This document shows, one piece after another, positions 1 through 64,000 of a stretch of DNA of 64,000 nt. Source of the DNA: Thermoanaerobaculia bacterium (lineage in GTDB: Bacteria; Acidobacteriota; Thermoanaerobaculia; Multivoradales; JAGPDF01); the NCBI GenBank assembly GCA_963699245.1, contig OY969426.1, positions 1,326,316-1,390,315 of the forward strand. Direction: 5' to 3'. Both the position numbers and the translations under genes were made by a program. The notes beneath the pieces were generated by a model. That model had not been told where the DNA came from, did not search any database, and saw only the letters and a program-made list of their open reading frames with translations. Within the stretch, counting starts at the first letter, position 1, and every line of letters starts with the position of its first letter.

Positions 1-1611
1 CGTGGTGCCGTAGCGCGCCGCGATCAGCCAGAGGTTGTCCCCCGCCCGCACCCGGTACTGCACCAGCGTGCCGGCCGGCGTGTCGGTGCGCTGGACGCTC
101 GCCACCTTCGGAGCGGTGCCCGACGAGGTGCTCGAGCCTCCCCCCGGCACCTGCAGGACCTGGCCGATCGACAGCTGGTCGGCGCGGCGCAGGCGGTTCA
201 GCTCCATCAGGCGCGGCACCGAGGTGCGGTACATCGCGGCGATCTTCGACAGCGTCTCGCCCGAGCGCACGCGGTGCGTCGAGGTCGACGCCACCGGCGG
301 CGGCGTCCACTTCGGCAGCGTCTCGAGGCTGGCGAGGAGCGTCGGGCCGCTCTCCGGCGGCACCTTGAGCTTGTAGGAGGCATCGGGCGTCGCGTTGCGG
401 CGCAGCTCGGGGTTGAGCCCCGCCAGCGTCCCCGGCGTGAAGCCCATCGCCCGGTCGAGCGCGTCGAGCGGCGCGGCGCGCGCCACCTCGACCCGCTCGA
501 AGACGACCGGCGCCGCCGGCTGCGGCAGCACGAAGCCGTACTTGGCCGGGTTCTCGACGATCTCGAGGGTGGCGAGGAAGCGCGGCACGTAGCGACGCGT
601 CTCGCGCGGCAGGCGGTTGTAGAGATCCCAGAACTGGTCGAAGTAGCTCACCTTCTGGTTGTTGATCTGGCGCAGCACGTTCTGCTCGCCGCAGTTGTAG
701 GCGGCGAGCGCCGTCAGCCAGTCGCCGAACAGGTCGTGCAGCGCCGAGAGGTAGGCGAGCGCCGCGCGCGTCGCCTTGTCGGGATCCATCCGCTCGTCGA
801 TCCACGAGCTGCGGTCGAGGCCGTAGCGGTAGCCCGTCGAAGGGATGAACTGCCAGAGCCCGAGCGCCCGCGCCGTCGACAGCGCGCGCTCCTTGAAGCC
901 GCTCTCGACGATCGGCAGCCAGGAGAGCTGCTCGGGGAGGCCGGCCTCCTTGAGCTGGGCGAGGATCATCGGCCGGTACATGCCGGAGCGGCGGTAGGCC
1001 TCGAGGAAGAAGTCGCGCTCGCGCCCCTGGAAGCTGGCGATCTCGGCCTGCACATCGGCGTTCATGATGTGCGGGATCGAGCCTTCCTGGTCGCCGACCG
1101 CCGTCTGGCGCGAGGCGTAGATCTCGACCACGCGGCGCGCCACCAGGTGGCGGAGGTTCTCCTTCTCCTGGGCGAGCAGCGCGTTGTCGCTCGGCGGCAC
1201 CGCGAGCATCAGGGAGTAGGCGTGGTCGAGCTCGCTCATCGCCTGGTCGGCCGATCCCTGCGCCCAGAGGGTCCCGGCCGATTCGTAGGCGTCGAGCGCG
1301 TCGTGCAGGAGAGCCTCGGAGTCGGTGGTGTCGGGCTCCCCTTCCGGCGCCTCGCCCGCCGTCTCGTCCGGGGTCTCCTCGCCGGGCAGCAGCTCGCGGG
1401 CGCCGGGCTCCTCGGGGTTCTTCTCGCTGCTGAGCGGAGTGGCCGCCACCGGTTCGGCCGGGACGAGCGGAACCGCCGCCTTCGCGGCCGCCGTGCCCCC
1501 GGCATCGGGCTTCGCCGCCGGGGACTTCGGCGGCTTGCCGCTGCTGCAACCGAGTGCGAGCGCGACGAGCGCGCCGGCGAGAAGGAGACCGACTCTTCCG
1601 CTGTTCATCAT
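1..1611 (-). CDS. mltD: Membrane-bound lytic murein transglycosylase D-like lipoprotein (SLT domain plus at least 2 LysM domains). The N-terminal part is in the window; the gene runs off the left edge.
   Basis: Reverse-strand translation from ATG at 1611 gives MMNSGRVGLLLAGALVALALGCSS (lipobox), then an SLT domain (…LAAYNCGEQNV…) and two LysM repeats (…HRVRSGETLSKIAAMYRTSVPRLMELNRL…QVLQVPG). It is not in the ORF track because it has no in-window stop. Confidence 0.8.
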   Translation of the reverse strand, partial: MMNSGRVGLLLAGALVALALGCSSGKPPKSPAAKPDAGGTAAAKAAVPLVPAEPVAATPLSSEKNPEEPGARELLPGEETPDETAGEAPEGEPDTTDSEALLHDALDAYESAGTLWAQGSADQAMSELDHAYSLMLAVPPSDNALLAQEKENLRHLVARRVVEIYASRQTAVGDQEGSIPHIMNADVQAEIASFQGRERDFFLEAYRRSGMYRPMILAQLKEAGLPEQLSWLPIVESGFKERALSTARALGLWQFIPSTGYRYGLDRSSWIDERMDPDKATRAALAYLSALHDLFGDWLTALAAYNCGEQNVLRQINNQKVSYFDQFWDLYNRLPRETRRYVPRFLATLEIVENPAKYGFVLPQPAAPVVFERVEVARAAPLDALDRAMGFTPGTLAGLNPELRRNATPDASYKLKVPPESGPTLLASLETLPKWTPPPVASTSTHRVRSGETLSKIAAMYRTSVPRLMELNRLRRADQLSIGQVLQVPGGGSSTSSGTAPKVASVQRTDTPAGTLVQYRVRAGDNLWLIAARYGTT

Positions 1612-1738
1612 CCGTGCTTCCCCGATTCTCGACGACGGCCGACGAGCCCGCGGTTCCGCGGCCGCGGTTCCGGCCTCGAGCGAGGCATTGTAGCCGCGCC
1701 GGCCGGAACCGGGTGTGAGGGCCCGAGATCGGGGGGAA

Positions 1739-2587
1739 TCAGCGGCTTTCGATGGTCACGCCGCCGCCGCTCGAGCGCACCTTGAGCCGCGCGCCGCCGC
1801 CGTTCAACTGGCCACGGATGCTGTCGCGCCCGATCTTGCCGCGCACGGTGACCGGCAGGTCGCAGGTCAGGCCGCCGCCGGACGAGTGGGCGTCGAGCTC
1901 GAGCCCGACCGCGGGGTCGACGCGCGCCTGGACGCCGCCGCCCGAGGAGCTCAGGTCGCCCCCCTTGGCGTTGCCGGCCGCGAAGGTGACCTTGACCGAG
2001 CCGCCGGAGCTCTCGGCCAGCACTTCGCCGTGCGCCTCGTCGATGCGGACGCCGCCGCCGCTCGACGACGCGTCGATGTTGCCGCCGACGTTGTTCGCGG
2101 TGATGCCGCCGCCGCTGCTGCGCAGGTCGACGTCGGCCTGGACGTCGTCGACGTGCACGCCGCCGCCGGAGCTCGAGACGCGCAGCCGCGCCGCCAGGCC
2201 GCTCGCGTCGACGCCGCCGCCGCTGCTCTCGATGTCGGCCAGGACGGTCTTCGGCAGGGTGACCTCGACCCGGGTGCGGGCATTCCACCCCGAGGGCCAG
2301 TGCAGGCCCGGCTTGCGCTCGATACGGACGTCGAGGCGGTCGGCGCCGGTGGGCTCGAAGGTCAGGTCGTAGATGTCGGCGAAGTCCTCGCGCGTCGAGG
2401 TGACCACGATCGTCGCCTTGTTGCCGTCGGTGCCGCGCACTTCGACTCCCCCGGCCTCCGAATGGAGATGAAAGCTCCCTCCCGCCGGCAGGTCGAAGCT
2501 CTTCTCGACCCGGAAATCCGCCCGGGCCGCCCCGGCCAGCGCCAGGACCCCCACCACTCCCGCTCCCAGAACGTTCCGTGCACGCAT
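1739..2587 (-). CDS. Secreted DUF4097-like putative adhesin / beta-strand repeat protein
   Basis: The internal start MRARNVLGAGVVGVLALAGAARA is a signal peptide, preceded by GGAGG. The protein contains many SSGGGV repeats. It lies in frame within ORF 1739..2674. Confidence 0.7.
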   Translation of the reverse strand: MRARNVLGAGVVGVLALAGAARADFRVEKSFDLPAGGSFHLHSEAGGVEVRGTDGNKATIVVTSTREDFADIYDLTFEPTGADRLDVRIERKPGLHWPSGWNARTRVEVTLPKTVLADIESSGGGVDASGLAARLRVSSSGGGVHVDDVQADVDLRSSGGGITANNVGGNIDASSSGGGVRIDEAHGEVLAESSGGSVKVTFAAGNAKGGDLSSSGGGVQARVDPAVGLELDAHSSGGGLTCDLPVTVRGKIGRDSIRGQLNGGGARLKVRSSGGGVTIESR

Positions 2588-2720
2588 GCGCAGTTCCTCC
2601 AGGAGACAAGACGGATCGGCGGTCGAAAAGGTTACAGGGATGGGCGCCGGACGACCCCTGGGCCTGCCCTGCAAGGGGACACCCCCGGTCCCCGTCTTCC
2701 AGGACTAGGATAGCGAGCGT

Positions 2721-2948
2721 ATGAAGAGCGAGCTCCTCGACGAAGCCCGGCGCCTGACCCTCGACGAGCGGATCGACCTCGTCGAGGCGATCTGGGACAC
2801 GATCCCCGAGAACGCGGATCGTGACCAGCTCGCGGTGCCGGAAGCACATCGGGAGGAGCTCGACCGCCGCCTCGATGCGATGCGAGAGCATCCCGAGGCG
2901 TCGCGCCCATGGGGCGAGGTTCGCGCTCGCCTCGAGCGCGACCCTTGA
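2721..2948 (+). CDS. Putative addiction-module antitoxin component (TIGR02574-like)
   Basis: 75 aa, MKSELLDEARRLTLDERIDLVEAIWDTIPE…; its stop overlaps the start of the next gene (TTGA). Confidence 0.65.
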   Translation: MKSELLDEARRLTLDERIDLVEAIWDTIPENADRDQLAVPEAHREELDRRLDAMREHPEASRPWGEVRARLERDP

Positions 2949-3244
2949 CCGCCGAGCTTCGACTCCTTTCTCCAGCCGAAGACGACCTCGCGCGAGCCCG
3001 CGCCTGGTATGAAGCCCGCAGACCCGGGCTCGGCGGCGCGTTTCTCGACGCGATTTCCTCGCATCTCGATCGCATCGCCGAGCGCCCGCAGCAGTACCCT
3101 GTCGTCTACCGCGGCCTTCGGCGAGCCGTAGTGCGCCGCTTTCCCTTCCTGATCTATTTCGCCTCCCGCGACGGCAAGGTGACGGTCGTCGCTTGCCTTC
3201 ATGCCCGCCGCCATCCCCGTCGGCTCTCTCCCCGGGCACGCTGA
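2945..3244 (+). CDS. RelE/ParE-family toxin
   Basis: In-frame TTG at 2945 overlaps the antitoxin stop. The sequence …WYEARRPGLGGAFLDAISSHLDRIAERPQQYPVVYRGLRRAVVRRFPFLIYFASRDGKVTVVACLHARRHP has a ParE-like fold signature. Confidence 0.6.
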   Translation: MTAELRLLSPAEDDLARARAWYEARRPGLGGAFLDAISSHLDRIAERPQQYPVVYRGLRRAVVRRFPFLIYFASRDGKVTVVACLHARRHPRRLSPRAR

Positions 3245-3300
3245 CGCGCGTCACCCCGCATCGGCCGTCCGCGCATGCCGAGGTGCGATAGAACTCCGCC

Positions 3301-4638
3301 ATGCGCCTTCGGCTCCTCGCCCTCGCTTTTTTCGCCTTCGCCGCCCCTGCCGCACGCTCCGCACCGGCGGATCCCCCCGCCGCCCCGACGGCCCAGCACC
3401 GGGTGGTGCTGGTCTCGATCGACGGGATGTCCCCTTCGGCCTATCTCGACCCGGACGGCCAGGGGCTGAAGGTTCCGAACCTGCGCCGCCTGAAGGCCGA
3501 GGGCTCGTACGCCCGCGCGGTCGTCGGCGTGCTGCCGACGAACACCTACCCGTCGCACACGACGATCGTCACCGGGGTGCCGCCGCGGGTGCACGGCATT
3601 CTCGGCAACCAGATCTTCGATCCCTACGGGACGTCGAACGAGGCCTGGTACTGGTACGCGGACGAGATCAAGGTCCCGACCCTCTGGACGCGCGCCAAGG
3701 ACGCCGGCCTGGTGGTCGGCTCGGTGGCCTGGCCGGTGACGGTGGGCGCGAAAATCGACGCGCTCGTCCCCGAGTACTGGCGCAGCGGCTCGACGAACCC
3801 GCACGACCTCCACCTCCTGCGCGCCCTCTCGACCCCGGGCCTGGTCGAAGCCGTCGAAGCGAAGCTCGGCCGCGACCTCACGTGGCCCCCGTCCGACGCC
3901 GACCGCACGGAGATCGCGCTCCACATCCTGCGGACCTACAAACCGCACCTCCTGCTCCTCCACCTCGGCGAGCACGACCACTTCCAGCACGCCAACGGCG
4001 TCGGCTCGCCCGAAGCGAAAGCCGCGCTCGAACGCGACGACGCCGAGCTCGGCCGTCTGCGCGCGGCCATCGCGGAGCTCGGGTTCGAGAAGGAGACGAT
4101 ATTCGTCGTCGTCTCCGACCACGGGTTTCTGCCGACGAAGATCTCGTTGCATCCCAACGTGCTGCTGCGCGAGGCGGGGCTGATTACCACCGACGAGGCC
4201 GGCAAGGTGAAGAGCTGGCGGGCGATGTTCTGGACACAGGGGGGGACGGCGCTGCTGCGGCTTGCTGATCCCAGGGACACGGAAGCACTCGACAAGGCGA
4301 GAGCGACTCTGGCCACGAAGGTTGCAGAGCAGAATTCCGGGCTAGAAGCGATCCTCGAGCCGACGGAGATCGAAGCGCAGGGCGCCGATCCGGCGATAAC
4401 GCCGCTGGTGCTGGATGCGAAGAGTGGCTATCGCTTCGACCGCGACGCGGTCGGCGGATGGAGCGGACCTGCGAAGGATGTGGCGGGGCATGGCTACTCG
4501 CCGACACGATCCGTGCTCGCAGCGTCCTTCCTGCTAGCGGGCCGGGGCGTCGAACGCCTTGGCGACGAGGCGCCGATGAGCATGACGGCGATCTTCGCGA
4601 AGGTCCTCGCGTCGGTCGAGGTGCAGCCGGGATCCTGA
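3301..4638 (+). CDS. Secreted ectonucleotide pyrophosphatase/phosphodiesterase (type I phosphodiesterase/NPP family, alkaline-phosphatase superfamily)
   Basis: Signal peptide MRLRLLALAFFAFAAPAARSA; …VVLVSIDGMSPSAYLD…TYPSHTTIVTGVPPRVHGILGNQ…VVSDHGF… are the typical NPP metal-site motifs. Confidence 0.85.
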   Translation: MRLRLLALAFFAFAAPAARSAPADPPAAPTAQHRVVLVSIDGMSPSAYLDPDGQGLKVPNLRRLKAEGSYARAVVGVLPTNTYPSHTTIVTGVPPRVHGILGNQIFDPYGTSNEAWYWYADEIKVPTLWTRAKDAGLVVGSVAWPVTVGAKIDALVPEYWRSGSTNPHDLHLLRALSTPGLVEAVEAKLGRDLTWPPSDADRTEIALHILRTYKPHLLLLHLGEHDHFQHANGVGSPEAKAALERDDAELGRLRAAIAELGFEKETIFVVVSDHGFLPTKISLHPNVLLREAGLITTDEAGKVKSWRAMFWTQGGTALLRLADPRDTEALDKARATLATKVAEQNSGLEAILEPTEIEAQGADPAITPLVLDAKSGYRFDRDAVGGWSGPAKDVAGHGYSPTRSVLAASFLLAGRGVERLGDEAPMSMTAIFAKVLASVEVQPGS

Positions 4639-4651
4639 GAGGGAGATCTCC

Positions 4652-6937
4652 TCAGGGTGCCGACACGCGGACGCCCGCACCAGAAGCCCGCGCCATCGGC
4701 TCCCGCTTCACGCGCGCCCAGGCCTGCCAGATTCGTCGCCGTTCCTCCGCGGTCAGTTTCCAGGAGAGTGGTCCGAGGCCCTGCAGATCGAAATCGAGAA
4801 CCTCGACCTTCACGCCTCGCGCCTCCCATTTCGCCTCGAAGAACTCGAGCTCGAGGCCGTTGCGCTCTTTCTGAGAGGCCTCGCGAACTGACATCAAGGT
4901 CTCGAGCGGAGCGAGACCGGCCGTCACCCAGGCGGAAGAGCTGCGCACTGTCGGCAGCGGCTTCACGTTCGGATCGAACGGAGACAGGCGGATCAGGACG
5001 ATTGGTGGCGCCAGGCAGCTGGTAAGACCAGGACAGTGGCGTGCCAACGCGCCGTCCAGGATTTCGAGCGCCGAAAGCAGCCCGGAGTTCTCCGTGTACC
5101 CGCCGTCGACGAAATGCGCCTGCGGAAGATTCCTCTCGTCGGAACCCTTCGATACCCGCGCCCGCGAGGCGAGGCTGACGAAGGGAAAGCTCGCCGAGAG
5201 GCGCGCCGCAGTGCCGACTTCCACATCCTTGCCGGTGAAGGCGGCGAAGAACGAGCTCGGCGCCGCGCCTCCCTCGATCGCCAACGTCGGTAGAACGAAC
5301 CGTTCGCCCGTCTCCACCGCCGTCGCATTGAGCAACACGAAGGGCTTCTTTCCCGCCCTCGCGTCGCGTCGCCACCCGGCGAGTGTCGGCGCGCCCGACA
5401 ACCGGTGCCGCCAGCTCTGCTCGAGCGCCCAGCTGCGATCCACCTCGGGCCAGAGCGTCGCGACGGGGAAGGAGAAGAGGATCCGCAGCAGGTCGGGATA
5501 GGCGAGGCCCCAGGCCGCGGCGTCGAGGCTGGAGGCGGAGGCGGCTGCGCGGATCGCGGCGACGCGGTCGGCGGAGAGCGGGCCCATGGCTCCGATACCG
5601 GCGAGCGGCGCGTCGGGCAGGCGGTCGACGAAGAACATCGCACCGACCGCGCCCCCCGAAACGCCCGAGATCAGCTTCAGCGACGCCAGGAACTCGCCGC
5701 CGCCCTCACCGGAGGCGAGCCCGGTGAGGGCGGCGGCGGTCCAGGCGCTGGCGGTGATCCCCCCGCCCGCCGCGGCCACCGCGATGATCGGGCGCGGCGG
5801 CGAGCTCCCGTCCCCCTCGAACCAGCCGTCGACGACGTCGAGATCCTCGTCCGCCCGCGCCGGCAGCGGCGCCGCCGGCGCGCGCAGCGCGAAGTAGTGG
5901 TCGGCGCCGAAGGCCGTGTAGAGCAGCGCCGAAACGAGCAGCAGCGCCGGCACTACCGGCACCCGGAAGCGGTCGAGCAGGAACGAAAGCGCCGGCAGCG
6001 CCCAGGCCGCGACGTTGAGGACGAGCAGCAGCGCTCCGAGCGCCGGGAGCGACGGGTCACGATCGCGCGGAAACTCCGCGATCCCGACCGCGACGTAGAC
6101 GAGAGCGCTGGTCGCGAAGAGCCCGGCGGCGGCGAGATGCCCGGTATGCAGATAGCGCCTCCCTTGCGGGTCGACCCAGACATAGCCAGGGCCGAAAGGA
6201 GCGCGGGCGAGGAACGCGGTCAGCCACTCGCGCAGCCGGCGGGCGAAGCGCGGCGTGTGCAGGCGGCCGAAGACCGCCAGCGCGCGACCGGCGCGCGTGC
6301 CGCCGGCGAAGCGATGGCGCGTCTCCGGCGGCGTCAGCCAGGCGGTGGCCAAAGCGCCCCAGGAGCGGAGCAGCTCGGCGGCGGCGAGACCGGCCGCGAT
6401 CGCCAGCAGCCGGTCGATCGCGGCGCCCTCCGAGCGCCGGCCGGCGATCGCCAGCGTCGGCAGCGCCAGCGCGAGCGCCACCGCCGGCGCCCCGGCGGTG
6501 AGCCGGGACTCCCAGCGCCGCTTCGTCCCCCAACTGCGGCGAAAGGCGTTGCGGAACTCGCGGAAACCGAGCCGGATGGCGTCTTCCGCCGCCGGCGACT
6601 CGAGCCCCGGCCAGAGCCGCAGGGGACCGTTGCGGGTCGACGTCCAGAGGGTGGCGACGATCGAATGCCCGAGCAGCTGCGCCAGCGCCGCCACCACCGC
6701 CAGCTCCGCGCCGGAGAGGACGAAGAGGTTGGCGAAGAGCGAGGCCCCCCAGGAGATGGCGAAGAGAGGGAACGCGAAGAAAAGGAGCGCGACGCCGAGA
6801 TGGAAGCGGTGAAACAAGAGCCAGGTGAGGGCGGAGCGCAGACCGGAGACGCTCGGGGAAAGGAGGACTGCACGCCCGCCGGTCCCTCGCGCTCCGTCCC
6901 CCACCTGACTCATTCCGTCGTTTCGTCCGTCAAGCAA
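4652..6937 (-). CDS. Patatin-like phospholipase with a roughly 370-aa N-terminal polytopic membrane domain
   Basis: The C-terminal half carries AAGGGITASAW (oxyanion), GVSGGAVGA (GxSxG) and FVDGGYTENSG (DGG). The N-terminal half contains multiple hydrophobic helices. The start codon is uncertain. Confidence 0.8.
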   Translation of the reverse strand: MLDGRNDGMSQVGDGARGTGGRAVLLSPSVSGLRSALTWLLFHRFHLGVALLFFAFPLFAISWGASLFANLFVLSGAELAVVAALAQLLGHSIVATLWTSTRNGPLRLWPGLESPAAEDAIRLGFREFRNAFRRSWGTKRRWESRLTAGAPAVALALALPTLAIAGRRSEGAAIDRLLAIAAGLAAAELLRSWGALATAWLTPPETRHRFAGGTRAGRALAVFGRLHTPRFARRLREWLTAFLARAPFGPGYVWVDPQGRRYLHTGHLAAAGLFATSALVYVAVGIAEFPRDRDPSLPALGALLLVLNVAAWALPALSFLLDRFRVPVVPALLLVSALLYTAFGADHYFALRAPAAPLPARADEDLDVVDGWFEGDGSSPPRPIIAVAAAGGGITASAWTAAALTGLASGEGGGEFLASLKLISGVSGGAVGAMFFVDRLPDAPLAGIGAMGPLSADRVAAIRAAASASSLDAAAWGLAYPDLLRILFSFPVATLWPEVDRSWALEQSWRHRLSGAPTLAGWRRDARAGKKPFVLLNATAVETGERFVLPTLAIEGGAAPSSFFAAFTGKDVEVGTAARLSASFPFVSLASRARVSKGSDERNLPQAHFVDGGYTENSGLLSALEILDGALARHCPGLTSCLAPPIVLIRLSPFDPNVKPLPTVRSSSAWVTAGLAPLETLMSVREASQKERNGLELEFFEAKWEARGVKVEVLDFDLQGLGPLSWKLTAEERRRIWQAWARVKREPMARASGAGVRVSAP

Positions 6938-7733
6938 TCACCCGCTGCGCGCGCAACGCGCTCTCGAACGCCTTCGCCACCCGCATCGATCCCTTGCGGT
7001 TGGGATGGATCTCGTCCTTCCACTGGTCGATCACGACGCCGCGCGTCTCGACGCGGATCAGGCGCCCGGCGCCGCGCGGCTCGGCGGCGACGGCGTCGAT
7101 CGCTGCGCAGAAGCCGTCGATGAGCAGGCGGACGACGTCCGGCCAGAGCGCCCTGGGGATCTTCCGCTTCTCGAGCGCCGGCTGGAGCCAGGGTCCGGTG
7201 AGCTTGAACGGCCCGACGTAGACGGCGCCCTTCTTCGACGGGATCACGTAGTCGTAAGAATTGACGAAGACCTTGGTCGTGCGGCCGGCGTCGTCGAGCA
7301 GATCGAGCAACTCGCGGTAGCAGTCCTGGATCTGCCGCAGGCGGCGCTCGAAGCGCGAGCGCGCGATCAGATCGGGCGCCTGCGCGCCCGGCGCGTAGTC
7401 GCGCAGGAGCGGCGGCAGATCAGCGCCGATGATGTCGTTGCCGCCGCCCGAAAACAGCAGCGCATCGATCGGAAATCCCTCGAAGATCGTGCGCAGGATC
7501 GCCCGCTGCGCGCCCGAGAGGATCGTCATCACCTCGTCGCCGGCCTTCTCGAGCCGCAGCAGGCACCAGGCGCGCTGGAACTTCGGATCGCCGAGATCCT
7601 GCGGATCGTCGAGCTGCCCGATCGCGTCGGCGTAGGAGAACCACGAGTCCCCCTCGCTGACCACGACGGGCCACTTCGGATGCTCCCGGCGGGAGCGGAT
7701 GAAGTCGGCGAGGAGGGGGCGGAGGTAGGGCAT
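6930..7733 (-). CDS. SGNH/GDSL-family hydrolase
   Basis: VVVSEGDSWFSY (GDS block) and DEIHPN (catalytic DxxH). It overlaps the patatin gene by 8 nt. Confidence 0.8.
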   Translation of the reverse strand: MPYLRPLLADFIRSRREHPKWPVVVSEGDSWFSYADAIGQLDDPQDLGDPKFQRAWCLLRLEKAGDEVMTILSGAQRAILRTIFEGFPIDALLFSGGGNDIIGADLPPLLRDYAPGAQAPDLIARSRFERRLRQIQDCYRELLDLLDDAGRTTKVFVNSYDYVIPSKKGAVYVGPFKLTGPWLQPALEKRKIPRALWPDVVRLLIDGFCAAIDAVAAEPRGAGRLIRVETRGVVIDQWKDEIHPNRKGSMRVAKAFESALRAQRVIA

Positions 7734-7745
7734 CGCGGGTTCCGT

Positions 7746-9077
7746 CTAGTTCCCCGGGCAGGTCGCGCCGGGAAGTCGCGACTGAATACCCTCCCGCGTC
7801 CACTCGGCAGGGTCGTGCGAGGCTGTGTGATCGAACCAGAGCGGCAATGCGAGCTCTGCGATGCGCGGATCTCGGAACTCCTGGCCGCCGCGGTCCGCCA
7901 TGACGACCAGGTCGAGATGCACGCGGACCGCGTACAGGCTGGAGAACTGGGTGAAGTCGGGCCAGTAGAGGTCCGCGTGGACCGGCACCGAGAGCAGCAC
8001 GGCACGGCCGAAGCGGCGCGGCGGGAAGCCGCCGATGCCCCGGCTGGCGAGAAAGACGACGTTCCCGCCATGGCTGTGCGCCCAGACGTTCAGACAGTCG
8101 GCGCCGTGGCTCTTCGCCCAGTCGTTGAGCAGGATCGCGCCCTCGCGCCGCGCCGCGTCGCTCCACGCTCCCGACCAGGCGAAAGGATCTCCTGGATCGG
8201 AATAGAGGTCGGGGACCCAGGTCTTGAGGTAGTCGTGGAAGGCCCCACCCGGGGGCCACCAGCCGCCGTGTGCCGCCCAGGTGCCGTGAACGATCAGGCT
8301 GGTGTGGGCGGGGCGCTGTGGCGGCTTCGGATTCGGCATTGCGGTCAGAGCGCCCAATGCCGGATGCAGCGGATCGAGCCGAGCGAGGCAGGTCGCGGCG
8401 ATATCCCGCAGCAAGTCGTCCTTTGAGTCGACCGCGCGGGCCAAGTCGGGAACGATCCGCTCTGTCGTCTCTCCTGCCTCGAGGATCTCCGGAATCGAAC
8501 AAGCCGCGGCGAGGTGAACGAGCGGATCGGGGTCGTCGAAGCCGGCCAGCAGCGCCAGCGCGACGGTTCGCGCCGCCGGAGCTTCGAGCGCGCGATCGAC
8601 GAGTTCCTTTTCCATCTGAAGTGACCCAGCCCTGTCGAGCCCGGCGAGACGCTGCTCACCCATTTGACGTCGGAGCTCCAGTCGAAGCGCTCCGAGCGTC
8701 GTCCGCTCGACTTGAGCCTTGCTGAGCCCATAGATCCGTTCCGAGACTCCGAGAGCCGCGAGATCTTCCGGCGGCAGAAACGCCTCCGGTTGCTGTCTTG
8801 CGCATTCGGCGCTCTGGTTGGCGATGCACAGCAGCTCGCCGAAAGCGAGCTGAATCGCGGCTCGTGACTGTGCGGCCCGACGATCGTCCACCATCGCATC
8901 GCGTGCGCCGAACGGAGCTGGTTCGCGAACTCGGGGGTAATCGGAGGCCGCGTGCGCGGCGGCAACTCCAATCAGGCATGCCGAGGCAAGAGCGAACAGG
9001 TGCCAGGCCTGGGCAAGCCGCCTGCCGACCTGCTGCGAGCGCCCGGAAGGCATTCGCTGTCGCTCTCGAGCGTTCAT
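7746..9077 (-). CDS. Secreted alpha/beta hydrolase with class-2-lipase-like motifs and an N-terminal HEAT-like repeat region
   Basis: The internal start MNARERQ… (aa 123 of ORF 7746..9443) is preceded by GGAAGGA. The signal peptide is LFALASACLIGVAAAHA. LIVHGTW and VWAHSHGGNVV resemble the Bacillus LipA AHSMGG motif. Its ATG overlaps the upstream gene's TGA (ATGA). Confidence 0.65.
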   Translation of the reverse strand: MNARERQRMPSGRSQQVGRRLAQAWHLFALASACLIGVAAAHAASDYPRVREPAPFGARDAMVDDRRAAQSRAAIQLAFGELLCIANQSAECARQQPEAFLPPEDLAALGVSERIYGLSKAQVERTTLGALRLELRRQMGEQRLAGLDRAGSLQMEKELVDRALEAPAARTVALALLAGFDDPDPLVHLAAACSIPEILEAGETTERIVPDLARAVDSKDDLLRDIAATCLARLDPLHPALGALTAMPNPKPPQRPAHTSLIVHGTWAAHGGWWPPGGAFHDYLKTWVPDLYSDPGDPFAWSGAWSDAARREGAILLNDWAKSHGADCLNVWAHSHGGNVVFLASRGIGGFPPRRFGRAVLLSVPVHADLYWPDFTQFSSLYAVRVHLDLVVMADRGGQEFRDPRIAELALPLWFDHTASHDPAEWTREGIQSRLPGATCPGN

Positions 9078-10471
9078 GAATCTTCCTTCCCCTTGTCGAC
9101 CGACCACTTCAATCCGGCGAGCAGGCTCAGTTCCTTGTTGACTTCGCCCCGGAACTCGGGCCGGTTCGCCCAGACGAGGGAGACGGCGAGGCTGGAGCCG
9201 CCAGCGAGCTTCTCGACCGTCTTGTTGAGCGCCTGGGTCCAGGTCGCGGTGGCCACGAACCGGCTCTGGCGGCGCTCGTCGTCGGTCTGGTCGTACTTCG
9301 CCTCCAGGTCGAATCTCGTTCGGTGGTTGATCGACAGCACCTGCCCATAGATCAGCTTGGCGCTGTAAATGTCGTCGGTCGGCAGGCTGATATCGAGCTC
9401 GGTGCCCGGAACGACGAACGAATAATTCCGAGTCCGTGACCACTCGCCGATGAAGGTCAGTCGCGGTTGCCGTTCCGCCCAGGCCGGCTTGCCGTCGAGA
9501 TATCGCATGAGGTCTCCGGCAGTGCGGAGGCGGCTGCCGCCTTCGCAGCTGCCCTCGCAGAACCCTTTGAGACTCTTGATGCCGTACTCATAGCGGACGC
9601 TTGCAGCGGCGACGTCTGGTCCCGCCGCGCCGACCCGCCGGCGATAGGAGAGCGCTACAGAGCCGACCGAATCGTTGTCCTCGAGCATGGGAAGCGTCTC
9701 GATCAGCCTTGCGTCCATCGCTTCTCCAAGCGCAACGATTTGCACGTCCTTCGGATCTGCTTCCCTGATCGCCTGCCGCGCTGCCTCCCGGCTGTCGGCA
9801 GAGCTCTCGAAAGGCGCCGACTCCTGGAAAGTTGGTCGACTGCTGGACTGCAGCTGGGCGTCATCCCGGCTCTGGCGCTCGCGGTGGGCGATGGTGATCG
9901 AGTTCTTCACAATCTGCCGGGCCACTCTGGCGACGGAGAGCTCCGACGTCTCGGGCTTCTTGCTGCTCCAGAGGATCGCCACCTCGACGTCGTCGAGATC
10001 GTCTAATCCACCCTCGAGAGCCTTGGCTGCATCGGCTCGTTCGCCTTCCGGAAGCGTCTGGATCCCCTCGACGACCGGCGCATAGAGCTGCGACTTCCTC
10101 ACGACGACCTTCGACGAGAGCATGCCCTTCTTGACCAGTTCTTCTCCCCATCTCGGATTGAAGTTGAAGGTGATCTGACCGTTGTCGTCCTCCACCGCGC
10201 CAAGATCGAGCGCCACGAAGAAGCGCTTCGCGAGGTCGAGCTTGCCGCCCCCGAAACCGTCGCTGTTCGCGGTCTCCGCGATCTTGTGGAACTCAGCGGT
10301 CGCTCGCAGAGCAAACTCCTCCTGCAGCGCGGCCGAAATTCGCAACTCGTCGCCGGAAATCACGTCCTCAGTCGCCTCGTCCGAGGGAGTGTCCGCCGCT
10401 CGAACGGGCGCGGAGTGGACAAGCCAGCATCCACACCACAGCAGCAACGAAACTCGGACCACTCGGAACAT
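9074..10471 (-). CDS. Secreted hypothetical protein (466 aa) with a K/S/N/I-rich, low-GC-like composition
   Basis: Internal start MFRVVRVSLLLWCGCWLVHSAPVRA (signal peptide) at aa 34 of ORF 9074..10570. No domain was recognised. It is the first gene of the four-gene operon. Confidence 0.6.
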   Translation of the reverse strand: MFRVVRVSLLLWCGCWLVHSAPVRAADTPSDEATEDVISGDELRISAALQEEFALRATAEFHKIAETANSDGFGGGKLDLAKRFFVALDLGAVEDDNGQITFNFNPRWGEELVKKGMLSSKVVVRKSQLYAPVVEGIQTLPEGERADAAKALEGGLDDLDDVEVAILWSSKKPETSELSVARVARQIVKNSITIAHRERQSRDDAQLQSSSRPTFQESAPFESSADSREAARQAIREADPKDVQIVALGEAMDARLIETLPMLEDNDSVGSVALSYRRRVGAAGPDVAAASVRYEYGIKSLKGFCEGSCEGGSRLRTAGDLMRYLDGKPAWAERQPRLTFIGEWSRTRNYSFVVPGTELDISLPTDDIYSAKLIYGQVLSINHRTRFDLEAKYDQTDDERRQSRFVATATWTQALNKTVEKLAGGSSLAVSLVWANRPEFRGEVNKELSLLAGLKWSVDKGKEDS

Positions 10472-10663
10472 GATCGCCCCCTGCCGGCCAGCGCTCGAAC
10501 CGCGAGCATTCGTTGCTCGGGCGGCGCCAGAACCTGCTTGACCGGTGTCCTCCTTGGACGGACTCACCACGCCCCTTCCACCCCGGAAAATCCCCCTTTC
10601 GTCACGACCAGTCGGTACCCCTTACTTATTAGACGAACGGCGAAGCCAAACCGAACAGATTTC

Positions 10664-10692
10664 TTGACCGGAACCCGGGGCGGACTTACGAT
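10664..10692 (+). promoter_or_regulatory. Candidate promoter for the ECF sigma gene (TTGACC-N17-TACGAT); an ECF-like GGAACC element lies immediately after the -35 box
   Basis: ttcTTGACCggaacccggggcggactTACGATccg, followed by AAGGAGG at 10711-10717 and GTG at 10724. Confidence 0.4.
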
Positions 10693-10723
10693 CCGCAGCG
10701 ATCTGGGGGAAAGGAGGCAGGCG

Positions 10724-11314
10724 GTGGCGGCCGGCAGGCGGACGGCGGGGGCTCGCGCCCCGCGACGGAGGGGGTTGGCCGGGCTGGCGGAGCTCTCTCC
10801 CCTGCTCGAGCGACTGCTCCCCTCCATCCGCGCCTGGGCCCATGGCCGCCTGCCGAACGGAGCGCGCAGCCGGATCGAGACCGGCGACCTCGTGCAGGAA
10901 GCGGCGGTCGGCGCCCTGCAGCACCTGCCGGACGAGCGGCTCGCCTGCCCGGCGACCCTCCGCAGCTACATCCAGACCTCGATCCAGAACCGCATCGTCG
11001 ACGAGCTGCGGCGCGCCGGCCGGGTCGAGACGTCGGATCCCGAGGCCGAGACGCGCGCCCTCGACACCGCGCCGTCGCCGCTCGAGGCCGTCATCGACGC
11101 CGAGGACCGGCACCGCTTCCGCGCCGCGCTGGCGGACCTCGACAACGACGAACAGATGCTGGTCGTCGGCCGCGTCGAGCTCGGCTACTCCTACCGGCGG
11201 CTCGCGCTGGCGACCGGCCGCGCCACCGCCGACGCGGCGCGCGTCGCCACCCAGCGCGCCGTCCTCCACCTGGCGCGCCTGATGGGCCGCCACCGCGCGC
11301 AGCCGCGCGCCTGA
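10724..11314 (+). CDS. ECF-family RNA polymerase sigma factor (sigma-70 regions 2 and 4)
   Basis: A GTG start with AAGGAGG 7 nt upstream. The sequence …LLERLLPSIRAWAHGRL…DLVQEAAVGALQHL…LRSYIQTSIQNRIVDELRR… (region 2) has a C-terminal HTH (region 4). The upstream part of ORF 10286..11314 is non-coding-like. Confidence 0.8.
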   Translation: MAAGRRTAGARAPRRRGLAGLAELSPLLERLLPSIRAWAHGRLPNGARSRIETGDLVQEAAVGALQHLPDERLACPATLRSYIQTSIQNRIVDELRRAGRVETSDPEAETRALDTAPSPLEAVIDAEDRHRFRAALADLDNDEQMLVVGRVELGYSYRRLALATGRATADAARVATQRAVLHLARLMGRHRAQPRA

Positions 11315-11341
11315 GCCCCCGACCGAGCGCCGGCCGGGTCC

Positions 11342-13753
11342 ATGATCGGAGAACAGCTCGGGCACTACCGCATCCTCGACCGGCTTGGCGCCGGCGGCAT
11401 GGGAGAAGTCTGGCTGGCCGAGGATCTCGAGCTCGGGCGCAAGGTCGCCATCAAGACCCTGCGCCGCGACGTCGCGGCGACGCCGACCCAGCGGGCGCGC
11501 TTCGAGCGCGAGGCGCGCTCCGTCGCGGCGCTCAATCACCCCAACATCGTCACGCTGTACAGCGTCGAGGAGGCCGAAGGCCTTCGCTTCCTCGTCATGG
11601 AGTACGTCGAGGGGGTGCGCCTCGGCGACCGCATCCCCAGCGGCGGCCTGCCGCCGGGCGAGGCGCTCAAGCTGGGCGCCGCGATCGCCGACGCGCTCGC
11701 CGCCGCGCACGCGCACGGCATCGTTCACCGCGATCTCAAGCCGGGCAACGTGCTGCTGGCGCCCGACGGCCGCGTCAAGGTCGTCGACTTCGGCCTGGCG
11801 CGCGCGCTCGGATCCGACGCCGCGCCGTTCCGGGGGAGCCGCGGCGAGACCACGCTGACCCAGGAGGGCGTGGCGCTCGGCACCCTGAACTACATGTCTC
11901 CCGAGCAGCTCGAAGGAGCGACGGTCGATCACAGGTCCGATCTCTTCTCGCTCGGGGTCGTCCTCCACGAGATGATCACCGGCCAGGTGCCCTTCGCCGG
12001 CGACTCGGCGGTGCGGGTGATCTCGGCCATCCTGCGCGACCGCCCCGACCGCGTCGACGTGGCATCGCGCCACATCCCCCCGTCGGTGGCGGACCTCGTC
12101 GAGCGCCTGCTCGCCAAGGATCCGGCCGATCGCCCTGCCACCGCGGCCGAGGCGCGCGACATCCTCCTCGACGCTCTGCGCCTGATCGGCGCCGCGACGA
12201 CGGCGACCGACCTGCCGCGCACGCTCGGCCGCCGCGGCCCGCAGGGATCAGCGGCACGGCGCCGGCGGCGCGCGACCGTCGCGGCGACGCTCGCCCTCCC
12301 CCTGCTCGGCCTCGCGCTCTGGCTCGGCCGCTCGCGCCTCCACGGCGGGGAGCCCGCCCCCGGCAGCGCCGCCGCGCCGCCCGCGATCGCCGTGCTGCCG
12401 CTGGCGAATTTCTCGGGCGATCCCGACTTCTTCGTCGACGGCATGACCGACGGGCTGATCGGCGCGCTGGCGCGCGTCGAAGGGCTGCGCGTCATCTCGC
12501 GCCAGTCGGTCATGCGCTACAAGGGCTCCGACAAGCGACTGCCCGAGATCGCCAAGGAGCTCGGCGTCGACTACATCGTCGAGGCCTCGCTCCGCCGCGA
12601 GGCCGGGCGCCTGCGCGTCCAGGCGCAGCTTTTCCGCCCGGCGCCGGAAGAGCAGCTCTGGAGCGACGCCTTCGAGCGCCCCGAGCCGGAGGTGCTGGCG
12701 CTGCATGCCGACGTCGCCCGTGCGGTCGCCGGCGCCGTCCACGTCGTCATCCCGGCCACCCTCGCCGTTCGCTTCGAAACGGCCCGCTCCGTCGAGCCGG
12801 CGGTCTACGAGGCCTACCTGCGCGGCCGCCACCTGGTCGAGGAGTCGCGGCCCGAGAGCCTCCAGCAGGCGCGAGATGCCTTCGACGAGGCGCTCGAGCC
12901 GGATCCGAAGTTCGCCCCGGCGCACGCCGGCCTCGCCAGCGCCTTCGGGTTGCTCGCCTACCTCTTCCAGGAGCCCGCCGCGAACGCCTCCCGTCAGGAG
13001 GCGGAGGCGCTCAAGGCGATCGAGCTCGATCCCGACCTCGCCGAGGCCTACGTCGAGCTCGGCGACCTGCAGCGCTACTTCCGCTGGGACTGGAGCGCCA
13101 GCGAGACGAGCTACCGCCGCGCGCTGGCGATCGACCCGAACAGCGCCGCCGCGCACCGCGGGCTCTGGGGCCTGCTGGCGAGCCTGGGCCGGCTCGCCGA
13201 GGCGCGGCTCGAGATCGAGCGCGCCCGCCAGCTCGACCCGCTCTCGGCGGCGATCGAGAACGATCTCGGCTACCAGGCGATCTTCGAGCTCAAGCTCACT
13301 CTCGCGAAGGTCGCGTTCCGCCGCGCTCTCGAGCTCGACCCCGCCTTCCCCTCGGCCCACGGCGGCCTCTGGCTGGTCGCCGATCTCGAGCGCGACGATC
13401 CGGCGCGCACGCAGGAGATGCTGCTCTGGCTCGACGGCATGGGCTACGGCTGGGCCGCGGACGCCGCCCGCGGCGACGGCAAGCCGCGGGCCTACCGTGA
13501 AGCGGCGCGCGACGCGGCGCTCGCGCTCGCGGCGCGGCGCTCGGGCCAGCGCATCTCTCTCGGCGTCGGCGGCGCGCTGCTGGCGAGCGCCGGCGAGCTC
13601 GACGTCGCCGCGGCCTGGCTGCGCCAGGGCTACGAGGAGCGCGACCCCGAGCTCGTCTGGCTCGCCCTGGATCCCTCCTGGCGGGCGCTGCGCGCCTCGG
13701 AGAGCTTCAGGACGATGGTGGCCGCGATGAAGCTGCAGCCTCGTGACCGCTAG
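11342..13753 (+). CDS. Ser/Thr protein kinase with a C-terminal TPR-repeat domain
   Basis: YRILDRLGAGGMGEVWLAED…AIKTL…HRDLKPGNVLL…DFGLA (Hanks kinase motifs). A transmembrane segment is followed by TPR-like repeats. Confidence 0.85.
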   Translation: MIGEQLGHYRILDRLGAGGMGEVWLAEDLELGRKVAIKTLRRDVAATPTQRARFEREARSVAALNHPNIVTLYSVEEAEGLRFLVMEYVEGVRLGDRIPSGGLPPGEALKLGAAIADALAAAHAHGIVHRDLKPGNVLLAPDGRVKVVDFGLARALGSDAAPFRGSRGETTLTQEGVALGTLNYMSPEQLEGATVDHRSDLFSLGVVLHEMITGQVPFAGDSAVRVISAILRDRPDRVDVASRHIPPSVADLVERLLAKDPADRPATAAEARDILLDALRLIGAATTATDLPRTLGRRGPQGSAARRRRRATVAATLALPLLGLALWLGRSRLHGGEPAPGSAAAPPAIAVLPLANFSGDPDFFVDGMTDGLIGALARVEGLRVISRQSVMRYKGSDKRLPEIAKELGVDYIVEASLRREAGRLRVQAQLFRPAPEEQLWSDAFERPEPEVLALHADVARAVAGAVHVVIPATLAVRFETARSVEPAVYEAYLRGRHLVEESRPESLQQARDAFDEALEPDPKFAPAHAGLASAFGLLAYLFQEPAANASRQEAEALKAIELDPDLAEAYVELGDLQRYFRWDWSASETSYRRALAIDPNSAAAHRGLWGLLASLGRLAEARLEIERARQLDPLSAAIENDLGYQAIFELKLTLAKVAFRRALELDPAFPSAHGGLWLVADLERDDPARTQEMLLWLDGMGYGWAADAARGDGKPRAYREAARDAALALAARRSGQRISLGVGGALLASAGELDVAAAWLRQGYEERDPELVWLALDPSWRALRASESFRTMVAAMKLQPRDR

Positions 13754-13777
13754 GCCGCCAAGCCCGGCGGCCCGGGA

Positions 13778-14032
13778 TCACTTCTTCTTCTTCGGCGGCA
13801 CTGCCGTCTGGATGATAGTCGCCAGGAAGCTCTTGATGATGGCCGCTTTCGCCGCGTCCTGCCCCAGGTACTCGCGGATCGCCTTCTCGTCGCCCGACGC
13901 GAGGAGCTCCTGCTCCTTCGCGGAGAGCTTGGCGCCCTTCATCGTCTTGCGCGCGTCTTTCTCGAAACGCGCTTTCACCTTCGGCTCGCCGTAGAGTCGC
14001 ACCAGCAACTTCACGAGGTCCCGCTTCGCCAT
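13778..14032 (-). CDS. Small Lys-rich hypothetical protein (84 aa), LigA-subunit-like / Nif11-like helical motif
   Basis: MAKRDLVKLLVRLYGEPKVKARFEKDARKTMKGAKLSAKEQELLASGDEKAIREYLG…PPKKKK; GGGAGGAGAGG lies upstream of the ATG. The start is internal to ORF 13778..14212. Confidence 0.5.
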   Translation of the reverse strand: MAKRDLVKLLVRLYGEPKVKARFEKDARKTMKGAKLSAKEQELLASGDEKAIREYLGQDAAKAAIIKSFLATIIQTAVPPKKKK

Positions 14033-14864
14033 GTCCTCTCCTCCCGTGCGCCGAGGTGTAGCCCCGCGCCCTCCTCGCCGCGCCAGTGGGCAGCGGGGCC
14101 GCCTGACGATCGTCGGCAGCGGCATCGCCGGGCCGGGACAGGTGACGACCGAAGCGCTGGCGGAGATCCGCGCCGCGCAGAAGGTCTTCGTCCTCGTCGC
14201 CGATCCGCTCACGCGCGAATGGCTGCGGACGCTGCGCCCGCGCGCCGAGTCGCTCGCCGACGCCTACGCGCCCGGCCGGCCGCGCTGGGAGTCCTACGAG
14301 GAGATGGTGGAGCGGATGCTGGCGCCGGTGCGCCGCGGACGCGCGGTCTGCGCCGTCTTCTACGGCCACCCCGGCGTCTTCGCCTCGCCGCCGCACGAAG
14401 CCGTGCGCCGCGCCCGCGCCGAGGGCTACCCGGCGCGCATGCTCCCCGGCGTCTCGGCCGAGGACTGCCTGTTCGCCGATCTCGGGCTCGATCCGGGCGA
14501 TCGCGGCTGCCAGAGCTTCGAGGCGACCGATTTCCTGCTGCGCCGCCGCCGCTTCGATCCGACCAGCCTGCTGGTGCTCTGGCAGGTCGGGCTGGTCGGC
14601 GTCGAGGACGTGCGCGCCACGTCGCTCTGGAGCGCCGCCGGCCTCGGGGTCCTGATCGAGACGCTGCTCGAGTCCTATCCGCCGGAGCACGAGGTCGTCG
14701 TCTACGAGGCTTCCACCTTGCCGACCGTGCCGCCGAAGCGGCAGCGCGTCGCGCTGGCCGGCCTCGCCGGCGCGGCGGTCTCGGCAGTCTCCACGCTCTG
14801 CGTGCCGCCGCTCGGCGAGCGCGCGACCGACCTCGCGATGGCGCGGCGGCTCGGGCTCGCCTGA
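14031..14864 (+). CDS. Tetrapyrrole (corrin/porphyrin) methylase-family SAM-dependent methyltransferase
   Basis: …RLTIVGSGIAGPGQVTTEALAEIRAAQKVFVLVADP… is the TP-methylase N-terminal signature. The listed ATG overlaps the divergent small gene's ATG (CATG); the true start may be the in-frame GTG at 14046. Confidence 0.65.
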   Translation: MSSPPVRRGVAPRPPRRASGQRGRLTIVGSGIAGPGQVTTEALAEIRAAQKVFVLVADPLTREWLRTLRPRAESLADAYAPGRPRWESYEEMVERMLAPVRRGRAVCAVFYGHPGVFASPPHEAVRRARAEGYPARMLPGVSAEDCLFADLGLDPGDRGCQSFEATDFLLRRRRFDPTSLLVLWQVGLVGVEDVRATSLWSAAGLGVLIETLLESYPPEHEVVVYEASTLPTVPPKRQRVALAGLAGAAVSAVSTLCVPPLGERATDLAMARRLGLA

Positions 14865-14873
14865 CCCGAAGGG

Positions 14874-16123
14874 CTACTTCGCGACGGCGGCAAGAATCTC
14901 GTCGAGCTGCGCGAGTCCCTGCCGCAGGTCGTCGAGCTCGACCACGAGCGGCGGAGCCAGGAAGAGAAGATTCTGCGACGCGGCGAGGTGGAGTCCTTCG
15001 GCGAGGGCGCGCTGCTTGATCGCTGCCGCGGCGAAGCCTTCGTCGAACTCGACGCAGCCGTAGAGACCGCGCGAGCGGACGTCGCGAATCGCCGGATGGC
15101 GCCGTGCCGCCGCCGCGAGCCACTCGGCGAGCAGCGCGGCGGCGGGGCGCGAGCGCGCCAGCAGGTCGCCGTCGGCGAAGGCGCGCAGGTTTCCTTCGAG
15201 CGCCGCCAGCGCCAGCGGATGCGCGGTGTGGGTGAGGCCGGTGACCAGCGCCCGGTCGTCGAAGCGGCGCGCGACGCGCTCGTCGACCGCCACCGCGGCG
15301 AGCGGCGCGTGACCGGAGGTGATCCCCTTGCCCATCGTCACCAGGTCGGGGCGGACGCCGTAGGCCTCGAACGCGAACATCGTGCCGGTGCGGCCGAAGC
15401 CGGTCAGCACCTCGTCGAGGATCAGCAGCGCGCCGTGGCGGTCGCAGAGTTCGCGCACCCGCCGGTAGTAATCGGCGGGGGGAAGTAGGCGCCGCGCGTG
15501 CCGGGCACCGTCTCCATCAGCACCGCGGCGACGCTCTCCGGGCCCGCGGCGTGCAGCGCGCCCTCGACCTCGTCGACGCACGGGCGAGCGCAGACTTCGG
15601 GGCGCGTCCCCCAGGGACAGCGGAAGCAGAAGGGGTCGCGCACCCGCACGACGCCCGGCAGCTTCGGAAAGAGCGGCAGGCCGCGCGGATCGTCGGAGTA
15701 CGACAGCGCGCCGAGCGTCGCGCCATGGTACGAGCGCTGGCGCGCCAGGACCTTGCTGCGGCCGGTGGCGAGCATGGCGATCTTGATCGCGTGCTCGTTG
15801 GCGTCGGCGCCGCCGAGAGTGAAGAGGATGCGGTCGAGGCCGGGCGGCAGGACCGCGGCGAGGGCGCGGGCGGCGCGCTCGCGCACCGCCGGCTCCATCG
15901 CGGGGCCGGCGACCGCCAGGGTGTCGATCTGCGCGCGCAGCGCGGCGAGGATCGCCGGATGCTGCCAGCCAGCGTTGGCGCTGAAGACGACCGAGGCGAG
16001 ATCGAAGAAGCGGCGCCCCTCGTCGTCCCAGAACCAGGCGCCTTCGCCGCCGGCGACGCGGATCGGCGACAGGGCGGCTTGCGCCGTCCAGGTGAAGAGG
16101 GAATGCCGTTCGGGAGTGACCAA
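14874..16123 (-). CDS. Class III (omega/acetylornithine-type) PLP aminotransferase, with an apparent frameshift in the assembly
   Basis: The N-terminal part in frame of ORF 15422..17698 (…FFDLASVVFSANAGWQHP…) and the C-terminal part in ORF 14874..15581 (…LLILDEVLTGFGRTG…TMGKG…) join at a G6 run (15477-15482). Adding one base restores …GAYFPPADYYRRVRELCD…. The TTG start is at 16123. Confidence 0.65.
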
Positions 16124-16149
16124 GGGCTCGCTCGCGCGCTCGCCGGGGG

Positions 16150-17698
16150 TCAGCTGCGCACGACCGTCTGGCTCTGCTCGCGCAGGAACTGCTGCACGTA
16201 GTAGGGGCCGCAGCCTCCCTTGCCGGTCGAGCCCGAGGCCTTCCAGCCGCAGAACGACTGCACGCCCGGCCAGGCGCCGGTGGTGGCGCCGGTGGCGCGG
16301 TTGGCGTAGCAGACGCCGGCCTCGATGCGGTCGAAGAAGTCCTCGATCTCGTGCTCGTCCTCGCTGAAGATGCCGGCGGTCAGCCCGTACTCGCTCTTGT
16401 TGGCGCGCGCGATCGCCTCGTCGAAACCGGCGACCTTGACCACCGACAGGAAGGGCACGAAGAGCTCGTCGCGCAGCAGGCGGGAGCCCTCGGGCAGCCG
16501 GTCGACCACCGCCGGGCGCACGAACCAGCCGGGCGGCAGCCCCGGCGGCAGCGGCTCGCTGCCGGTCAGGATGCGGCCGCTCCGGCGCGCCTCGCCGAGC
16601 GCCTCGCGCCAGGTGCGCACCGCGCGCTCGTTGATCAGCGGGCCGAGGTAGGTGTCGCGCTCCGCCGGGTCGCCGATCACGAAGCCGCGCACCGTCTCGA
16701 CCAGCCGCTCGAGGAACTCGTCGTAGACCGCGGCCTCGACGAAGACGCGCGAGCAGGCGCTGCACTTCTGGCCGCCGTAGCCGACCGCCGAGCGCGCCAC
16801 GCCGGAGGCCGCCTTGGCGAGGTCGGCGCGCGCGGTGACGATCGCCGGGTTCTTGCCACCCAGCTCGGCGATCACCGGCTTCGGGTACTCCTTCCAGAAG
16901 CCGCGCAGGAGCTGGAAGCCGACCTCGCTTCGAGCCGGTGAAGACGAGGCCGTCGAAGCCGAGGTCGAGGAAGGCGCGGCCGAGCGTGGCGCCCGATCCG
17001 GTGACCAGGTTGAAGACCCCCGGCGGAAGGAACTCGCCGAGGATCTCGGCGAGGCGGAGGCCGGTCAGCGAGGCGTCCTCCGCCGGCTTGAAGACCACCG
17101 TGTTGCCGCCGGCGAGGGCGCCCGCCGACATGCCGGCGGCGAGCGCCAGCGGGAAGTTGAACGGCGCGATGACCCCCCAGACGCCGAGCGGGCGCAGCAC
17201 CGAGCGGGTCTCTTCGCCCGGGAGGAGCTTGCCCAGCGGGCGCACGAAGCCGTCGGCGTCCTCGACCTGCTGGCAGTAGTAGCGCAGCAGGTCGGCGGCC
17301 TCCTCGGCGTCGCCCCAGGCTTCGAGGCGGTTCTTGCCGACTTCGAGCGTCATCAGCCCGGCCAACTCGGCGGCGCGCTGCGAGATGCGGTCGGCGGCCT
17401 CGCGCAGCTTGGCGATGCGATAGCGCCAGCTCGTCGCCGCCCACCCCGGATAGGCCGCCCGCGCCGCTTCGAGCGCGCGCCGCACGTCCGACGGCGCGCC
17501 CGCCGCGAAGCGCCCGACGAGCAGCGTCGGGTCGGTCGGCGAGCGGTCGTCGTGCCGCAGGCCGCGCCAGGGCTCGGCCTTGCCGCCGATGAGCAGGCCG
17601 TGCGCGCCGCCGAGGGCGGTGCGCGCCGTCTGCAGGCCCCCCTCGTAGGCGGCGTTCGCTTCGGCGTTGCCGGCCATCGTCACGTAGGTGATCTTCAT
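16150..17698 (-). CDS. NAD(P)-dependent aldehyde dehydrogenase, with an apparent frameshift in the assembly
   Basis: The N-terminal part (MKITYVTMAGN…GLVFTGS) is in ORF 15422..17698 and the C-terminal part (…VIAELGGKNPAIV…GQKCSACSRV…) in ORF 16150..16875. They join by -1 at about 16929, giving FTGSSEVGFQLLRGFWKEYPKPVIAELGGK. Confidence 0.7.
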
Positions 17699-17723
17699 GC
17701 GCCATCCTCTCCGTGCGCCGCGC

Positions 17724-18524
17724 TCAGCCGAACGACGGCTTGCGCTTGGCGACGAAGGCCTCGTAGGCCTCGCGGAAGTTCGGGTCCTGCATGCAGAGCG
17801 ACTGGATCTCGACCTCGGCCTCGAGCGCCGCGTCGAGGTCCATCGCCGCCTCGCGGTAGAGCATCTTCTTCGTCACCTCGAGCGCGAAGCTCGGGCCCCG
17901 GGCGAGGCGCTCCGCCCACTCGCGCGCCAGCGGCAGGCACTCGGCCGGCGGCACGACCCGATGGTAGAGGCCGATGCGCTGCGCTTCGCCCGCGTCGACG
18001 AAGTCGCCGAACATCAGGAGCTCCGTCGCGCGGCCGAGGCCGACGATGCGCGGCAGCAGCCACGAGGCGCCCATGTCGGCGCCGGAGAGGCCGACCTTGG
18101 TGAAGAGATAGGCGATCTTCGCCGTGTCGGCGGCGATCCGCAGGTCGCACGCCGCGGCGATCACCGCGCCGGCGCCGGCGACGGTGCCGTTCAGCGCGCC
18201 GACGATCGGTCGCCGGCAGCGGATCATCGAGCGGATGAGCGCGCCGGTGTCGCGCGTGAAGTCGAGCAGTCCCTTCGCGTCGCGCGCGAAGAGCTCGCCG
18301 ATGATCTCCTCGACGTCGCCGCCCGAGCAGAAGGCGCGCCCCGAGCCGGTGAGCAGGATGGCGCGCACGCCCGGCTCGGTGTCGAGGGCGTCGAAGGTCG
18401 CGCGCAGCTCGCGGTAGACCTCGAAGGTGAGCGCGTTCAGCCGCTCCGGGCGGTCGAGGGTGATCGTGGCGACGCTCGTGGCGGCGTCGAGCTCGTAGCG
18501 GAAGCTGCGCGGGGCGATCGTCAT
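17724..18524 (-). CDS. Enoyl-CoA hydratase/isomerase (crotonase family)
   Basis: …ITLDRPERLNAL…AILLTGSGRAFCSGGDV…ALNGTVAGAGAVIAAACDLRIAA…. Confidence 0.85.
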   Translation of the reverse strand: MTIAPRSFRYELDAATSVATITLDRPERLNALTFEVYRELRATFDALDTEPGVRAILLTGSGRAFCSGGDVEEIIGELFARDAKGLLDFTRDTGALIRSMIRCRRPIVGALNGTVAGAGAVIAAACDLRIAADTAKIAYLFTKVGLSGADMGASWLLPRIVGLGRATELLMFGDFVDAGEAQRIGLYHRVVPPAECLPLAREWAERLARGPSFALEVTKKMLYREAAMDLDAALEAEVEIQSLCMQDPNFREAYEAFVAKRKPSFG

Positions 18525-18531
18525 CGGCGCC

Positions 18532-18945
18532 TCACTCCGGAGGGAGCACCGCGGTCGCCTCGATCTCGACCCTGGCCCCCTCCTCGAGCAGCGCGGCGAC
18601 CTCGACGAGCGCCATGGCCGGGAAGTGCTTGCCGAAACGGGCGCGGTAGGCGACGCCGATCTCCGCGAGCTCGGCGGTGTAGTCCCGCTTGTCGGTGACG
18701 TAGACCGTCAAGCGCGCCACGTGCTCGGGGCGGCCGCCGGCGTCGTGCACCACCGCCAGGACGTTGTCGAGCGCCCGCGACCACTGGCAGAGGAAGCGCT
18801 CGCTGACCAGTTTCTGGTCGCGGTCCCAGCCGACCTGGCCGGCGACGAACAGCAAGCGGCCGCCGGCGGGCGCCAGGATGCCGTTCGAATACCCGCGCGG
18901 CGCGCCGAGCTCGGCGGGGTTGATCGGGCGGAGCTCGCGGCTCAT
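18532..18945 (-). CDS. RidA/YjgF-family reactive-intermediate deaminase
   Basis: The internal start [26 protein letters not shown]…FPAMALVEVAALLEEGARVEIEA; its ATG overlaps the SDR gene's TGA (ATGA). Confidence 0.8.
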   Translation of the reverse strand: MSRELRPINPAELGAPRGYSNGILAPAGGRLLFVAGQVGWDRDQKLVSERFLCQWSRALDNVLAVVHDAGGRPEHVARLTVYVTDKRDYTAELAEIGVAYRARFGKHFPAMALVEVAALLEEGARVEIEATAVLPPE

Positions 18946-19730
18946 GCCAGCAGCGCTCCCCCGTCGACGCCGATCGCCTGTCCGTTGACGCCGCGCGCGC
19001 GCGGATCGCAGAGCGCGACGGCGAGGAAGGCGACCTCCTCGGGCTCGATCAGCCTCCCCTGCGGGTTCATCTCGACCAGGCGGCGGCGGGCCTCGTCCGC
19101 CGGCAGGCCGGTGCGCGCCACGATGCGCTCGATCGACTCGTCGGTCATCGGCGTCTCGACGTAGCCCGGGCAGAGCGCGTTGACGGTCACGCCGCGCGCG
19201 GCGACCTCCGCCGCGACCGAGCGGGTGAAGCCGATGACGGCGTGCTTCGAGGCGGCGTAGGCGCTGATGTAGGCGGCGCCGGCGCGCCCCGCCACCGAGG
19301 CGACGTTGATCACCCGCCCCCAGCCGCCGGCGATCATCCCGGGCAGGAAAGTCCGGGTGCAGAGGAAAGTGCCGGTGGCATTGACGCTCATCAGCCGGTT
19401 CCACTCTTCGAGGTCGATCGAGCGCAGCGGCGCCGAAGAGGCCACTCCGGCGTTGTTGATCAGGATGTCGACCGGTCCGAGCTCCGTCTCCGCGAAACCG
19501 AGCAGGCGCGACACCGACTCCTCGCTGGTGACGTCGCAGGGGTGCGCGCGAGCCTCCCGGCCTGCGGCGACGAGATCGCGCGCCACTCCCTCGATCTGCC
19601 CGCTGCTGCGCGCCGACACCACGACCCGCGCGCCCGCTTCGGCGAGAGCGCGCGCCACTGCCGCGCCGATGCCGCGGCCGCCGCCGGTGACGACGGCGAC
19701 CCGGCCGGCGAGATCGACGGCGAGGCTCAC
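18942..19730 (-). CDS. Short-chain dehydrogenase/reductase (SDR) family oxidoreductase
   Basis: The GTG start ([22 protein letters not shown]…) is preceded by GAAGGGGG. NNAG, SxnY-AASK and PGYVETPM motifs are present. Only the C-terminal part of ORF 18942..20951 is coding. Confidence 0.8.
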
Positions 19731-20122
19731 GCCCCCTTCTTCGCCAGCAGGTCGCGGATCTCGGCGAGGAGGACGACATCCGCCGGCGGCGGCGCTGCGG
19801 CGGGCGCCGGCTTCGGCCGGCTCATCGCGTTGACCGCCTTGACCAGCAGGAAGACGCAGAAGGCGATGATCAGGAAGTCGAGCACCGCCTGCAGGAAGGA
19901 GCCGTAGCCGAGGACCACCGGCGCCGCATCGGTGCCGCCCACGCGCAGCGCCAGCGCGGAGAAGTCGACGCCCCCGACCACCATGCCGATCAACGGCATG
20001 AGGAGGTTGGCGACGAGGGAGGAGACGATCTTGCCGAAGGCGCCGCCGATGATCACGCCGACAGCGAGATCCATCACGTTGCCGCGCTGCACGAAAGTCT
20101 TGAACTCGCTGACCATGCCCAT
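19727..20122 (-). CDS. mscL: Large-conductance mechanosensitive channel
   Basis: [46 protein letters not shown]… is canonical MscL. Confidence 0.9.
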
Positions 20123-20200
20123 GCCGGACTCCCCTCGTGAAGGATTTCGGTGGATGCTGACTGAATCGCGGCTCGGACGCTCCGGAGATCGACGGCGATG

Positions 20201-20959
20201 TTACTCGACTCCGGCGGCGAACGCGGCCGTCACCGCCTCGCTGAGAATCCCGCCGAGCGTCGCGACGATCTCCCTGCCCTCGGCCGCGCTCGCCGCCGCC
20301 GGATCGCCGCACCAGGCCGCGGCGAGACCGGCCTCCTCTAACCGTGTTTCGCCGCGGCGGATGGCGTCGGAGAGCGAGATCTCGCGTGGCGCGAGAGCGC
20401 GCCGCGCGCCGTCGTCGACCAGCTCGGGGCGCTCCGCGAGCAGGATCGACGACTCGAAGCGCCCGGCGTGGCAGGCTCCGCGGCGGAACTCGTCGGTCAG
20501 CCGCGCGGCGAGGGCGCGGCGGGTGAGATCGGGGAAGACCAGCCGCGGCCGGCCGCGCTCGCCGATCCGCGCCGCCGCCTCGCGCACCGTCGCCACCTGC
20601 GCCGGGTCGAAGTGGACGTTGACGAGGGCGAGAACCGCAACGCCGCGCGCCGCCACCGCCGCCGCCAGGTCCTCGAGCAGCGCGGCGAGTGTCGCCGGCG
20701 AGATGGAGAGCGTGCCGGCGAAGCCGTCGGCGAAGGGAGCCGGCGCGTAGGCCATGGCAGGAAGAATCCAGGCCTCGATGCCGGCCTCCGCCAACCGGCG
20801 GGCGCCCTCGCGCGCCATCGCTTCGGCGATCACGACGTCGGTGGCGAGCGGAAGGTGGGGGCCGTGCGCCTCGACGGCGCCGAGCGGCAGGAGCGCGGCG
20901 GCACGCCGGCCGGCGATGCCTTCGAGCTCCGGGTAACGCGCTTCGCCCCAACGCCGCAC
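20201..20959 (-). CDS. Creatininase-family amidohydrolase
   Basis: …AALLPLGAVEAHGPHLPLATDVVIAEA… is the creatininase family signature. Confidence 0.7.
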   Translation of the reverse strand: MRRWGEARYPELEGIAGRRAAALLPLGAVEAHGPHLPLATDVVIAEAMAREGARRLAEAGIEAWILPAMAYAPAPFADGFAGTLSISPATLAALLEDLAAAVAARGVAVLALVNVHFDPAQVATVREAAARIGERGRPRLVFPDLTRRALAARLTDEFRRGACHAGRFESSILLAERPELVDDGARRALAPREISLSDAIRRGETRLEEAGLAAAWCGDPAAASAAEGREIVATLGGILSEAVTAAFAAGVE

Positions 20960-21009
20960 GCGCCGGATGCTAGCAGCCGCGGCGGCCGCGAATGCGATAG
21001 AAAGCGCCC

Positions 21010-21498
21010 ATGTCCGAGCTCGATCTGCTGCTGCACAACCTCGACCAGGCCTTCGGCAGGAAGGCCTGGCACGGTCCCAATCTGCGCGGCGCGCTCGCCC
21101 GCGTCACCGCCGCCGACGCCGCCTGGCGGCCGGCGGACGGCCGGCACAACGTCTGGGAGCTGGCGGTGCACTGCGCCTACTGGAAGTACGCGGTCTGGCG
21201 GCAGCTCACCGGCCAGCCGAAGGGATCGTTTCCGCTCGAGGGCTCGAATTTCTTCGCCCGCCCGGACGGGCCGGCCGACGAGGCGGCCTGGAAGGCGGAT
21301 CGCAAGCTGCTCGACACGATGCACCGCCGGCTGCACGACGCGGCGGCGGCACTGACCCCGAGACGTCTCGGCGTGAAGCCCGAGGGATCGAAGTACCCGG
21401 CGCGCGAGCTGCTGGTCGGCATCGCCTCGCACGACCTCTACCACGCCGGCCAGATTCAGTTGCTGAAGAGACTGCGCGCCGGCGCGAGGTCCGCCTGA
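21010..21498 (+). CDS. DinB/YfiT-like (DinB_2) metal-dependent hydrolase-fold protein
   Basis: …WHGPNLRGALARVTAADAAWRP…WELAVHCAYWKY…HDLYHAGQIQLLKR. Confidence 0.75.
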   Translation: MSELDLLLHNLDQAFGRKAWHGPNLRGALARVTAADAAWRPADGRHNVWELAVHCAYWKYAVWRQLTGQPKGSFPLEGSNFFARPDGPADEAAWKADRKLLDTMHRRLHDAAAALTPRRLGVKPEGSKYPARELLVGIASHDLYHAGQIQLLKRLRAGARSA

Positions 21499-22586
21499 AG
21501 CGCGCCGCCGCGCCCGCGGCGCGGCCCTCGGCAACGCGTCCCCTCCGCATCGGCTTCATCGGCTGCGGCTTCGTGACGCGATCGCGCCATCTTCCGGCCC
21601 TCGCCCGCGTGCGCGAGGCCGAAGCGGTCGCGCTCGCCGACGTCGACGCGGCGGCGCTCGCCGGAACCGGCGACGCGTGGAACATCGCGCGCCGCCATCG
21701 CGACCCGCTGGCGCTGATCGTGGACCCCGCAGTCGAAGCGGTCGCCATCTGCACGCCCGCCGCCGACCACGTGCCGCTCGCCCTCGCGGCGCTCGAGGCG
21801 GGCCGCCACGTCTTCGTCGAGAAGCCGCTGGCGCTCTCGCTGGCCGAGGCGGACCGGCTCGTCGCCCGCGCCGACGCCTCCGCCGCCAAGGTCCTGGTCG
21901 GGTTCAATCTGCGCTGGCACCGGCTGGCATTGCGCGCGAGAGAGATCGTGCGCGGCGGCGGCATCGGCCGCGTGCGCGCCGTGCGCAGCGTCTTCGCCGA
22001 TCCACTGCTGTCGCAGTCCGGGCTTCCGGCCTGGCGCCTGCGGCGCGCGCAGGGGGGCGGCAGTCTGCTCGACAAGGGCATCCACCACTTCGACCTCTGG
22101 CGGTACCTGCTCGGCGAGGAGATCGAGGCCGTCACGGCGGCGACCGACTCCGCGACCGGCGACGACGAGATCGCGCTCGTCAACGCGCGCTCCTCGGGCG
22201 GCACGTTGCTGAGCGCGCTGGTCGCGGATGCGACGGGCGGCGGCAACGAAATGACGCTCTACGGCGACGCCGGCACGCTGCATCTCGACTTCTACCGCTC
22301 GGACGGCCTCGAGCTGCGGCCGCCCGCCGAGCTGTCCGGAGCGCCTCTGACTCGCCTGCGGCGGCTCGCGGCGTCGCTCGGCGCGCTGGCCCGCAGCGCC
22401 GGCGAGCTCGCACGCGGCGGCGCCTTCGACGCGGCGTACGACCGCCAGTGGCGGCACTTCGCCGATACCGTCCGTCGCGACCTGCGGTCCGGCTGCGATG
22501 CGCGCGACGGACGGGAGGCGCTGGCGATCGCGCTCGCCGCGCTCGCTGGTGCCCGAGCTCGCCGGGAGGCGCCGAATGGCGACTGA
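21495..22586 (+). CDS. Gfo/Idh/MocA-family NAD(P)-dependent oxidoreductase (start codon not resolved)
   Basis: …PLRIGFIGCGFVTRSRHLPAL…HVFVEKPLALSLAEADRL… The coding signal begins right after the dinB stop. There is no ATG, GTG or TTG in frame before the Rossmann motif; CTG at 21495 overlaps the dinB TGA, so the 5' end is uncertain. Confidence 0.7.
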   Translation: MKRAAAPAARPSATRPLRIGFIGCGFVTRSRHLPALARVREAEAVALADVDAAALAGTGDAWNIARRHRDPLALIVDPAVEAVAICTPAADHVPLALAALEAGRHVFVEKPLALSLAEADRLVARADASAAKVLVGFNLRWHRLALRAREIVRGGGIGRVRAVRSVFADPLLSQSGLPAWRLRRAQGGGSLLDKGIHHFDLWRYLLGEEIEAVTAATDSATGDDEIALVNARSSGGTLLSALVADATGGGNEMTLYGDAGTLHLDFYRSDGLELRPPAELSGAPLTRLRRLAASLGALARSAGELARGGAFDAAYDRQWRHFADTVRRDLRSGCDARDGREALAIALAALAGARARREAPNGD

Positions 22587-23580
22587 GAGCGCGCCGCAGA
22601 TCGCGGTCCTGCTGGTCACCGACGGCTTCGCCACGGTGCGCCAGGTCGTGCGCCGCCTGCTCGCGCAGACGATCCGCGACCGCATCGAGCTCGTGCTCGT
22701 CGGCGAGTCGACCGCCGACCTGGGCGAAGCGGAGGATCTGTCGCCCTTCGACAGCGTCCGCCGGGTGCGGGTCGACACGCGCGAGCTCGCCGAGCTGCAC
22801 CCGGCGCGCGTCGCCGGAATTCGCGCCGCCGCGGCGCCGATCGTCGTCTTCGGCGAGACGCACTCGTTTCCGGAGCCCGACTACTGCGAGCGCCTGCTCG
22901 CCGCGCATCGTGCCGGCGAGTGGGCGGCGGTCGGCCCCGGCATGCTCAACGCCAATCCGGCGAGCGCGATCAGCTGGTCGGGCCTGCTGCTCGACTACGG
23001 CGCCTGGCTGGCGGGGAGCCCGGCCGGGCCCTGCCAGCACATCGCGGGCCACAACGGCGCCTATCGGCGCGAGACTCTGCTCGCCTACGGCGACGAGCTG
23101 CCCGGGCTGATGCGCGCCGACACGGTGCTGACGGCCCGCCTGCGCGCCGACGGCCATCGCTTCTACTTCGAGCCCGGCGCGCGCACTCGCCACCTCAATG
23201 TCTCGAAGCCGGCCTCGTGGGTCGTGGAGCGCTTCGCCGCCGGCCGCGAGTTCGCCGCCGCGCGGCTGGCGGCGGCACCGCTCGCGCGCCGGGCGCTCTT
23301 CGTCGCCGGCTCGCCGCTGATTCCCGTCATCCGGCTGGTGCGGATCGCGCGTCTGGTGGCGCGCGTCGATCGGGAGCACCGGCCCGGCTGGCGCGTCCTC
23401 CCGGCGCTCGCCGTGGCGCTCGTGATCAGCGCGGCGGGAGAGCTCTGCGGCTACGCTCTCGGCTCGAGCCCGCGCGGCGCCCGCCGCCTCGCCGAGATCG
23501 AGCTCCATCGCGAGCGCCACGTCGCTGGTTGGCGGCCGGCCGCCGCCGCGGCAACGGCCGCGGAGCCCGAGGGCGCATGA
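22576..23580 (+). CDS. Glycosyltransferase-like protein (GT-A-type), paralog A
   Basis: MATESAPQIAVLLVTDGFATVRQVV…GETHSFPEPDY…MLNANPAS…GHNGAYRRETLL. It overlaps the Gfo stop and is about 35% similar to the next gene. Confidence 0.6.
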   Translation: MATESAPQIAVLLVTDGFATVRQVVRRLLAQTIRDRIELVLVGESTADLGEAEDLSPFDSVRRVRVDTRELAELHPARVAGIRAAAAPIVVFGETHSFPEPDYCERLLAAHRAGEWAAVGPGMLNANPASAISWSGLLLDYGAWLAGSPAGPCQHIAGHNGAYRRETLLAYGDELPGLMRADTVLTARLRADGHRFYFEPGARTRHLNVSKPASWVVERFAAGREFAAARLAAAPLARRALFVAGSPLIPVIRLVRIARLVARVDREHRPGWRVLPALAVALVISAAGELCGYALGSSPRGARRLAEIELHRERHVAGWRPAAAAATAAEPEGA

Positions 23581-24539
23581 CTCCCGCTGCCGCGCCCGCG
23601 CTGGCCGTCGTCCTGCCGACCGACCGCCTCGAGACCGTCGCCGCGACGCTCGACGCCTTGCGGCGGCAGACCGTCGCGCGCCGGGTCGAAGTGATCCTGG
23701 TGGCGCCGCCCGGCGTCGCCCTCGTCGATCCCGACCCGGCCGGCGACTTCGCGAACGTGCGGTGGGTCGAGTGCGGAAACTTCGATCAACCCAGCTGGCT
23801 CCCCGAGGCGCGCGCCGCCGGCGTCCGCGCCGCCACGGCGCCGGTCGTGGCGATCGGCGAGACGCACTCCTATCCGGAGCCGGAGTGGGCCGCCGCGCTG
23901 CTCGCCGCGCACGACGGGCCGTGGGCCGCCGTCGGCGCGCGAATTCTGAACGCCAACCCCGGCTCCAGGATCAGCTGGGCGAACATCCTGATCGACTTCG
24001 CGCCCTGGGTCGAACGCCGCGAGCGCGGGCCGATGCGCGAGATGCCGGGGCACAACACGTCCTACAAACGGGAGGTCCTGCTGGCGCGCGGCGAGCGTCT
24101 CGAGCACGATCTCGCTTCCGAGACCCTGCTCGCCGCGGAGCTGATCGCCGCCGGCCACCAGCTTCTGTTCGAGCCCGCCGCCGCCACGCGGCACGTCAAC
24201 CTGGCGACTCCGTACTGGTACCTCGAGCGATTCGACCACGATCGCCAGTGGGCCGTCCTGCGCGCGGCGCCCTGGCGCCTGCCCCGCCGCCTGCTCTACG
24301 CGCTCGGCGCGCCGCTCATCCCGTTCGTCCGCTTCGCGCGGATCCGCACGGATCTGCGGCGCACGGGCCGCTCCCGTGATTTCCGGCTCGCGGGGGTGAT
24401 CCTCCTCGGCCTGGCCGCCGGCGCGGCGGGAGAAGCGGTCGCCTACCTCTCGCGCCGCGCCGGAGCGAGCAGCCGGCGCCTGCACGAGGTCGAGCTGCAC
24501 CGCCTGCGCTTCGCCGGGAAGGCGGAGGAGACCCGCTGA
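23577..24539 (+). CDS. Glycosyltransferase-like protein (GT-A-type), paralog B
   Basis: MTPAAAPALAVVLPTDRLETV…GETHSYPEPEW…ILNANPGS…GHNTSYKREVLL. Its ATG overlaps the previous gene's TGA (ATGA). Confidence 0.6.
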   Translation: MTPAAAPALAVVLPTDRLETVAATLDALRRQTVARRVEVILVAPPGVALVDPDPAGDFANVRWVECGNFDQPSWLPEARAAGVRAATAPVVAIGETHSYPEPEWAAALLAAHDGPWAAVGARILNANPGSRISWANILIDFAPWVERRERGPMREMPGHNTSYKREVLLARGERLEHDLASETLLAAELIAAGHQLLFEPAAATRHVNLATPYWYLERFDHDRQWAVLRAAPWRLPRRLLYALGAPLIPFVRFARIRTDLRRTGRSRDFRLAGVILLGLAAGAAGEAVAYLSRRAGASSRRLHEVELHRLRFAGKAEETR

Positions 24540-24562
24540 GCGCGCCGGCCCCCTTCTGCTCG

Positions 24563-25441
24563 GTGATCGTTCCGACGCACCGCCGCCCGCGGATCCTGGA
24601 GGGCTGTCTCGCGGCGCTCGCCGCGCTCGACTATCCGCCGCAGCGACTCGAGGTGATCGTCGTCGACGACGGCGGCGACGCGCCGCTCGACGCCGTCGTC
24701 GCGCCGCTCCACGAGCGGATCGCGACGACCCTCCTGCGCCAGCCCCGGCAGGGTCCGGGGGCAGCGCGCAACGCCGGCGCCGGGCGGGCGCGCGGCACGC
24801 TCCTCGCGTTCACCGACGACGACTGTCGTCCTGCGCCGGAGTGGCTCGGCCGGCTCGCCGCCGAGCACGCGCGGGCGCCGGACGTCATGCTCGGCGGCCA
24901 CACGCGCAACGCCTTGGGCGGCAATCCCTTCTCGACCACCAGCCAGCTCATCATCGACGCGGGCTACGCCTGGCACAACGGAGATCCGCAAGACGCCCGC
25001 TTCCTGACCTCCAACAACGTGGCCGTTCCCGCGGCGGGGTTTCGCGAGGTCGGGGGCTTCGACCCGGCCTTCATGACCTCGGAGGACCGCGATCTCTGCG
25101 ACCGCTGGGTGGCGAGCGGCAGACGCATCCACTACCTCGCCGACGCCCTCGTCGAGCATGCGCACGAGCTCACGCTGCGCAGCTTCTGCCGGCAGCATCT
25201 CGCCTACGGGAGGGGGGCGTTCCGCTTTCACGCCGAGCACGCCCGGCGGACCGGCCGGCGAGTCCGCGTCGAGCCGCGCTTCTATCTCGGACTGCATCGC
25301 CGCGCGCTGCGGCACCGCGGCGGCCCATCGGGAACGCAGTTGCAACTCGCGCTGCTCCTCTGGCACGCCGCCAACCTGGCGGGATTCCTGTTGCAGTGGG
25401 CCGGGAGGCCCGGCGGCGGGCGCACGGTCGCCGCGCTCTAG
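24563..25441 (+). CDS. Family-2 glycosyltransferase
   Basis: …SVIVPTHRRPRILEGCLAAL…RLEVIVVDDGGDAP…AFTDDDC… is the GT2 DxD architecture. Confidence 0.8.
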   Translation: MIVPTHRRPRILEGCLAALAALDYPPQRLEVIVVDDGGDAPLDAVVAPLHERIATTLLRQPRQGPGAARNAGAGRARGTLLAFTDDDCRPAPEWLGRLAAEHARAPDVMLGGHTRNALGGNPFSTTSQLIIDAGYAWHNGDPQDARFLTSNNVAVPAAGFREVGGFDPAFMTSEDRDLCDRWVASGRRIHYLADALVEHAHELTLRSFCRQHLAYGRGAFRFHAEHARRTGRRVRVEPRFYLGLHRRALRHRGGPSGTQLQLALLLWHAANLAGFLLQWAGRPGGGRTVAAL

Positions 25442-26346
25442 GGAATGCCGTAGCGCTTGCGCTTCTCCCAGAGATTCTTGCGGCTGATGCCGAGAATCCC
25501 GGCGGCGCGCCCCTGATGTCCGCGCGCCGCGGCGAGCGCGGCGCGAATCGCTTCGACCTCGACCTCGGCGAGCGAGCGCGCCGGCGTCTCGCCGCCGCCG
25601 CGCGGCCGCTCGGGATCGATCTCCGCGCCGCGCGTGCCGAGCAGGGCGCGCTCGAGCGCGTTGCGCAGCTGCCGCAGGTTGCCCGGCCAGGCGTGCTCGG
25701 GCATCCAGCGCCGCGCGGCGGCCGACAGCCGGGCGTCCTCGCGGCCGAAGCGCTGCGCCAGGTCGGCGAGCAGCGCCTCGGCGAGCGGCAGGACGTCCTC
25801 GCGGCGCTCGCGCAGCGGCGCCAGCCGGAACGTCAGCACTTCGAGCCGCCAGAAGAGATCGTCGCGGAAGTCCCCCGCCTCCACCCGCCGCGGCAGGTCG
25901 GCGGCGCCGATGGCGACGAAACGGACGTCGGCGGCGCTCTCGGCGCCGCCGAGCGGCGCGAAGCGGCGCTCGGCGAGGAGGCGCAGGAGTTTGGGCTGCA
26001 CAGCGAGCGGCAGCTCTTCGACGTGATCGAGCAGGAGCGTGCCGCCGGCGGCGCGCGCGACGCGGCCGAGATGCACGCGGTCGGCGCCGGTGAAGGCGCC
26101 GGGCCGGTGGCCGAAGAGCTCGCTCTCGAAGAGCGTCGCCGGCACGGCGGCGGCGTCGACCTCGACCAGCGGTCCGGCGGCACGAGCCCCGGCGGCGTGG
26201 AGGGCGCGCGCCAGGGCGGTGCGGCCGGTGCCCGGCTCGCCGAGGAGGAGGATCGGAGCCTCCGCCGCGGCGGCGCGCAGGAAGGCGCTCTCGCGCGAAC
26301 GGAGCGAGGGCGACGCCGCGAGGAGGCGCGCCAGCTCGGAGCTCAC
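25438..26346 (-). CDS. Sigma-54-interacting AAA+ transcriptional activator without a receiver domain
   Basis: …ILLLGEPGTGRTALARALH…ESELFGH…GAFTGA… with a C-terminal Fis-type HTH (…AAGILGISRKNLWEKRKRYGI). The GTG at 26346 overlaps the rsfS TGA (GTGA); the upstream part of ORF 25438..26472 overlaps rsfS. Confidence 0.7.
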   Translation of the reverse strand: MSSELARLLAASPSLRSRESAFLRAAAAEAPILLLGEPGTGRTALARALHAAGARAAGPLVEVDAAAVPATLFESELFGHRPGAFTGADRVHLGRVARAAGGTLLLDHVEELPLAVQPKLLRLLAERRFAPLGGAESAADVRFVAIGAADLPRRVEAGDFRDDLFWRLEVLTFRLAPLRERREDVLPLAEALLADLAQRFGREDARLSAAARRWMPEHAWPGNLRQLRNALERALLGTRGAEIDPERPRGGGETPARSLAEVEVEAIRAALAAARGHQGRAAGILGISRKNLWEKRKRYGIP

Positions 26347-26732
26347 GATGCGGGCTGGAAGTCGGGGGTGACGTCGGGCGCGTCGCTCCACAGCCGTTCG
26401 AGGCCGTAGAAGCGGCGCCGCTCGTCGAGGAAGACGTGCACCAGGAAGTCGCCGTAGTCGAGCAGCACCCACTGGCCGGGGGCGTACCCCTCGACGTGCA
26501 AGGGGCGGACGCCGCCCGCCTTCAGGCGCTCCTCGACGCGGTCGGCGATCGCCTGCACCTGGCGCTCGTTGATGCCGCTCGCCAGCACGAACCAGTCGGC
26601 AAAGTCGGCGACCGGCGCGAGGCGGCGGACGCGCACGTCCTCACCCTTGGTGTCCTGGATCGCGGCGACGGCCTCGCGCACGGCGGCCTGCGAGTCGAGC
26701 TTTCGAGAGGGGGCGGCGGAGGGGCGCGTCAT
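26343..26732 (-). CDS. rsfS: Ribosomal silencing factor RsfS (Iojap)
   Basis: [14 protein letters not shown]…DFADWFVLASGINERQVQAIADRVEERLK…WVLLDYGDFLVHVF…. Confidence 0.85.
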   Translation of the reverse strand: MTRPSAAPSRKLDSQAAVREAVAAIQDTKGEDVRVRRLAPVADFADWFVLASGINERQVQAIADRVEERLKAGGVRPLHVEGYAPGQWVLLDYGDFLVHVFLDERRRFYGLERLWSDAPDVTPDFQPAS

Positions 26733-27337
26733 CGATAGAGGGCGTACTTCGTCACGAATGCTAGCACCCGCGGATCGAGCCAGCCGTCGGGCAGCGGCTC
26801 GCCGGAGCGCAGGCGGCGGCGGATCTCGGTCGCCGATGCGGGATGCGGAACCGCGCTCACCCAGGTGAGGCGGGTGCGGCCGATCGCGGCGGTGAGCGCC
26901 GGCGCGAGGGTCGGCGCGACGTGCGTCCACTCCCAGCCCGGCCGGACGACGACGCCGAGCTCGGTGGTGGCAAGGATCTCCTCCCAGCGCCGCCAGGTGT
27001 CGAAGAGCGCGAGCGAATCGGCACCGACGATCATCACCAGCTCGTCCGCCGGCCGCTCGGCGCGGAAGCGCTCGAGCGTCTCGATCGAGTAGACCGGGCG
27101 GCCGAGCGCCAGCTCGGCGTCGGAGACCAGGAGACCTGGCTCGTCGAGGAGCGCGATCTCCGCCATCGCGTAACGCGCCAGGGCCGGTGCCAGCTCGCGC
27201 CCCGGCTTGTGGGGCGGGCGCGCGGTCGGGAGGAAGACGACCTGGTCGAGCCGCAGCGCGGCGCGCGCGGCGCGCGCCACCGCGAGGTGACCGAGGTGAA
27301 TCGGGTCGAAGCTGCCGCCGAAGAGGCCGACTCTCAC
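26729..27337 (-). CDS. nadD: Nicotinate-nucleotide adenylyltransferase
   Basis: [18 protein letters not shown]…[12 protein letters not shown]…. Confidence 0.85.
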
Positions 27338-28337
27338 GGCGCCGCCTCGTCGAGCCGCCGGCCGAGCTCCGCGATCAGGGCGTCGACCCCTTCTCCGGTC
27401 GCCGAGCTGATCTCGAAGTACGGGAGCTTGCAGCGTTTCGCCACCTGGCGGAGCTCCTTCCGGCGATCGTCGCGCGCCGAGTCGAGCTTCGAGCCGACGA
27501 GAAGCCGCTGGCGTTCGAGCAGCTCCGGCTCGAAGGCGCCGAGCTCCTTCTCGACGACCTCGAAATCGTCTCGTGCCGAGCCTTCGAAGGACGAGAGATC
27601 CACCAGGTGGAGCAGGACGCGGCAGCGCTCGACGTGCTTGAGGAACTGGATGCCGAGGCCGGCGCCCTGCGCCGCGCCGGCGATCAGCCCCGGCAGGTCG
27701 GCGATGACGAACGGGCGCTCGAGGTTCGGGCGCGCGACGACGCCGAGCTGCGGCACCAGCGTGGTGAACGGGTAGTCGGCGATCTTCGGCTTCGCCGCCG
27801 AGACGACGGAGATCAGGGTGGACTTGCCGGCGTTGGGGAGGCCGACGACGCCGACGTCGGCGAGCAGCTTGAGCTCGAGCCGGAGGCGTTTCTCCTCTCC
27901 CTCGTTACCGGGATAGGCCTTGCGCGGCGCCTGGTTGGTCGGTGTCGCGAAGTGCTGGTTCCCCCAGCCGCCGCGCCCCCCTTGGCGACCACCAGGCGCT
28001 CGCCGTCGGCGAGGATCTCGCCGAGCAGCCGGTCGTCCTCGGTGTCGTAGATGACGGTGCCGAGCGGCACCGGCACCTCGAGATCCTCGCCGGCGCGGCC
28101 ATGCCGATTGGCGCCGAGACCGTGCTGGCCCCGTCCCGCCGGGTAGATCGACTGGAACTGCAGGTGGTAGAGGGTGTTCTTGCGCGCTTCACCGACCAGC
28201 ACGACGGATCCGCCGTGGCCGCCGTCGCCGCCGGACGGGCCGCCGCGCGGCACGAACTTCTCGCGCCGGAAGGCGACACATCCATTGCCCCCGCGTCCTC
28301 CTCGGACGTGGAGAGCTGCTTCGTCGATGAACTGCAC
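27334..28337 (-). CDS. obg: GTPase Obg/CgtA, with one apparent frameshift in the assembly
   Basis: The N-terminal Obg fold ([43 protein letters not shown]…LVVAKGG) is in ORF 27813..28337. The GTPase domain (…[52 protein letters not shown]…PQLGVVARP…) is in the frame of ORF 27334..27756. The break is in the C6 run at 27976-27981; adding one base gives [12 protein letters not shown]. obg is essential, so this is almost certainly an assembly error. Confidence 0.85.
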
Positions 28338-28378
28338 GGATTGTCGGCGGCGGCCCGGAAGGGCGCGCCGCGGTCAGG

Positions 28379-28636
28379 TCACTCGGCCGGCAGGATGTGG
28401 ACGTACTGGCCGCGGCGGCCGCGGTCCTGGAACGTCACCACGCCGTCCGCCGTGGCGAAGAGCGTGTCGTCCTTGCCGATGCCGACGTTCTTGCCCGGGT
28501 TGATCCGGGTGCCGCGCTGGCGGACGATGATCGAGCCGCCGGTGACGCGCTCGCCGCCGAACTTCTTCACGCCCAGCCGCTGCGAGTTGGAGTCGCGGCC
28601 GTTGCGGCTCGAGCCCTGCCCTTTTTTGTGTGCCAT
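28379..28636 (-). CDS. rpmA: 50S ribosomal protein L27
   Basis: [29 protein letters not shown]…. Confidence 0.95.
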
Positions 28637-28663
28637 GACGAAATGCTCCCGGCGCTCACGCGC

Positions 28664-28981
28664 TCAGAGGACGATGTCCTCGACGCGCACGCGCGCGTAG
28701 TCCTGACGATGCCCGTTCTGGCGCTTGAAAGCCTTGCGCCGGCGCATCTTGAAGATTCTGACCTTGGGGCCGCGCACCGAGTCGACCAGCGTCGCCTCGA
28801 CCCGCGCGCCGGGGATGACCGGATTGCCCACCCGGGTTCCGCCCTCGCCGTAGATCAACAGCACGCGGTCGAAAGAGACCTTATCGCCGGCGTTCTCGAC
28901 GCCTTCGATGAGCTCGACGTCGAGGACGCCGCCCTTTTCGACACGGTACTGCTTGCCTCCAGTTTCGATGACCGCGAACAT
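28664..28981 (-). CDS. rplU: 50S ribosomal protein L21
   Basis: MFAVIETGGKQYRVEKGGVLDVE…. Confidence 0.95.
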   Translation of the reverse strand: MFAVIETGGKQYRVEKGGVLDVELIEGVENAGDKVSFDRVLLIYGEGGTRVGNPVIPGARVEATLVDSVRGPKVRIFKMRRRKAFKRQNGHRQDYARVRVEDIVL

Positions 28982-29098
28982 GACTCGAACCTTTCTACCG
29001 ACCCCGCGGACGCGGGAACGGGCAACTTAACACCCGGGCGCCCCGCCGGTCAAATCGAGGCACCGCCGCCGGAGGCCGGTCGATGCTAGCGTTTCGGC

Positions 29099-29983
29099 AT
29101 GTTCGCGCGCACCCTCGCCGCCGCCACCGCCGCGGCGGTCCGGGCCCGCGGCCTGACCCGGCACGAAGTCGAGATCGGGCCCTGGCGGTTGCGGGTCTGG
29201 CGGGGGGGCCGGAAGGGGGGCGAGCCCTGGCTCCTCCTGCACGGCATGGGCGCCACCTCGGTGACCTTCATGCCCCTGCTCGGCACTCTGCTTGAGGACT
29301 GCGAGATCGTCCTCCCCGAGCTCTCGGCCAACGGCGGCACCCGCGGTCCGCGCGCCGCGATCGGCGTCGCCGACGGAGTCGACGTCATGGCCGAGCTCGC
29401 CCGCCGCGAGTTCGGCGGGCGGCAGGCGACCGTCTGCGGCGTCAGTCTCGGCGGCTGGATCGCGGCCAAGCTCGGAATCGCGCATCCGGAGCGGGTGGCC
29501 CGGCTCGTCCTCGTCGCGGCGGGCGGCTACAAGAACCAGGACTGGCAGCGGATCGAATCGATGGTCCGCGTCGAGACCCTGGCCGACATCAAACGGATGT
29601 GGCAGGCCCTCTTCGTCGCGCCGCCCTGGTACCTGCAGCCGGCGCGCATCCTCCTCTACTTCCTCTACACGACGCCGACGGTGCGCGACGTGCTGGCGAC
29701 GGTGCGTGAGGAAGATGCCTTCGACGACGCCGACCTGGGGCGGATCGCGGTGCCGGTCGGCCTGATCTTCGGCCAGGGGGACACGCTCTTCCGGCCCGAA
29801 GTGGGTGAGGCGATGCAGCGGGCGCTTCCCCGCGCCACCCTCACCGTCATCGCCGGCGCCGGCCACGGCCTGCAATGGCAGAAGCCGCACGACTTCTTCG
29901 CCGCCGTCGCGGCCTTTCGCGCCGCCTTCCCCTTGCGCGACGACGGAGCGGCGGCGCATCATCCCGCCGCGACCGGAGGCTGA
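29099..29983 (+). CDS. Alpha/beta-fold hydrolase
   Basis: …WLLLHGMGATS…VCGVSLGGWIAAKL…AGAGHGLQWQKP (nucleophile elbow GxSxG and a C-terminal His). Confidence 0.75.
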   Translation: MFARTLAAATAAAVRARGLTRHEVEIGPWRLRVWRGGRKGGEPWLLLHGMGATSVTFMPLLGTLLEDCEIVLPELSANGGTRGPRAAIGVADGVDVMAELARREFGGRQATVCGVSLGGWIAAKLGIAHPERVARLVLVAAGGYKNQDWQRIESMVRVETLADIKRMWQALFVAPPWYLQPARILLYFLYTTPTVRDVLATVREEDAFDDADLGRIAVPVGLIFGQGDTLFRPEVGEAMQRALPRATLTVIAGAGHGLQWQKPHDFFAAVAAFRAAFPLRDDGAAAHHPAATGG

Positions 29984-29985
29984 CC

Positions 29986-30174
29986 ATGGCATCGCCCGAC
30001 TACCTGATCTGCCTCAACTGCGAGACCCCCTGCTACGTCTTCGAGTGGGGGGACGAAGGGTGCATCGAAGCGCTCTGCGAAGCCTGCGGCAACGACGAGC
30101 CCGATCAGTTCGTGACCGAAGAGGACTTCGACGCGATCGTCGACGAGCCGCGCGGCGGCTCCGACCAGAGCTGA
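29986..30174 (+). CDS. Small Cys-rich (CxxC…CxxC) zinc-ribbon-like protein, 62 aa
   Basis: MASPDYLICLNCETPCYVFEWGDEGCIEALCEACGNDEPDQF…; GGAGG lies 6 nt upstream. The internal ATG is at aa 38 of ORF 29875..30174. Confidence 0.5.
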   Translation: MASPDYLICLNCETPCYVFEWGDEGCIEALCEACGNDEPDQFVTEEDFDAIVDEPRGGSDQS

Positions 30175-30175
30175 C

Positions 30176-31252
30176 TCAGTCGCCGAAGGCGATGCCGGTG
30201 GCGCGCGCCGTCGTCACCAGCTCGCCGGCGGGATCGACGTTCTTGGGACGCGAGATCGCGTCGGCGAGCGAAACGTCCGCGATCTCGCCGCCGCGCAGAC
30301 AGACCATCCTTCCCCAGTTCCCGTTGACGGCGAGGCGCGCCGCGTGCGAGCCGAGTTGCGTGGCGAGCATGCGGTCGAACGGCACCGGCGAGCCGCCGCG
30401 CTGCAGGTGTCCCAGCACCGTCCAGCGGATCTCGTGCGCGAGGCGCGGCGCCAGGTCGCGCGCCAGCCGCTCGGCGGCGCCGCCGTGGCGCGGATGGCCG
30501 TCGCCGGCGTCGAGGGTGACGAACGAGGGCCCGCCGTCGAGCGGCCGCGCCCCCTCGGCGACGACGACGAGCGAATAGGCCAGGCCGCGCGCCGCGCGCT
30601 CCTCGACCGTCGCCTCGACGGCGTCGATGCGATACGGGATCTCGGGCAGCAGGATGACGTCGGCGGCGCCGGCGATGCCGGCGTAGAGGGCGATCCATCC
30701 CGCGTCGCGCCCCATCACCTCGAGCAGCATGACGCGATGGTGGCTCTCGGCCGTGTCGCGCAGCTTGTCGAGCGCGTCGGTCGCGGTGGCGATGGCGGTC
30801 CAGAAGCCGAAGGTGAAGTCGGTGGCGGCGAGGTCGTTGTCGATCGTCTTCGGCACGCCGACCACCGGCAGCCCGAGCGCCGCGAGCTCGGTCGCGATGC
30901 GCAGGCTGCCGTCGCCGCCGATCACCACCAGCCCGTCGAGCCCGGCCACCCGCGCGTTGGCGAGCACTTCGGCGGAGCGGTCGAGGAGCGCGCCGCCCGG
31001 CAGCCGGAACTGGAAGGGGTTGCAGCGGTTGGTGGTGCCGAGCACGGTGCCGCCGCGCCGGACCAGGCCGCGGGTGGAGGCGCGGTCGAGCGGCAGGAAG
31101 CGGCGGTCGAGCAGCCCCTCGAAGCCGTCGAGGACGCCCAGCGTGCGCACCGTCGCGAGCTGGTCGGCGGTGCGCACCACGGCGCGGATCACCGCGTTCA
31201 GCCCCGGCGCGTCGCCGCCGCCGGTCAGGACTCCGATCTGTCGTACCGCCAT
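30176..31252 (-). CDS. 6-phosphofructokinase (ATP/PPi-dependent)
   Basis: MAVRQIGVLTGGGDAPGLNAVIRAV…GGDGS…MGRDAGWIALYAGIAGAAD… The ORF-track start at 31288 (GTG) is also possible. Confidence 0.8.
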   Translation of the reverse strand: MAVRQIGVLTGGGDAPGLNAVIRAVVRTADQLATVRTLGVLDGFEGLLDRRFLPLDRASTRGLVRRGGTVLGTTNRCNPFQFRLPGGALLDRSAEVLANARVAGLDGLVVIGGDGSLRIATELAALGLPVVGVPKTIDNDLAATDFTFGFWTAIATATDALDKLRDTAESHHRVMLLEVMGRDAGWIALYAGIAGAADVILLPEIPYRIDAVEATVEERAARGLAYSLVVVAEGARPLDGGPSFVTLDAGDGHPRHGGAAERLARDLAPRLAHEIRWTVLGHLQRGGSPVPFDRMLATQLGSHAARLAVNGNWGRMVCLRGGEIADVSLADAISRPKNVDPAGELVTTARATGIAFGD

Positions 31253-31262
31253 GACGACGATT

Positions 31263-32672
31263 CTAGTCGCCGGCGGCTCCCCCTTCACCGTCGGCAGCGA
31301 AAAGGGGCAGCGAAAGCACGAAACGGGAGCCCTGTCCGACCTCGCTGTCGCAGCGGATGGCGCCGTCGTGGGCGCGCGCGATCCGCTCGGCGATCGCGAG
31401 GCCGAGCCCGGTGCCGCCGCGCCGGGTCGAGAAGAAGGCCTCGAAGACGCGAGCGCGCTCGGCTTCCGGGATGCCGCGCCCGTTGTCGCGCACCTCGAGC
31501 TCGACGCGGTCGCCGGCGCGCCGCACCTGCAGGGCGATCTCGGGCCGCCGGCCGGTGTCCTCGGTCGCGGCGAGCGCGTTCTGCAGCAGGTTGAGCAGGA
31601 GCTGGCGGATCTGCTCTTCGTCGACGCGCACCGAGGCCTCCTCGCTCTCGTCGACGATGCGCACCACCGCGTCGCGCTGCGCGATCTGCGCCGCGAGCAC
31701 TTCGCGCGCGGCGATCAGCAGGTCGATCGCGGCGACCTCGGCGAGATGGAGCGGCCGCGGGCGGGCGTAAGCGAGGAACTCCGAAACCAGGCGCTCGAGC
31801 CGGCCGATCTCCGAGCGCGTCACGGTGAGCAGGCGGCGGTTCGCGTCGCCGGATTCGCCGGGCGCCAGGTCTTCCTCCAGCATCTGCATGTTGAGGTTGA
31901 GCGAGTTGAGCGGATTGCGGATCTCGTGCGCCAGGCCGGCGGCGAGCGTGCCGACGTAGGCGAGGCGCTCGGCCTCCGCGGCCTGGGCCTCGAGCTTCTC
32001 GCCGCGCCGGATGAGGATCGAGATGAGGACGACGGCGACCACGACCAGCAGGCCGGTGAGGCCGCCGATGATCGCGGTCTGCCGCACCAGTTCGCCGCGC
32101 AGCTGGCGGATGCGGCGGTCCATCTCGACCGGGCTCAGACCGATGCGCAACGAGCCGAAGGTGCCGATCGGCACGCTGACGTCGAGCGAGCCGAGCGCCG
32201 CGGCGGGCGGCAGCGCGACCGGCCGGCTCTCGCGTCTCTCGGTGGTGCGCGACTCGACGTTGGGGCGCGCCGCGGGGAGCTCGCGGCTCACCTCGGGCGG
32301 CGCGGTGGGCAGCGCGATCTCGGCTTCGCGCCGTTCCTTCATCACCAGCACGCCGTTCTTGTCGGTGATCTCGACCGTCTGCACGATCTGCCGCTGGCGC
32401 AGGACGGAGTCGATGTAGGTCTGCGTCTCCTGCTCCATCGCGACGGCGGTGAAGAGGTCGCCGCCGGTCTTCTCCGCGCTGCGGTGGAGCCGCCCGGCGA
32501 GATCCTGCGCCTCGGCGCGCGCTTCGAGCAGGACGCGATCGAGCTCGCGCTGCGAGAGCGAGCGGAAGATGAGCCAGGCGAAGAGAGCGAGGTCGAGGAC
32601 GAGGAAGGCGCCGACCAACCCGGCGAGGAACCAGAAGCGGCGAGAGGGGCGCTGGGTTCGGCCCGGGGACAT
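31263..32672 (-). CDS. Sensor histidine kinase (two TM segments with a periplasmic sensor, HisKA and HATPase_c)
   Basis: The internal start MSPGRTQRPSRRFWFLAGLVGAFLVLDLALF… (aa 97 of ORF 31263..32960); …GLAHEIRNPLNSL… (H-box), …DNGRGIPEAE…GGTGLGLAI… (N, G boxes). Confidence 0.8.
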   Translation of the reverse strand: MSPGRTQRPSRRFWFLAGLVGAFLVLDLALFAWLIFRSLSQRELDRVLLEARAEAQDLAGRLHRSAEKTGGDLFTAVAMEQETQTYIDSVLRQRQIVQTVEITDKNGVLVMKERREAEIALPTAPPEVSRELPAARPNVESRTTERRESRPVALPPAAALGSLDVSVPIGTFGSLRIGLSPVEMDRRIRQLRGELVRQTAIIGGLTGLLVVVAVVLISILIRRGEKLEAQAAEAERLAYVGTLAAGLAHEIRNPLNSLNLNMQMLEEDLAPGESGDANRRLLTVTRSEIGRLERLVSEFLAYARPRPLHLAEVAAIDLLIAAREVLAAQIAQRDAVVRIVDESEEASVRVDEEQIRQLLLNLLQNALAATEDTGRRPEIALQVRRAGDRVELEVRDNGRGIPEAERARVFEAFFSTRRGGTGLGLAIAERIARAHDGAIRCDSEVGQGSRFVLSLPLFAADGEGGAAGD

Positions 32673-32735
32673 CGCCGGTCGAAGATAGCACCCGCTCTCG
32701 GGTCCACCCGCAACCCTCGCTGGCTCAAGGTTTGA

Positions 32736-32862
32736 GCAGAATCTTAGTAAAGTATTGATATATATTGACACCCGAAAGAATAAAGCGGAAAATATGAGCG
32801 TTCCTAAGGGAGACCTTAGCCGGGAGGGCCGACTCCCTTCCGCGACTCGACAGGAGGACACC
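32736..32862 (+). promoter_or_regulatory. AT-rich promoter island upstream of hsp20, with a TTGACA-N17-GAAAAT-like element and a CTAAGG-GAGA-CCTTAG inverted repeat
   Basis: tattgatatatattgacacccgaaagaataaagcggaaaatatgag…cctaagggagaccttagc lies in a local GC trough inside an otherwise ~70% GC sequence. AGGAGG lies 7 nt before the ATG at 32863. Confidence 0.4.
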
Positions 32863-33315
32863 ATGACCAGCGCCATCACCCGTTGGACCCCGGAGACCGA
32901 CCTCGTCCGCACGCGCCTCGATCGCCTCTTCAACCAGATGCTCCAGGACGCCTGGGGCACTCAGATGCCGACCGAAGGGGTCGCGAACCGCACCTGGACG
33001 CCGGCGGTCGACATCAAGGAGACGCAGGAAGCGCTGCACTTCGCGATCGAGCTCCCCGGCATGACCAAGGAGAACCTCGAGATCACGGTCGAGAACAACA
33101 TCCTCACCATCGCCGGTGAGCGCAAGTTCGAGAAGGAGACGAAGGGCGAGGAGTATCACCGCCTGGAGCGCTCCTACGGCACCTTCAGCCGCTCGTTCAC
33201 GCTGCCCACCGGCGTGCGCACCGACAAGGTGGAGGCGAACTTCGAGAACGGAGTGCTCCGCCTCGACCTGCCGAAGCAGGAAGGCGTCAAGCCGCGCAAG
33301 ATCGCCATCAAGTAA
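32863..33315 (+). CDS. Hsp20/alpha-crystallin-family small heat-shock protein
   Basis: MTSAITRWTPETDLVRTRLDRLFN…AVDIKETQEALHFAIELPGMTKENLEITVENNILTIAGER…. Confidence 0.9.
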   Translation: MTSAITRWTPETDLVRTRLDRLFNQMLQDAWGTQMPTEGVANRTWTPAVDIKETQEALHFAIELPGMTKENLEITVENNILTIAGERKFEKETKGEEYHRLERSYGTFSRSFTLPTGVRTDKVEANFENGVLRLDLPKQEGVKPRKIAIK

Positions 33316-33339
33316 CCGCGGCTTCGGCGGCGCAACGAA

Positions 33340-33372
33340 GGGCGAGAGGCGACTCTCGCCCTTTTCCTTTTT
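33340..33372 (+). terminator. Rho-independent terminator downstream of hsp20
   Basis: GGGCGAGAG-GCGA-CTCTCGCCC stem-loop followed by TTTTCCTTTTT. Confidence 0.7.
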
Positions 33373-33402
33373 GCCCGCTTCTCTTCTATTCTCCGCCGCG
33401 CC

Positions 33403-35020
33403 ATGCACTTGTGGAGGGGGGTCGGGTGCGGCCTGATACTGGCCGCGGCCTCGGCGTGCGCGCGCTCGGGCGCGCCCGCGCGCGGCTCCTGCCACGCCCC
33501 CGATCGTCATCGCTTCGACGGTGCGACCTGGCCGGCGTCAATCCGCTCGTCGCGACGGGCACGCGATTCAGCCACGAGGTCCTGGACCTGCTCTTCCCCG
33601 AGCTCCTCGCCGAGAGCGCGGGATCGCTGGACCAGCCGCCGAGTTTCGCTCCCGCTCTCGCCGAGAGCTGGGATCTCTCGTCCGATCGCCGGCGTCTTCT
33701 GGTGCGGCTGCGCGAAGGACTGCGCTGGAGCGACGGCGATCCGGTGACGGCGCGCGACGTCGTCTTCACCCACCGCGCCGAGACCGACGGCGACGTCGCC
33801 TGGCCCTACTCGGATTCCAAGGCGGGCATCGAGGAAGTCCGGGCGATCGACGACCGCACGGTTCTCTTCCGGCTCCGGCCCGGCGGCGCCTTCGCGCTCG
33901 TCGACGTCAACGACGGCGCCGATCCTTCCCGAGCACGCCTGGGGAACCCTCCCCTTCGCCGAGTGGCGGCGCGGCGGCGACTGGTTCCGCCAGCACCTGG
34001 TCACCGACGGCCCCTTCCGGCTCGCCGCCTGGCACCCGGGCGTCGAGCTGGCGCTGACACCGAACGAGCAGTGGCACGGTCCGGGCCCCGCTGCCGCGGG
34101 TCCGGTCGTCTTCCGCGTCGTGCCCGATCCCGCCGCGCTCGTCGAGCAGCTGCTCGCCGGCGCATTCGACTTCGCCGACGGCCTCACGCCGCTCGACGCC
34201 GAGCGGGTGGCGCGCAGCCCGCGTCTCCGCCTGGTGGTGGGCGAGGCGCGCCAGTACGACTACATCGCCTGGAACCTGCGCCGGGCGCCCTTCGACGACC
34301 CGCTCGTGCGCCGCGCCCTGACCCTCGCGATCGACCGCCAGTTGCTGGTCGACGCGCTCTGGCGCGGCCGCGCCCGCGTCGCCGCCGGCCCGGTGCCGGC
34401 TCCCTTCTGGGCCCGCGACCCCGAGCTCGCGCCCTGGCCGTGCGATCCGCAGGAGGCGCGGCGGCTGCTCGCCGAGCGCGGCTTCGCCGATCGCGACGGC
34501 GACGGCATCGTCGAGCGCGACGGACGACCGTTCCGCTTCGAGCTGCTGACCAACGCCGGGCAATCGCGTCCGCGCCGACGCCCTGGTGCTGATCCAGGAG
34601 CAGCTCCGCCGCGTCGGCGTCGAAGTGGTGCCGCGCACGCTCGAGATCCAGGCGTTGACCGAGCGCAATCTCGGCGGCGACTACGACGCCACGCTCGCCG
34701 GCTGGGCGGTCGACACCACGCTCGACTTCCGGCCCTACTTCCACTCGCGCGAGATCGCGGACGGCTGGAACTTCACCGCCTACGCCAGCCCCGAAGCCGA
34801 TCGCCTGCTCGACGAAGCCGCCGGCGCCGCCACTCCCGAGGCCATGCGCCCGGCGCTGATCGGGTTGCAGCGCCTGCTCCACCGCGACCAGCCCTACACC
34901 TTCCTCTGGGAGCCGCCGCGCCTGGCGGCGGCGCGCCGCGAGCTCACCGGCGTCGAGATCTCCCCGCTCTCCGCGCTCGCCGGCCTGCCCCGCTGGCGCC
35001 GGAGCGCCGGCGGCAGCTGA
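33403..35020 (+). CDS. ABC transporter substrate-binding lipoprotein, family 5 (peptide/nickel type), with at least 3 apparent frameshifts
   Basis: Lipoprotein signal MHLWRGVGCGLILAAASAC (ORF 33403..). It continues in frames of ORFs 33411.., 34120.. and 34586.. (…LVRLREGLRWSDGDPVTARDVVFT…, …QYDYIAWNLRRAPFDDPLVRRALTLAIDRQ…, …VLIQEQLRRVGVEVV…). Frame changes occur near 33500, 33925 and 34570. Confidence 0.7.
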
Positions 35021-35023
35021 ACC

Positions 35024-35999
35024 GTGGCGCGCTTCTTCGTCCGTCGCGGCATCGCCGCGCTCGCCGTCGTCTGGGTCGTGGTGAGCGCCACCTTCCTGCT
35101 GCTGCAGGCCCTGCCGGGCGGTCCCGGCGCGCTGGCGGAGGACCCGCGCGTGCCGGTCACCCAGCGCGCGCGGATGCGCGCCGCGCTCGGCCTCGACGCG
35201 CCGCTCGCCGCGCGCTATTTCCGTTTCCTCTCCGCCGCCGCGCGGGGCGACTGGGGCGTCTCTTTCGCCACGCAGCGTCCGGTGCGCGCGCTGCTCGCCG
35301 AGGCCGCGCCGCCGACCCTGGCGCTCGCCGCCGCGGCGCTCGCGCTCGAGCTCGCCGTCGGCGTGCCGCTCGGAGCGCTGGCCGCGCGCCGCGCCGGCAG
35401 GACCTTCGATCACCTGCTGCGTGCGGCATCGCTCTTCGCTCTGGTCGCTGCCCTCGTTCTGGCTCGGGCTCCTCCTGCTGATCCTCTTCGCCCTGCGCTG
35501 GCCGCTCTTTCCCGCCGGCGGCGTGGCGGGAGACGACGCCAACCTCGCCACGCTCCTCCGCCATCTCGCTCTCCCCGCCGCCGCGCTCGGCCTCCCCGCC
35601 GCGGCGGCAACGGCGCGCCACGTCCGCTCGCTGGTGCGTCGACGCCGGCGCCGAGCCATGGCTCCACGCGGCGCGCGCGCGCGGCCTCGGCGAGCGGTCG
35701 CTCCTCCTCCGCCACCTGCTGCGCCGTCGAGCGCGCCGCTCGTCGAGCTGGCGGGGCTCTCGGCCGCGGCGCTGCTGTCCGGCGCCCTCGCCGTCGAGGT
35801 CGTCTTCGCGCGGCCGGGGGTGGGGCGCCTGGTCTGCGACGCGCTCGCGGCCCGCGACTATCCCGTGCTGCTCGCGGGCAGCGCCGTCGCCGCCGTCGCG
35901 GTGGTCGCCACGAGCTTCGCCACCGATCTCCTCCAGGCGGCGCTCGATCCGCGCCAGCGGCGTTCGATCCATGACGACGATGCGCCGCAGCCCGGCTGA
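35024..35999 (+). CDS. ABC transporter permease (DppB/OppB-like), with at least 3 apparent frameshifts
   Basis: MARFFVRRGIAALAVVWVVVSATFLLLQALPGGP… in ORF 35024..; …SLPSFWLGLLLLILFALRWPLFPAGG… and …ELAGLSAAALLSGALAVEVVFARPGVGRLVCDALAARDYPVLLAGS…DLLQAALDPRQRR in other frames. Confidence 0.65.
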
Positions 36000-36952
36000 G
36001 CTGCGCTGGGGCGCGGCCCTTCTGCTGCTGCTCGCCGGCGCCGTCACGCTGGGGGCGGCGCTCGACGCCGCCGATCCCGACACGACTCTCGATCCGGCGG
36101 TCGCCGCTTTCGCGCCCCCCGGCGCCCGATTCGCGACGCTGACGCTCACCGACGGACGGCGTCTCGCCGCCACGGCCATCGAGCGGCAGGACGGGTCCTG
36201 GGTGCTGATCGGTCCCGGCGCGCCACGCTCGATCCCGCTTACCGCTGCCGCCGGGCCGCCGCGCTCGCAGACCGCCTGGCTGGGCACCGATCGCTTCGGC
36301 CGCGACCTCGCAGCCCGCCTGCTGCACGGCGGCCGTCTCTCGCTGGCAGTGGCGCTGGCAGCAGTCGCGCTCTCGGTCGGCGGCGGGCTGCCGTTCGGCA
36401 TCGCCGCCGGCCTCGCGCACGGGCGGCGAGGCCGGGCGCTCCTCGCCCTGCTCGAAGGCGCCCAGGCCTTTCCACGCCTCTTCCTCGTCGTCGCGCTCGC
36501 CGCCGTCGTGCCGCCGGGACGCGGCACCACGGTGCTGCTGCTCGGCCTGACCGGCTGGATGCCGGTGGCGCGTCTCGTGCGCGCCGAGACCCGGCGCCTC
36601 GTCGCGAGCGAGTTCGTGCTCGCGGCGCGCGCCGGCGGCGTCGGGCCGCTGCGCCTGGCGTGGAGCCACCTGCTTCCGAACCTCGCCGGCGCCGTCGCCG
36701 TCGAGGCGTCGCTCGGCATGGCCGGCGCGGTGGCGGGCGAAGCGGCGCTCTCCTTCCTCGGCCTCGGGGCGCCCCCTCCCGTCTCTTCCTGGGGCGGGCT
36801 GATCGCCGACGGGCGCGACGCGCTCGTGATCGCTCCCTGGATCTCGCTCGCTCCCGGCCTCGCCCTGGCGCTCGCCGTTCTCGCCTTCAACCTGGTCGCC
36901 GAGGGAGCACGCGAACGCTTCGACCCGCGCAGCCGTTCGCCTCCCGGGCTAG
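35971..36952 (+). CDS. ABC transporter permease (DppC/OppC-like); the 3' end is unresolved because there is no in-frame stop before queA
   Basis: …WLGTDRFGRDLAARLLHGGRLSLAVAL…ASEFVLAARAGGVGPLRLAWSHLLPNLAGAV…ISLAPGLALALAVLAFNLVAEGARERFDPR. A TAG at 36950-36952 is in the +2 frame. Confidence 0.6.
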
Positions 36953-36963
36953 GCTTGCCGCGC

Positions 36964-37995
36964 TTGCGCGTCGCCGACTTCGACTTCGAGCTCCCCGCCG
37001 ATCGCATCGCCCAGTTCGCGGCGCCGCGCGGCGAGAGCCGCCTGCTGGTCGTCGACGCCGCGGGCGGCGCGCGCCATCGCCGGATCGGCGACCTGCCGGA
37101 GCTGCTGCGCCCGGGCGACCTGCTGGTCGTCAACGACACGCGCGTCCTGCCGGCGCGCCTCTTCGCCCGGCGCGCGCCCGGCGGCGGCGAGGTCGAGATC
37201 CTGCTGGTCGAGAAGACCGGCGAGACGACCTGGGACTGCCTGGCGAAGCCGGGACGCAAGGCGCGCCCCGGAACGCAGCTCGTCTTCTCGCCGGAGCTGT
37301 CGGCGGAGGTCGTCGCCAAGCGCGAGGACGGTCGCCATCGCCTCCGCTTCTCGGGCGCGGTCGAGCCCCATCTCGCAACGCTCGGCCACGTCCCGCTCCC
37401 TCCCTACGTCGACCGCCCCGACGAAGCCGCCGATCGCGAGCGCTACCAGACGCTCTTCGCGCGCGAGCCGGGAGCGATCGCCGCGCCGACCGCCGGCCTG
37501 CACTTCTCGGAGACGCTGCTCGCGGCGCTCGCCGCGCGGGGCGTCGGGCGCGCCGCCATCACCCTGCACGTCGGCATCGGCACCTTCAAGCCGGTGACCG
37601 CCGAGCTGGTGCACGAGCACCGCATGGAGCGCGAGCGCTACGCGATCTCGCCCGCCACGGCGGCGGCGATCGCGCGCGCCCGCCGCGACGGGGGACGCAT
37701 CGTCGCGGTCGGCACCACCGTGGTCCGCACGCTCGAGAGCGTCGCCGCCGAACACGAGGGCGAGGTGGTGGCGGAAACGGGCGCGACGGCGCTCTTCATC
37801 ACTCCCGGCTTCCGATTTCGCGTCGTCGATCTTCTGCTGACCAACTTCCACCTGCCGCGCTCGACGCTGCTCATGCTGGTCGCCGCTTTCGCCGGCAGGG
37901 AGCGCGTCCTCGCCGCCTACCGCGAAGCGATCGAGGCCGGCTACCGCTTCTACTCGTACGGCGACGCGATGCTGCTCGAGCGGCGGGAAAGCTGA
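36964..37995 (+). CDS. queA: S-adenosylmethionine:tRNA ribosyltransferase-isomerase
   Basis: TTG start LRVADFDFELPADRIAQFAAP… (compare E. coli MRVTDFSFELPE…); …GLHFSETLL…HVGIGTFKPV…TTVVRTLE…. Confidence 0.8.
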   Translation: MRVADFDFELPADRIAQFAAPRGESRLLVVDAAGGARHRRIGDLPELLRPGDLLVVNDTRVLPARLFARRAPGGGEVEILLVEKTGETTWDCLAKPGRKARPGTQLVFSPELSAEVVAKREDGRHRLRFSGAVEPHLATLGHVPLPPYVDRPDEAADRERYQTLFAREPGAIAAPTAGLHFSETLLAALAARGVGRAAITLHVGIGTFKPVTAELVHEHRMERERYAISPATAAAIARARRDGGRIVAVGTTVVRTLESVAAEHEGEVVAETGATALFITPGFRFRVVDLLLTNFHLPRSTLLMLVAAFAGRERVLAAYREAIEAGYRFYSYGDAMLLERRES

Positions 37996-37996
37996 G

Positions 37997-39409
37997 TCAG
38001 CGCTTCGCTGTCCGCACCAGGACGAGGCGTTCCTCGCCTTTTTCCGGCGTCGCCAGGTAGAGCAGGTCCGGAGGCCCGCCGGCGCGCGCGACCGCGCCGA
38101 GCCAGGAGACCCGCGCGGCGTTCTCGTCCTTTTCCGTTTCCTTCTTCTTCTCCTTCGCCTTCGCCGGGCGTGCCGGGCGCGGCGCGACGGCGAGCGGCGT
38201 CCGCTCGAGCGCGGCGCGGCCGCTCGCCGCGAAGCGCCTCAGCGTCACGTCCTCGTCGCCGAGCGCCGCGAGACCGGGATGGCCCGCGCCATCGGCGTCC
38301 GCGAGCAGCGCGAACTGCGACGGAGCATGATCGAGATCGCTGCGGCGCGAGCGCGGCTCGAACCGTCCTCCTCCGGCGCCGGCAAAGACCTCGACCACGA
38401 GATCGCCGCCCAGGAGTCCTTCCGGCCGCGCGATCAGGAGATCCGTGCGGCCGTCGCCGTCGCCGTCGGCGAGGAGCGCGTCGACGTCGTGCCAGCGCTT
38501 CGAGTCGACCGCCACCGCCAGCTCCGGCCGGCGTCCCGCCCGCGTGCGGTCCGGCGCCGGCAGGAAGACGCGCCAGAGCTGATCCTCGAAGGCGTTGATC
38601 TCGTCGGAGCGCTGCGTGCGCGCGACCAGCGCCGGCGCGCCGTCGACGGCGCCCAGCCAGCTCTCTTCGACCGACTCCGGGCCGGGGAGCGCGGACCAGG
38701 TCTCCGCGCGGCGCCATGGGCTCCCTTGCTCCGCCTCGAAGAGCACGACGCGCAGGCGAGCGCCGACCGCGTCGGGACCGGCGGCGTAGCGGCGGGCGCC
38801 CGACGCCGTCGCGGGGAGCCGGACGACCGGCGAACCGGCCAGGCGGAGACCGGCCTCGTTCCGTTCGACCGTGAAGGGAATCTCGAGCCGTGTCTCGAGC
38901 GTCAGACCGCCGGCGCCGTCGGGCCGCCAGATGCGCAGCGCGCCGACTTCGGCGGCGGCGATCTCGGGCTCGACGCCGGCGCGCAGGGGCGCCGGCGAGA
39001 GGGAGCGCAGGTCGAAGCCGGGATGCTCGATCAGCATCCGCTCGCCGGCCGGCCGCGCCAGCGGCCCGAGCGAGACGAGGCGACCCAGACCGCCGGCGAC
39101 GAGCTCCGTGCCGCGGCCGAGGTCGATCGCGGCGAGCGCCTTGGTCCAGCCCCCGAGTCCGTCGAGGAGCGGCACCGGCGTCGTCGTGCCGTCGGCGAGC
39201 GCCAGCAGGCGCCGCGGCCCGTCGGCGGCGTCCGCAGGACGGACCAGCAGCAGGAGCCGGCCGTCGCCGGCGGCGAGCGCCGCGACCAGGCGGCCGCCGA
39301 GGGGAATCTCGCGCCAGCCGGCGGCTGGCGGCGTCGCGCCCGCCAGCGGCCGCGCCAGGGCGATGGCGACGAGCAGCGCGGGGAGAGCCGGCGCGCCACG
39401 CCTCGTCAT
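37997..39409 (-). CDS. Secreted hypothetical protein (470 aa)
   Basis: Signal peptide MTRRGAPALPALLVAIALARPLAGA. There is no recognised domain; the C-terminus is Lys/Glu-rich. Its stop is 4 nt from the upstream gene. Confidence 0.5.
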   Translation of the reverse strand: MTRRGAPALPALLVAIALARPLAGATPPAAGWREIPLGGRLVAALAAGDGRLLLLVRPADAADGPRRLLALADGTTTPVPLLDGLGGWTKALAAIDLGRGTELVAGGLGRLVSLGPLARPAGERMLIEHPGFDLRSLSPAPLRAGVEPEIAAAEVGALRIWRPDGAGGLTLETRLEIPFTVERNEAGLRLAGSPVVRLPATASGARRYAAGPDAVGARLRVVLFEAEQGSPWRRAETWSALPGPESVEESWLGAVDGAPALVARTQRSDEINAFEDQLWRVFLPAPDRTRAGRRPELAVAVDSKRWHDVDALLADGDGDGRTDLLIARPEGLLGGDLVVEVFAGAGGGRFEPRSRRSDLDHAPSQFALLADADGAGHPGLAALGDEDVTLRRFAASGRAALERTPLAVAPRPARPAKAKEKKKETEKDENAARVSWLGAVARAGGPPDLLYLATPEKGEERLVLVRTAKR

Positions 39410-41028
39410 TTCGCCCCCCCGCCGCCGACGACGAAGTAGAGATCGAGCGTGCCGCGTCCTCCGATCGCCCCTTTCGCGGGAGGCGTGGTGACCGCCAGAT
39501 CGCTGCGGCGATCGCCGTCGAGATCGATGACGCGGACCAGCGCGAGATCCGCCGGCTCGTCGGCGAGCTCGAGCTTCGCGCTCCCCGCCTGCGGGAAGAG
39601 ACAGCCAGGCCGCCCGAATCGGACGCTCACCTCGCGGCCGCGTCCGAGCTGGAGAAAGTCCGCCCGTCCGTCGCCGTCGAAGTCTCCGCCGAACGACGAG
39701 AGCTGGCCGAGGCGCAGCCGGTCGAGGCGCAGCGTGAACTTGCCGCCGAGGTCCTGTCCCTCGACGCCGCGAAAGGAGCCGTCGGCGTTCTGGCAGTAAG
39801 GCTGGAAGTCGAGACCGAGCCGCAGCGAGCGCGCCGCGACGACGCGCAGGAGCTGGAACATCGAGAGATCGAGCCGCAGCGCCACCAGATCGACCCGGCC
39901 GTCGCCGTCGAGATCGGCGATGCCGGCCGGCAGGCCGAGCGCTTCCCCGCCGCCGCCGAAAACGTGGCCGGCGAGCTCGAAGGTGCGGCGCGGCTGGGGA
40001 TTCCAGACCAGGTCGGCCGTCAGCGCGTGCACGCGATAGCGCGCGCGGGGGGCGCGCGCTTCCTCCACGCCTTCACGCATCGACTCGTCCTTCCCGGACA
40101 GCTCCTCGCGGGTGACGAGCTCGGCGCGGCCGTCGCCGTCGAGATCGCCGAGCCAGACCACCTCGGGCTCGGCGTCGCGCGGCCGGCCGGCGAGCGGATC
40201 GATCGCCGGCGCGAAGCGCCCGCCGCCCAGGTTGCGCGCCACGCGCAGGCCGTTCAGGCCGCGCTCGTGCTCGCGGAAGACGAGCTCGGGCAGATGGTCG
40301 CCGTCGAGGTCGATCGCCTGCGGCAGCGGAAGCTGGCGCCGCGTCTCCTCGCGGTAGTGCCGCGCGTCGCCCGGCACCCGCTCCTCGAGCGCGTAGGGGA
40401 CGACCGCCGCCGGAGCCGGCGCGAGGCTCCCGCCCGCGCCGAGATGGACTTCGAGGCCCGCCTCCACCGGCAGCAGCAGGTCGCGCTCGCCGTCGGCGTC
40501 GAGGTCCGGCGTCAGCGGCAGGTCGGGCAGGAGGCTGGCGCTGCCGGCCAGCGGCGACGGCGCCGCGAGCCGGGGAGCCAGCGCGAGGGTGCCGTCGACC
40601 AGCGCCACCGCCGAGATTCCGTCGTCGGTCCAGGCGAGCAGCGGCTCGGCGGACGGCCCCGGCAGCAGCGCGTGGACGCTCTCGGGCAGCTCGAGCGTCC
40701 AGGGGGCGGCGGCGAATACGCCGCCCGGCTCGCCGCGATGGACGGCGAGGAGGCGCCGGTCGAGCAGCGCGGGGACGACCGTGAGAACGTCGACATAGGC
40801 GCCGGCGTCGTCCACGCGCTGGCTCTCGTCGACGCCGATCTCCCCCCAGTCGGTTGCCGCCAGCACGGTGACGAGATCGGCGACCCCGTCGCGGTCGACG
40901 TCGGCGGTGAAGAGAGCCGCGGGAGCGCCCGCCAGCTCGAGCCGTTGATGATGGAATTCGAGGCCCCGTGCCGGGCCCACAAGTCCCGCGGCGAGGAGGA
41001 CGAACGGTCCGAGGAGGCGGCGGAGCAC
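39406..41028 (-). CDS. Secreted FG-GAP/VCBS-repeat protein
   Basis: Signal peptide MLRRLLGPFVLLAAGLVGPARG. There are multiple D-x-D-G-D-G repeats (DVDRDGVADL, DLDGDGRAEL, DLDGDGRVDL, DFDGDGRADF, DLDGDRRSDL) typical of integrin-alpha-like beta-propeller blades. Confidence 0.7.
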   Translation of the reverse strand: MLRRLLGPFVLLAAGLVGPARGLEFHHQRLELAGAPAALFTADVDRDGVADLVTVLAATDWGEIGVDESQRVDDAGAYVDVLTVVPALLDRRLLAVHRGEPGGVFAAAPWTLELPESVHALLPGPSAEPLLAWTDDGISAVALVDGTLALAPRLAAPSPLAGSASLLPDLPLTPDLDADGERDLLLPVEAGLEVHLGAGGSLAPAPAAVVPYALEERVPGDARHYREETRRQLPLPQAIDLDGDHLPELVFREHERGLNGLRVARNLGGGRFAPAIDPLAGRPRDAEPEVVWLGDLDGDGRAELVTREELSGKDESMREGVEEARAPRARYRVHALTADLVWNPQPRRTFELAGHVFGGGGEALGLPAGIADLDGDGRVDLVALRLDLSMFQLLRVVAARSLRLGLDFQPYCQNADGSFRGVEGQDLGGKFTLRLDRLRLGQLSSFGGDFDGDGRADFLQLGRGREVSVRFGRPGCLFPQAGSAKLELADEPADLALVRVIDLDGDRRSDLAVTTPPAKGAIGGRGTLDLYFVVGGGGAK

Positions 41029-41035
41029 AGCCCTC

Positions 41036-42547
41036 TTACGATTCCGGCCCAGACTTCTTACGGCCTCGCTTCGGCGCCGGGTCTGCGGCCGGATCGTCGG
41101 CGGCCGGTTCGGGCCCGCCGCGCGGCACGAGCCCCCAATAGGCGAGCGGAATGCGGTGCGGTATGCGCTCGAGGTACGAGAGCGGCTTGCCGCTCCCTTC
41201 GGGCCAGGCGCTCATCGGAGCTCGCAGGCCGCGCTTCTCGGCCGAGCCGGTGTAGTTGAAGGCTCCCGTCGAATGCGCCACCACGCTCGCCGCGACCGAA
41301 GCCACGGCGAGCGCCGCGACTCCCAGTCTCCAGGCCGGGCCGAGACGCGCCCGCTCCTCGCGCTGGCGCCGCCAGGCGTAGGCCGCCACCCAGACCAGGA
41401 CCGGCGAGATCTCGGTCAGATAGCGATAACCGACGGTGCCGGTGCCCCACCACCACCGGACGCTGCCGTAGAGCCCCATGTACGAGGCGAGCAGGACGCC
41501 GGCGAAGAGCGCGTACGGGCGCCGCTCGCGACGGATGCCGAGCCGCAGCAGGACGATGAGGGTGACGACGAAGAACGACGACCAGATCAGCACCCCGCGC
41601 TCCGCATCGACGAGCAGCCTGCGGACTCCGACGACGAGATCGAGATTGCCCAGGTGGCGTGCCTGGCGCATGTAACCCTGCACCGCCGCGCCCCAGACGA
41701 TGCGGGTGTAGGCGAGGTAGCCGAGCGCGCCGAGCGCGCCGGTCGCGACCAGGCGCAGGAAGGCGGGGCGATGCCGCCAGAGTACGTAGAGCGTCGCCGC
41801 GCCGGCGAGCAGAGCGCTGGTGGGACGCACCCAGAAGGCCGCGACGAGGAGGAACCCCAGCAGCTCCGGCCGCCGCCGCTCGCCGTCGTCCCAGCGCAGG
41901 AGCTCGAGCATCGCCGCGGCGGTCAGCAGCACGCCCCAGGTCTGCATCCAGAGCGTCCGCGAGGCGGTGCTCCAGATCGCGGTGCCGAACCCGGCGACCA
42001 GTCCCATCACGAGCGCGTGCGGCAGCGGGAGCTCGCGCCGCGCCAGCCGGACGCAGACAACGACGGTGAGCGCCGACAGGAAGGCCGCGAGCAGGATCTG
42101 CATTCTCCGCTCGCCGTTCCGGTAGTAGCGGCCGTCCTCCGAGATCGACGACAACCCGGTCGCGTTCATCAGAGCGACCGCCGGCATCGACAGCAAGCTG
42201 GTGCCCGGCGGGTAGATGTAGACCAGCCTGCCGTGCGAGACGCGAAGTTGCCAGCTGCTGCGCGAGACCTCGCCCTGCTCCTGCAGATCTTCGTGCACGT
42301 CCTTGAGCCACGCCAGATAGCGGGAGAGATCCCAGGTCCGCTCGTGGAGCAGCACCTCGCTCGACAGCAGGGAGTACTTCGAGTCGAGCAGCATGTGCAC
42401 TGGCGAGTCGCGGAAGGCGACGAAGGCCAGAACCCCGAGCGCCAGCGTCGCCGCCCAGTCGAGCAGGACGAGCTTCGGGGGCTGGCGTGGCGCCGGTCTT
42501 CTCCGGTCGTCGTCGGCGCGAAAGGACCGCAGCAGGCGGGAGATCAT
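41036..42547 (-). CDS. Polytopic membrane protein, putative GT-C-type glycosyltransferase (ArnT/PMT-like)
   Basis: About 12 predicted hydrophobic helices; an Arg-rich cytoplasmic N-terminus and a Lys-rich C-terminal tail. The assignment is by architecture only. Confidence 0.45.
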   Translation of the reverse strand: MISRLLRSFRADDDRRRPAPRQPPKLVLLDWAATLALGVLAFVAFRDSPVHMLLDSKYSLLSSEVLLHERTWDLSRYLAWLKDVHEDLQEQGEVSRSSWQLRVSHGRLVYIYPPGTSLLSMPAVALMNATGLSSISEDGRYYRNGERRMQILLAAFLSALTVVVCVRLARRELPLPHALVMGLVAGFGTAIWSTASRTLWMQTWGVLLTAAAMLELLRWDDGERRRPELLGFLLVAAFWVRPTSALLAGAATLYVLWRHRPAFLRLVATGALGALGYLAYTRIVWGAAVQGYMRQARHLGNLDLVVGVRRLLVDAERGVLIWSSFFVVTLIVLLRLGIRRERRPYALFAGVLLASYMGLYGSVRWWWGTGTVGYRYLTEISPVLVWVAAYAWRRQREERARLGPAWRLGVAALAVASVAASVVAHSTGAFNYTGSAEKRGLRAPMSAWPEGSGKPLSYLERIPHRIPLAYWGLVPRGGPEPAADDPAADPAPKRGRKKSGPES

Positions 42548-43128
42548 GATCGTCCCCGTTGCTCCAGGTAAAGCCGCCCCGGCGGCGCCGGCACGCTCGC
42601 CAGCCGGTCGAGCAGTTCCGCCGGCGTCTCGCCGGTGAGCAGCAGCGCGCGGTGCGCGGGCCGCACGAAACCCGCCGTCACGGCGCCGTCGAGGAAAGCG
42701 ACGAGCGAGCCGAAGTAGCCCGCCACGTCGAGCAGCGCGCAGGGTTTGGCGTGCAGGCCGAGCTGCGCCCAGCTCCAGATCTCGAAGACCTCCTCCAGCG
42801 TGCCGATGCCGCCCGGCAGGGCGACGAAGGCATCCGAGAGCGTCGCCATCAGCGCCTTGCGCTCGTGCATCGACTCGACGATCCGCAGGTCGGTGACGCC
42901 CTGGTGCCCGACCTCGCGCTCGAAGAGGAAGCGCGGAATGACCCCGACGACTTCGCCGCCGCCGGCGAGCGCGGCGTCGGCGGCAATGCCCATCAGCCCG
43001 ACGCTGCCGCCGCCGTAGACCAGGCGGAGCCCGCGCCGCGCGACCTCGGCTCCGAACGCGGCGGCCGCCGCGGCGAAGGCCGGATCCGCGCCGGCGTTGG
43101 AGCCGCAGAAGAGAGCGATGGACTTCAA
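42544..43128 (-). CDS. LOG-family protein (cytokinin riboside 5'-monophosphate phosphoribohydrolase-like, TIGR00730)
   Basis: [18 protein letters not shown]…[12 protein letters not shown]…PGGIGTLEE…. Confidence 0.8.
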
Positions 43129-43165
43129 GGTGCCGGGCTTCCGGTCCTGGCGCCGCGGACGCGCC

Positions 43166-46074
<2,909 letters not shown>

Positions 46075-46078
46075 GCGG

Positions 46079-46462
46079 TCACTTCCCTTCCCTGGTGTAG
46101 GCCTCGTAGGCCTCGGCGTCCATCAGCTCGTCGAAGTCCGACGACGACGAGTAGCGGACCTTGACCAGCCACCCCTCGCCGTGCGGGTCCTCGTTGAGGA
46201 CCGCCGGATCGTCCTTCAGCGTCTCGTTGAGCTCGACGATCTCGCCGGCGACCGGGGTGTAGACCTCCGCCACCGCCTTGACCGACTCGATCGTGCCGAT
46301 CTCGCCGCCCGCGTCGTACATGTGCCCGACTTCGGGCAGCTCGACGAAGACCACCTCGCCCAACTCGCTCTGCGCGAATTCGGTGATGCCGAGGACGCAG
46401 ATGTCGCCCTCGAGCTTCACCCACTCGTGCTCGCGCGTGTAGCGGAACTCGCTCGGGTACAT
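46079..46462 (-). CDS. gcvH: Glycine cleavage system H protein
   Basis: [20 protein letters not shown]…[20 protein letters not shown]… (lipoyl-lysine region). It is the C-terminal part of ORF 46079..47218. Confidence 0.85.
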
Positions 46463-46496
46463 GCCGTTCTCCTCTCGCCGCCGCGCGGCGGCTCGT

Positions 46497-47597
46497 CTAT
46501 CTGGCTCGTTTGTAGAAAGGAAGCGCTGCGACGCGTGCCGGCACGGCCTTGCCGCGCACGTCGATCTCGATCCCGGTGCCGACGGCCGCGAGCGCGGTCT
46601 CGACGTAGGCCATGCCGAGCGCCTTCTCGAAAGTCGGACTGAAGGTGCCGCTGGTGACGAAACCGGCGTCGCGCCCGCCGTGCAGGATCCGGTGCCCTTG
46701 CCGCGCGATGCCGCGCCCGGTCGACCTCGAAGCCGACCAGCCGCCGCTCGAGGCCGCTCTCGCGCGCCGCGTGGAGCGCTTCGCGGCCGACGAAATCGCC
46801 CTTGTCCATCTTGACGATCCAGTCGAGGCCGGCCTCCCAGGGCGTCGTCGTGCGGTCGATCTCGTGCCCGTAGAGCGCCATGCCCGCCTCGAGGCGCAGC
46901 GTGTCGCGCGCGCCGAGGCCGGCCGGCACCAGCCCGACCGCGGCGCCCGCCGCGAGCAGGCCGTCCCACACCCCGGCCGCATCCTGCGGCGCGAGGTAGA
47001 GCTCGAAGCCGTCTTCGCCGGTGTAGCCGGTGCGGGAGAAGATCGCCTCTCTCCCCGATCACCTTGCCGCGCGCGAAGTGGTAGTAGCGGATCGCATCGA
47101 GCGGCGTCGAGGTCAGCGGCTGGAGGATGCCGACCGCGCGCGGCCCCTGCAGGGCGACGAGCGCGTAGTCGTCCGAGACATTCTCGAGCTCGACGTCCAT
47201 GCGCGGCTGCGCCAGCACCCAGGCGAAATCCCCCTCGAGATTCGCCGGCGTTGACCACGAGCATGAACTCGTCCGCCGCCATGCGGTAGACGAGGAGGTC
47301 GTCGACGAAGGTGCCGTCGGGGGTGAGCAGCGCGCTGTAGTGGGCGCGGCCGGGGGTCAGCTTGGAGGCGTCGTTGGGAGTGAGCTGCTGCACGAAAGCG
47401 AGGGCGTTCTCGCCCCTGACCCGGAACTCGCCCATGTGGGAGACGTCGAAGAGGCCGGCCGCGGTGCGCACCGCGCGGTGCTCCTCGATCAGGCCCGTGT
47501 ACTGCACGGGCATCTCCCAGCCGCCGAACTCGACCATGCGGGCGCCGGCGGCGACGTGCCGGTCGTAGAGAGGGGTGCGACGAAGAGGCTCCGACAT
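46497..47597 (-). CDS. gcvT: Glycine cleavage system T protein (aminomethyltransferase), with several apparent frameshifts
   Basis: [33 protein letters not shown]…; middle …[36 protein letters not shown]…; C-terminal …[21 protein letters not shown]…, spread across three frames. Confidence 0.75.
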
Positions 47598-47754
47598 GCG
47601 CCGGATGATATCGCGCCGTCCGCGCGGCGAGACGGCGCTCACCGTCCCGCTATGGCGCCTTCCCCCGGGAAGTTGTGAGTGGACTCACATCGCCCGCCGC
47701 GGCGTGCCGCTAGGGTCGCCCCATACCTCGCAGCACGCCGTCGGAGGGCGTCTC

Positions 47755-49568
<1,814 letters not shown>

Positions 49569-49592
49569 GCGCCGCGAGAAACGAGAGATCCC

Positions 49593-50982
49593 ATGGCCCA
49601 CTGCGACTGCCAGACCACCCGCCGCGGCTTCGTGGTCGGCTGCTCGGCCGCCATCGCCAGCCTCGCCGGCTCGCGATTCAACTCGCTCGCCTTCGCCCAG
49701 CACGCGGCACCGTCAACGACGAGATCCTCGTGGTGCTCTTCCTGCGCGGCGGCCAGGACGGCCTGAACCTCGTCGTGCCGGTCGCCGGCAACGACCGCGC
49801 CGCCTACCAGGCCCTGCGCGCCCAACCTGCAGATCCCCGCCGCGCAGCTCTCGCCCTACCGCTCGGCACGCATGGCGGGGGCCAACGGCTCGTAGCTCGG
49901 CATCCACCCCGCGGCGGCGCCGCTGCACGAGCTCTTCCAGGCCGGCAAGCTGGCTCGTCGGTCGTCGGCTGCGGCATGGCGGCGAACGAACGCAGCCACT
50001 TCGACTCGATGGACTGGATGGAGCTCGGCACGCCCGGGCGTCAATCGACCGCCACCGGCTGGCTCACCCGCCACCTGCAGTCGGCCTCGAACCTGCCCGC
50101 CGACATCCTGATGCCGTCGCTCTCGGTCGGCGGCATGCAGGCGATGTCGCTGCTCGGCAGCTACGAGACGATCAACCTGTCGAGCCCCTACGACTTCGCG
50201 CTCTACACCGGACCCTGGGCTGGCGCAGACCGACCAGCGCCAGGCGCTGCGCAATCTGGTCGAAGGGGACACCACCTGGCTGCACCAGACGAGCCTGAAG
50301 GCGCTCGACGCGGTCGACATCGTCGAGCTCTACGCGAGCGGCGACTACGTCCCGTCGGGCGGCGTCGTCTATCCGGGCACCTGGTTCGGCGACAACCTGC
50401 AGACCATCGCGCAGATGATCAAGCTCGACCTCGGCCTGCGCATCGCGACGCTCGACCTCGGCGGGTGGGACCACCACGAGAACCAGGACGCGATCTTTAC
50501 GCCTCGCTCGCCGACGAGCTCGCGCAGCGGCCTGCAGCGCCCTCTGGACGGACCTCGACGGCGCGGCGCCGTCAACTACACGCAGCAGCTGACCGTCGTG
50601 GTGATGAGCGAGTTCGGCCGCCGCGTCTGCGAGAACGCCGACCGCGGCACCGACCACGGCCACGGCAACAACATGTTCGTGCTCTCGGGCAACGCGATCG
50701 GCGGCCTGCACGGCACCTGGCCCGGGCTGGCGCCGGCGCAGCTCGACAGACGGCGACGTCGAGGTCACCACCGACTTCCGGCGGGTGCTCTCCGAGATCG
50801 TCGTCCGCCGTCTGGGCAACTCCCGCCTCGACCTCGTCTTTCCCGGCTACAGCGGCTATCAGCCACTCGGCGTGGTGCAGGGCGCCCTGGCGACCCCTCC
50901 GTCGCCGCCGCCGTCGAACCTTCTCTTCCGGGACGGCTTCGAGGGGGGCGACAGCGCCGCCTGGAGCATCTCGACGCCCTGA
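49593..50982 (+). CDS. DUF1501-family protein with a twin-arginine signal, heavily frameshifted in the assembly
   Basis: MAHCDCQTTRRGFVVGCSAAIASLAGSRF (Tat motif); …ILVVLFLRGGQDGLNLVVP…, …LDLGGWDHHENQ…, …MSEFGRRVCENADRGTDHGHGNNMFVLSG… and …VVRRLGNSRLDLVFPGY… lie in different frames. It is adjacent to the DUF1800 gene, the usual partner. Confidence 0.55.
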
Positions 50983-50985
50983 GCG

Positions 50986-51699
50986 TCAGGGCTTGCCGTC
51001 GGGGAGGACCAGCCCGACCGGCGGCAGGCTCTCGCCGCCGGCGTCGAGCAGGTCGATGACATCGGCCTGACGGCGCAGCTCGGCGGTCCAGCGGTCGATC
51101 TCGCTGTCGAGGCGCTCCTCGCGCAACACGGCGCGGATCGACTCGCGGATCTCGTCGATCGGCGGCACCGGCTCGCCGGCGGCCTCGAGCTTCGGCACCA
51201 GGACCTCGTCGTAGTACTTGCGGATCTCCTCGATGCCGACGAAGACGCGCGGCCCGAGACGCTGCTCGACGTAGGCGAGCACCGAGAGCTGACGCGCCAG
51301 GATCTGGCGCACCTCGGCCTCCGTCGAGCCCGAGCCGGGCCAGCTCGGCCTGCCAGGCGCGCTCGTCGGCGAAGCGCGAGCGCAGCCGCTCGAGCTGGCG
51401 GTCGACCTCCTCGAGCGGCGCGTCCTCGAAGCCGAAGCGGGCGATCTCGTGCAGCCGCAGCTTCTGTTCGATCAGGGCGTCGAGCGCCCGCCGCTCGAGC
51501 GCGGCGTCCTCCTCGCCGGGCTGGCGCGGCACGAGGCCGAGGCCGATCGCGCGCTCGAGGTCCGAGAGCAGGATCGGATCCTCGTCGACCACCGCCACGA
51601 CGCGGTCGACCAGCGTCGTCTTGCGACCGGCTCGGTGGCCGCCACGGCAGGAGCGACGGCCAGTCCGACGAGGAGCAGGATCAGGGCGCGGCGCCGCAT
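50986..51699 (-). CDS. Periplasmic SurA-N-domain-like chaperone, frameshifted
   Basis: Signal peptide MRRRALILLLVGLAVAPAVAA, then …VDRVVAVVDEDPILLSDLERAIGLGL… and …VRQILARQLSVLAYVEQRLGPRVF…EIRKYYDE… in two further frames. Confidence 0.5.
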
Positions 51700-51765
51700 C
51701 GTCGCCGCATTGTACGGCCCCGATCGCCGCCGGCGGCGGCGGCGCCGGTGCTACCATCCGCCCCG

Positions 51766-52606
51766 ATGAGCGCGCCGCAAACCGCCATCCGCGTCGGCCT
51801 GGCGCAGATCGATGCCCGCCTGGGCGACGTCGAGGCGAACCTCGAGAAGCACCTGGCGTGGATCGCGCGCGCTCGGAGCGAGGGGGTCGAGCTGCTGCTC
51901 TTCCCCGAGCTCTCGCTCACCGGCTACCGTCTCCTGCACCTGACGCCGCGAGTGGCGCTCCAGCCGGCGACCTCGCCGGTCATCGCCCAGCTCGCCGAGG
52001 CCGCGAACGGCATGTCGGTCGTCGTCGGCTGCGTCGAAGAGGACGAGCGCGGGTTCCTCTTCAACAGCGCGCTGCTGCTCGCAGGAGGGCCGGCTGGCGC
52101 TCACCCACCGCAAGCTCTACCTCCCCACCTACGGCATCTTCCAGGAGGGGCGCTTCTTCAGCGAAGGGAGCCGGCTGGCCCTGCCGCGCATCGCCGGCCA
52201 TCCATTCGGCCTGCTGATCTGCGAGGACTTCTGGCACTCCGATCCGGCCGAGCGGCTGGCGCGCGCCGGCGCCAAGCTGATCGCGCTCGTCTCGGCCGCG
52301 CCCGGCCGCGTCGGCTCCGAGGCGATGCCGCCCTCGCAGGAAGCCTGGGAGTCGCTGACCCGCGCCTCGGCGCTGCTCAACACCTGCTGGATCCTCTACT
52401 GCGGCCGGGTCGGCTGGGAGGAGGGGACCTTCTACACCGGCGGCAGCCACATCGTGCGCCCCGGCGGCGAGGTGCTCGCCCGCGCCCCCTATCTCGACGA
52501 GCACCTGCTGGTCGCCGACATCGACCTGCGCGAGGTCGACCGCCTGCGGTGGCGCCTGCCGATCCTCGCCGCCGAGCGCAACGACATCACGGGACCCGAG
52601 GAGTGA
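51766..52606 (+). CDS. Carbon-nitrogen hydrolase (nitrilase superfamily), frameshifted; probably the glutaminase partner of NadE
   Basis: MSAPQTAIRVGLAQIDARLGDVEANLEKHLAWIARARSEGVELLLFPELSLTGY…; the C-terminal part is in ORF 52325..52606. Confidence 0.6.
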
Positions 52607-52613
52607 GCGCCCC

Positions 52614-53451
52614 GTGATCCGCCGCGAAGAGGTCGCCGCGCGCCTGCGCCTGAACGCCGACCTCGCCGTCGACACGCTGGCGCACTTCCTGCGCGACGGC
52701 GTCGAGCAGGCCGGCGCCCAGGGCCTGGTCGTCGGGCTGTCGGGAGGAGTCGACTCGGCGCTCGCCGCCGCGCTGGCGGTGAAAGCGCTCGGGGCGCCGC
52801 GCGTTCACGCTTTCTTCCTGCCCTACCGCGAATCGAATCCGCTGTCGCGCACGCGACGCCGAGGCGGTCGCCGCGAAACTCGGCCTGGCGCTGCGGACGA
52901 TCGATCTCACGCCGCAGATCGACGCCTACTTCGCGACCGCCGAGCCCGACGCCGACCGCGTGCGGCGCGGCAACAAGATGGCGCGCGAGCGCATGGCGAT
53001 CCTCTTCGACCAGGCGAAGAAGCTCGGCTGCCTGGTGCTCGGCACCTCCAACAAGACCGAGATCCTGCTCGGCTACTCCACCGTCTTCGGCGACAACGCC
53101 TCGTCGCTCAACCCGAACGGGGACCTCTGGAAGGGGCAGGTCTGGCAGCTCGCCGAGCACCTCGGCATCCCGGACTCGGTGCTGCGCAAGAAGCCCTCGG
53201 CCGATCTCTGGCCCGGCCAGACCTCGGAGGGGGAGCTCGGCTTTCTCTACGCGATCGCCGACGAGGTGCTCTACCTGATGTTCGAGCTCGGCCTGCTGCC
53301 GGAGGAGATCGTCGAGCGCGGCTACCCGGCCGAGATCGTCGGCGAGATCGTCCGCCGCGAGAAGCAGAACCGCTACAAGCGACGGCTGATGCTGATCGCG
53401 CGCCTCTCCAACTCCGCCGTCAACCTCGACCGCGAGATTCCGCGCGACTGA
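52614..53451 (+). CDS. nadE: NAD+ synthetase, with one apparent frameshift
   Basis: …GLVVGLSGGVDSALAAALAVKALG… (PP-loop) in ORF 52614..; …MAILFDQAKKLGCLVLGTSNKTEILLGYSTVFGD… in ORF 52960..53451. Confidence 0.75.
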
Positions 53452-53746
53452 GCGCCCGCGCCGCCGCGGCCTCGCCGCGGCGCTGGCGCTCTTCGAGCCG
53501 GTGGCTGTCCGCCGCCCGCAGGTCGAGGCCGTAGACGGCGCGCAGAGTCTCGATTTCGCGCAGCGTCTCGGGCGAGAAGGGCGCCTTGCCCTCGAAGGCG
53601 TGCAGCACGATCCCCTCGAGCAGGTCGCCGAGTGAGAGGTCCTTCAGCTCGGCAACTCCCTTCAGCACCTTGAGCAGGCGTTTCTCGAGCCGAACGCCGG
53701 TCTGCACCCGCTCGACGACGCGGGCCGGCTCCGCTGCCCGCTTCAC
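53420..53746 (-). CDS. Ribbon-helix-helix (CopG/Arc-like) small DNA-binding protein
   Basis: The GTG at 53746 overlaps the upstream gene's TGA (GTGA); …VRLEKRLLKVLKGVAELKDLSLGDLLEGIVLHAF… has the RHH pattern. Confidence 0.45.
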   Translation of the reverse strand: MKRAAEPARVVERVQTGVRLEKRLLKVLKGVAELKDLSLGDLLEGIVLHAFEGKAPFSPETLREIETLRAVYGLDLRAADSHRLEERQRRGEAAAARALSRAESRGRG

Positions 53747-54243
53747 GCCCGGCTCCCGGCGGCGCGCAGGATCTCGCCGGTGCGCAGCCAGTGGTTCATC
53801 GAGCGCTCCCACCAGGCCATGTCGCGCCGGAAGCCCTCCTCCGACGCGGTTGCCTGCAGGAAGTCGCGGCCGGCGGCGCCGAGCGGCGTGAAGGTGTAGG
53901 TGATGTGGACTTCACTGCCGTCCATCCCCCGCGGCGCAACGGCGATCGCGAGCCGCGTCGCCACCAGGCCCGTCGTGACGCGGACGAATTCGACGGTGCC
54001 CGCCGCCGGATCGTGGCGGGAGATCACCCAGACCGTCTCCGGGCGGCCAGAGACCACCGTCCTGAAGACGCAGCCTTCCTCGGCCACGCCGGAGTCCGAA
54101 TGGATCAACTCCATTCCGTCGCTCCAGCCGTCGAGCCACTCGCCTTCGCGGACCGGACAGAGGAGCGGGAAGACCGCCCCCGGCGGCGCCTCGATCTGCT
54201 GCGTGTAGGTGCGCGTGATGCGTCCGGAATCGACGCGGGGCAT
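53743..54243 (-). CDS. SRPBCC-superfamily (polyketide-cyclase/AHSA1-like) hypothetical protein, 166 aa
   Basis: MPRVDSGRITRTYTQQIEAPPGAVFPLLCPVREGEWLDGW… is the C-terminal in-frame segment of ORF 53743..55371. Confidence 0.5.
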   Translation of the reverse strand: MPRVDSGRITRTYTQQIEAPPGAVFPLLCPVREGEWLDGWSDGMELIHSDSGVAEEGCVFRTVVSGRPETVWVISRHDPAAGTVEFVRVTTGLVATRLAIAVAPRGMDGSEVHITYTFTPLGAAGRDFLQATASEEGFRRDMAWWERSMNHWLRTGEILRAAGSRA

Positions 54244-54343
54244 GGCTCCTCCTCGAGAGTGGCGCGCTGGCGACCACGGTACTCTAGTACCTTGGTACAG
54301 CGACGTCAACCCGCTGGAGAGCGAAGAACCACCGGCCCCAAGC

Positions 54344-55371
54344 TCAGCTCGCGGCGAAGAGCCCCGAGTTCCGCTGCTCGAGATCGAGCAGGAAGCGCTT
54401 GCGCCAGAGCCCGCCGCCGTAGCCGCCGAGCTCGCCGCCCTTGTTGACCACCCGGTGGCAGGGGATGACGATGGCGATCCGGTTGCGCCCGTTGGCCTGG
54501 CCGACGGCGCGCGAACCGCCCGGGCGGCCGACGGCGCGCGCCAGGTCCTCGTAAGACCGGGTCTCGCCGTAGGGGATCCGGCGCAGCTCCCCCCAGACCG
54601 ATTCCTCGAACTGGCGTCCCCGGCTCGTCGAGCGGCAGGTCGAAGTCGCGCCGCCTTCCTGCGAAGTACTCGACGAGCTGCGCGCTTGGCGCGCTCGATC
54701 ATGCTTGTTGGTACCCGGCACCAGCGGCCGAGCCAAGCCGCTTGCGCAGCGTCGTCGAGCTGCGTCTCGAGCGCGCGCCGGTCGGTGAACTCGAGCAGCG
54801 CGACCCCCGCTCGGTCGGCGCCGAGCAGCAGCGGCCCGACCGGGCTTTCGACCCAGGCGACGCGCACGCAGTCGGCCTCCTTCGCCTTGCCGGGAGCGGC
54901 GCCGAAGGTCTTCGCGAATGCCTCGCGGAAGCCGCTCGCCGATTCGTAGCCGGCGTCCCAGCCGGCGTCCTCGGGGCGCTCGCCGCGACGGATCAGCTCG
55001 AGCGCGCCCCCCAAGCGGCGGGCGCGGCGATAGGCGTGAAAGGTCATGCCGTACTCCTTCTGGAAGAAGCGGCGCACCCGCGCCGGCTCGATGCCGCGCT
55101 GGCGCAGCTCGGTGTCGTTGAGACGGACCGACGGATCGCGCTCGATCTCGGAGAGCAGCCCCGCCACCCACTCTGGCGGCCGGCCGTCGGTGTCGAGCGG
55201 CCGGCAGCGCTTGCAGGGACGGAAGCCGGCGAACAGCGCCTCTTTCGGCGTCGGGTAGTAGACGACGTTCTCCGGCTTCGGCTTCTTCGCCGGGCAGGAG
55301 GGGCGGCAGAAGATGCCGGTGGTCTTGACCGCGAGGAAGAAGACGCCGTCGTAGGAGGCGTCGCGCGCCAT
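54344..55371 (-). CDS. ada: Bifunctional Ada-type regulator / O6-methylguanine-DNA methyltransferase, frameshifted
   Basis: The N-terminal part (MARDASYDGVFFLAVKTTGIFCRPSCPAKKPKPENV… with AraC HTH) is in ORF 53743..55371. The C-terminal MGMT domain (…IPYGETRSYEDLARAVG…VIPCHRVVNKGGELGGYGGG…) is in ORF 54344..56080. Confidence 0.7.
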
Positions 55372-55498
55372 CGCTGGCGCGCTCCATCTCGCGCTGCGTG
55401 GGGAGGGGAGCGTTCATGCGGTGAACCCGTATTCTGCTCCCGGCCGGCACTGCCACCGATTTTCGGACATCAAATCCGCCGCCTGTAGGATCGCGAAC

Positions 55499-56185
55499 GT
55501 GTCCGGCCGCCTGCTCGTCGTCGCCACGCCGATCGGCAACCTGGAGGATCTCTCGCCGCGCGCGACGAAGGCCCTCGCCGAGGCCGACCTCGTCGCCTGC
55601 GAGGACACCCGTCACTCCGGCCGGCTGCTCGCCCACCTCGGGATCCGGAAGCGTCTGGTCTCGCTCCACGAGCACAACGAGCGGCGGCGGATCCCGGAGC
55701 TGGTCGCCGCGCTCGCCGGGGGCGCGACGATCGCGGTGGTCTCGGACGCCGGCACGCCGCTGCTCTCCGACCCCGGCTTCCCGCTGGTGCGCGCGGCGCT
55801 CGAAGCGGGCGCGACGGGTCGAAGCCGATCCCCGGGTCCGTCGGCGATCCTGACCGCGCTGGTCGCCTCGGGCCTCCCCCCCTACCCGTTCACTTTCGCC
55901 GGCTTCCCGCCGCCGAAGAGCGGCAAGCGCCGCACCTTCTACCGCCGCTTCGGCTCGCTCGGTCACACGCTGGTCGTCTACGAATCCCCGCACCGGCTGG
56001 TCGCCAGCCTGGAGGACGCCGTCGCCGAGCTGGGCGCCGACCGCCCCGCCGCGCTGGCGCGCGAGCTGACCAAGCTGCACGAGGAAATCGTGCGCGGCCC
56101 GCTGGGCGAGCTCGCCGCCTGGGCGCGCGAGCGCAAGTTGCTCGGCGAGTTCGTGTTGGTCGTGGCCGGCGCCGAAGCGGGCTAA
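55499..56185 (+). CDS. rsmI: 16S rRNA (cytidine1402-2'-O)-methyltransferase
   Basis: GTG start VSGRLLVVATPIGNLEDLSPRATKALAEADLVACEDTRHSGRLL…. Confidence 0.75.
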   Translation: MSGRLLVVATPIGNLEDLSPRATKALAEADLVACEDTRHSGRLLAHLGIRKRLVSLHEHNERRRIPELVAALAGGATIAVVSDAGTPLLSDPGFPLVRAALEAGATGRSRSPGPSAILTALVASGLPPYPFTFAGFPPPKSGKRRTFYRRFGSLGHTLVVYESPHRLVASLEDAVAELGADRPAALARELTKLHEEIVRGPLGELAAWARERKLLGEFVLVVAGAEAG

Positions 56186-56221
56186 CTCACCGGCGCCGGC
56201 GAAGATTCGTCGCGCGCTGGA

Positions 56222-56614
56222 TCAGAGCTGGACGAAACGGTGCCCGGCGGCCGCGAGGGTCGATTCCGCGCGCGTGCGGTCGGCGGACCGGACCAGCAGA
56301 TAGTCGGTGTCGAAGGTCGCGAGCGAGAAGATCGGGATGTGCGCGGCCGCGAGCGGCGCGGCGATCGAGGCCAGAACGCCGGTGAGCGAGAGATCCATGC
56401 TCCCCGCCACCCGCAGCAGCGCGTAGGGCCCTTCGGTACGGCTCTCTTCCGGCGCTTCCTCGGCAAGACAGACGACCGACAGCTCGTCGACCGTGCGGGT
56501 GATCGACATGAAGGGTCCGCGCGGCATCGAGCTCAGGCGCGCGTGCGGATCGAGCTGGCAGATGGCGTACTCCCCCTCGATCCAGTGCAGCTCGAGGCGA
56601 TGGTTCGTGGTCAC
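56222..56614 (-). CDS. ACT-domain protein
   Basis: 130 aa; …ICQLDP…ITRTVDELSVVC…LTGVLASIAAPLAAAHIPIFSLATFDTDYLLV…. Confidence 0.55.
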   Translation of the reverse strand: MTTNHRLELHWIEGEYAICQLDPHARLSSMPRGPFMSITRTVDELSVVCLAEEAPEESRTEGPYALLRVAGSMDLSLTGVLASIAAPLAAAHIPIFSLATFDTDYLLVRSADRTRAESTLAAAGHRFVQL

Positions 56615-56617
56615 GGC

Positions 56618-57709
56618 TCAGAGCCTTTCGGAGATCCAGCAGCCGCCGAGGACGCGGCTCCCCTGGTAGAAGACCGCCGCCTGCCCGGGCGCGACGCCGC
56701 GCTGCGGTTCGGCGAAGTCGACCTCGACGCGCCCCTCGGGGCGCGGGCGGACGAGCGCCGGCACGCCGGCGTGGCGCGAACGGATCTTCACCGTCGCCTC
56801 GACCGCATCCGCCGGCGGCGGGCCGATCCAGTGCAACCGCTCGCCGGCGAGGCCGGGCGCCATCAGATCCGCCTCGGCGCCGACCACCACCGCGTTCTCC
56901 TCCGGCACGACCTGGAGCACGTAGAGCCGGCGGTCCGAGGGGACGCCGAGCCCGCGGCGCTGGCCGACGGTGTAGCGGTAGTAGGGCTCGGCGTGGCCGA
57001 GCTCGCGCCCTGCGCGGTCGAGGACGCGCGCCGGCTCGGCCGCCACGGCGCCGAAACGCTCCGGTCGCGCCGCCGCCTCGCGCTCGACGAACTCGCGAAC
57101 TTCGCCGTCCACGAAGCAGACCTCCATCGACTCGTCCTTGTCGCAGACCACGAGGCCGGCGCGGCGAGCGATCTCGCGCACCTCGACCTTGGTCCGCTCG
57201 CCGAGCGGGAAGCGGGTGAAAGCGAGCTGCTCCGGCGTCAGCTCGAAGAGGAAATAGCTCTGGTCCTTGTCGGCGTCGGCCCCGGCGTGCAGCTCCGGTC
57301 CTTCGGGGCCTTCGACGATGCGCGCGTAGTGGCCGGTGGCGAGCGCCGAAGCGCCGATCCGCCGCGCTTTCTCGATCAGCAGGTCGAACTTGACGAAGGT
57401 GTTGCAGCGCACGCAGGGCGACGGAGTGCGGCCGGCCAGGTAGTCCTCGACGAAGGGATCGACGACGTCGCGCCGGAACTCCTCGTCCATGCGCAGCGTG
57501 TAGTGCGGAATGCCGGCCTGCGCCGCGGCGCGCCGCGCGTCACCGAGGTCGAGCGCGCCGCAGCAGCGGCCGTTGCGGACCTCGGTCGAGCGGTCCCAGA
57601 GCAGCATCGAGAGGCCGACCACCGGCTCGCCGCCGCGCGACAGCAGCCAGGCGGCGACGCTCGAGTCGAGCCCGCCGCTCATCGCCACCGCGGTCAGGTT
57701 GGACGACAT
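56618..57709 (-). CDS. mnmA: tRNA-specific 2-thiouridylase
   Basis: MSSNLTAVAMSGGLDSSVAAWLL (PP-loop SGGxDS)…CVRCNTFVKF…. Confidence 0.85.
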   Translation of the reverse strand: MSSNLTAVAMSGGLDSSVAAWLLSRGGEPVVGLSMLLWDRSTEVRNGRCCGALDLGDARRAAAQAGIPHYTLRMDEEFRRDVVDPFVEDYLAGRTPSPCVRCNTFVKFDLLIEKARRIGASALATGHYARIVEGPEGPELHAGADADKDQSYFLFELTPEQLAFTRFPLGERTKVEVREIARRAGLVVCDKDESMEVCFVDGEVREFVEREAAARPERFGAVAAEPARVLDRAGRELGHAEPYYRYTVGQRRGLGVPSDRRLYVLQVVPEENAVVVGAEADLMAPGLAGERLHWIGPPPADAVEATVKIRSRHAGVPALVRPRPEGRVEVDFAEPQRGVAPGQAAVFYQGSRVLGGCWISERL

Positions 57710-57713
57710 CGAC

Positions 57714-58940
57714 TCAGCTCCGCGCCGGCGCCAGGGCGCGCAGCGACGCGACCTCGGCCGCGAGGAGGGCAAGGAAGTCGTCGATCTCTTCGACCGTGTT
57801 CTCGGTTCCGAAGGAGATGCGCAGCGAGGCGAGCGCCACTTCGACCGGCAGCCCGAGCGCGAGCAGCATGGCGCTCGGCTGCAGCGTCCCCGAGCCGCAG
57901 GCGGCGCCGGTCGACACGGCGTAGCCGGCGAGGTCGAGGCGCATCATCAACTCCTGGTTGACGGTGCCGAGGAACGCCGCGTTGGTCGTGTGCGGCACGC
58001 GCGGCGCGCCGGCGCCGTGGACCACGACGTCGCCGATCGCGCCGAGGCCGCGCTCGAAGCGGTCGCGCAATTCGGCGAGTCGCGCTGCGCGCGCGGGAAG
58101 CTCCTGGCGCGCCAGCTCGCAGGCGCGGCCGAAGCCGACCAGCGCCGGCACGTTGGCGGTCGAAGCCCGGCGCTGGCGCTCCTGGCCGCCGCCGACGAGG
58201 AAGGAATCGAAGGCGGCGCCGGGACGGACCCAGAGCGCCGCGGCGCCGAGCGGCCCGTGGAACTTGTGCGCGCCGAGCGTCAGGTAGTCGACGCCGAGCT
58301 CCTGCGCCGACACCGGGATCTTCCCCGCCGCCTGCACCGCGTCGCAGAGCACCGGAATGCCGCGCTCGGCGCAGAGCCGCGCCACTTCGGCCACCGGCTG
58401 GATCGTGCCGAGCTCGTTGTTGACCAGCATCAGCGCCACGAAACGCGTCTCGGGTCCGATCGCCGCCGCGAAGCCTTCGACCGGGACGACGCCGTCGCTG
58501 GCCGGGGCGATCCGACGGATTTCGATGCCGGACGAGGGTCCCCACGCTTCGAGCGCGCGCGGAATCGACGGATGCTCGATTCCCGAGATCACTGCCTGGC
58601 CGCCCCGGCCGGCGCGCAGGAGCGCCGCTACCACGGCATTGTTGGCCTCGGTGCCGGAAGCGGTGAAGACGATCTCGTCCGGCTGCGCGTCGACGAGCGA
58701 CGCGACGGCCGCCCGCGCCGCTTCGACCGCCTCGCGCGCCGCCTGGCCGAAGCGATGGGCCGAGGCGGCGTTGCCCCACATTCCGTCGAGCCAGGGGAGC
58801 ATCGCTTCGCGCACCCGCGGATCGAGCGGAGTCGTGGCATTGTTGTCGAAATAGACGGACCGGACGGCGCTCACGGCGGCGATACTAGCGCCCCTCCGGC
58901 ACCGGAACTGCAGGCGAGGAGCCGGATGACGATTCGACAC
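57714..58940 (-). CDS. Cysteine desulfurase (NifS/IscS-type class V aminotransferase)
   Basis: …VYFDNNATTPLDPRVREAMLPWL…SGIEHPS…LTLGAHKFHGP…; the start may be downstream of the listed ATG. Confidence 0.8.
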   Translation of the reverse strand: MSNRHPAPRLQFRCRRGASIAAVSAVRSVYFDNNATTPLDPRVREAMLPWLDGMWGNAASAHRFGQAAREAVEAARAAVASLVDAQPDEIVFTASGTEANNAVVAALLRAGRGGQAVISGIEHPSIPRALEAWGPSSGIEIRRIAPASDGVVPVEGFAAAIGPETRFVALMLVNNELGTIQPVAEVARLCAERGIPVLCDAVQAAGKIPVSAQELGVDYLTLGAHKFHGPLGAAALWVRPGAAFDSFLVGGGQERQRRASTANVPALVGFGRACELARQELPARAARLAELRDRFERGLGAIGDVVVHGAGAPRVPHTTNAAFLGTVNQELMMRLDLAGYAVSTGAACGSGTLQPSAMLLALGLPVEVALASLRISFGTENTVEEIDDFLALLAAEVASLRALAPARS

Positions 58941-58969
58941 CCGCGACGCCCTCTCGTCCCGGGCCTGGG

Positions 58970-61456
58970 TTGCTGGCGGCCTTGACGCTGGCGCTGGCGA
59001 CGGCCGCCGCGGCGGGACCGCCCCCCATTCCCCCCGATCTGCCGGCGGAGTACCGCCAGTGGCTCGAGGAGGTCGAGCCGATCCTCTCGCCCGCCGAGCG
59101 CGCGGCCTTCCTCAAGCTCGAGAAGGACTACCAGCGCGACGCTTTCATCGAGAAGTTCTGGCAGGTGCGCGACCCCTACCCGGACACGGCGCGCAACGAG
59201 GCGCGCGACGCCTGGGAGTCGCGCCTCGCCCAGGCGCGGGAGGAGTTCCCCAGCCTCGACGAGGAGCGGGCGCGGCTCTTCCTGCTCAACGGCCCCCCGA
59301 CCGCACGGCTCAAGGCGAGGTGCACCTCGCTCTGGCCGATGGACGTCTGGGCCTATGCGCCGACCGAGCGCATTCCCGAGCCGCTGGTGCTGATCTTCGT
59401 GCAGCGCTTCGGGCAGGGGCGCTATTCGCTCTGGGTCCCGCAGGAGGGGCTCGCCGCGCTCTTCCAGTTCGCGCCGCCCGACGGTCGCCAACGACCGGCT
59501 GCTGCAGGAGATCGCGGACGGCTGCAGCCAGACCAACGGGCTGGCGGGCGCCATCGCCTCGGTGATGCGACAGCAGCAGATGCACTACACCCTGCTCGTC
59601 TCGCGCGCCGAGCGGCCGGTGGAGCCCCCCTCGCGCGAGTGGGTGGCGACCTTCAACTCCTATTCGACCGACCTCGCCGCCGGCGTGCCGCCGCTCCCCG
59701 CCGAGCTCGGCGTGAGCTTCCCCGGCCGCCGCCAGAACCGGACGATCGTGCAGGCGACGCTGGCCGTGCCGGCGGCCTCGACCGGCGTCGCCGCGCTCGA
59801 GGGGAGCCGCTCCTACAACTTCCTGCTCAACGGCGAGATCCTGCTCGGCAAGAAGCTCTTCGACGCCTTCCGCTACAAGTTCGACCTGCCGGCGGCGAGC
59901 GTCACCACGCCGTCGATCCCGCTCGTCTTCGAGCGCTTCCTCCGCCCCGGCACCTACAAGCTGATCGTCAAGCTCGAGGACCTGAACGGCCACGGCTTCT
60001 TCCGGGAGGAGCGCGTCCTCGAAGTGCCCCAGCTCGGCGACCAGCCGGTGACCGCGACGATCGACGACGAGACCTCGAAGCTGCTCGTCGAGGCCAACGC
60101 CGCGCTCTCGACGCTCGACAACACGATCCAGATCGTCCGCCCGCGCAACGAGATCCAGTCGGGACTGGTGCGCTTCGACACGCTGATCACCGGCAGCGCC
60201 ATCAGCGAAGTCGAGTTCTGGCTCGACGGCCGCTCGATCCTGCGCAAGAACCGGCCGCCCTTCTCGGTCGAGCTCGACCTCGGCGACGTGCCGCGCACGC
60301 GCACGCTGCGCGCCGTCGGCTTCGACGCCGAGGGGCACGATGTGGCCTCCGACGAGGAGCTGCTCAACGCCAGCCCGCACCGCTTCTCCGTCCGGCTGGT
60401 CGAGCCGCGCCGGGGCAAGCGCTACACGCAGAGCCTGCGCGCCGAGGCGAAGGTCGAGCTGCCCGAGGAGGGCACCGTCGAGCGGGTCGAGTTCTACCTC
60501 AACGAAACCCTGGTCTCGACGCTCTACCAGGAGCCCTGGACGCAGCCCGATCCTGCTGCCGCCCGAACGGCGAGATCGCCTACGTGCGCGCCGTCGCCTA
60601 CCTGACCGACGGCAACTCGACCGAGGACCTCGTCTTCGTCAACGCGCCCGACAACCTCGAGGAGCTCGAGATCCAGTTCGTCGAGCTCTTCACCGCCGTT
60701 CTCGACCGCGACCACCGGCCGGCGCCCGGGCTCGAGCGCTCCGACTTCAAGGTCACCGAGGACGGCGTGCCGCAGGAGCTGACGCGGTTCGAGAAGGTCG
60801 AGAGCCTGCCGGTGCACGTCGCCGTGCTGCTCGACACCTCGGCGTCGATGGAGCCCAACCTCACGGCGGCGCGCGACGCCGCCCTGCGCTTCTTCCAGCA
60901 GGTCGTGACGCCCAAGGACCGCGCCGCGCTGATCCCGTTCAACGACCGGCCGTCGCTGGCGGTGAAGATGACCAACCGCCTCGACGACCTCGGCGCCGGG
61001 CTCGCCGGCCTCAAGGCCGAGCGCGGCACGGCGCTCTACGATTCGGTCGTCTTCTCGCTCTTCTACTTCAACGGCATCAAGGGGCAGCGCGCGCTGCTGG
61101 TGCTGTCGGACGGCAAGGACGAGAACAGCAAGTTCCGCTTCGACCAGACGCTCGACTTCGCCCGCCGCGCCGGCGTGGCGATCTACACCATCGGCCTGGA
61201 CATCTCGCGCGGCGAGTTCGAGACCCGGCGGGTGCTCAAGACGCTGGCCGACGAGACCGGCGGGCGCAGCTTCTTCGTCTCCGACGGCGCCGAGCTCCCC
61301 GCGATCTACGACGACATCCAGCGCGAGCTCCGCTCGCGCTACCTGCTCGCCTACCAGTCGACCAACACCGATCGCAGCCTCAAGTTCCGCTCGGTCGAGG
61401 TCAAGGTGGACAAGCCGGGGCTCGAGGCGAAGACGATGCGCGGCTACTACCCCTGA
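58970..61456 (+). CDS. Large secreted protein with a C-terminal VWA domain (TIGR03436-like VWFA-related Acidobacterial family), paralog 1, with two apparent frameshifts
   Basis: Signal peptide MLAALTLALATAAAAG; …FLKLEKDYQRDAFIEKFWQVRDPYPDT…; the middle is in ORF 59562..60605; the C-terminal VWA (…VAVLLDTSASM…LVLSDGKDE…) ends in …TMRGYYP. Frame changes occur near 59490 and 60550. Confidence 0.7.
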   Translation: MLAALTLALATAAAAGPPPIPPDLPAEYRQWLEEVEPILSPAERAAFLKLEKDYQRDAFIEKFWQVRDPYPDTARNEARDAWESRLAQAREEFPSLDEERARLFLLNGPPTARLKARCTSLWPMDVWAYAPTERIPEPLVLIFVQRFGQGRYSLWVPQEGLAALFQFAPPDGRQRPAAAGDRGRLQPDQRAGGRHRLGDATAADALHPARLARRAAGGAPLARVGGDLQLLFDRPRRRRAAAPRRARRELPRPPPEPDDRAGDAGRAGGLDRRRRARGEPLLQLPAQRRDPARQEALRRLPLQVRPAGGERHHAVDPARLRALPPPRHLQADRQARGPERPRLLPGGARPRSAPARRPAGDRDDRRRDLEAARRGQRRALDARQHDPDRPPAQRDPVGTGALRHADHRQRHQRSRVLARRPLDPAQEPAALLGRARPRRRAAHAHAARRRLRRRGARCGLRRGAAQRQPAPLLRPAGRAAPGQALHAEPARRGEGRAARGGHRRAGRVLPQRNPGLDALPGALDAARSCCRPNGEIAYVRAVAYLTDGNSTEDLVFVNAPDNLEELEIQFVELFTAVLDRDHRPAPGLERSDFKVTEDGVPQELTRFEKVESLPVHVAVLLDTSASMEPNLTAARDAALRFFQQVVTPKDRAALIPFNDRPSLAVKMTNRLDDLGAGLAGLKAERGTALYDSVVFSLFYFNGIKGQRALLVLSDGKDENSKFRFDQTLDFARRAGVAIYTIGLDISRGEFETRRVLKTLADETGGRSFFVSDGAELPAIYDDIQRELRSRYLLAYQSTNTDRSLKFRSVEVKVDKPGLEAKTMRGYYP

Positions 61457-63930
61457 TGAGCCGCGCCCCGCTCGGCGCGCTCGCGCTCGGCGCAGCGCTG
61501 GCGCTCGCCGCGGCGGCGCGCGGCGAGCAGCCGGCCGCCGCGCCGCCCGAAGCGGCGCCGGGCTTCCTCGCCGAGGTGGAGCCGCTCCTCACCCCGGCCG
61601 AACGCGAGGCTTACCTCAAGCTCGGCCGCCCCTACCAGCGCGACGCCTTCGAGCGCCGCTTCTGGCAGGTGCGCGATCCCTTCCCCGAAACACCGGTCAA
61701 CGAGTTCGCCGTGCGCTGGCGCGAGCGCGCGCCCGAAGCGCTGACGCGCTGGGGAAGCCTCGCCGACGCCCGTGCCGTCGCCTTCGCCGCCGCCGGCCCG
61801 CCGCTCTCCACCCTGCGCGTCACCTGCCCCGACCTGCTGCTGCCGGCCGAGATCTGGAGCTACGAGAACGTCGGCCGGCTGCGCGGCGGCTTCGCGGTCG
61901 TCTTCGTCGCCGAGGGGATGAGCGAGAGGTCGCGCTATCGCGCCTGGAATCCGCGCGAGGGCGCCCTCTCCCTCGCCACCGCCAGCGCGGCCGGCTCGCG
62001 CTCCGCGGGGCAACTTCTGTCCTCGGTCGCCGCCGCCTGCGGGCGCGGCGAGCAGATCGCCTCGATGATTCAGCTCGCCGTCGACTGGGACGCGGTCGTG
62101 CAGCGCGCGCAGCTCCTGCCGCACCCGAACGACGAATGGGTGCGCACCTTCGCCTCCCTTTCGACCGATCTGCCGCCAGGCGCCACGCCCCTGCCGGCGG
62201 AGGTCGAGATCCGGTTCGCCGGGCGACGCGGGCTGCGCGTCGTGAGCGAAGGGGCGATCCGCCTGCTCGACCCCCCCGCCGCCCCCTCGATGCTGACGCT
62301 CGACGGCGAGATCCTGCGCGGCGAGGAGCTCTTCGACCACTTCCGCTACCGCTACCAAACCGCGGCGGCGGCGAGCACGCCGCTGCTCTTCGAACGGCCG
62401 CTGCGGCCCGGCAGCTACCGCCTGATCCTCCGCCTGCACGAGGAAGAGGGGGAGCGCTACTTCCGCGACGAACGCGACCTGGTCGTCCCGGCGGAAGCGC
62501 TCGCCGCGGCCCCCGCCGGCGCGCCGCCGCCGGCGGCCGGCGCCAGCCCGTCCGTCGCCGCGCCTCTCGCCGCCGCGACGGACGTCGCCGCGGGCACCGA
62601 GCCCGGAGTCCGCATCCTCGTGCCGGCCAACGACCTGCTGACCGGCAAGCTGCGCGTCGAGGCGCTGCCGCGCGGCGAGGGGGTCGCGGCGGTGGCCTTC
62701 ACGCTCGACGGCCGGCCGGTGATGACCAAGAAGCGCCCCCCTTTCGGCGCCGAGCTCGACCTCGGGCGCACGCCGCGCCTGCACCGGATCGGCGCCATCG
62801 CCCTCGACGCCGGCGGCGCCGAGCTCGGCCGCGACGAGGCGCTGGTCAACGGCGGCCCGCACCGCTTCGCGGTTCGCCTCGTCGAGCCGCAGAGCATTCC
62901 GGAGGGCGCCGACCGGGTCGAGGCCCGCGCGACGGTCGACCTGCCGGAAGGCGAGAGCCTCGACCGGCTCGAGTTCCACGTCAACGACAAGCTCTACGCG
63001 ACGCTCTATCAGGAGCCTTTCACCCAGGCGCTGCCCCTGCCCCGGGGGGCGCGCGTGGCCTGGATCCGCGTCGTCGCCTTCCTCGCCGATGGCGGCGCCG
63101 CCGAGGACGTGCGGATGGTCGGTGCGGGCGAGATGACGACCGCGATCGACGTCGATTTCGTCGAGCTCTACGCCAGCATGCTCGACCGGCGGGGCCGCTT
63201 CGTGGAGGGACTCGCGGCCGGCGACGTCGAGGTGTTCGAGAACAGGAAGCCGCAGGAGATCCGCCGCTTCGAGCCGGTCGCCGACCTGCCGATCCACGCC
63301 GGCGTGCTGCTCGACACCTCGGCCTCGATGGCCGAGGAGCTCGGCGAGGCCGAGCGGGCCGCGCAGCGCTTCTTCGCCGAGGTGCTGACCGACCGCGACC
63401 GCGCCTGCGTGATGACCTTCGCCGACGAGCCGCGCCTCGCGGTGCGCTTCACCCGCAGCCCCGAGGTGCTCGCCGGCGGCCTCGCCGGCCTCGAGGCGCG
63501 CGGCGAGACCAAGCTCTGGGACGCGGTCGCTTTCGCGCTCCACTATTTCAGCGGCATCCGCGGCAAGCGGGCGGTGGTCCTGCTCACCGACGGCCTCGAC
63601 TCCGGGAGCAGGTTCAAGTTCGAGGAAGTCCTCGAATACGCCCGCCGCACCGGCGTCGCGATCTACATCGTCGGCCTCGATGTCCCCGTCAATCCGCCCG
63701 ATGTCGGCATGCTGATCGACCGGCTCGCGCGCGAGACCGGCGGACGCTCCTTCCGCATCTCGCGCGCGGTCGAGCTCGGCCCCGTCTACCGCGAAATCCA
63801 GCGCGAGTTGCGCGCGCAGTACCTGATCGCCTACCAGTCCGACGCCACCGGCGAGGCCTTCCGGGAGATCGAGGTGCGGGTGAAGCGCCCGGGCGTCGAG
63901 GTGCGGACCGTGCGAGGCTATTACCCCTGA
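61456..63930 (+). CDS. Large secreted protein with a C-terminal VWA domain (TIGR03436-like), paralog 2, intact
   Basis: MSRAPLGALALGAALALAAAARG (signal peptide); …YLKLGRPYQRDAFERRFWQVRDPFPET…; …HAGVLLDTSASM…VVLLTDGLDSGS… ends in …TVRGYYP. Its ATG overlaps the TGATGA double stop of paralog 1. Confidence 0.75.
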   Translation: MSRAPLGALALGAALALAAAARGEQPAAAPPEAAPGFLAEVEPLLTPAEREAYLKLGRPYQRDAFERRFWQVRDPFPETPVNEFAVRWRERAPEALTRWGSLADARAVAFAAAGPPLSTLRVTCPDLLLPAEIWSYENVGRLRGGFAVVFVAEGMSERSRYRAWNPREGALSLATASAAGSRSAGQLLSSVAAACGRGEQIASMIQLAVDWDAVVQRAQLLPHPNDEWVRTFASLSTDLPPGATPLPAEVEIRFAGRRGLRVVSEGAIRLLDPPAAPSMLTLDGEILRGEELFDHFRYRYQTAAAASTPLLFERPLRPGSYRLILRLHEEEGERYFRDERDLVVPAEALAAAPAGAPPPAAGASPSVAAPLAAATDVAAGTEPGVRILVPANDLLTGKLRVEALPRGEGVAAVAFTLDGRPVMTKKRPPFGAELDLGRTPRLHRIGAIALDAGGAELGRDEALVNGGPHRFAVRLVEPQSIPEGADRVEARATVDLPEGESLDRLEFHVNDKLYATLYQEPFTQALPLPRGARVAWIRVVAFLADGGAAEDVRMVGAGEMTTAIDVDFVELYASMLDRRGRFVEGLAAGDVEVFENRKPQEIRRFEPVADLPIHAGVLLDTSASMAEELGEAERAAQRFFAEVLTDRDRACVMTFADEPRLAVRFTRSPEVLAGGLAGLEARGETKLWDAVAFALHYFSGIRGKRAVVLLTDGLDSGSRFKFEEVLEYARRTGVAIYIVGLDVPVNPPDVGMLIDRLARETGGRSFRISRAVELGPVYREIQRELRAQYLIAYQSDATGEAFREIEVRVKRPGVEVRTVRGYYP

Positions 63931-64000
63931 TGCCCCGGCTTCTCCTCGCCTCCGGCTCGCCGCGGCGGCGCGCGCTGCTCGGCCGGCTCGGGTTCCCGTT
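63930..64000 (+). CDS. maf: Maf-like nucleoside-triphosphate pyrophosphatase, 5' fragment at the window edge
   Basis: MPRLLLASGSPRRRALLGRLGFP…. Confidence 0.6.
   Translation, partial: MPRLLLASGSPRRRALLGRLGFP

Follow-up and report, generated by a model that had tools for sequence, protein, structure and literature searches.

Genes and junctions at the locus

The window, by which we mean the whole 64,000-nucleotide stretch of DNA that was analysed, contains five open reading frames, here called genes A to E, which lie at the stated coordinates and which, with the features beside them, are arranged as follows.

2909 to 3244, plus strand: ParE-family toxin gene (PF05016 match, E=4.6e-8)
3301 to 4638, plus strand: gene E, exported phosphodiesterase of the NPP/alkaline-phosphatase superfamily
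4652 to 6913, minus strand: gene D, polytopic N-terminal domain of about 340 aa (about 7 TM) followed by a patatin-like phospholipase domain; alternative TTG start at 6937
6930 to 7733, minus strand: gene C, SGNH/GDSL hydrolase without a signal peptide
7746 to 9077, minus strand: gene B, exported protein with HEAT repeats and an α/β-hydrolase domain
9074 to 10471, minus strand: gene A, exported 465-aa protein, probable outer-membrane β-barrel
10472 to 10700, no strand assigned: divergent promoter and leader region, common to the window and the orthologous locus L002
10724 to 11314, plus strand: ECF sigma factor, divergent from A–D; start at 10724 (GTG) or 10775 (TTG)
11342 to 13753, plus strand: Hanks-type Ser/Thr kinase with C-terminal TPR repeats (Pkinase and TPR matches)

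The products of A, B, C, D and E are 465, 443, 267, 753 and 445 aa long, respectively, and are identical to gene calls of public assemblies, on a 3.8-Mb contig. The TGA of A lies inside the ATG of B in a 4-nt overlap (ATGA) and 12 nt separate the TAG of B from the ATG of C, both being directly legible in the sequence, as the original prediction had described them. The 8-nt overlap it gave for C and D holds if the putative TTG at 6937 serves as the start of D, whereas the ATG at 6913 of the public gene call leaves a gap of about 16 nt. With boundaries equal to the public calls and overlaps and gaps read directly, the tightly packed minus-strand cluster A–D is real. No terminator-like site was found on the minus strand inside A–D, and the four co-directional genes form a translationally coupled cluster, very probably with a single transcript. 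Genes D and E are convergent, their stop codons lying 13 nt apart, so that E is transcribed separately from A–D.

Folds and catalytic residues

No Pfam, NCBIfam or PADLOC model matches any of the proteins encoded by A–D, and their family assignments therefore hold only at the level of profile and fold. At this level the proposal of three different acyl-ester-hydrolase folds in one coupled unit is upheld, the catalytic motifs being present and conserved on alignment in B (36 homologues), C (53) and D (25); the earlier remark that the combination is not a recognised system agrees with the lack of a matching model. Gene A probably encodes an exported outer-membrane β-barrel. Gene B carries LIVHGTW and AHSHGG motifs, within which 36 homologues share H264-G-T, the HG oxyanion motif, and H336-G without exception and S335 with few exceptions; acid and His residues (D389/D395 and H417/H421) are conserved in the expected order after the nucleophile elbow, and the protein thus bears a putative Ser335/Asp/His triad. 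The HEAT repeats are evident from the match of the family profile to alphaRep/HEAT structures (E~1e-21) and from HEAT_2 matches in 26 of the 36 members. The fold match of the hydrolase domain is weak, consisting of Pfam matches to Hydrolase_4 (16 members), PGAP1 (9) and Abhydrolase_6 (4) and of one esterase in the PDB (7c4d, E=0.0012). Gene B thus keeps its description as a secreted HEAT-repeat α/β-hydrolase but loses the label “class-2-lipase-like”, as PF01674 (Lipase_2) is absent at E<=0.1 from the matches of all 36 family members.

Gene C is predicted from its sequence to encode a cytoplasmic SGNH esterase. Blocks I, II, III and V (GDS30, G, GGGND with N99/D100, and DEIH243) are conserved in the 53 family members, G28-D29-S30, S95/G97 and D100 being invariant and N99 and H243 nearly so. 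The protein itself matches no Pfam or NCBIfam model; within its family PF13472 is matched by 37 of 53 members and PF00657 by 13 of 53, and the family profile matches GDSL lipase structures weakly (E=0.006-0.4). Escherichia coli TesA (thioesterase I / lysophospholipase L1) is among the closest known relatives in kind; gene C keeps blocks I, II, III and V with their Ser, Gly, Asn and His, and one source annotates an orthologue as a “lysophospholipase L1-like esterase”. However, TesA is located in the periplasm whereas gene C has no signal peptide, and the C family forms a separate large clade (1844 representative clusters) whose domain is elsewhere fused to Trypsin_2, Peptidase_S8, CHAT+FHA, Endonuclease_NS (a nuclease) and phosphoesterase domains, a pattern more typical of conflict and cell-death systems.

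Gene D can be retained as a patatin fused to a large polytopic N-terminal domain. The patatin α/β/α fold is present and the Ser-Asp dyad is intact, with G383-G-G, S419 in GVSGG and D603-G-G invariant among 25 homologues. The window protein has no Pfam (including PF01734) or NCBIfam match at E<=0.01, and several of its homologues carry precomputed PF01734 matches. In the oxyanion loop the invariant glycines are followed by I-T-A, so that the loop reads GGGITA in place of the GGGx[K/R]G expected of patatin-like phospholipases and the usual Arg/Lys is missing. The N-terminal domain, of about 340 aa and about 7 TM, has no Pfam or PDB relative and sets gene D apart from CapV/CapE, PlpD, plant patatin and iPLA2β; its own invariant residues are R36, G258-H259, D314-R315, R317 and D338-H339. 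PlpD further differs in its POTRA/β-barrel fusion, for which gene D has no counterpart. Structurally the catalytic domain is closest to the CBASS effectors CapV and CapE, but the CapV-like match is a generic one, as patatin, iPLA2β and PlpD score equally well. Other systems among the closest known are the AT3-SGNH O-acetyltransferases OafA/OatA, which combine a polytopic membrane domain with an SGNH domain, and the PAP2 lipid phosphatases.

Conservation of the neighbourhood

Genes C and D recur together, on the same strand and either adjacent or at most 7 kb apart, in 7 of 9 close-clade loci (the window, L002, L003, L004, L016, L174 and L175). In L002, L003, L016, L174 and L175 a C orthologue (62-73% identity) precedes D, and L004 has a frameshifted copy (34-41% identity) directly upstream of D; at L094 a C orthologue occupies the syntenic site without D. 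Of the two genes C is the more conserved, identities among D orthologues ranging from 39 to 69%. The flanks are syntenic as well: L174 has ECH at 83% and MscL at 63% identity, and L175 has orf311 and SLT-LysM at 52-55%. This points to a vertically inherited site into which A–B and E plus ParE were inserted in this genome. Judged on this pattern, the resident unit of this part of the chromosome, passed on by vertical descent, appears to be the pair C and D. The pairing belongs to the close clade: among distant homologues, D (78 loci) and C (80 loci) are not paired with each other. Because only C and D stay together in related genomes, the cluster is a mosaic specific to this lineage, and the five genes do not constitute a dedicated system of lipid attack. 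Co-localisation elsewhere, the lack of which was to refute the original prediction, does not recur for A, B or E.

Gene E gives a full-length match to PF01663 that covers profile positions 1-341 of 342 and scores 162.5 bits (cut-off 23; E=2.7e-47), and the claim of a convergent, secreted NPP-family phosphodiesterase stands; its membership of a system does not. Apart from the window, gene E occurs near D on L001 alone, a contig from another sample that carries a nearly identical copy of the locus and on which an Unstab_antitox gene is called beside ParE; it is absent from all other related loci, including the seven other D-orthologue loci and those of A and B homologues. Together with ParE it occupies a segment between D and the syntenic orf311/SLT-LysM genes that is missing in L175, and another small gene takes this position in a syntenic relative. 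Gene E would thus be an unrelated neighbour that arrived with the ParE toxin-antitoxin module downstream of D, outside the conserved unit. These observations bear directly on a possible role in phosphate scavenging, in which D, C and B would deacylate phospholipids to glycerophosphodiesters and E would cleave these with release of phosphate. The position of an exported phosphodiesterase immediately downstream invites this reading, as does a B homologue at L007 that adjoins a Phosphodiest-TPR protein and an ECF sigma gene. However, the L007 protein is 32% identical over 119 aa (E=0.001), E is both convergent to A–D and co-located with the toxin-antitoxin insertion, and the neighbourhood holds no Pho-type regulator or phosphate transporter genes; with E absent from the related loci, the role suggested earlier is very improbable.

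Genes A and B are lineage-specific additions to the cluster. Their composition is distinct (GC3 of 0.77-0.80, with B at 0.77, against 0.87-0.95 for C, D, E, the sigma factor and the kinase), and they seem to have entered between C and the conserved promoter/leader, where relatives have a second membrane patatin, a PLD, an S8 protease and TPR proteins instead. No partner from among A, B, C or D was seen at the five loci of B homologues or the four of A homologues. Homologues of B, most of which stand alone and have no signal peptide, sit in unrelated gene contexts, and those of A are always accompanied by an upstream gene for a 108-118-aa protein (4 loci), which is missing in the window. It could be argued from this independent distribution, from the composition and from the missing companion of A that A–B were merely inserted behind an existing promoter and share no function with C–D, serving instead in an unrelated periplasmic or outer-membrane role. 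This is rather unlikely, since coupled expression seems to have been selected for, to judge from the ATGA overlap and 12-nt spacer, and since the genes inserted at the same site in three other lineages are again lipid hydrolases, namely a second TM-patatin in L002 and in L003 and a PLD in L175. A functionally random insertion would hardly produce such a repeated outcome, and to this extent the lipid-hydrolase theme of the original prediction is borne out in relatives.

A different role for C–D and their variable partners would be that of a conflict or programmed-cell-death module, anti-phage or kin-directed, in which a signal through the kinase and sigma factor leads to destruction of the cell's own membrane, as by the CBASS effector CapV. 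Such a module might account for the resemblance of D to CapV and CapE, the fusion partners of the C family, the S8 protease and TPR protein between C and D in L003, the gathering of variable genes and a toxin-antitoxin pair at the locus, and the patchy spread of the D family over Acidobacteriota, Nostoc, Planctomycetota, Chloroflexota and heliobacteria. However, none of the five proteins A–E matches a PADLOC model, and the surrounding genes, which encode a sigma factor, a kinase and housekeeping functions, include no cyclase (as CBASS would have), NTPase, STAND or other sensor. The locus is moreover syntenic and chromosomal in relatives, not a mobile island; the wider D and C families have no conserved defence-type neighbours; and the likeness to CapV is shared with patatin, iPLA2β and PlpD. 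We consider such a module unlikely. As for an outward-directed weapon, T6SS Tle lipase effector-immunity pairs likewise encode several lipase folds together, but a scan of the products encoded within about 20 kb showed no T6SS, VgrG/PAAR or immunity-like genes, and with D integral to the membrane and C cytoplasmic neither would be a secreted toxin. The antibacterial or defence effector set proposed earlier finds no support, there being no secretion system, immunity gene or sensor to mark a weapon or a defence system.

Probable regulation and a proposed model of envelope-lipid turnover

The promoter/leader region contains blocks 88-100% identical to L002, though a different gene comes first downstream in each. 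On the plus strand, positions 10664-10692 carry a sigma-70-like TTGACC-17-TACGAT; the region has no Rfam match and no unusual RNA fold, nor was a recognisable ECF-type promoter motif found. The sigma factor beyond it matches PF04542 (Sigma70_r2) and is 70% identical to that of L002, and the kinase (Pkinase match, E=3.6e-51) shares 74% identity with its positional counterpart there. An ECF sigma gene adjoins C–D in the window, L002, L003 and L174; the sigma factor of L174 differs in type and has a TPR protein as its partner. In the window sigma factor the canonical DAED is replaced by ETGD before LVQE, and replacement of DAED is a hallmark of kinase-activated ECFs (PMC8999054). The order of a sigma gene followed by a Hanks-type STPK and the Thr-containing ETGD in region 2.2 liken it to the kinase-activated ECF43 type (EcfP/PknT, EcfK/PknS), a likeness of features and not a group assignment, and the kinase probably activates the adjacent sigma factor. 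The known ECF43-type examples, however, control polymyxin resistance or T6SS, not lipases.

From the gene structure, folds, catalytic residues and co-occurrence pattern we infer substrates, regulation, topology and a physiological role. Our preferred reading, in which we place about even confidence, is that C–D form a membrane-lipid deacylation pair, probably under the control of the kinase-linked ECF sigma factor, with A–B as lineage-specific additions. This model proposes that an envelope signal would activate the kinase, which would phosphorylate the sigma factor, and that the sigma factor would then drive the operon. D would strip acyl chains off membrane glycerophospholipids at the membrane surface, and C would hydrolyse such acyl esters as are left (lysophospholipid or acyl-thioester); B and A may, in this lineage, carry hydrolysis or transport further, to the periplasm and the outer membrane. 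The positive-inside rule puts the patatin domain of D in the periplasm, so that D and C, the latter having no signal peptide, may work on different faces of the membrane, and a simple two-step pathway becomes harder to uphold. The substrates could also be non-lipid esters, especially for B and C. Overall the deacylation pair would, under stress, turn over or remodel the lipids of the cell's own envelope. A bolder and quite doubtful extension is that C–D are the fixed core of an undescribed lipolytic locus that swaps its accessory genes under kinase and ECF sigma control, recruiting lipid hydrolases (α/β-hydrolase, second TM-patatin, PLD) behind one conserved promoter/leader, and that the 7-TM domain of D, no mere anchor, would be a functional lipid-handling or catalytic domain (e.g., PAP2-like) feeding the patatin domain.

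Gene layout and family assignments

The locus comprises four minus-strand genes (A–D) and a convergent plus-strand gene next to D (E), in a window of about 72% G+C:

10471-9074, minus strand, open reading frame of gene A
9077-7746, minus strand, open reading frame of gene B
7733-6930, minus strand, open reading frame of gene C
6913 or 6937 to 4652, minus strand, open reading frame of gene D
3301-4638, plus strand, open reading frame of gene E, convergent to A–D

The original prediction had described these five reading frames, and their layout is confirmed by the frames and junctions themselves, by public gene calls on a 3.8-Mb contig that reproduce all five translated products residue for residue, and by the lack of any terminator-like hairpin on the minus strand inside the A–D cluster. 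The C-D-E segment is also identical in L001, a near-identical copy of the locus from a second sample. The coordinates match the sequence, as do the ATGA overlap of A and B, the 12-nt gap between B and C, and the 13 nt between the stops of D and E. However, the 8-nt overlap proposed for C and D holds only with a TTG start, the public call being an ATG 16 nt past the C stop. As A–D had no match at E<=0.01 in Pfam, NCBIfam or PADLOC, and none upon direct search of PDB sequences, their originally motif-based assignments were re-examined using homologue-family alignments and structure models. Each component can be placed in a known superfamily.

The N-terminal 340 residues of the patatin D form about seven transmembrane (TM) helices, and G383-G-G, S419 (GVSGG) and D603-G are invariant in an alignment of 25 homologues. 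Invariant polar residues of the TM domain include R36, G258-H259, D314-R315, R317 and D338-H339, and neither Pfam nor the PDB has a sequence related to this domain. Lys and Arg counts per loop in the 25 sequences agree with an N-in, seven-helix topology, and by the positive-inside rule suggest that the patatin domain would sit outside the cytoplasm. Relatives of D are found in at least 569 species-level genomes of Acidobacteriota, Nostoc and other cyanobacteria, Planctomycetota, Chloroflexota and heliobacteria.

The SGNH clade to which C belongs numbers 1844 representative clusters by exhaustive HMMER search; GDS30, G97, N99/D100 and H243 are kept in the C family, PF13472 is matched by 37 of 53 members, and C has no signal peptide. 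Elsewhere, this SGNH domain is fused to Trypsin_2, Peptidase_S8, CHAT+FHA, Endonuclease_NS or a phospholipase-C-like phosphoesterase (P0092, P0140, P0192, P0198, P0216, P0223, P0224, P0230, P0182), a set of partners reminiscent of conflict or cell-death effectors. The main rival to the reading favored below is that C–D constitute such an effector module, for which the protease, CHAT+FHA and nuclease fusions and the likeness of D to CapV and CapE may be cited; we consider this unlikely, however, as D matches the fold of housekeeping patatins equally well, PADLOC is silent, no sensor or cyclase is present, and the locus is syntenic and chromosomal.

Across 36 B homologues, HGT, A-H-S335-H-G-G, D389/D395 and H417/H421 are conserved. 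The B family profile matched HEAT/alphaRep structures at 1e-21, its matches to esterases were weak, and Pfam returned weak matches only, to Hydrolase_4, PGAP1 and Abhydrolase_6; the proposed likeness of B to class-2 lipases was not borne out, Lipase_2 being absent from these matches. Within the family, signal peptides are confined to B itself and its closest homologues.

Conservation of the C–D pair and mosaic origin of the cluster

Neighborhoods were collected for homologues of each of the five genes. C lies upstream of D in seven of nine close-clade loci (six relatives and the window), and is missing from L015 and from L014, where just 2 kb of upstream sequence is present. The C orthologues of related loci are on the same strand as D and 62-73% identical, apart from a frameshifted copy in L004 (34-41% identical).

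C–D spacing in related loci
L002, one gene between
L003, 7 kb
L004, adjacent
L016, 3 kb
L174, adjacent
L175, 4-nt overlap

The L004 homologue (9218-9977) occupies two reading frames (9218-9595 and 9600-9977) directly 5' of D, reflecting a frameshift (pseudogene) or else misassembly. Beyond the close clade the pairing stops: among 78 more distant D loci, neither C nor any other recurrent partner was found, and 80 metagenomic C-family loci held no D; ORF clustering around 84 D-family and 80 C-family loci revealed no further conserved partner, only shadow ORFs of high-GC DNA and generic families. C can be retained where D is missing: at the syntenic site in L094 (1068-3438), the SLT-LysM gene lies within ~0.75 kb downstream of a C orthologue of 70% identity, with no D between. 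Upstream of a C orthologue in L100 (5-6063) is a tandem array of three Hanks-type kinase genes with 43-45% identity to the window kinase.

The homologues of A and B were never found near other members. Those of B in L005-L009 adjoin glycosyltransferases, penicillin amidase, or PlsC/LpxD, with no A, C or D nearby. In L007 (7542-11353), a Phosphodiest(NPP)-TPR gene and an ECF sigma gene are transcribed divergently from the B homologue, a loose likeness to the B, E and sigma neighborhood of the window that is probably coincidence. Only four A homologues were identified (L010-L013), with no B, C or D nearby, each preceded by an overlapping gene of 108-118 aa:

L010 7804-8157, small gene 5' of the A homologue
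L011 9654-10004, small gene 5' of the A homologue
L012 4853-5179, small gene 5' of the A homologue
L013 3279-3635, small gene 5' of the A homologue

From its recurrence in these sequences, the pair looks like a conserved two-gene unit; the small gene has no Pfam match, and a search of the window did not find it there.

The C–D site is syntenic among relatives. ECH (83% identity) and MscL (63%) lie on the sigma side both in the window and in L174, and orf311 (52%) and SLT-LysM (55%) lie beyond D in the window and after D in L175. Compared with L174/L175, the window has two insertions: A–B, between the promoter region and C, and E with a ParE toxin gene, between D and orf311. GC3 is 0.80 in A and 0.77 in B, versus 0.87-0.95 in C, D, E and the sigma and kinase genes.

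E is an NPP-family enzyme (PF01663 over its full length) and, the near-copy L001 aside, was found in no related locus examined. The ParE-family toxin gene (2909-3244, plus strand; L001 4526-5046) is directly upstream of E, and an Unstab_antitox antitoxin is called beside it on L001; E and ParE together fill the interval between D and the syntenic orf311/SLT-LysM. Convergent and missing from related loci, E is not part of the conserved unit, and on the same grounds the phosphate-scavenging role originally suggested through E is very improbable.

Other lineages carry different genes in the cluster. L002 and L003 encode a second TM-patatin of about 895 aa (L002 5044-7731; L003 7123-9810), from a family that is unrelated to D and has GGGIRS / SGGG / DGGH motifs split by a TM region; L175 encodes a PLD with two HKD motifs; and L003 and L016 include an S8 protease, TPR proteins and unknowns. 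Members of the second membrane-patatin family were also observed near more distant C-family genes on two metagenome contigs (L119 632-2926; L163 791-1708). The lipid-hydrolase flavor of the site thus recurs, but its membership does not. With only C–D recurring, the dedicated module of the original prediction is not conserved as a whole: its lipid-hydrolase theme stands, whereas the five-gene "phospholipid-attack" combination is a lineage-specific juxtaposition. That the genes form an operon of convenience, with no function in common, is hard to dismiss for A–B; we judge this reading unlikely, and the repeated recruitment of lipid hydrolases to the same site in other lineages weakens it.

Sigma factor, kinase and a model for the C–D pair

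Divergent from A are an ECF sigma gene (PF04542; 10724..11314, plus strand) and a Hanks-type kinase gene with TPR repeats (11342..13753, plus strand), whose L002 counterparts are 70-74% identical; an ECF sigma gene likewise adjoins C–D in both L003 and L174. At the DAED position of canonical ECFs, the window sigma reads ETGD and that of L002 ETAD. Phosphorylation-activated ECFs such as ECF43 (EcfP/PknT, EcfK/PknS) are marked by the loss of DAED and an adjoining STPK (PMC8999054). Intergenic blocks upstream of A (10540-10700, minus strand) are 88-100% identical to L002 3179-3354, and the first downstream genes are unrelated. Within the conserved region lie a ~70-nt leader and, for the sigma gene, a sigma-70-like promoter; inspection by eye found no convincing ECF-type -35/-10 or sigma-54 motif in the block. 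Examined as a possible structured RNA (fold z-score +0.87, no covariation in two sequences, no Rfam match), the leader was rejected as a recognizable riboswitch. It may contain a short upstream ORF (VVSPSKEDTG...), 28 codons long in L002 and, in the window, sharing the reading frame of A. We infer that the operon is a target of the adjacent sigma factor.

Taken together, these data permit a model to which we give about even credence, in which C–D are a resident membrane-lipid deacylation pair. Envelope signals would act through the kinase and sigma factor to induce C–D. D would be the phospholipase A or lysophospholipase of the pair, and C would supply lysophospholipase or thioesterase-type esterase activity; in the lineage of the window, the exported hydrolase B and a predicted outer-membrane barrel, A, would have been appended to the pair.

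No description of this gene combination was found in the literature, and as far as such searches show, the C–D pairing, the C-type SGNH clade and the 7-TM-patatin architecture are likewise undescribed; in the Lipocone paper, patatin and SGNH appear merely as occasional neighbors of unrelated domains. We do not regard the finding as a new kind of system. No Pfam, NCBIfam or PADLOC model captures the A–D proteins, which nonetheless come from large or widespread uncharacterized clades. Conserved as a pair next to a kinase-linked ECF sigma gene, the SGNH and membrane-patatin genes offer a testable entry to two poorly understood subjects: envelope-lipid turnover in Acidobacteriota, and the question of what kinase-activated ECF sigma factors regulate.

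Follow-up and report, generated by a model that had tools for sequence, protein, structure and literature searches.

The gene at positions 4652..6913 (minus strand) of the window, which is the whole 64,000-nucleotide stretch of Thermoanaerobaculia DNA analysed here, encodes a 753-aa protein in which a seven-helix membrane domain is joined to a divergent patatin domain. Patatin is a known kind of enzyme, but this is an uncharacterised variant, one of a large family of bacterial proteins that has not been studied. From its sequence features the protein is predicted to be a patatin-superfamily lipase or acyltransferase, with a substrate and role that we infer. It is probably a serine acyl-hydrolase, or possibly a transacylase, that is integral to the inner membrane, faces the periplasm and acts in the turnover or remodelling of envelope lipids. 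Because the catalytic half most likely faces the periplasm, the protein looks like an envelope-lipid enzyme and not like a phage-defence suicide switch.

A seven-helix membrane domain joined to a patatin

The 753-aa ORF is real. The complete gene runs from an ATG (6911-6913) to a stop codon (4652-4654) on the minus strand, inside the ORF 4652..6937 (minus strand), of which the TTG at 6937 is only the mechanical start, with the ATG at 6913 as the likely one. GC3 of the ORF frame is 0.8-1.0 over the full length, the N-terminal part included; the product is identical to the database protein P0001 in independent NCBI, ENA and Logan calls from two assemblies; and the N-terminal domain is conserved at the protein level in 38 word-search homologues and in the matches to a membrane-domain profile, 1,673 cluster representatives at E<=1e-3 (clusters at 50% identity). 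On these observations the start codon does not lie downstream of the membrane domain, and the fusion of a patatin to a polytopic membrane domain, which the preliminary description had claimed, is present in a single gene.

The N-terminal membrane domain (residues 1-340; 5894..6913, minus strand) was delimited by hydropathy, AlphaFold2 helices and conservation in aligned members. Hydropathy gives seven hydrophobic segments within residues 32-337 (TM1 32-52, TM2 68-90, TM3 137-158, TM4 165-184, TM5 259-279, TM6 293-313 and TM7 320-337), a region across which AlphaFold2 places long high-confidence helices, and the two together show seven hydrophobic helices where the preliminary description had seen a membrane-embedded N-terminus. 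All seven have Eisenberg <H> values of 0.30-0.73 (family means 0.48-0.79) and a low hydrophobic moment, in which they differ from the amphipathic helices of the loops. Two large Arg-rich loops (91-136 and 185-258) are predicted to be cytoplasmic. The most conserved stretch of the domain (5897..5974, minus strand) comprises DRFRVP in the turn between TM6 and TM7 (residues 314-319), TM7 itself and D338-H339 at the helix exit, with conservation in 160 divergent, aligned full-length members of 0.98 at D314, 0.96 at R317, 0.95 at D338 and 0.89 at H339. Further conserved polar residues are R36 (0.99), R99 (0.98), Y244 and H259 (0.93).

No Pfam family covers the membrane domain, and it matches nothing in the PDB by sequence or by Foldseek, whose best hit reached E 0.6 at probability 0.15. 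An identity with PAP2, or the 'lipocone' fold, was considered on account of an SGH-like motif and PMC12419801, and was rejected because that paper has no such fusion and the Foldseek search against the PDB found no related fold.

The C-terminal half (residues 376-745; 4679..5788, minus strand) is shown by structural modelling to be a divergent patatin domain with an intact GGG oxyanion hole, Ser419 and Asp603. This assignment is not trivial, because the query itself is without a sequence match in Pfam, where it stays below the gathering threshold and returns nothing even at E=10, in NCBIfam or PADLOC, where searches also returned nothing, or in the PDB, where searches with both the query and a family profile found nothing relevant. 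The AlphaFold2 model of the query (pLDDT 87.3, pTM 0.90) combines the long N-terminal helices with the three-layer alpha/beta/alpha fold of patatin, for which Foldseek finds 20 PDB chains at E<=1e-3 and probability 1.0, all of them CapE/CapV-type lipases, potato patatin or PlpD, followed by cPLA2. The top matches, CapE (9ion, E=5e-6), CapV (9kej), patatin (1oxw) and PlpD (5fya), span E-values from 5e-6 to 5e-4 and TM-scores on target of 0.53-0.67. Full-length relatives pass the Pfam Patatin profile (PF01734) with 28-41 bits against a cutoff of 27.7 (for example 40.9 bits for P0076 and 38.6 bits for P0136), and the query, which does not reach the cutoff, is therefore a member of PF01734 by transitive homology.

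The catalytic motifs follow the helices in the order first read from the sequence. The nucleophile elbow GVSGG (residues 417-421; 5651..5665, minus strand) carries the catalytic Ser419 and is conserved among the 160 members at S419 (1.00), G420 (1.00) and G421 (at least 0.99), and DGG (residues 603-605; 5099..5107, minus strand), which supplies the Asp603 of the Ser-Asp dyad, is conserved at D603 (0.99) and G604 (0.98). A C-terminal motif, PLSWKL (residues 715-720; 4754..4771, minus strand), is conserved at P715 (0.96) and W718 (0.98). The oxyanion-hole motif GGGITA (residues 383-388; 5750..5767, minus strand) has its glycines G383-G385 conserved at 0.99-1.00 in both the 38- and the 160-sequence alignments, and lacks the basic residue of the consensus GGGx[K/R]G. 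The missing Arg/Lys had been remarked on from the first, and it extends to the family as a whole, in which the fifth position is occupied by Gln in 73, Thr in 38, Arg in nine and Lys in one of the 127 motif-complete members. Patatin-like enzymes differ from one another at this position, so that lacking the basic residue does not argue against membership, and the presence of Gln or Thr in its place suggests a recognition of lipid head groups unlike that of classical phospholipase-A-type patatins.

At least 413 species genomes contain relatives, most of them genomes of Acidobacteriota, Nostocales, Planctomycetota and Myxococcota. The family is mostly one of diderm bacteria, and its two halves are always joined in the members examined: a profile of the membrane domain only retrieves mostly proteins of 650-1000 aa with a C-terminal patatin. 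One apparent stand-alone membrane domain, P0041 (370 aa, ending AAAGEGIQAAA*), the sole such case checked, was rejected as a gene remnant that has been broken off. Rare members carry a Nuc_deoxyrib_tr or caleosin domain ahead of the membrane domain, with no hydrophobic segment before it, and in C-terminally extended members Patatin is the only domain found, such that accessory domains gave no topology markers at that end. A full-text literature search found no paper on the combination of a seven-helix membrane domain with a patatin.

Orientation of the catalytic domain

Three properties of the family bear on the side of the membrane that the patatin domain occupies. The density of Lys and Arg is 0.149 in the N-terminus and loops 2-3, 4-5 and 6-7 versus 0.090 in the other set, the former being the higher in 141 of the 160 members, and the linker that follows TM7 has only a modest family-wide charge bias (net -1.3). 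TM7, with an <H> of 0.71 and a moment of 0.14, resembles TM1-6 and is unlike the amphipathic loop helices. Cysteines of the patatin half are even in number in 113 members and odd in 37 (p=4e-10, a value computed over kin sequences that overstates their independence, because family members are related), versus 71 and 69 in the membrane half, and the patatin-half cysteines are spread over many alignment columns. A preference for even numbers of cysteines is known in exported proteins (PMC7678975). The query has only two cysteines, both in CPGLTSC (residues 627-633; 5015..5035, minus strand), which from the homologue pattern is probably a disulfide loop: the C627/C633 pair is kept in nine of the ten closest homologues, and both residues are lost together in P0005. 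Nuc_deoxyrib_tr and caleosin are taken to be cytoplasmic-type domains, and their rare occurrence at the N-terminus was counted for a topology with the N-terminus inside. On three indirect signals, namely the charge bias of the loops, the fully hydrophobic TM7 and the even-cysteine bias limited to the patatin half, the catalytic half most likely faces the periplasm, which departs from the CapV-like enzyme on the cytoplasmic side that the preliminary description had implied.

In the mechanism proposed for such a periplasmic enzyme, the protein would insert with its N-terminus in the cytoplasm, which with seven helices would bring the patatin domain out on the periplasmic side and allow C627 and C633 to form a disulfide there. 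Ser419, activated by Asp603, would then attack the acyl ester of an envelope glycerolipid, drawn from the inner membrane's outer leaflet and probably guided by the membrane domain beneath the catalytic domain. The products would be a free fatty acid and a lysolipid, or the acyl group would be handed to another acceptor, and the enzyme would serve the cell by turning over or remodelling envelope lipids. The products may be processed, in the closest clade, by an SGNH 'lysophospholipase-like' esterase of the cytoplasm.

This esterase is encoded immediately upstream (6930..7733, minus strand), 16 nt from the patatin start, as a 267-aa protein of SGNH/GDSL type without a signal peptide, recognised by its motifs and its orthologues. 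Its block I is GDSWFS with the block I Ser (residues 28-33; 7635-7652, minus strand), its block III Asn lies in GGGND (residues 96-100; 7434-7448, minus strand) and its block V Asp/His in DEIHP (residues 240-244; 7002-7016, minus strand), all three blocks being present also in the four full-length orthologues read. The protein has no Pfam match, falling short of the PF13472 gathering threshold of 32.9 bits, and its orthologues give sub-threshold Lipase_GDSL_2 (PF13472) scores of 16.5-22.5 bits over most of the profile; some of its database homologues have a precomputed PF13472 match and the JGI name 'lysophospholipase L1-like esterase'. Orthologues 62-73% identical adjoin or lie near the patatin gene in five homologous loci (L002-L005 and L009), and the esterase is a clade-specific partner, predicted from its sequence to be cytoplasmic. 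An obligate SGNH-patatin pair was rejected: the SGNH gene is absent from the majority of the more distant family loci, and all of the SGNH loci sampled (3/3) are without the patatin, so the coupling may be mere synteny.

As the partner has no signal peptide, a periplasmic patatin would leave the two enzymes on opposite sides of the membrane. The same enzyme in the reversed orientation, with TM7 not fully crossing or with an eighth crossing, would instead bring a cytoplasmic patatin together with the SGNH esterase in a Lands-cycle-like deacylation of the inner leaflet. This arrangement agrees with the proximity or overlap of the two genes at the level of translation in the window, L004 and L005, with the AlphaFold helix of TM7, which is only 16 residues long, and with the position of R36, R99, H259, D314 and R317, which are all at the predicted cytoplasmic interface and would then lie next to the patatin. 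However, TM7 equals TM1-6 in hydrophobicity and, like them, is not amphipathic, the acidic linker obeys the positive-inside rule for an outside location, and the even-cysteine bias is confined to the patatin half, and the reversed orientation is accordingly considered unlikely.

Membrane-anchored enzymes of similar layout

A periplasmic patatin leaves unexplained the conserved polar cluster formed by R36, R99, H259, D314 and R317, which is predicted to lie on the cytoplasmic side, remote from the catalytic domain. One doubtful proposal that would account for it is that the seven-helix domain is an unclassified membrane fold whose cytoplasmic cluster binds an acyl donor or regulator and couples it to the serine of a periplasmic, disulfide-bonded patatin. 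If true, this would make the family a new class of trans-membrane acyltransferase, or of lipase regulated across the membrane, with a wide distribution in Acidobacteriota, Nostocales, Planctomycetota and Myxococcota. A more specific version, drawn by analogy with AT3-SGNH and MBOAT-SGNH proteins and rather improbable, is that the cytoplasmic Arg/His/Asp site binds an anionic ligand (acyl-CoA, acyl-phosphate or a regulator) and passes the acyl group or a signal to the periplasmic serine. Patatin shares its fold with FabD-type acyltransferases. On the cytoplasmic side R36, R99, H259, D314, R315 and R317 are near-invariant while the rest of the domain varies, the membrane domain never occurs without the patatin in the members examined, and in the rare fusions ligand-binding domains of the cytoplasm are attached N-terminally, all of which would suit such coupling, but the conserved charges could be merely structural or topology-determining.

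The architecture itself, a polytopic domain combined with a periplasmic domain of serine-hydrolase fold, is established for acyltransferases (PMC9833829, PMC12148441). AT3-SGNH proteins (OafA/OafB), MBOAT-SGNH proteins (PatA/PatB) and Lnt resemble the query in having a multi-helix inner-membrane domain fused to, or paired with, an extracytoplasmic domain that handles acyl groups by a serine or cysteine nucleophile. The query differs in having a patatin in place of an SGNH or nitrilase domain and a transferase activity that is putative, and neither sequence searches nor Foldseek found its membrane domain to resemble AT3, MBOAT or other membrane proteins of the PDB.

Other membrane-associated lipases provide partial parallels. 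PNPLA6/NTE is a patatin that is tethered by an N-terminal transmembrane sequence and acts on the cell's own phospholipids, with one transmembrane helix, cyclic-nucleotide-binding domains and a catalytic domain facing the cytosol. The query has a seven-helix bundle instead of the single helix and no detectable cNMP-binding domain, a Pfam scan for cNMP_binding having found none in it or in 25 relatives. PlpD of Pseudomonas aeruginosa (type Vd, 5fya; E ~1e-4, TM-score on target 0.63-0.67) has a patatin domain that is active outside the cytoplasm, within the cell envelope, as is predicted for the query. A signal peptide directs the export of PlpD, and a POTRA domain and a beta-barrel hold it in the outer membrane, whereas the query is anchored in the inner membrane by an N-terminal bundle of helices and stops ~8 residues past the patatin domain; no Pfam POTRA or C-terminal outer-membrane beta-barrel domain of type Vd was found in it, and its N-terminus is the seven-helix bundle and not a signal peptide. 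PlaF is an alpha/beta-hydrolase, not a patatin, and has a single N-terminal transmembrane helix. As a phospholipase A1 of P. aeruginosa held in the cytoplasmic membrane by this N-terminal anchor, with a periplasmic catalytic domain, it remodels the cell's own glycerophospholipids (PMC9132575), which makes it a working analogy for the layout of the query, without homology.

Genomic neighbourhood and physiological role

The downstream neighbour of the patatin gene encodes an ENPP-type phosphodiesterase, a toxin-antitoxin pair with ParE is located at a distance of 1.4 kb, and a nearby ECF sigma factor hints at control by envelope stress. The window contains no tRNA genes. When the ORFs of 85 family loci were clustered all against all, no family-wide partner emerged; the clusters that recurred consisted of shadow ORFs or of kinases, ABC ATPases and SDRs of a generic kind. 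A protein of 895 aa adjoins homologues in L002 and L003 and is absent from the window, and none of the other window neighbours lies near any homologue; with the 85-locus clustering, this led to the rejection of a conserved multi-gene system.

The preliminary description had offered two roles for a membrane-embedded patatin, of which lipid remodelling fits the evidence. The other, an abortive-infection effector that wrecks the cell's own membrane when triggered, in the manner of the CBASS effectors CapV and CapE, is highly improbable: these two are the best structural matches, one rare relative (P0028) carries Nuc_deoxyrib_tr at its N-terminus, a domain whose fold is also met in defence systems, and the ParE pair is close by, but PADLOC, as a comparison with known defence families, gave no match at E<=1 for the patatin protein or five nearby ORFs, no cyclase or sensor is encoded on either side, the 85 loci hold no conserved partner, relatives occur in none of 50,697 phage records and three of 72,556 plasmids, the GC content of the gene is host-like and the same as that of its surroundings, and a catalytic domain in the predicted periplasmic position could not directly receive a cytoplasmic nucleotide signal. 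CapV and CapE (9kej, 9ion) share with the query the patatin alpha/beta fold, the Gly-rich oxyanion loop, the Ser of GxSxG and the Asp of DGG (E 5e-6 to 4e-5, TM-score on target ~0.6). They are soluble, cytoplasmic proteins of ~300-340 aa that cyclic nucleotides switch on and whose genes adjoin one for a CD-NTase. The query is only 11-16% identical to them, adds a 340-aa seven-helix N-terminal domain, has no cyclase neighbour, PADLOC match or oxyanion Arg/Lys, and is predicted to be periplasmic.

How bacteria control the breakdown and remodelling of their envelope lipids is poorly understood, and PlaF is a recent example of the few phospholipases of the inner membrane that have been characterised. 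The family described here spans culturable genera, including Nostoc, Anabaena and Terriglobus, some of which are genetically tractable. Its function, once shown, would temper the reflex of calling every bacterial patatin near toxin-like genes a defence effector, and would define a new enzyme class for envelope lipid homeostasis together with a new family of membrane domains.

Gene model and patatin identity

The mechanically called membrane-patatin ORF at 4652..6937 (minus strand) is a real gene, with third-position GC of 0.8–1.0 in its frame between 6910 and about 4700 (genome about 70% GC) and, by the same measure, a frame different from that of the upstream gene. Translation most probably begins at the ATG at 6913, 16 nt past the stop codon of the upstream gene, giving a 753-aa product (4652–6913) identical to the protein called independently on the 3.8 Mb NCBI/ENA genome contig and on a Logan contig. 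Since the signal runs in frame from 6910, the hydrophobic N-terminal third is translated, and the start codon does not fall after the membrane region. The preliminary description thus stands as to the ORF and the membrane region, and the motifs that it quoted are present in the product (GGGITA at 383–388, GVSGG at 417–421 and DGG at 603–605).

The query gave no Pfam, NCBIfam or PADLOC match with a cut-off as loose as E=10, and a PDB sequence search with the family profile retrieved no patatin. An AlphaFold2 model built from 38 homologues was confident (mean pLDDT 87.3, pTM 0.90), and its significant Foldseek matches in the PDB were patatin-fold proteins only, namely CapE/CapV (CBASS), potato patatin (1oxw/4pkb) and PlpD (5fya/5fqu) (E 5e-6 to 5e-4, probability 1.0, TM-score on target 0.53–0.67), followed in the list by cPLA2. 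Relatives homologous to the query over their full length come close to the Pfam Patatin threshold or reach it, and the catalytic residues are near-invariant across 160 divergent members (GGG 0.99–1.00, S419 1.00, D603 0.99). Fold match, relatives' scores and residue conservation settle that the protein, as previously claimed, is a patatin; its place in the superfamily rests on fold and catalytic motifs. The reported lack of an oxyanion Arg/Lys is genuine and typical of the family, in which the basic residue of GGGx[K/R]G is replaced by Gln in 73 members and Thr in 38, with Arg in 9 and Lys in 1. This replacement suggests a different head-group recognition.

The seven-helix membrane domain and its orientation

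Seven hydrophobic segments occupy residues 32–337 (Kyte-Doolittle), and the AlphaFold2 model has long helices at 20–52, 68–100, 132–160, 165–193, 257–279, 291–316 and 320–335, with amphipathic helices and a beta-hairpin predicted in the two large loops. A profile of the membrane domain alone, run against 1.84 billion cluster representatives, matched 1,673 proteins at E<=1e-3 (1,189 of them at E<=1e-10), nearly all of which are 650–1000 aa long and carry it N-terminally or close to the N-terminus; a Pfam scan placed a Patatin match C-terminal to it in 20 of 25 distant members. The single apparent stand-alone copy checked was a truncated gene with a stop within the GGG motif. Because profile matches carry a C-terminal Patatin domain and this lone copy is truncated, the fusion appears to be the obligate architecture of the family.

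Orientation in the membrane was judged from four independent signals, namely loop charge, helix 7, N-terminal fusions and cysteine parity. Lys/Arg density is 0.149 in the N-terminus and loops 2–3, 4–5 and 6–7 versus 0.090 in the other loops and the post-TM7 linker, which is net acidic in the family; this bias, assessed on 20 close and 160 distant members, was seen in 141/160 sequences. TM7 (<H> 0.71, hydrophobic moment 0.14) resembles TM1–6, whereas the amphipathic loop helices have <H> below 0 and moments of 0.6–0.75; the chain therefore crosses the membrane seven times, and its two ends lie on opposite sides. In rare members a Nuc_deoxyrib_tr or caleosin domain precedes the membrane domain without an earlier hydrophobic segment; we take both to be cytoplasmic-type domains, in keeping with a cytoplasmic N-terminus. 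These metagenomic relatives, P0028 (nucleoside 2-deoxyribosyltransferase-like, E=3e-23) and P0027 (caleosin-related, E=3e-10), hint that cytoplasmic ligand-binding modules can couple to the membrane domain.

Even cysteine numbers are favoured in extracytoplasmic proteins (PMC7678975). After TM7 the count is even in 113/150 and odd in 37/150 of the Cys-bearing members (p=4e-10), distributed as a 2/4/6 sawtooth, while the membrane half of the same proteins gives 71 even and 69 odd (p=0.93). The patatin-half cysteines are scattered over many alignment columns, so the bias does not come from a single inherited pair. Exactly two cysteines occur in the query, C627 and C633, retained as a pair in nine of its ten closest homologues and both missing from the tenth. 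Taken together, these statistical and sequence signals suggest that the N-terminus is cytoplasmic and that seven helices lead to a disulfide-bonded patatin domain on the periplasmic side; the same enzyme with that domain turned to the cytoplasm is improbable. Polar residues of the membrane domain are also conserved (R36, R99, Y244, H259, D314, R315, R317, D338 and H339; 0.86–0.99), and a trans-membrane acyl-transfer or signal-coupled enzyme could use the conserved Arg/His/Asp cluster on the cytoplasmic face, a reading slightly less probable again.

Neighbouring genes, distribution and the defence question

Directly upstream lies a gene for a 267-aa SGNH/GDSL protein (6930–7733, minus strand; blocks GDSWFS, GGGND and DEIHP) without a signal peptide, whose orthologues have sub-threshold Lipase_GDSL_2 matches spanning most of the profile and whose homologues JGI labels 'lysophospholipase L1-like esterase'. 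Orthologues 62–73% identical adjoin or sit near the patatin gene at homologue-bearing loci L002, L003, L004, L005 and L009, overlapping it by 4 nt in L004, and, judged by contigs of equal length, appear to accompany homologues P0005 and P0011 too. The SGNH gene is absent from more distant family loci and the membrane patatin from 3/3 sampled SGNH loci; the link is clade-specific and one-sided. In L004, from a metagenomic relative, a phospholipase D-family gene (508–1731, plus strand; PLDc_2, E=6e-37) immediately precedes the SGNH and patatin genes, placing three lipid-hydrolase-type genes in succession. In L005 the SGNH gene upstream of homologue P0017 (9218–9977, plus strand) is frameshifted into two tblastn segments, the called gene covering the C-terminal 123 aa only; this could reflect a pseudogene or a misassembly.

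Apart from the SGNH gene, no neighbour recurs in the 85 family loci. A type I phosphodiesterase/nucleotide pyrophosphatase (ENPP-like) gene (3301–4638, plus strand; PF01663, E=2.7e-47) converges with the patatin gene, their stop codons 13 nt apart, and is not conserved at other family loci; some ENPP enzymes act on lysolipids. An ECF-type sigma factor (10700–11314, plus strand; Sigma70_r2, E=5e-9) and, downstream, a TPR-repeat Ser/Thr protein kinase (11342–13753, plus strand) are transcribed in the opposite direction, away from the cluster whose last gene is the patatin. In L002 the 69%-identical homologue is likewise flanked by this pair, and in L003 the homologue has a Sigma70_r2 gene beside it; envelope-stress regulation may be indicated.

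Upstream of the SGNH gene, an ORF at 7746–9077 (minus strand; probable start MNARERQ..., signal-peptide-like N-terminus) has weak HEAT-repeat matches. In its C-terminal part, 'IVHGTW...' and 'VWAHSHGGNVV' look like the oxyanion motif and nucleophile elbow of an alpha/beta-hydrolase, and the row may thus include a third lipase-like gene, a reading unsupported by Pfam or PDB; the ORF was not found near any family homologue. The next ORF (9074–10570, minus strand), which probably starts internally with a signal peptide (MFRVVRVSLLLWCGCWLVHSAPVRA), has only a weak sub-threshold PIN_2 match. GC falls to 0.64–0.66 at 8500–10500, below the surroundings, and gene boundaries near 8500–9100 are uncertain because GC3 phase is ambiguous there. 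A type II toxin-antitoxin pair, Unstab_antitox (2721–2948, plus strand; E=1.8e-14) and an overlapping ParE (2909–3244, plus strand; E=4.6e-8), is concealed in a mechanically listed 564-aa antisense ORF (1608..3302).

At least 413 GTDB species genomes carry a relative, among them those of Thermoanaerobaculia and other Acidobacteriota, Nostoc/Anabaena/Calothrix, Planctomycetota, Polyangia and Verrucomicrobiia. The source names of these proteins are generic only ('hypothetical protein', 'RssA-like', 'patatin-like phospholipase family protein'; one from a Nitrospinota MAG), and a literature search found no paper describing the architecture. The earlier suggestion of a suicide or abortive-infection effector, for which the fold likeness to CapE/CapV might speak, is very unlikely: no adjacent gene encodes a cyclase, PADLOC recognised neither this gene nor five nearby ORFs, no copy occurs among 50,697 phage records and only 3/72,556 plasmids carry one, no partner recurs family-wide, and in GC content the gene is like the DNA around it. 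No evidence favours a defence island or a CBASS-like setting.

A proposed role in envelope lipid turnover

The protein is probably a patatin-type serine acyl-hydrolase of the inner membrane, or possibly a transacylase. Its catalytic domain would lie on the periplasmic side of its own seven-helix domain and, by analogy, act on envelope glycerolipids through a Ser419-Asp603 dyad and GGG oxyanion hole, thereby serving to turn over or remodel envelope lipids. PlaF of P. aeruginosa, a cytoplasmic-membrane-anchored enzyme whose catalytic domain reaches into the periplasm (PMC9132575), resembles it in layout and in this proposed role. The query is distinct from CapV/CapE-type CBASS effectors, from PlpD-type autotransporters, having no POTRA domain or beta-barrel, and from NTE-type proteins, having no cNMP-binding domains. 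The patatin superfamily is itself known; what is new is that the patatin appears always to be fused to a seven-helix domain of unclassified type, is predicted to face the periplasm and has the Q/T variant of the oxyanion motif. Though unlikely to startle a lipid enzymologist, this sizeable family offers a tidy, testable entry point.

Follow-up and report, generated by a model that had tools for sequence, protein, structure and literature searches.

Several described systems interrupt conserved genes with changes of reading frame. Pseudogene-rich genomes, such as those of Mycobacterium leprae and recent host-restricted symbionts, carry many frameshifted conserved genes. Real decay of this kind also brings nonsense substitutions, larger deletions and raised amino acid change, spares essential genes and follows the deletional bias known from real bacterial pseudogenes. 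Programmed frameshifts, such as those of prfB, dnaX and IS transposases, change the frame by +1 or -1 inside one gene, at a single site per gene, which is conserved among relatives and has a slippery motif. Sequencing is another source of frame breaks, and homopolymer length errors are the usual main residual error of long reads. Long-read metagenome-assembled genomes (MAGs) carry frameshift-type indel errors (PMC8103633; PMC12007338), which increase at low coverage (PMC8103633). Furthermore, collapsed alleles with nearby variants were reported to cause indel errors in a diploid eukaryote, where the apparent frameshifts were absent from the individual haplotypes (PMC8445201).

The stretch of DNA analyzed here (the window; 64,000 nucleotides, 72% G+C) is a chromosome segment from a MAG of an uncultured Thermoanaerobaculia bacterium (Acidobacteriota), with ~95% G+C at third codon positions. 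An SDR protein of the window (P0121) is recorded, at 100% identity, on a single contig of 3,823,457 bases, which points to long reads. The source of the window is most likely a long-read MAG. Two cluster mates of the SDR protein are ~95% identical. We located frame breaks with two lines of evidence. Phase switches were detected from composition only, by hidden-Markov (HMM) segmentation on codon-position G+C. Intact orthologues from five relatives (L001, L081, L082, L083 and L084) were aligned to the window gene by gene with frameshift-aware protein-to-DNA alignment. The genes checked were all those named by a first-pass annotation of the window, and pieces of broken genes were matched to curated NCBIfam models. 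The relatives have ~79%, ~81% and ~88% identity to the window; L083 has ~97.8% at aligned bases, a value for the covered region only.

Fifteen genes of the window switch reading frame mid-gene. They are given below in window coordinates, together with a conserved non-coding stretch that carries extra bases.

14883-16123, minus strand: class-III aminotransferase; one base missing from the G run at 15477-15482 (plus strand); L082 orthologue, 85% amino acid identity.
16156-17698, minus strand: aldehyde dehydrogenase; one extra base at ~16927, outside a homopolymer; L082 orthologue, 94% amino acid identity.
27337-28337, minus strand: obg (GTPase); one base missing from the C run at 27976-27981 (plus strand); L082 Obg, 91% amino acid identity.
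33421-35017, plus strand: family-5 solute-binding protein (SBP_bac_5); extra bases at ~33490 (less certain), 33524, 33921 and 34558; L081 (82%) and L001 (66% amino acid identity).
35024-35987, plus strand: dppB-like permease; extra bases at ~35438 and ~35640, one missing at ~35723; frameshift-aware alignment.
35980-36963, plus strand: dppC-like permease; body intact, net +1 shift at ~36936-36950; junction aligned to L081 at the DNA level.
43169-46074, minus strand: gcvP; extra bases at ~44456 and ~45351; frameshift-aware alignment.
46500-47597, minus strand: gcvT; extra bases at ~46722, ~47056 and ~47243; frameshift-aware alignment.
47835-49565, plus strand: DUF1800 gene; extra bases at ~48073, 48233, 48476 and 48964, missing bases at 49419 and 49459; L083 DNA alignment, L083 and L084 proteins.
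49593-50979, plus strand: DUF1501 gene; 22 indel events, the densest cluster; a 459-residue open frame in L083. The 22 include insertions at 49701, 49704, 49820, 49869, 49955, 49959, 50033, 50499, 50501, 50526, 50538, 50557, 50563, 50750 and 50803, and deletions at 49860, 49892-49895, 50045, 50219 and 50808.
50989-51699, minus strand: gene of a small SurA-N-like protein, with extra bases at 51324, 51624 and 51627; SurA_N matches weak, under the curated cut-off.
51766-52603, plus strand: CN-hydrolase gene; a single additional C at 52080.
52614-53448, plus strand: nadE (NAD synthase); one extra base at ~52851; frameshift-aware alignment.
54347-55417, minus strand: ada (methyltransferase/regulator); six extra bases at ~54611, 54684, 54703, 54737, 54753 and 55374; L001 and L081 concur.
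55418-55445, no strand: conserved non-coding sequence separating ada from rsmI; carries two extra bases (55429, 55438) against L081 and L084.
58952-61451, plus strand: VWA paralogue 1 of a tandem two; extra base at ~59480, net shift of -1 at ~60543-60577 (one deletion or two insertions); references L081, L084 and paralogue 2.

Same-strand phase switches were placed by the HMM at, among others, 15470/71, 16927/28, 27967/68, 33520, 33922, 34562, 35419, 35636, 35722, 44454, 45347, 46708, 47049 and 47241, at ~11 sites within 47.9-50.8 kb, and at 51322, 52080, 52853, 54614, 54681, 59482 and 60550. Alignment puts one-base shifts at these sites, and identity is high up to every break. The first-pass annotation had proposed mid-gene frame breaks in the named genes and frameshift-aware alignment as a check. 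Each site that it listed has an HMM switch at most a few bases away, homology agrees, and the alignment gives one-base shifts there. Removing or adding one base recovers the alignment, with 76-94% amino acid identity to L081 or L082 right up to the breaks. Further apparent shifts, in a glycosyltransferase/GFO region (21.5-24.5 kb) and toward the C-terminal ends of FG-GAP and membrane proteins, were set aside as alignment noise, the references there having only 36-54% identity.

Family models place the pieces of the broken genes end to end. The runs of six G (15477-15482) and six C (27976-27981) named in the first-pass annotation are present exactly as described. The G run of the aminotransferase has seven bases in the relative, and the match of the protein's C-terminal piece to family models begins at about position 240. 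In obg, seven bases in place of the window's six put the frame right, and the relative reads AAG GGC GGG at the run, so the run is probably seven bases long in truth. The frame break reported for this gene is evident in TIGR02729 (329 positions), whose positions 1-120 and 123-326 are covered by pieces on two frames, with the break at about position 121. GcvP falls into three contiguous pieces of TIGR00461 (1-213, 217-514 and 516-939 of 939 positions) and GcvT into four of TIGR00528 (1-115, 119-172, 182-288 and 294-362 of 362 positions). Both permease genes had been called broken. This holds for dppB; dppC is sound internally and altered only at its 3' end, where the shift displaces the TAG stop and the open frame therefore continues into queA, giving a fused frame of 663 residues without a stop. 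A seven-codon gap in dppB (~35525-35552) may be real variation or error. The ada gene is indeed broken, by six insertions rather than the two breaks first counted; five of the six lie within 143 bases, a local density of 3.5%.

The same genes are uninterrupted in the relatives. In the more distant L001, L081, L082 and L084, every affected gene is intact with an open frame. In L083, a separate assembly from run ERR10755939, the DUF1800, DUF1501, SurA-like and CN-hydrolase genes are all open. Over 3.9 kb (48.3-52.2 kb), the window and L083 differ by 31 indel events and 84 substitutions, a ratio of 0.37 that far exceeds natural coding divergence. In the CN-hydrolase gene, for example, the final 465 aligned bases are free of mismatches apart from the extra C at 52080. 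L083 is a different strain, ~2% substitutions from the window, so a strain-specific origin of the indels is formally possible.

The catalogue holds ~60 indel events, all of 1-3 bases and mostly of one, about twice the ~28 breaks first estimated. Insertions outnumber deletions by 48 to 11 (p = 1e-6). The uneven density described by the first-pass annotation is confirmed: from 0.16 events per kb at 10.7-33.4 kb (three events) the density rises to 2.35 per kb at 33.4-61.4 kb (57 events; binomial p = 2e-11). The dense part does not form the single block from 33 to 61 kb that had been described: the events lie in patches of ~1-8 kb separated by clean stretches, with patch borders at about 33.4, 36.9, 44.4, 55.5 and 59.4 kb, and the catalogue is empty for 37-44.4 kb and 55.5-59.4 kb. 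The claim that several breaks lie in G/C homopolymers stands for only two of the ~60 events in runs of at least six bases, both contractions of a G/C run from seven to six. The remaining events are mainly single-base insertions at non-repeat sites, and a further 33 G/C runs of 6-7 bases in the window are untouched. Only ~7 of 40 single-base insertions lengthen a run, below the chance expectation of 0.45-0.53, and the inserted base seldom equals its neighbour. The ~60 events are thus not concentrated in homopolymer runs. An insertion-rich, homopolymer-avoiding and patchy signature is atypical for long-read error, and the dominance of insertions and the scarcity of homopolymer sites speak against an artefact.

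Taken together, the frame breaks are very probably errors of the deposited consensus rather than mutations of the organism; we put the probability at about 0.92. The first-pass annotation had reached the same reading, which gains support from the intact relatives, the broken obg and the substitution tests below. In some stretches of the contig the consensus would have retained single-base indels introduced in sequencing, consensus building or polishing. They would comprise two classes: the two classic G/C-run contractions and a much larger, patchy set outside repeats, in which single-base insertions exceed deletions. The window resembles the indel errors of Nanopore and PacBio CLR assemblies in that conserved genes are split into adjacent fragments on different frames and can be restored by frameshift-aware alignment, and in that the source is a single multi-megabase contig. 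Like those errors, which worsen at low coverage, the breaks are unevenly dense along the contig (PMC8103633; PMC12007338). It differs from them in the ~4:1 excess of insertions and in the mostly non-homopolymer sites.

Very recent mass pseudogenisation of the 28-kb region, such as a hypermutator state or relaxed selection might produce, would also break many genes at once, and both the clustering of the events and the strain difference to L083 are compatible with it. Yet the window shares with M. leprae-type decay the frameshifted conserved genes and no other sign. Across the corrected reading paths, one rsmI path excepted, no nonsense substitution was found; of the stops in these paths, two come from 3-base indels (one is a TGA made by a 3-base insertion at 49312 in the DUF1800 gene) and another falls in the N-terminus of DUF1800, where the alignment is poor. 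An outgroup test gave 23 amino acid changes specific to the window and 19 specific to L083, with no excess on the window branch, and the corrected broken genes are as similar to L081 (0.76-0.93 identity) as their intact neighbours (0.76-0.90). No deletion of more than two bases was confirmed in the catalogue, and the indels span no sizes beyond 1-3 bases. The insertion excess is the reverse of the deletional bias of pseudogenes and so counts for an artefact. Furthermore, shifted segments keep their third-position G+C undiminished, and intact and broken genes interleave inside single operons, as with gcvH between gcvP and gcvT. The indels also reach obg, an essential-type GTPase gene (essential in bacteria where tested), and two of them sit in conserved non-coding DNA. 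We regard mass pseudogenisation as highly improbable. Cells might instead read through the breaks, by programmed frameshifting on the ribosome or by slippage in transcription, but most sites lie outside the runs or repeats that permit slippage and one gene carries up to 22 events. The shifts are also not conserved, because in the relatives these proteins are encoded without a frame break, and we give this explanation next to no weight. That the indels are real in any form, as ~60 mostly non-slippage one-base insertions fixed in this strain of a free-living Thermoanaerobaculia bacterium across 15 housekeeping genes including obg, is scarcely credible. It would demand an unknown insertion-generating process combined with extremely recent mass inactivation, or an unknown decoding of the shifted genes.

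Within the reading of consensus error, the patches may mirror conditions that differ from place to place, for instance few reads or the collapse of strain variation. The first-pass annotation had suggested differences in coverage or in strand-specific error along the contig. Drops in long-read depth about as long as a read, where raw errors outlive polishing, are a tentative explanation that we would put somewhat short of an even chance. They would account for the ~1-8 kb patches with clean gaps, and the local density in ada would be close to raw-read error levels; low coverage is known to worsen frameshift errors (PMC8103633). Raw errors should, however, add many homopolymer length changes and substitutions, and neither is in excess. 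The reads of two co-occurring strains ~2% apart could instead have been collapsed, with misaligned variants emitted as extra bases. A strain of this divergence exists (L083), and the rarity of insertions that copy their neighbour looks as if both alleles had been written side by side. The reported indel artefacts of collapsed alleles are tied to nearby variants (PMC8445201), whereas in the window insertions are not significantly enriched beside third codon positions (17 of 21 versus 14 expected) and several have no substitution within 20-500 bases. We consider collapse of strains less likely than not as the source.

The bearing of these breaks on biology is small, and on data quality there is some. 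Gene calls on this contig would yield fragmented or fused proteins, for instance GcvP in three pieces, Obg split and DppC fused to QueA. They would make the genome look less complete than it is and could be taken for pseudogenes or for short novel proteins. The atypical signature may help to identify a particular failure of consensus or polishing once the source pipeline is traced. As a separate observation, judged by eye, insertions that create CpG seem enriched.

The window is 66–77% G+C, with ~95% G+C at third codon positions, which makes the reading frame legible from composition alone. A homology-free, seven-state hidden-Markov segmentation on codon-position G+C yielded ~85 segments, which translate into what look like ordinary protein fragments. 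The segmentation places ~30 same-strand phase switches in 33–61 kb and only three intragenic switches in 0–33 kb (15470/71, 16927/28, and 27967/68), all of them at break sites that the first-pass annotation had proposed. Pfam domains in 0–10.7 kb are full length wherever a domain is found. The third-position signal is weak at 8000–10770, where G+C falls to 0.66, and this stretch may be foreign DNA. Two large minus-strand open frames (7749–9443 and 9077–10570) have no Pfam match.

The nearest species-representative genomes are Thermoanaerobaculia MAGs. One scan of such genomes with a stitched GcvP query identified L001, a locus 79% identical to and syntenic with 33.9–56 kb of the window. A protein search recovered a closer GcvP (88% identity) on a 473-kb JGI contig, from which we took L081 (window 30–61 kb) and L082 (10.7–29 kb); gene calls in both give every gene as a single product. 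A stitched DUF1501 query retrieved L083, a Logan contig (run ERR10755939) from a different strain and an independent assembly that aligns to 48292–52156 with ~97.8% identity at aligned bases. The same search found L084, whose gene order is exactly that of the window, DUF1800 and DUF1501 included.

We ran all orthologues against the window with a purpose-written protein-to-DNA aligner permitting 1- and 2-base shifts. The genes that the first-pass annotation had called broken each change frame where it placed the break, with high protein and DNA identity up to that point; its details hold except in dppC, ada, and the VWA gene. The aligner detects no shift in PFK, HisKA, HSP20, queA, the PMT-like membrane protein, LOG, gcvH, the body of rsmI, the ACT-domain gene, mnmA, iscS, or any gene in 17.7–27.3 kb. 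Obg, GcvP, and GcvT fragments match curated NCBIfam models at consecutive model positions, though no single fragment reaches the family cut-off. The catalogue holds ~60 events, of which 53 are firm and 7 are probable, as follows.

Catalogued indel events, by type and count
One-base insertion: 46
Two-base insertion: 1
Three-base insertion: 1
One-base deletion: 10
Two-base deletion: 1
Net -1 shift of ambiguous make-up: 1

Event density per kb of reference-covered sequence is 0.16 in 10.7–33.4 kb versus 2.35 in 33.4–61.4 kb (p = 2e-11). The events lie in patches at 33.5–36.9, 44.5–47.2, 48.1–52.9, 54.6–55.4, and 59.5–60.6 kb, and the catalogue has none in 37–44.4 or 55.5–59.4 kb. Because the near-identical DNA comparison covers 48.3–52.2 kb only, close compensating pairs are detected there and possibly missed elsewhere. 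The break assigned to dppC is not internal: a net +1 shift just upstream of the stop removes it from frame and yields a dppC-queA fusion frame. The ada gene is indeed broken, but by six insertions, five of which are packed into 143 bases; composition reveals fewer breaks because three +1 events in succession restore the frame. The VWA break near 60550 is present and is made up of either one deletion or two insertions.

Homopolymers, emphasized in the first-pass annotation, explain little. The G6 and C6 runs it named are the sites of the only two deletions in the sparse region, both run contractions: the aminotransferase reads TAC TT CCCCCC GCC in the window versus TAC CTC CCC CCC GCC in a relative, and obg reads GCC AA GGGGGG CGC versus GCC AAG GGC GGG CGC. 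The other 33 of the window's 35 G/C runs of 6–7 bases are unaffected, and nearly all remaining events differ in kind. Bases inserted relative to L083 have unlike neighbours (e.g., A[G]A, G[C]A, C[G]C, C[A]G, and G[T]C), and only ~7/40 single-base insertions copy a neighbour versus 0.45–0.53 under random insertion (p = 1e-5 to 2e-3). Inserted bases track genome composition (G or C in 16/21 in the L083 comparison). By eye, many in 33400–61400 seem to create a CpG, either as a C ahead of a G or as a G following a C, in a background itself CpG-rich. Two insertions fall within a non-coding element at 55420–55465 (…TATTCTGC…CCACCGATTTTC…) that separates ada from the divergent rsmI. The element is conserved in L081 and L084 and might serve in the regulation of ada.

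The frame breaks are almost certainly artefacts of sequencing or assembly. The count of 48 insertions against 11 deletions argues against real decay, as deletional bias is the norm in real bacterial pseudogenes. No stop codon along the corrected frames derives from a substitution, those at 49312 and 49895 being products of 3-base indels, and this too argues against decay. So does amino-acid conservation: with L084 as outgroup, private changes number 23 in the window and 19 in L083, and broken genes, once corrected, give proteins that match their intact neighbours in conservation. Broken genes also alternate with intact ones inside single operons, and they include obg, to our knowledge essential wherever tested; both points weigh against decay. 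The first-pass interpretation of assembly error rather than pseudogenes is supported. The window differs from L083 by 31 indels and 84 substitutions, a ratio that, in our judgement, natural coding divergence is not expected to give. A single NCBI/ENA contig, 3,823,457 bases long, is listed as encoding a protein 100% identical to the window's short-chain dehydrogenase; for a metagenomic contig, such a length points to long-read sequencing. This class of artefact is documented in long-read MAGs and is worse at low coverage (PMC8103633; PMC12007338). There is no biological novelty in the breaks; the use of the finding is as a warning about the quality of this contig.

Local dips in depth would fit the scale of the insertion-rich, homopolymer-avoiding patches, as would collapsed strain variation. 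INDEL errors that arise when divergent alleles collapse into one consensus are documented (PMC8445201). A test of strain collapse, comparing insertion sites with third codon positions, was not significant. Substitutions relative to L083 (48292–52156) are uneven, from 0 in the last 465 bases (the CN-hydrolase gene) to as many as 15 per 200 bases in DUF1501. The outgroup test suggests that this unevenness reflects real strain divergence rather than error. Together with the spread over codon positions 3/1/2 (36/31/17), the unevenness suggests that the DUF1501/DUF1800 pair has recombined or is evolving fast.

This pair (47835–50979) also has the highest error density. In the window, L083, and L084 it separates gcvT from the SurA-like gene, whereas L081 and L001 lack it at that place, a presence/absence difference among close relatives. 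In the window and L001, queA is separated from the gene for the PMT-like membrane protein by two FG-GAP-repeat protein genes (37990–41030), neither with frame breaks; L081 lacks them, and L084 stops short of that junction. A large VWA-domain protein is encoded by two tandem paralogues (58952–63912) that share ~45% identity and similar N-terminal regions, with frame breaks in the first copy only.

Follow-up and report, generated by a model that had tools for sequence, protein, structure and literature searches.

A conserved tandem pair of GWxTD-like/Ig-like/VWA proteins in Thermoanaerobaculia, with probable sequencing errors in the upstream gene

Two long genes of nearly equal size stand head to tail at the end of a stretch of DNA from a Thermoanaerobaculia bacterium, followed directly by a maf-like gene. 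The whole stretch, 64,000 nucleotides in length, is referred to here as the window, and all positions are counted within it. The locus raises the questions of whether these genes are a genuine pair, whether both are intact, and what their products might do. Our overall reading, to which we assign a probability of about 60%, is that they form an anciently duplicated, co-transcribed pair encoding GWxTD/Ig-like/VWA proteins, which would be exported and would bind in a MIDAS-dependent manner, and that the breaks in the frame of the upstream gene are errors in the sequence. The locus is laid out as follows.

57714 to 58874, minus strand: cysteine desulfurase gene (NifS/IscS-like), divergently transcribed, with MnmA beyond it; the conserved left-hand neighbour of the pair
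58970 to 61456, plus strand: gene 1, the upstream (g1-type) paralog, as a mechanical open reading frame with a TTG start, 828 aa as sequenced
61456 to 63930, plus strand: gene 2, the maf-proximal (g2-type) paralog, ATG start, 824 aa in one intact frame
63930 to 64000, plus strand: start of the Maf-like gene, its ATG overlapping the stop of gene 2 (TGATG); the gene continues past the end of the window

The original prediction was of tandem, collinear paralogs of about 825 aa, and the two proteins do align from end to end, with 42% identity over 814 columns, and not over the VWA domain only; at this length, the term "giant" that had been applied to them is not warranted. The window contains two copies of this protein type and no others. 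The genes had been described as abutting, with an ATG inside TGATGA, and the junction indeed reads CCC TGA TGA, the ATG of gene 2 (61456-61458) overlapping the first TGA. Overlaps of the form TGATG occur both between gene 1 and gene 2 and between gene 2 and maf, in the window as well as in locus L030, a JGI metagenome contig that is the closest DNA (85% nucleotide identity to the window). A scan of positions 58500-64000 revealed no terminator-like site and no promoter-like site, the promoter scan being one for sigma-70 consensus promoters only. The two genes are real tandem paralogs, anciently duplicated and probably co-transcribed.

Every length difference between gene 2 and L030 is a multiple of three. 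Gene 1 had also been taken as an intact frame, but it needs three or four frame corrections. A tblastn search with gene 2, together with a three-frame view, places its coding sequence in frame 2 from 58970 to about 59477, in frame 0 from there to about 60546, in frame 1 for 16 nt (encoding ILLPP) and then in frame 2 again, and a frame model based on GC3 gives the same breakpoints, with the first boundary at 59482. The changes fall at three single-base insertions.

59476 to 59481, plus strand: insertion 1, GCCCGA context, frame 2 to frame 0; 1-nt gap in L030 at 59480
60545 to 60550, plus strand: insertion 2, GCCCGA context, frame 0 to frame 1; 1-nt gap in L030 at 60546
60561 to 60567, plus strand: insertion 3, GCCCGAA context, frame 1 to frame 2; 1-nt gap in L030 at 60566

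When one base is removed at each of the three sites, gene 1 yields an 827-aa product that is collinear with gene 2 and the orthologs, and the corrected peptide at insertion 2, WTQPILLPP, resembles WSQPIVLPP of the ortholog. The sequence blocks reported as shared by the two proteins are all present (FWQVRDPYPDT in gene 1 and FWQVRDPFPET in gene 2, HRFSVRLVEP and HRFAVRLVEP, LRPGTYKLI and LRPGSYRLI, and LLDTSASM and RGYYP in both), but HRFSVRLVEP and LRPGTYKLI of gene 1 lie out of frame with its start and stop codons because the coding frame shifts. The open reading frame runs uninterrupted all the same, since codons read in the wrong frame start with the GC-rich third position of the true ones; stops in this frame are lacking from the middle of gene 1, and in the corresponding frame from the whole of gene 2. 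At 72% G+C, one cannot conclude from an uninterrupted open reading frame of 828 codons that a gene is intact.

The 5' end of gene 1 appears to be affected as well.

58926 to 58969, plus strand: probable true 5' end of gene 1, with an ATG and the basic n-region of a signal peptide MTIRHPRRPLVPGLG, out of frame with the open reading frame

No Shine-Dalgarno-like sequence precedes the TTG at 58970, and AGGAG stands 4 nt upstream of the ATG at 58926. An in-frame ATG is found in L030 at the position aligned with 58926, basic n-regions are present in the orthologs, and at 58972 the window and L030 differ in length by 5 nt, that is, 6 minus 1. These features point to the ATG at 58926 as the probable true start, with a 1-nt deletion, the fourth indel, near the GGG run at 58967-58969; the corrected product would then be 842 aa long, as compared to 827 aa from the TTG.

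The closest ortholog of gene 1 (P0266, encoded at L030) is intact, 831 aa long and 85% identical. Comparison of the window with L030 brings out about 17-20 further 1-nt insertions beyond gene 1, in or near housekeeping genes (GcvP, GcvT, a nitrilase-family gene, NAD synthase, Ada-MGMT and RsmI), at a rate of about one single-base insertion per kb over the roughly 15 kb that can be aligned. Elsewhere in the window, the DUF1800 and SBP_bac_5 genes are each split over three frames. Since some 20 more insertions fall in housekeeping genes, the frame breaks of gene 1 are most likely sequencing or assembly errors in the form of single-base insertions, and a pseudogene is not favoured. The errors would have to be uneven, with 3-4 indels in the 2.5 kb of gene 1 and none in the roughly 5 kb of the flanking MnmA, NifS and gene 2. 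This clustering is what one would expect if gene 1 were a genuine pseudogene that decayed after the duplication and left gene 2 as the sole functional paralog, but several observations make such decay very unlikely: indels aside, gene 1 retains its 85% identity to an intact ortholog; its corrected frame is free of stops and keeps every family-invariant residue; the GC3 coding signal stays strong through the shifted segments; and like insertions occur in core genes such as GcvP, GcvT, NAD synthase, Ada-MGMT, DUF1800 and SBP_bac_5, where they are not plausibly biological.

The CCCGA context common to all three insertion sites could also bring to mind programmed ribosomal frameshifts that tune the output of full-length protein. 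The orthologs, at 54-85% identity, are however in a single frame at exactly these positions, similar insertions are found in unrelated genes without the CCCGA motif, and we know of no precedent for three successive +1 shifts in one gene, so that the likelihood of such a device is close to nil. GCCCGA was considered as a general error motif and rejected, as it lies within 40 nt of 4 of 28 candidate frame changes, where about 4 of 28 would be met by chance (14% of the window being that near to a GCCCGA site). At the gene 1 insertions, it may reflect a local homopolymer effect. A 91% identical fragment, P0015 at locus L029, spans only the 3' part of gene 2 and maf and is thus of no use for checking the gene 1 sites. 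With errors as the preferred explanation and about one insertion per kb in the alignable part of the window, frame correction must precede gene-level readings of this assembly.

The C-terminal part of both proteins belongs to a catalogued family.

60671 to 61450, plus strand: TIGR03436 module of gene 1 (corrected residues 567-826), a VWA core with flanking beta elements, 177 bits
63142 to 63924, plus strand: TIGR03436 module of gene 2 (residues 563-823), 162.6 bits
63313 to 63327, plus strand: MIDAS motif DTSAS of gene 2 (D620, S622 and S624), with T685 at 63508-63510 and D712 at 63589-63591

Membership of TIGR03436 had been suggested, and both proteins score far above its curated cut-off of 81.25 bits, covering positions 4-322 (gene 2) and 7-322 (corrected gene 1) of the 324 in the model. 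The proposed check against the Pfam VWA family (PF00092) gave matches of 40.7 and 43.2 bits (threshold 23.8), and VWA_2 (PF13519) was matched too, at 49 and 37.1 bits (threshold 27). In gene 2, a beta lead-in precedes the VWA core (residues 613-786), and the module closes with a C-terminal beta element that has RGYYP at its end. The MIDAS motif (DxSxS...T...D) noticed at the outset is complete: DTSAS is present in both window proteins (residue 621 in corrected gene 1), and D620, S622, S624, T685 and D712 are invariant in an alignment of 99 homologs, with both paralog types represented. In the full-length AlphaFold model (pLDDT 89.2, pTM 0.80), residues 613-786 form the alternating strands and helices of a Rossmann-like VWA fold. 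Foldseek matched this domain to ANTXR2, integrin I-domains, BatB and TFIIH p44 at E values of about 1e-9, with target-normalised TM-scores of up to 0.8 and, for isolated-domain matches, an rmsd of 2-4 angstroms.

The centre of the proteins had been called Ig-like, and both the profile matches and the model support this description.

62188 to 63120, plus strand: central region of gene 2, with a beta-sandwich at residues 245-345, a disordered Ala/Pro linker at 350-380 and two further beta-sandwiches at 384-465 and 470-555 (boundaries from AlphaFold secondary structure and pLDDT)

Big_7 (PF17957) matches corrected gene 1 at residues 473-524 with 33.5 bits (threshold 24.1). The Big_7 model finds no match in gene 2, yet beta-sandwiches are still predicted there at 384-465 and 470-555, for a total of three, and a profile search of the PDB matched FN3-like and Ig modules at profile positions 400-570.

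At the N-terminus, we find a second catalogued domain, one which the original prediction had treated as an unnamed module.

59063 to 59356, plus strand: GWxTD-like domain of gene 1 (corrected residues 32-129), TIGR04514 at 46.9 bits, cut-off 28
61552 to 62160, plus strand: N-terminal alpha/beta domain of gene 2 (residues 33-235), including the GWxTD-like part (38-136), Cys124 and Cys195

This block can be assigned to TIGR04514 as a divergent GWxTD domain, most clearly in gene 1; gene 2 reaches 27.4 bits with the model, 0.6 under the cut-off of 28, over a region homologous to that of gene 1. The Pfam GWxTD family (PF20094) matches neither the whole proteins at E <= 0.01 nor their N-terminal regions at E <= 10, and no Pfam family at all is found on the N-terminal 320-340 residues at E values up to 10. 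PF20094 does match the canonical repeat of a relative, P0146, in which two canonical GWxTD repeats are followed by a divergent module like that of gene 1 and gene 2. The name motif itself is degenerate, reading WGSLADARA in gene 2 and FPSLDEERA in gene 1 as compared to GGWRTDAG and GGWRSDAG in P0146. In the AlphaFold model, the N-terminal domain of gene 2 is predicted with a pLDDT of 93.4; Foldseek returned no PDB neighbour for it, and a profile search no PDB sequence match for residues 1-400. Across the 99 homologs, E49, R62, R73 and R261 are invariant in the N-terminal region and D74, N82, E83 and E132 are at least 90% conserved.

Such a cluster of invariant charged residues at the N-terminus might suggest an enzyme, for instance one acting on a cell-envelope polymer, with the VWA domain serving only to anchor or target it, and as no solved structure resembles this fold, any function is conceivable for it. 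We nevertheless consider an enzyme improbable, given the failure to match any Pfam catalytic family at E values up to 10 or any PDB sequence over residues 1-400, and the fact that no invariant His, Ser or Cys nucleophile is evident beyond a probable disulfide pair. In addition, the GWxTD module recurs two or three times in tandem in longer relatives (1000-1400 aa), a pattern one would sooner associate with binding modules; apart from these repeats, the longer proteins contain no fused enzyme or anchor domain that would be informative.

Both proteins would act beyond the inner membrane.

61456 to 61521, plus strand: Sec-type signal peptide of gene 2 MSRAPLGALALGAALALAAAAR, read from the sequence, without a lipobox cysteine

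In the AlphaFold model, residues 7-20 of this segment form a helix of low confidence, and the stretch after it is disordered. Among the 99 homologs, Cys195 does not vary and Cys124 is at least 90% conserved, and corrected gene 1 has exactly two cysteines; Cys124 and Cys195 probably form one extracytoplasmic disulfide. Searches of NCBIfam and Pfam at E <= 0.01 gave no family match for a C-terminal sorting signal (PEP-CTERM, T9SS CTD or LPXTG). The C-terminus, ...VEVRTVRGYYP, is part of the TIGR03436 match, which extends to position 322 of 324, and its predicted structure is one of beta strands and not a helix. We infer from the signal peptides that both proteins are exported by the Sec route.

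How do these proteins compare to known systems? With the TIGR03436 "VWFA-related acidobacterial domain" proteins of the same phylum they share the C-terminal ~260 residues almost end to end. Typical TIGR03436 members are short (about 300-350 aa) and consist of a signal peptide and the module, and they form a paralog family in Solibacter usitatus and Acidobacterium capsulatum; here, in contrast, the module stands behind a GWxTD-like domain and three beta-sandwiches, in a conserved two-gene locus of Thermoanaerobaculia. The likeness to GWxTD proteins (TIGR04514, PF20094) covers the N-terminal ~100 residues, although the name motif is degenerate here (SLADA, SLDEE) and PF20094 is unmatched. The closest solved bacterial VWA domains are those of the aerotolerance proteins BatA/BatB from Bacteroides and of the related 4rck from Vibrio fischeri, with 4rck the nearest in sequence (E = 4e-11) and 3ibs and 4jdu in fold. 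Bat proteins are anchored in the membrane, and their genes belong to a moxR-DUF58-bat operon, whereas the proteins described here have no membrane anchor and are encoded among nifS, mnmA and maf; membership of BatA/BatB was rejected on the scores with NF047508 (16.6 and 26.3 bits, cut-off 380). Integrin I-domains and ANTXR2/CMG2 have the same fold and a complete DxSxS...T...D MIDAS, whose metal ion is completed by an acidic residue of the ligand. These are eukaryotic receptors with only 14-20% identity, and the likeness is one of mechanism, not of family. Many homologs bear the JGI name "Ca-activated chloride channel homolog" (an annotation of the E. coli YfbK type), a label derived from nothing more than the VWA domain that they have in common with CLCA1 (PDB 6pyo). 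CLCA membership was likewise rejected (TIGR00868, 17.7 bits over the VWA region only, cut-off 900.85), and nothing points to channel regulation.

The named homologs and loci are from Thermoanaerobaculia, Thermoanaerobaculaceae, Holophagales, Acidobacteria or Acidobacteriota only, so that the connection to Solibacter drawn earlier is not borne out among named relatives. Relatives of gene 2 on genome contigs are at most 51% identical, and the proteins of the window are 66-85% identical to their nearest metagenomic counterparts. Two or three tandem copies are present in most of 28 Thermoanaerobaculia/Acidobacteriota loci, and in a neighbour-joining tree, the upstream copies group apart from the maf-proximal ones. 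The neighbours are conserved too, with nifS-mnmA upstream and maf downstream (Maf is found in L029, L030 and at least 17 other loci); genes for MoxR, DUF58 or Bat proteins are absent from this conserved context. On these comparisons, the arrangement of the pair followed by maf is conserved across Thermoanaerobaculia and stems from an old duplication. One lineage (L007, L008 and L025) has a single copy within the stretch of DNA examined, and a complex of the two paralogs can thus not be obligatory.

Taken together, these features suggest that the paralogs most likely leave the cytoplasm by the Sec route, are produced together and act as MIDAS-dependent binding proteins in the cell envelope. Each product is made up of a Sec signal peptide without a lipobox, a divergent GWxTD alpha/beta domain, three beta-sandwiches, the MIDAS VWA domain and a beta element ending in GYYP. 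After export of both paralogs to the periplasm or the cell surface, the divalent cation of the VWA MIDAS would capture a partner protein or a matrix ligand through one of its acidic residues, the GWxTD domain may offer a second binding surface, and the beta-sandwich domains may act as spacers. The overlapping stop and start codons would couple the synthesis of the paralogs at roughly equal levels, which fits, without proving, a joint complex of the two.

It is possible, although we lean against it, that the paralogs instead work independently, each with its own ligands, as surface or matrix adhesins or as VWA parts of a Bat-like, MoxR-dependent system, their adjacency being a result of tandem duplication only. 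The existence of the single-copy lineage and of three copies in some genomes would agree with independent roles, as would the expansion of VWA families by duplication in Acidobacteria, the analysed paralog groups of Solibacter usitatus including "von Willebrand factor, type A" (PMC3174227). On the other hand, the two clades have stayed adjacent while diverging deeply, and their stop and start codons overlap in both the window and L030; a Bat-like system is further opposed by the lack of MoxR, DUF58 or Bat neighbours and by the low scores with the BatA model. At the other extreme, one can imagine the paralogs as a Thermoanaerobaculia-specific envelope hetero-oligomer or head-to-tail polymer, in which each MIDAS would receive its completing acidic residue from the GWxTD domain of the next subunit. 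The invariant E49 and the at least 90% conserved D74 and E83 are candidates for such a contact. Although we hold this scheme to be a long shot, it would, if true, mean that the GWxTD domain, with a fold not solved before, serves as a dedicated ligand of the MIDAS, and would provide the first function for the GWxTD and TIGR03436 families.

In the library that was searched, no paper treats GWxTD as a protein domain (two text matches were unrelated clinical case reports) and none mentions TIGR03436 or "VWFA-related"; the one paper of relevance is that on the paralog groups of Solibacter usitatus (PMC3174227). As new members of two catalogued but unstudied families, the genes in themselves add little biologically. 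The GWxTD-like domain is nonetheless modelled with high confidence (pLDDT 93) and yet has no neighbour among solved structures. Finally, Thermoanaerobaculia have kept this architecture, and its place between nifS-mnmA and maf, as a stable core feature, and this makes the locus a reasonable target for finding the function of the GWxTD and TIGR03436 families.

The two tandem paralogs lie in DNA of 72% G+C (window 58970-63930) and are followed by a Maf-like gene.

58970..61456, forward: gene 1 (upstream paralog), mechanical ORF, TTG start, 828 aa
61456..63930, forward: gene 2 (maf-proximal paralog), ATG start, 824 aa
63930 to beyond the window end, forward: Maf-like gene, TGATG overlap with the gene 2 stop

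The junction of the two paralogs reads CCC TGA TGA, the gene 2 ATG (61456-61458) overlapping the first stop. The stop/start overlaps (TGATG) at 61454-61458 and 63928-63932 have counterparts at 12496 and 14946-14949 in L030, the closest related locus. A scan found no terminator-like site between gene 1 and gene 2, and no further paralog was found in the window. Every motif quoted for the two genes in the original prediction is present in the sequence; of the two intact genes claimed there, gene 2 is indeed intact and gene 1 needs frame correction. When the gene 2 protein was compared with gene 1 DNA by tblastn, the N-terminal 170 and C-terminal 300 residues shared one frame and the central ~360 residues lay in another, with both HRFSVRLVEP and LRPGTYKLI of gene 1 inside the shifted segment. 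A three-frame view shows the frame changing where the sequence reads GCCCGA (59476, 60545 and 60561), the 16-nt stretch between the last two encoding ILLPP in the third frame, and a GC3-based frame model independently gave the same boundaries. The ORF is not interrupted because codons in the wrong frame begin at the GC-rich third position; this frame is free of stops in the central part of gene 1, as is the equivalent frame over the full 2.5 kb of gene 2. Deletion of one base at each of the three sites yields an 827-aa protein that aligns with gene 2 without rearrangement (42% identity, 814 columns) and matches orthologs across both junctions (WTQPILLPPNGEIAYV versus WSQPIVLPPAEQVAYV). Two spurious ORFs of great length overlap the pair, one of 1196 aa (60340-63930, forward) in which the gene 2 frame extends back through gene 1, and one of 698 aa (61447-63543, reverse) antisense to gene 2. 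At this G+C content, the length of an ORF is by itself no evidence that it is coding.

L030, the nearest relative, comes from a 473-kb JGI metagenome contig; its DNA is 85% identical and its genes are arranged as in the window. An intact 831-aa ortholog of gene 1 (P0266) is followed there by a further copy of 817 aa and by maf, linked to one another by overlapping stop/start codons. Global DNA alignment placed exactly three 1-nt window insertions in gene 1 (59480, 60546 and 60566) and a 5-nt length difference at 58972, equal to 6 minus 1; in gene 2 all length differences were multiples of three. Together with ATG 58926, which has an AGGAG box 4 nt before it and aligns with an in-frame ATG of L030, the 5-nt difference points to a fourth indel, which would sever the true gene 1 start (MTIRHPRRPLVPGLG...) from the ORF. 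Programmed frameshifting in gene 1 was ruled out by the single-frame orthologs.

Similar lesions appear elsewhere in the window. Extending the L030 alignment over ~15 kb revealed ~17 further single-base window insertions but just two single-base deletions. GcvP, GcvT, a nitrilase-family gene, NAD synthase, Ada-MGMT and RsmI hold most of these insertions; in Ada and RsmI, alignment noise may account for some differences that lie close together.

Window stretches aligned with L030 (~20 single-base insertions, 2 single-base deletions)
44722-47624
51006-53452
54343-60566

Counting the gene 1 sites, each aligned kb carries roughly 1.3 insertions, and GcvP, GcvT, the nitrilase-family gene, NAD synthase, Ada-MGMT and gene 1 are all broken by insertions. 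That gene 1 is a true pseudogene is therefore very improbable, as single-base insertions of the same type also hit core metabolic genes, which cannot all be pseudogenes. From this comparison, the gene 1 frameshifts are most likely insertion-biased assembly or sequencing errors.

Other genes of the window bearing on frame or alignment
33521-35000, forward: SBP_bac_5 gene (peptide or nickel ABC transporter substrate-binding), split over three frames
48058-50980, forward: Pfam-confirmed DUF1800 gene in three frames, then a gene with a DUF1501 match
53743-54243, reverse: small SRPBCC/Polyketide_cyc2 gene (30.5 bits)
54343-55373, reverse: Ada-type methyltransferase gene, broken by several 1-nt insertions (54611 to 54754)

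The pieces of the DUF1800 and SBP_bac_5 genes match consecutive parts of their Pfam models (positions 2-80, 105-293 and 303-351 for SBP_bac_5), and the permease-like hydrophobic ORFs after the latter gene change frame too. The Ada-type gene is intact in L030 (355 aa; Ada_Zn_binding, HTH_18 and MGMT); its N- and C-terminal halves lie in two separate long ORFs in the window (53743..55371 and 54344..56080). L030 lacks the whole block 47624-51006, which is thus an insertion relative to that locus; nothing in the syntenic L030 region aligns with 53452-54343, the stretch that holds the SRPBCC/Polyketide_cyc2 gene. The GCCCGA context is common to all three internal gene 1 insertions and occurs once per ~550 bp in the window, and chance is an unlikely source of this coincidence. 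The motif is not enriched at other candidate frame changes in the window (4/28); a homopolymer or local basecalling effect may be the cause.

Both proteins are members of TIGR03436 (acidobact_VWFA) and carry a VWA domain with its metal site (MIDAS). The family assignment of the original prediction was correct: matches at residues ~565-825 score 162.6 bits for gene 2 and 177 bits for corrected gene 1 (cut-off 81.25 bits) and span nearly the whole model. Pfam detected VWA and VWA_2 in both and Big_7 in gene 1. In a 99-sequence alignment (gene 2 numbering), the MIDAS residues D620, S622, S624, T685 and D712, the N-terminal residues E49, R62, F65, W70, R73, W134, C195 and W228, and the terminal G-Y-x-P are invariant. 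The N-terminal block, presented earlier as an unnamed module, already has a name, the GWxTD domain (TIGR04514, residues ~32-136; 46.9 bits for corrected gene 1, 27.4 for gene 2, cut-off 28). The Pfam GWxTD model matched neither protein, even at permissive thresholds, and the G-W-x-T-D motif is degenerate in both. Because TIGR04514 is passed once and narrowly missed once, and the Pfam match and name motif are absent, profile evidence places both proteins as divergent relatives of the GWxTD family. In P0146, a relative of 1402 aa, two canonical repeats (GGWRTDAG) precede the divergent module. Whatever JGI names their relatives bear, the proteins are neither Bat proteins nor CLCA homologs.

AlphaFold model of the gene 2 protein (pLDDT 89.2, pTM 0.80)
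N-terminus: signal-peptide helix
33-235: alpha/beta domain
245-345: beta-sandwich
350-380: disordered Ala/Pro linker
384-465 and 470-555: two more beta-sandwiches
613-786: VWA core, preceded by a beta lead-in
after the core: C-terminal beta element

Foldseek of the full model against the PDB matched only VWA domains (E around 1e-9), those of ANTXR2, integrin I-domains, BatB and TFIIH p44. A profile search of PDB sequences agreed and gave no match for residues 1-400.

Named homologs all come from Thermoanaerobaculia or other Acidobacteriota. For the N-terminal module, 767 cluster representatives were found (E <= 0.001), most of them 800-900 aa long. Across 28 genome loci, the usual layout is rsmI / (ACT) / mnmA and nifS on one strand and, facing nifS-mnmA, two or three tandem paralogs, then maf. 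Upstream (gene 1-type) copies separate from maf-proximal (gene 2-type) copies in a neighbour-joining tree, so the duplication is older than the split of these lineages. Several Thermoanaerobaculia genomes have three tandem copies: loci L018, L002, L004, L022 and L021 (each at locus coordinates ~4500-12500) and L024 (~8100-15900). Where the copies were full-length, the tree places the additional one in the gene 1 clade. Split HSPs in the long-read MAGs L021, L022 and L024 (MFD isolates) suggest that these three-copy loci carry frameshifts of their own. In the DNA stretches examined, the lineage of L007, L008 and L025 shows just one copy.

An extracytoplasmic location is suggested by the Sec-type signal peptides, which have no lipobox, by two conserved cysteines of the N-terminal domain, and by the fact that neither a membrane anchor nor a recognisable C-terminal sorting domain is present. 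Given the complete, invariant MIDAS, the VWA domain would capture an acidic group on a partner in a cation-dependent manner, for which integrin I-domains and ANTXR2 are the model systems. Invariant charged and aromatic residues cluster in the GWxTD-like domain, which makes it an obvious candidate for a second binding site, and the sandwich domains would serve as spacers. A gene 2-type copy followed by maf was seen in most loci examined, and from the stop/start overlap in the window and L030, translation of an exported VWA protein appears coupled to that of Maf, a cytoplasmic nucleotide pyrophosphatase. We found no functional explanation for this pairing.

Our literature search found no paper dealing with the TIGR03436 or GWxTD family; one paper includes a VWA family in its analysis of Solibacter paralog groups (PMC3174227). 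The proteins belong to a known, functionally uncharacterised kind, the members being new and the families already catalogued. Judging from the single-copy lineage, a hetero-complex of the paralogs would not be obligatory; coupled translation and the long co-retention of the two clades suggest that the paralogs act jointly, possibly as such a complex.
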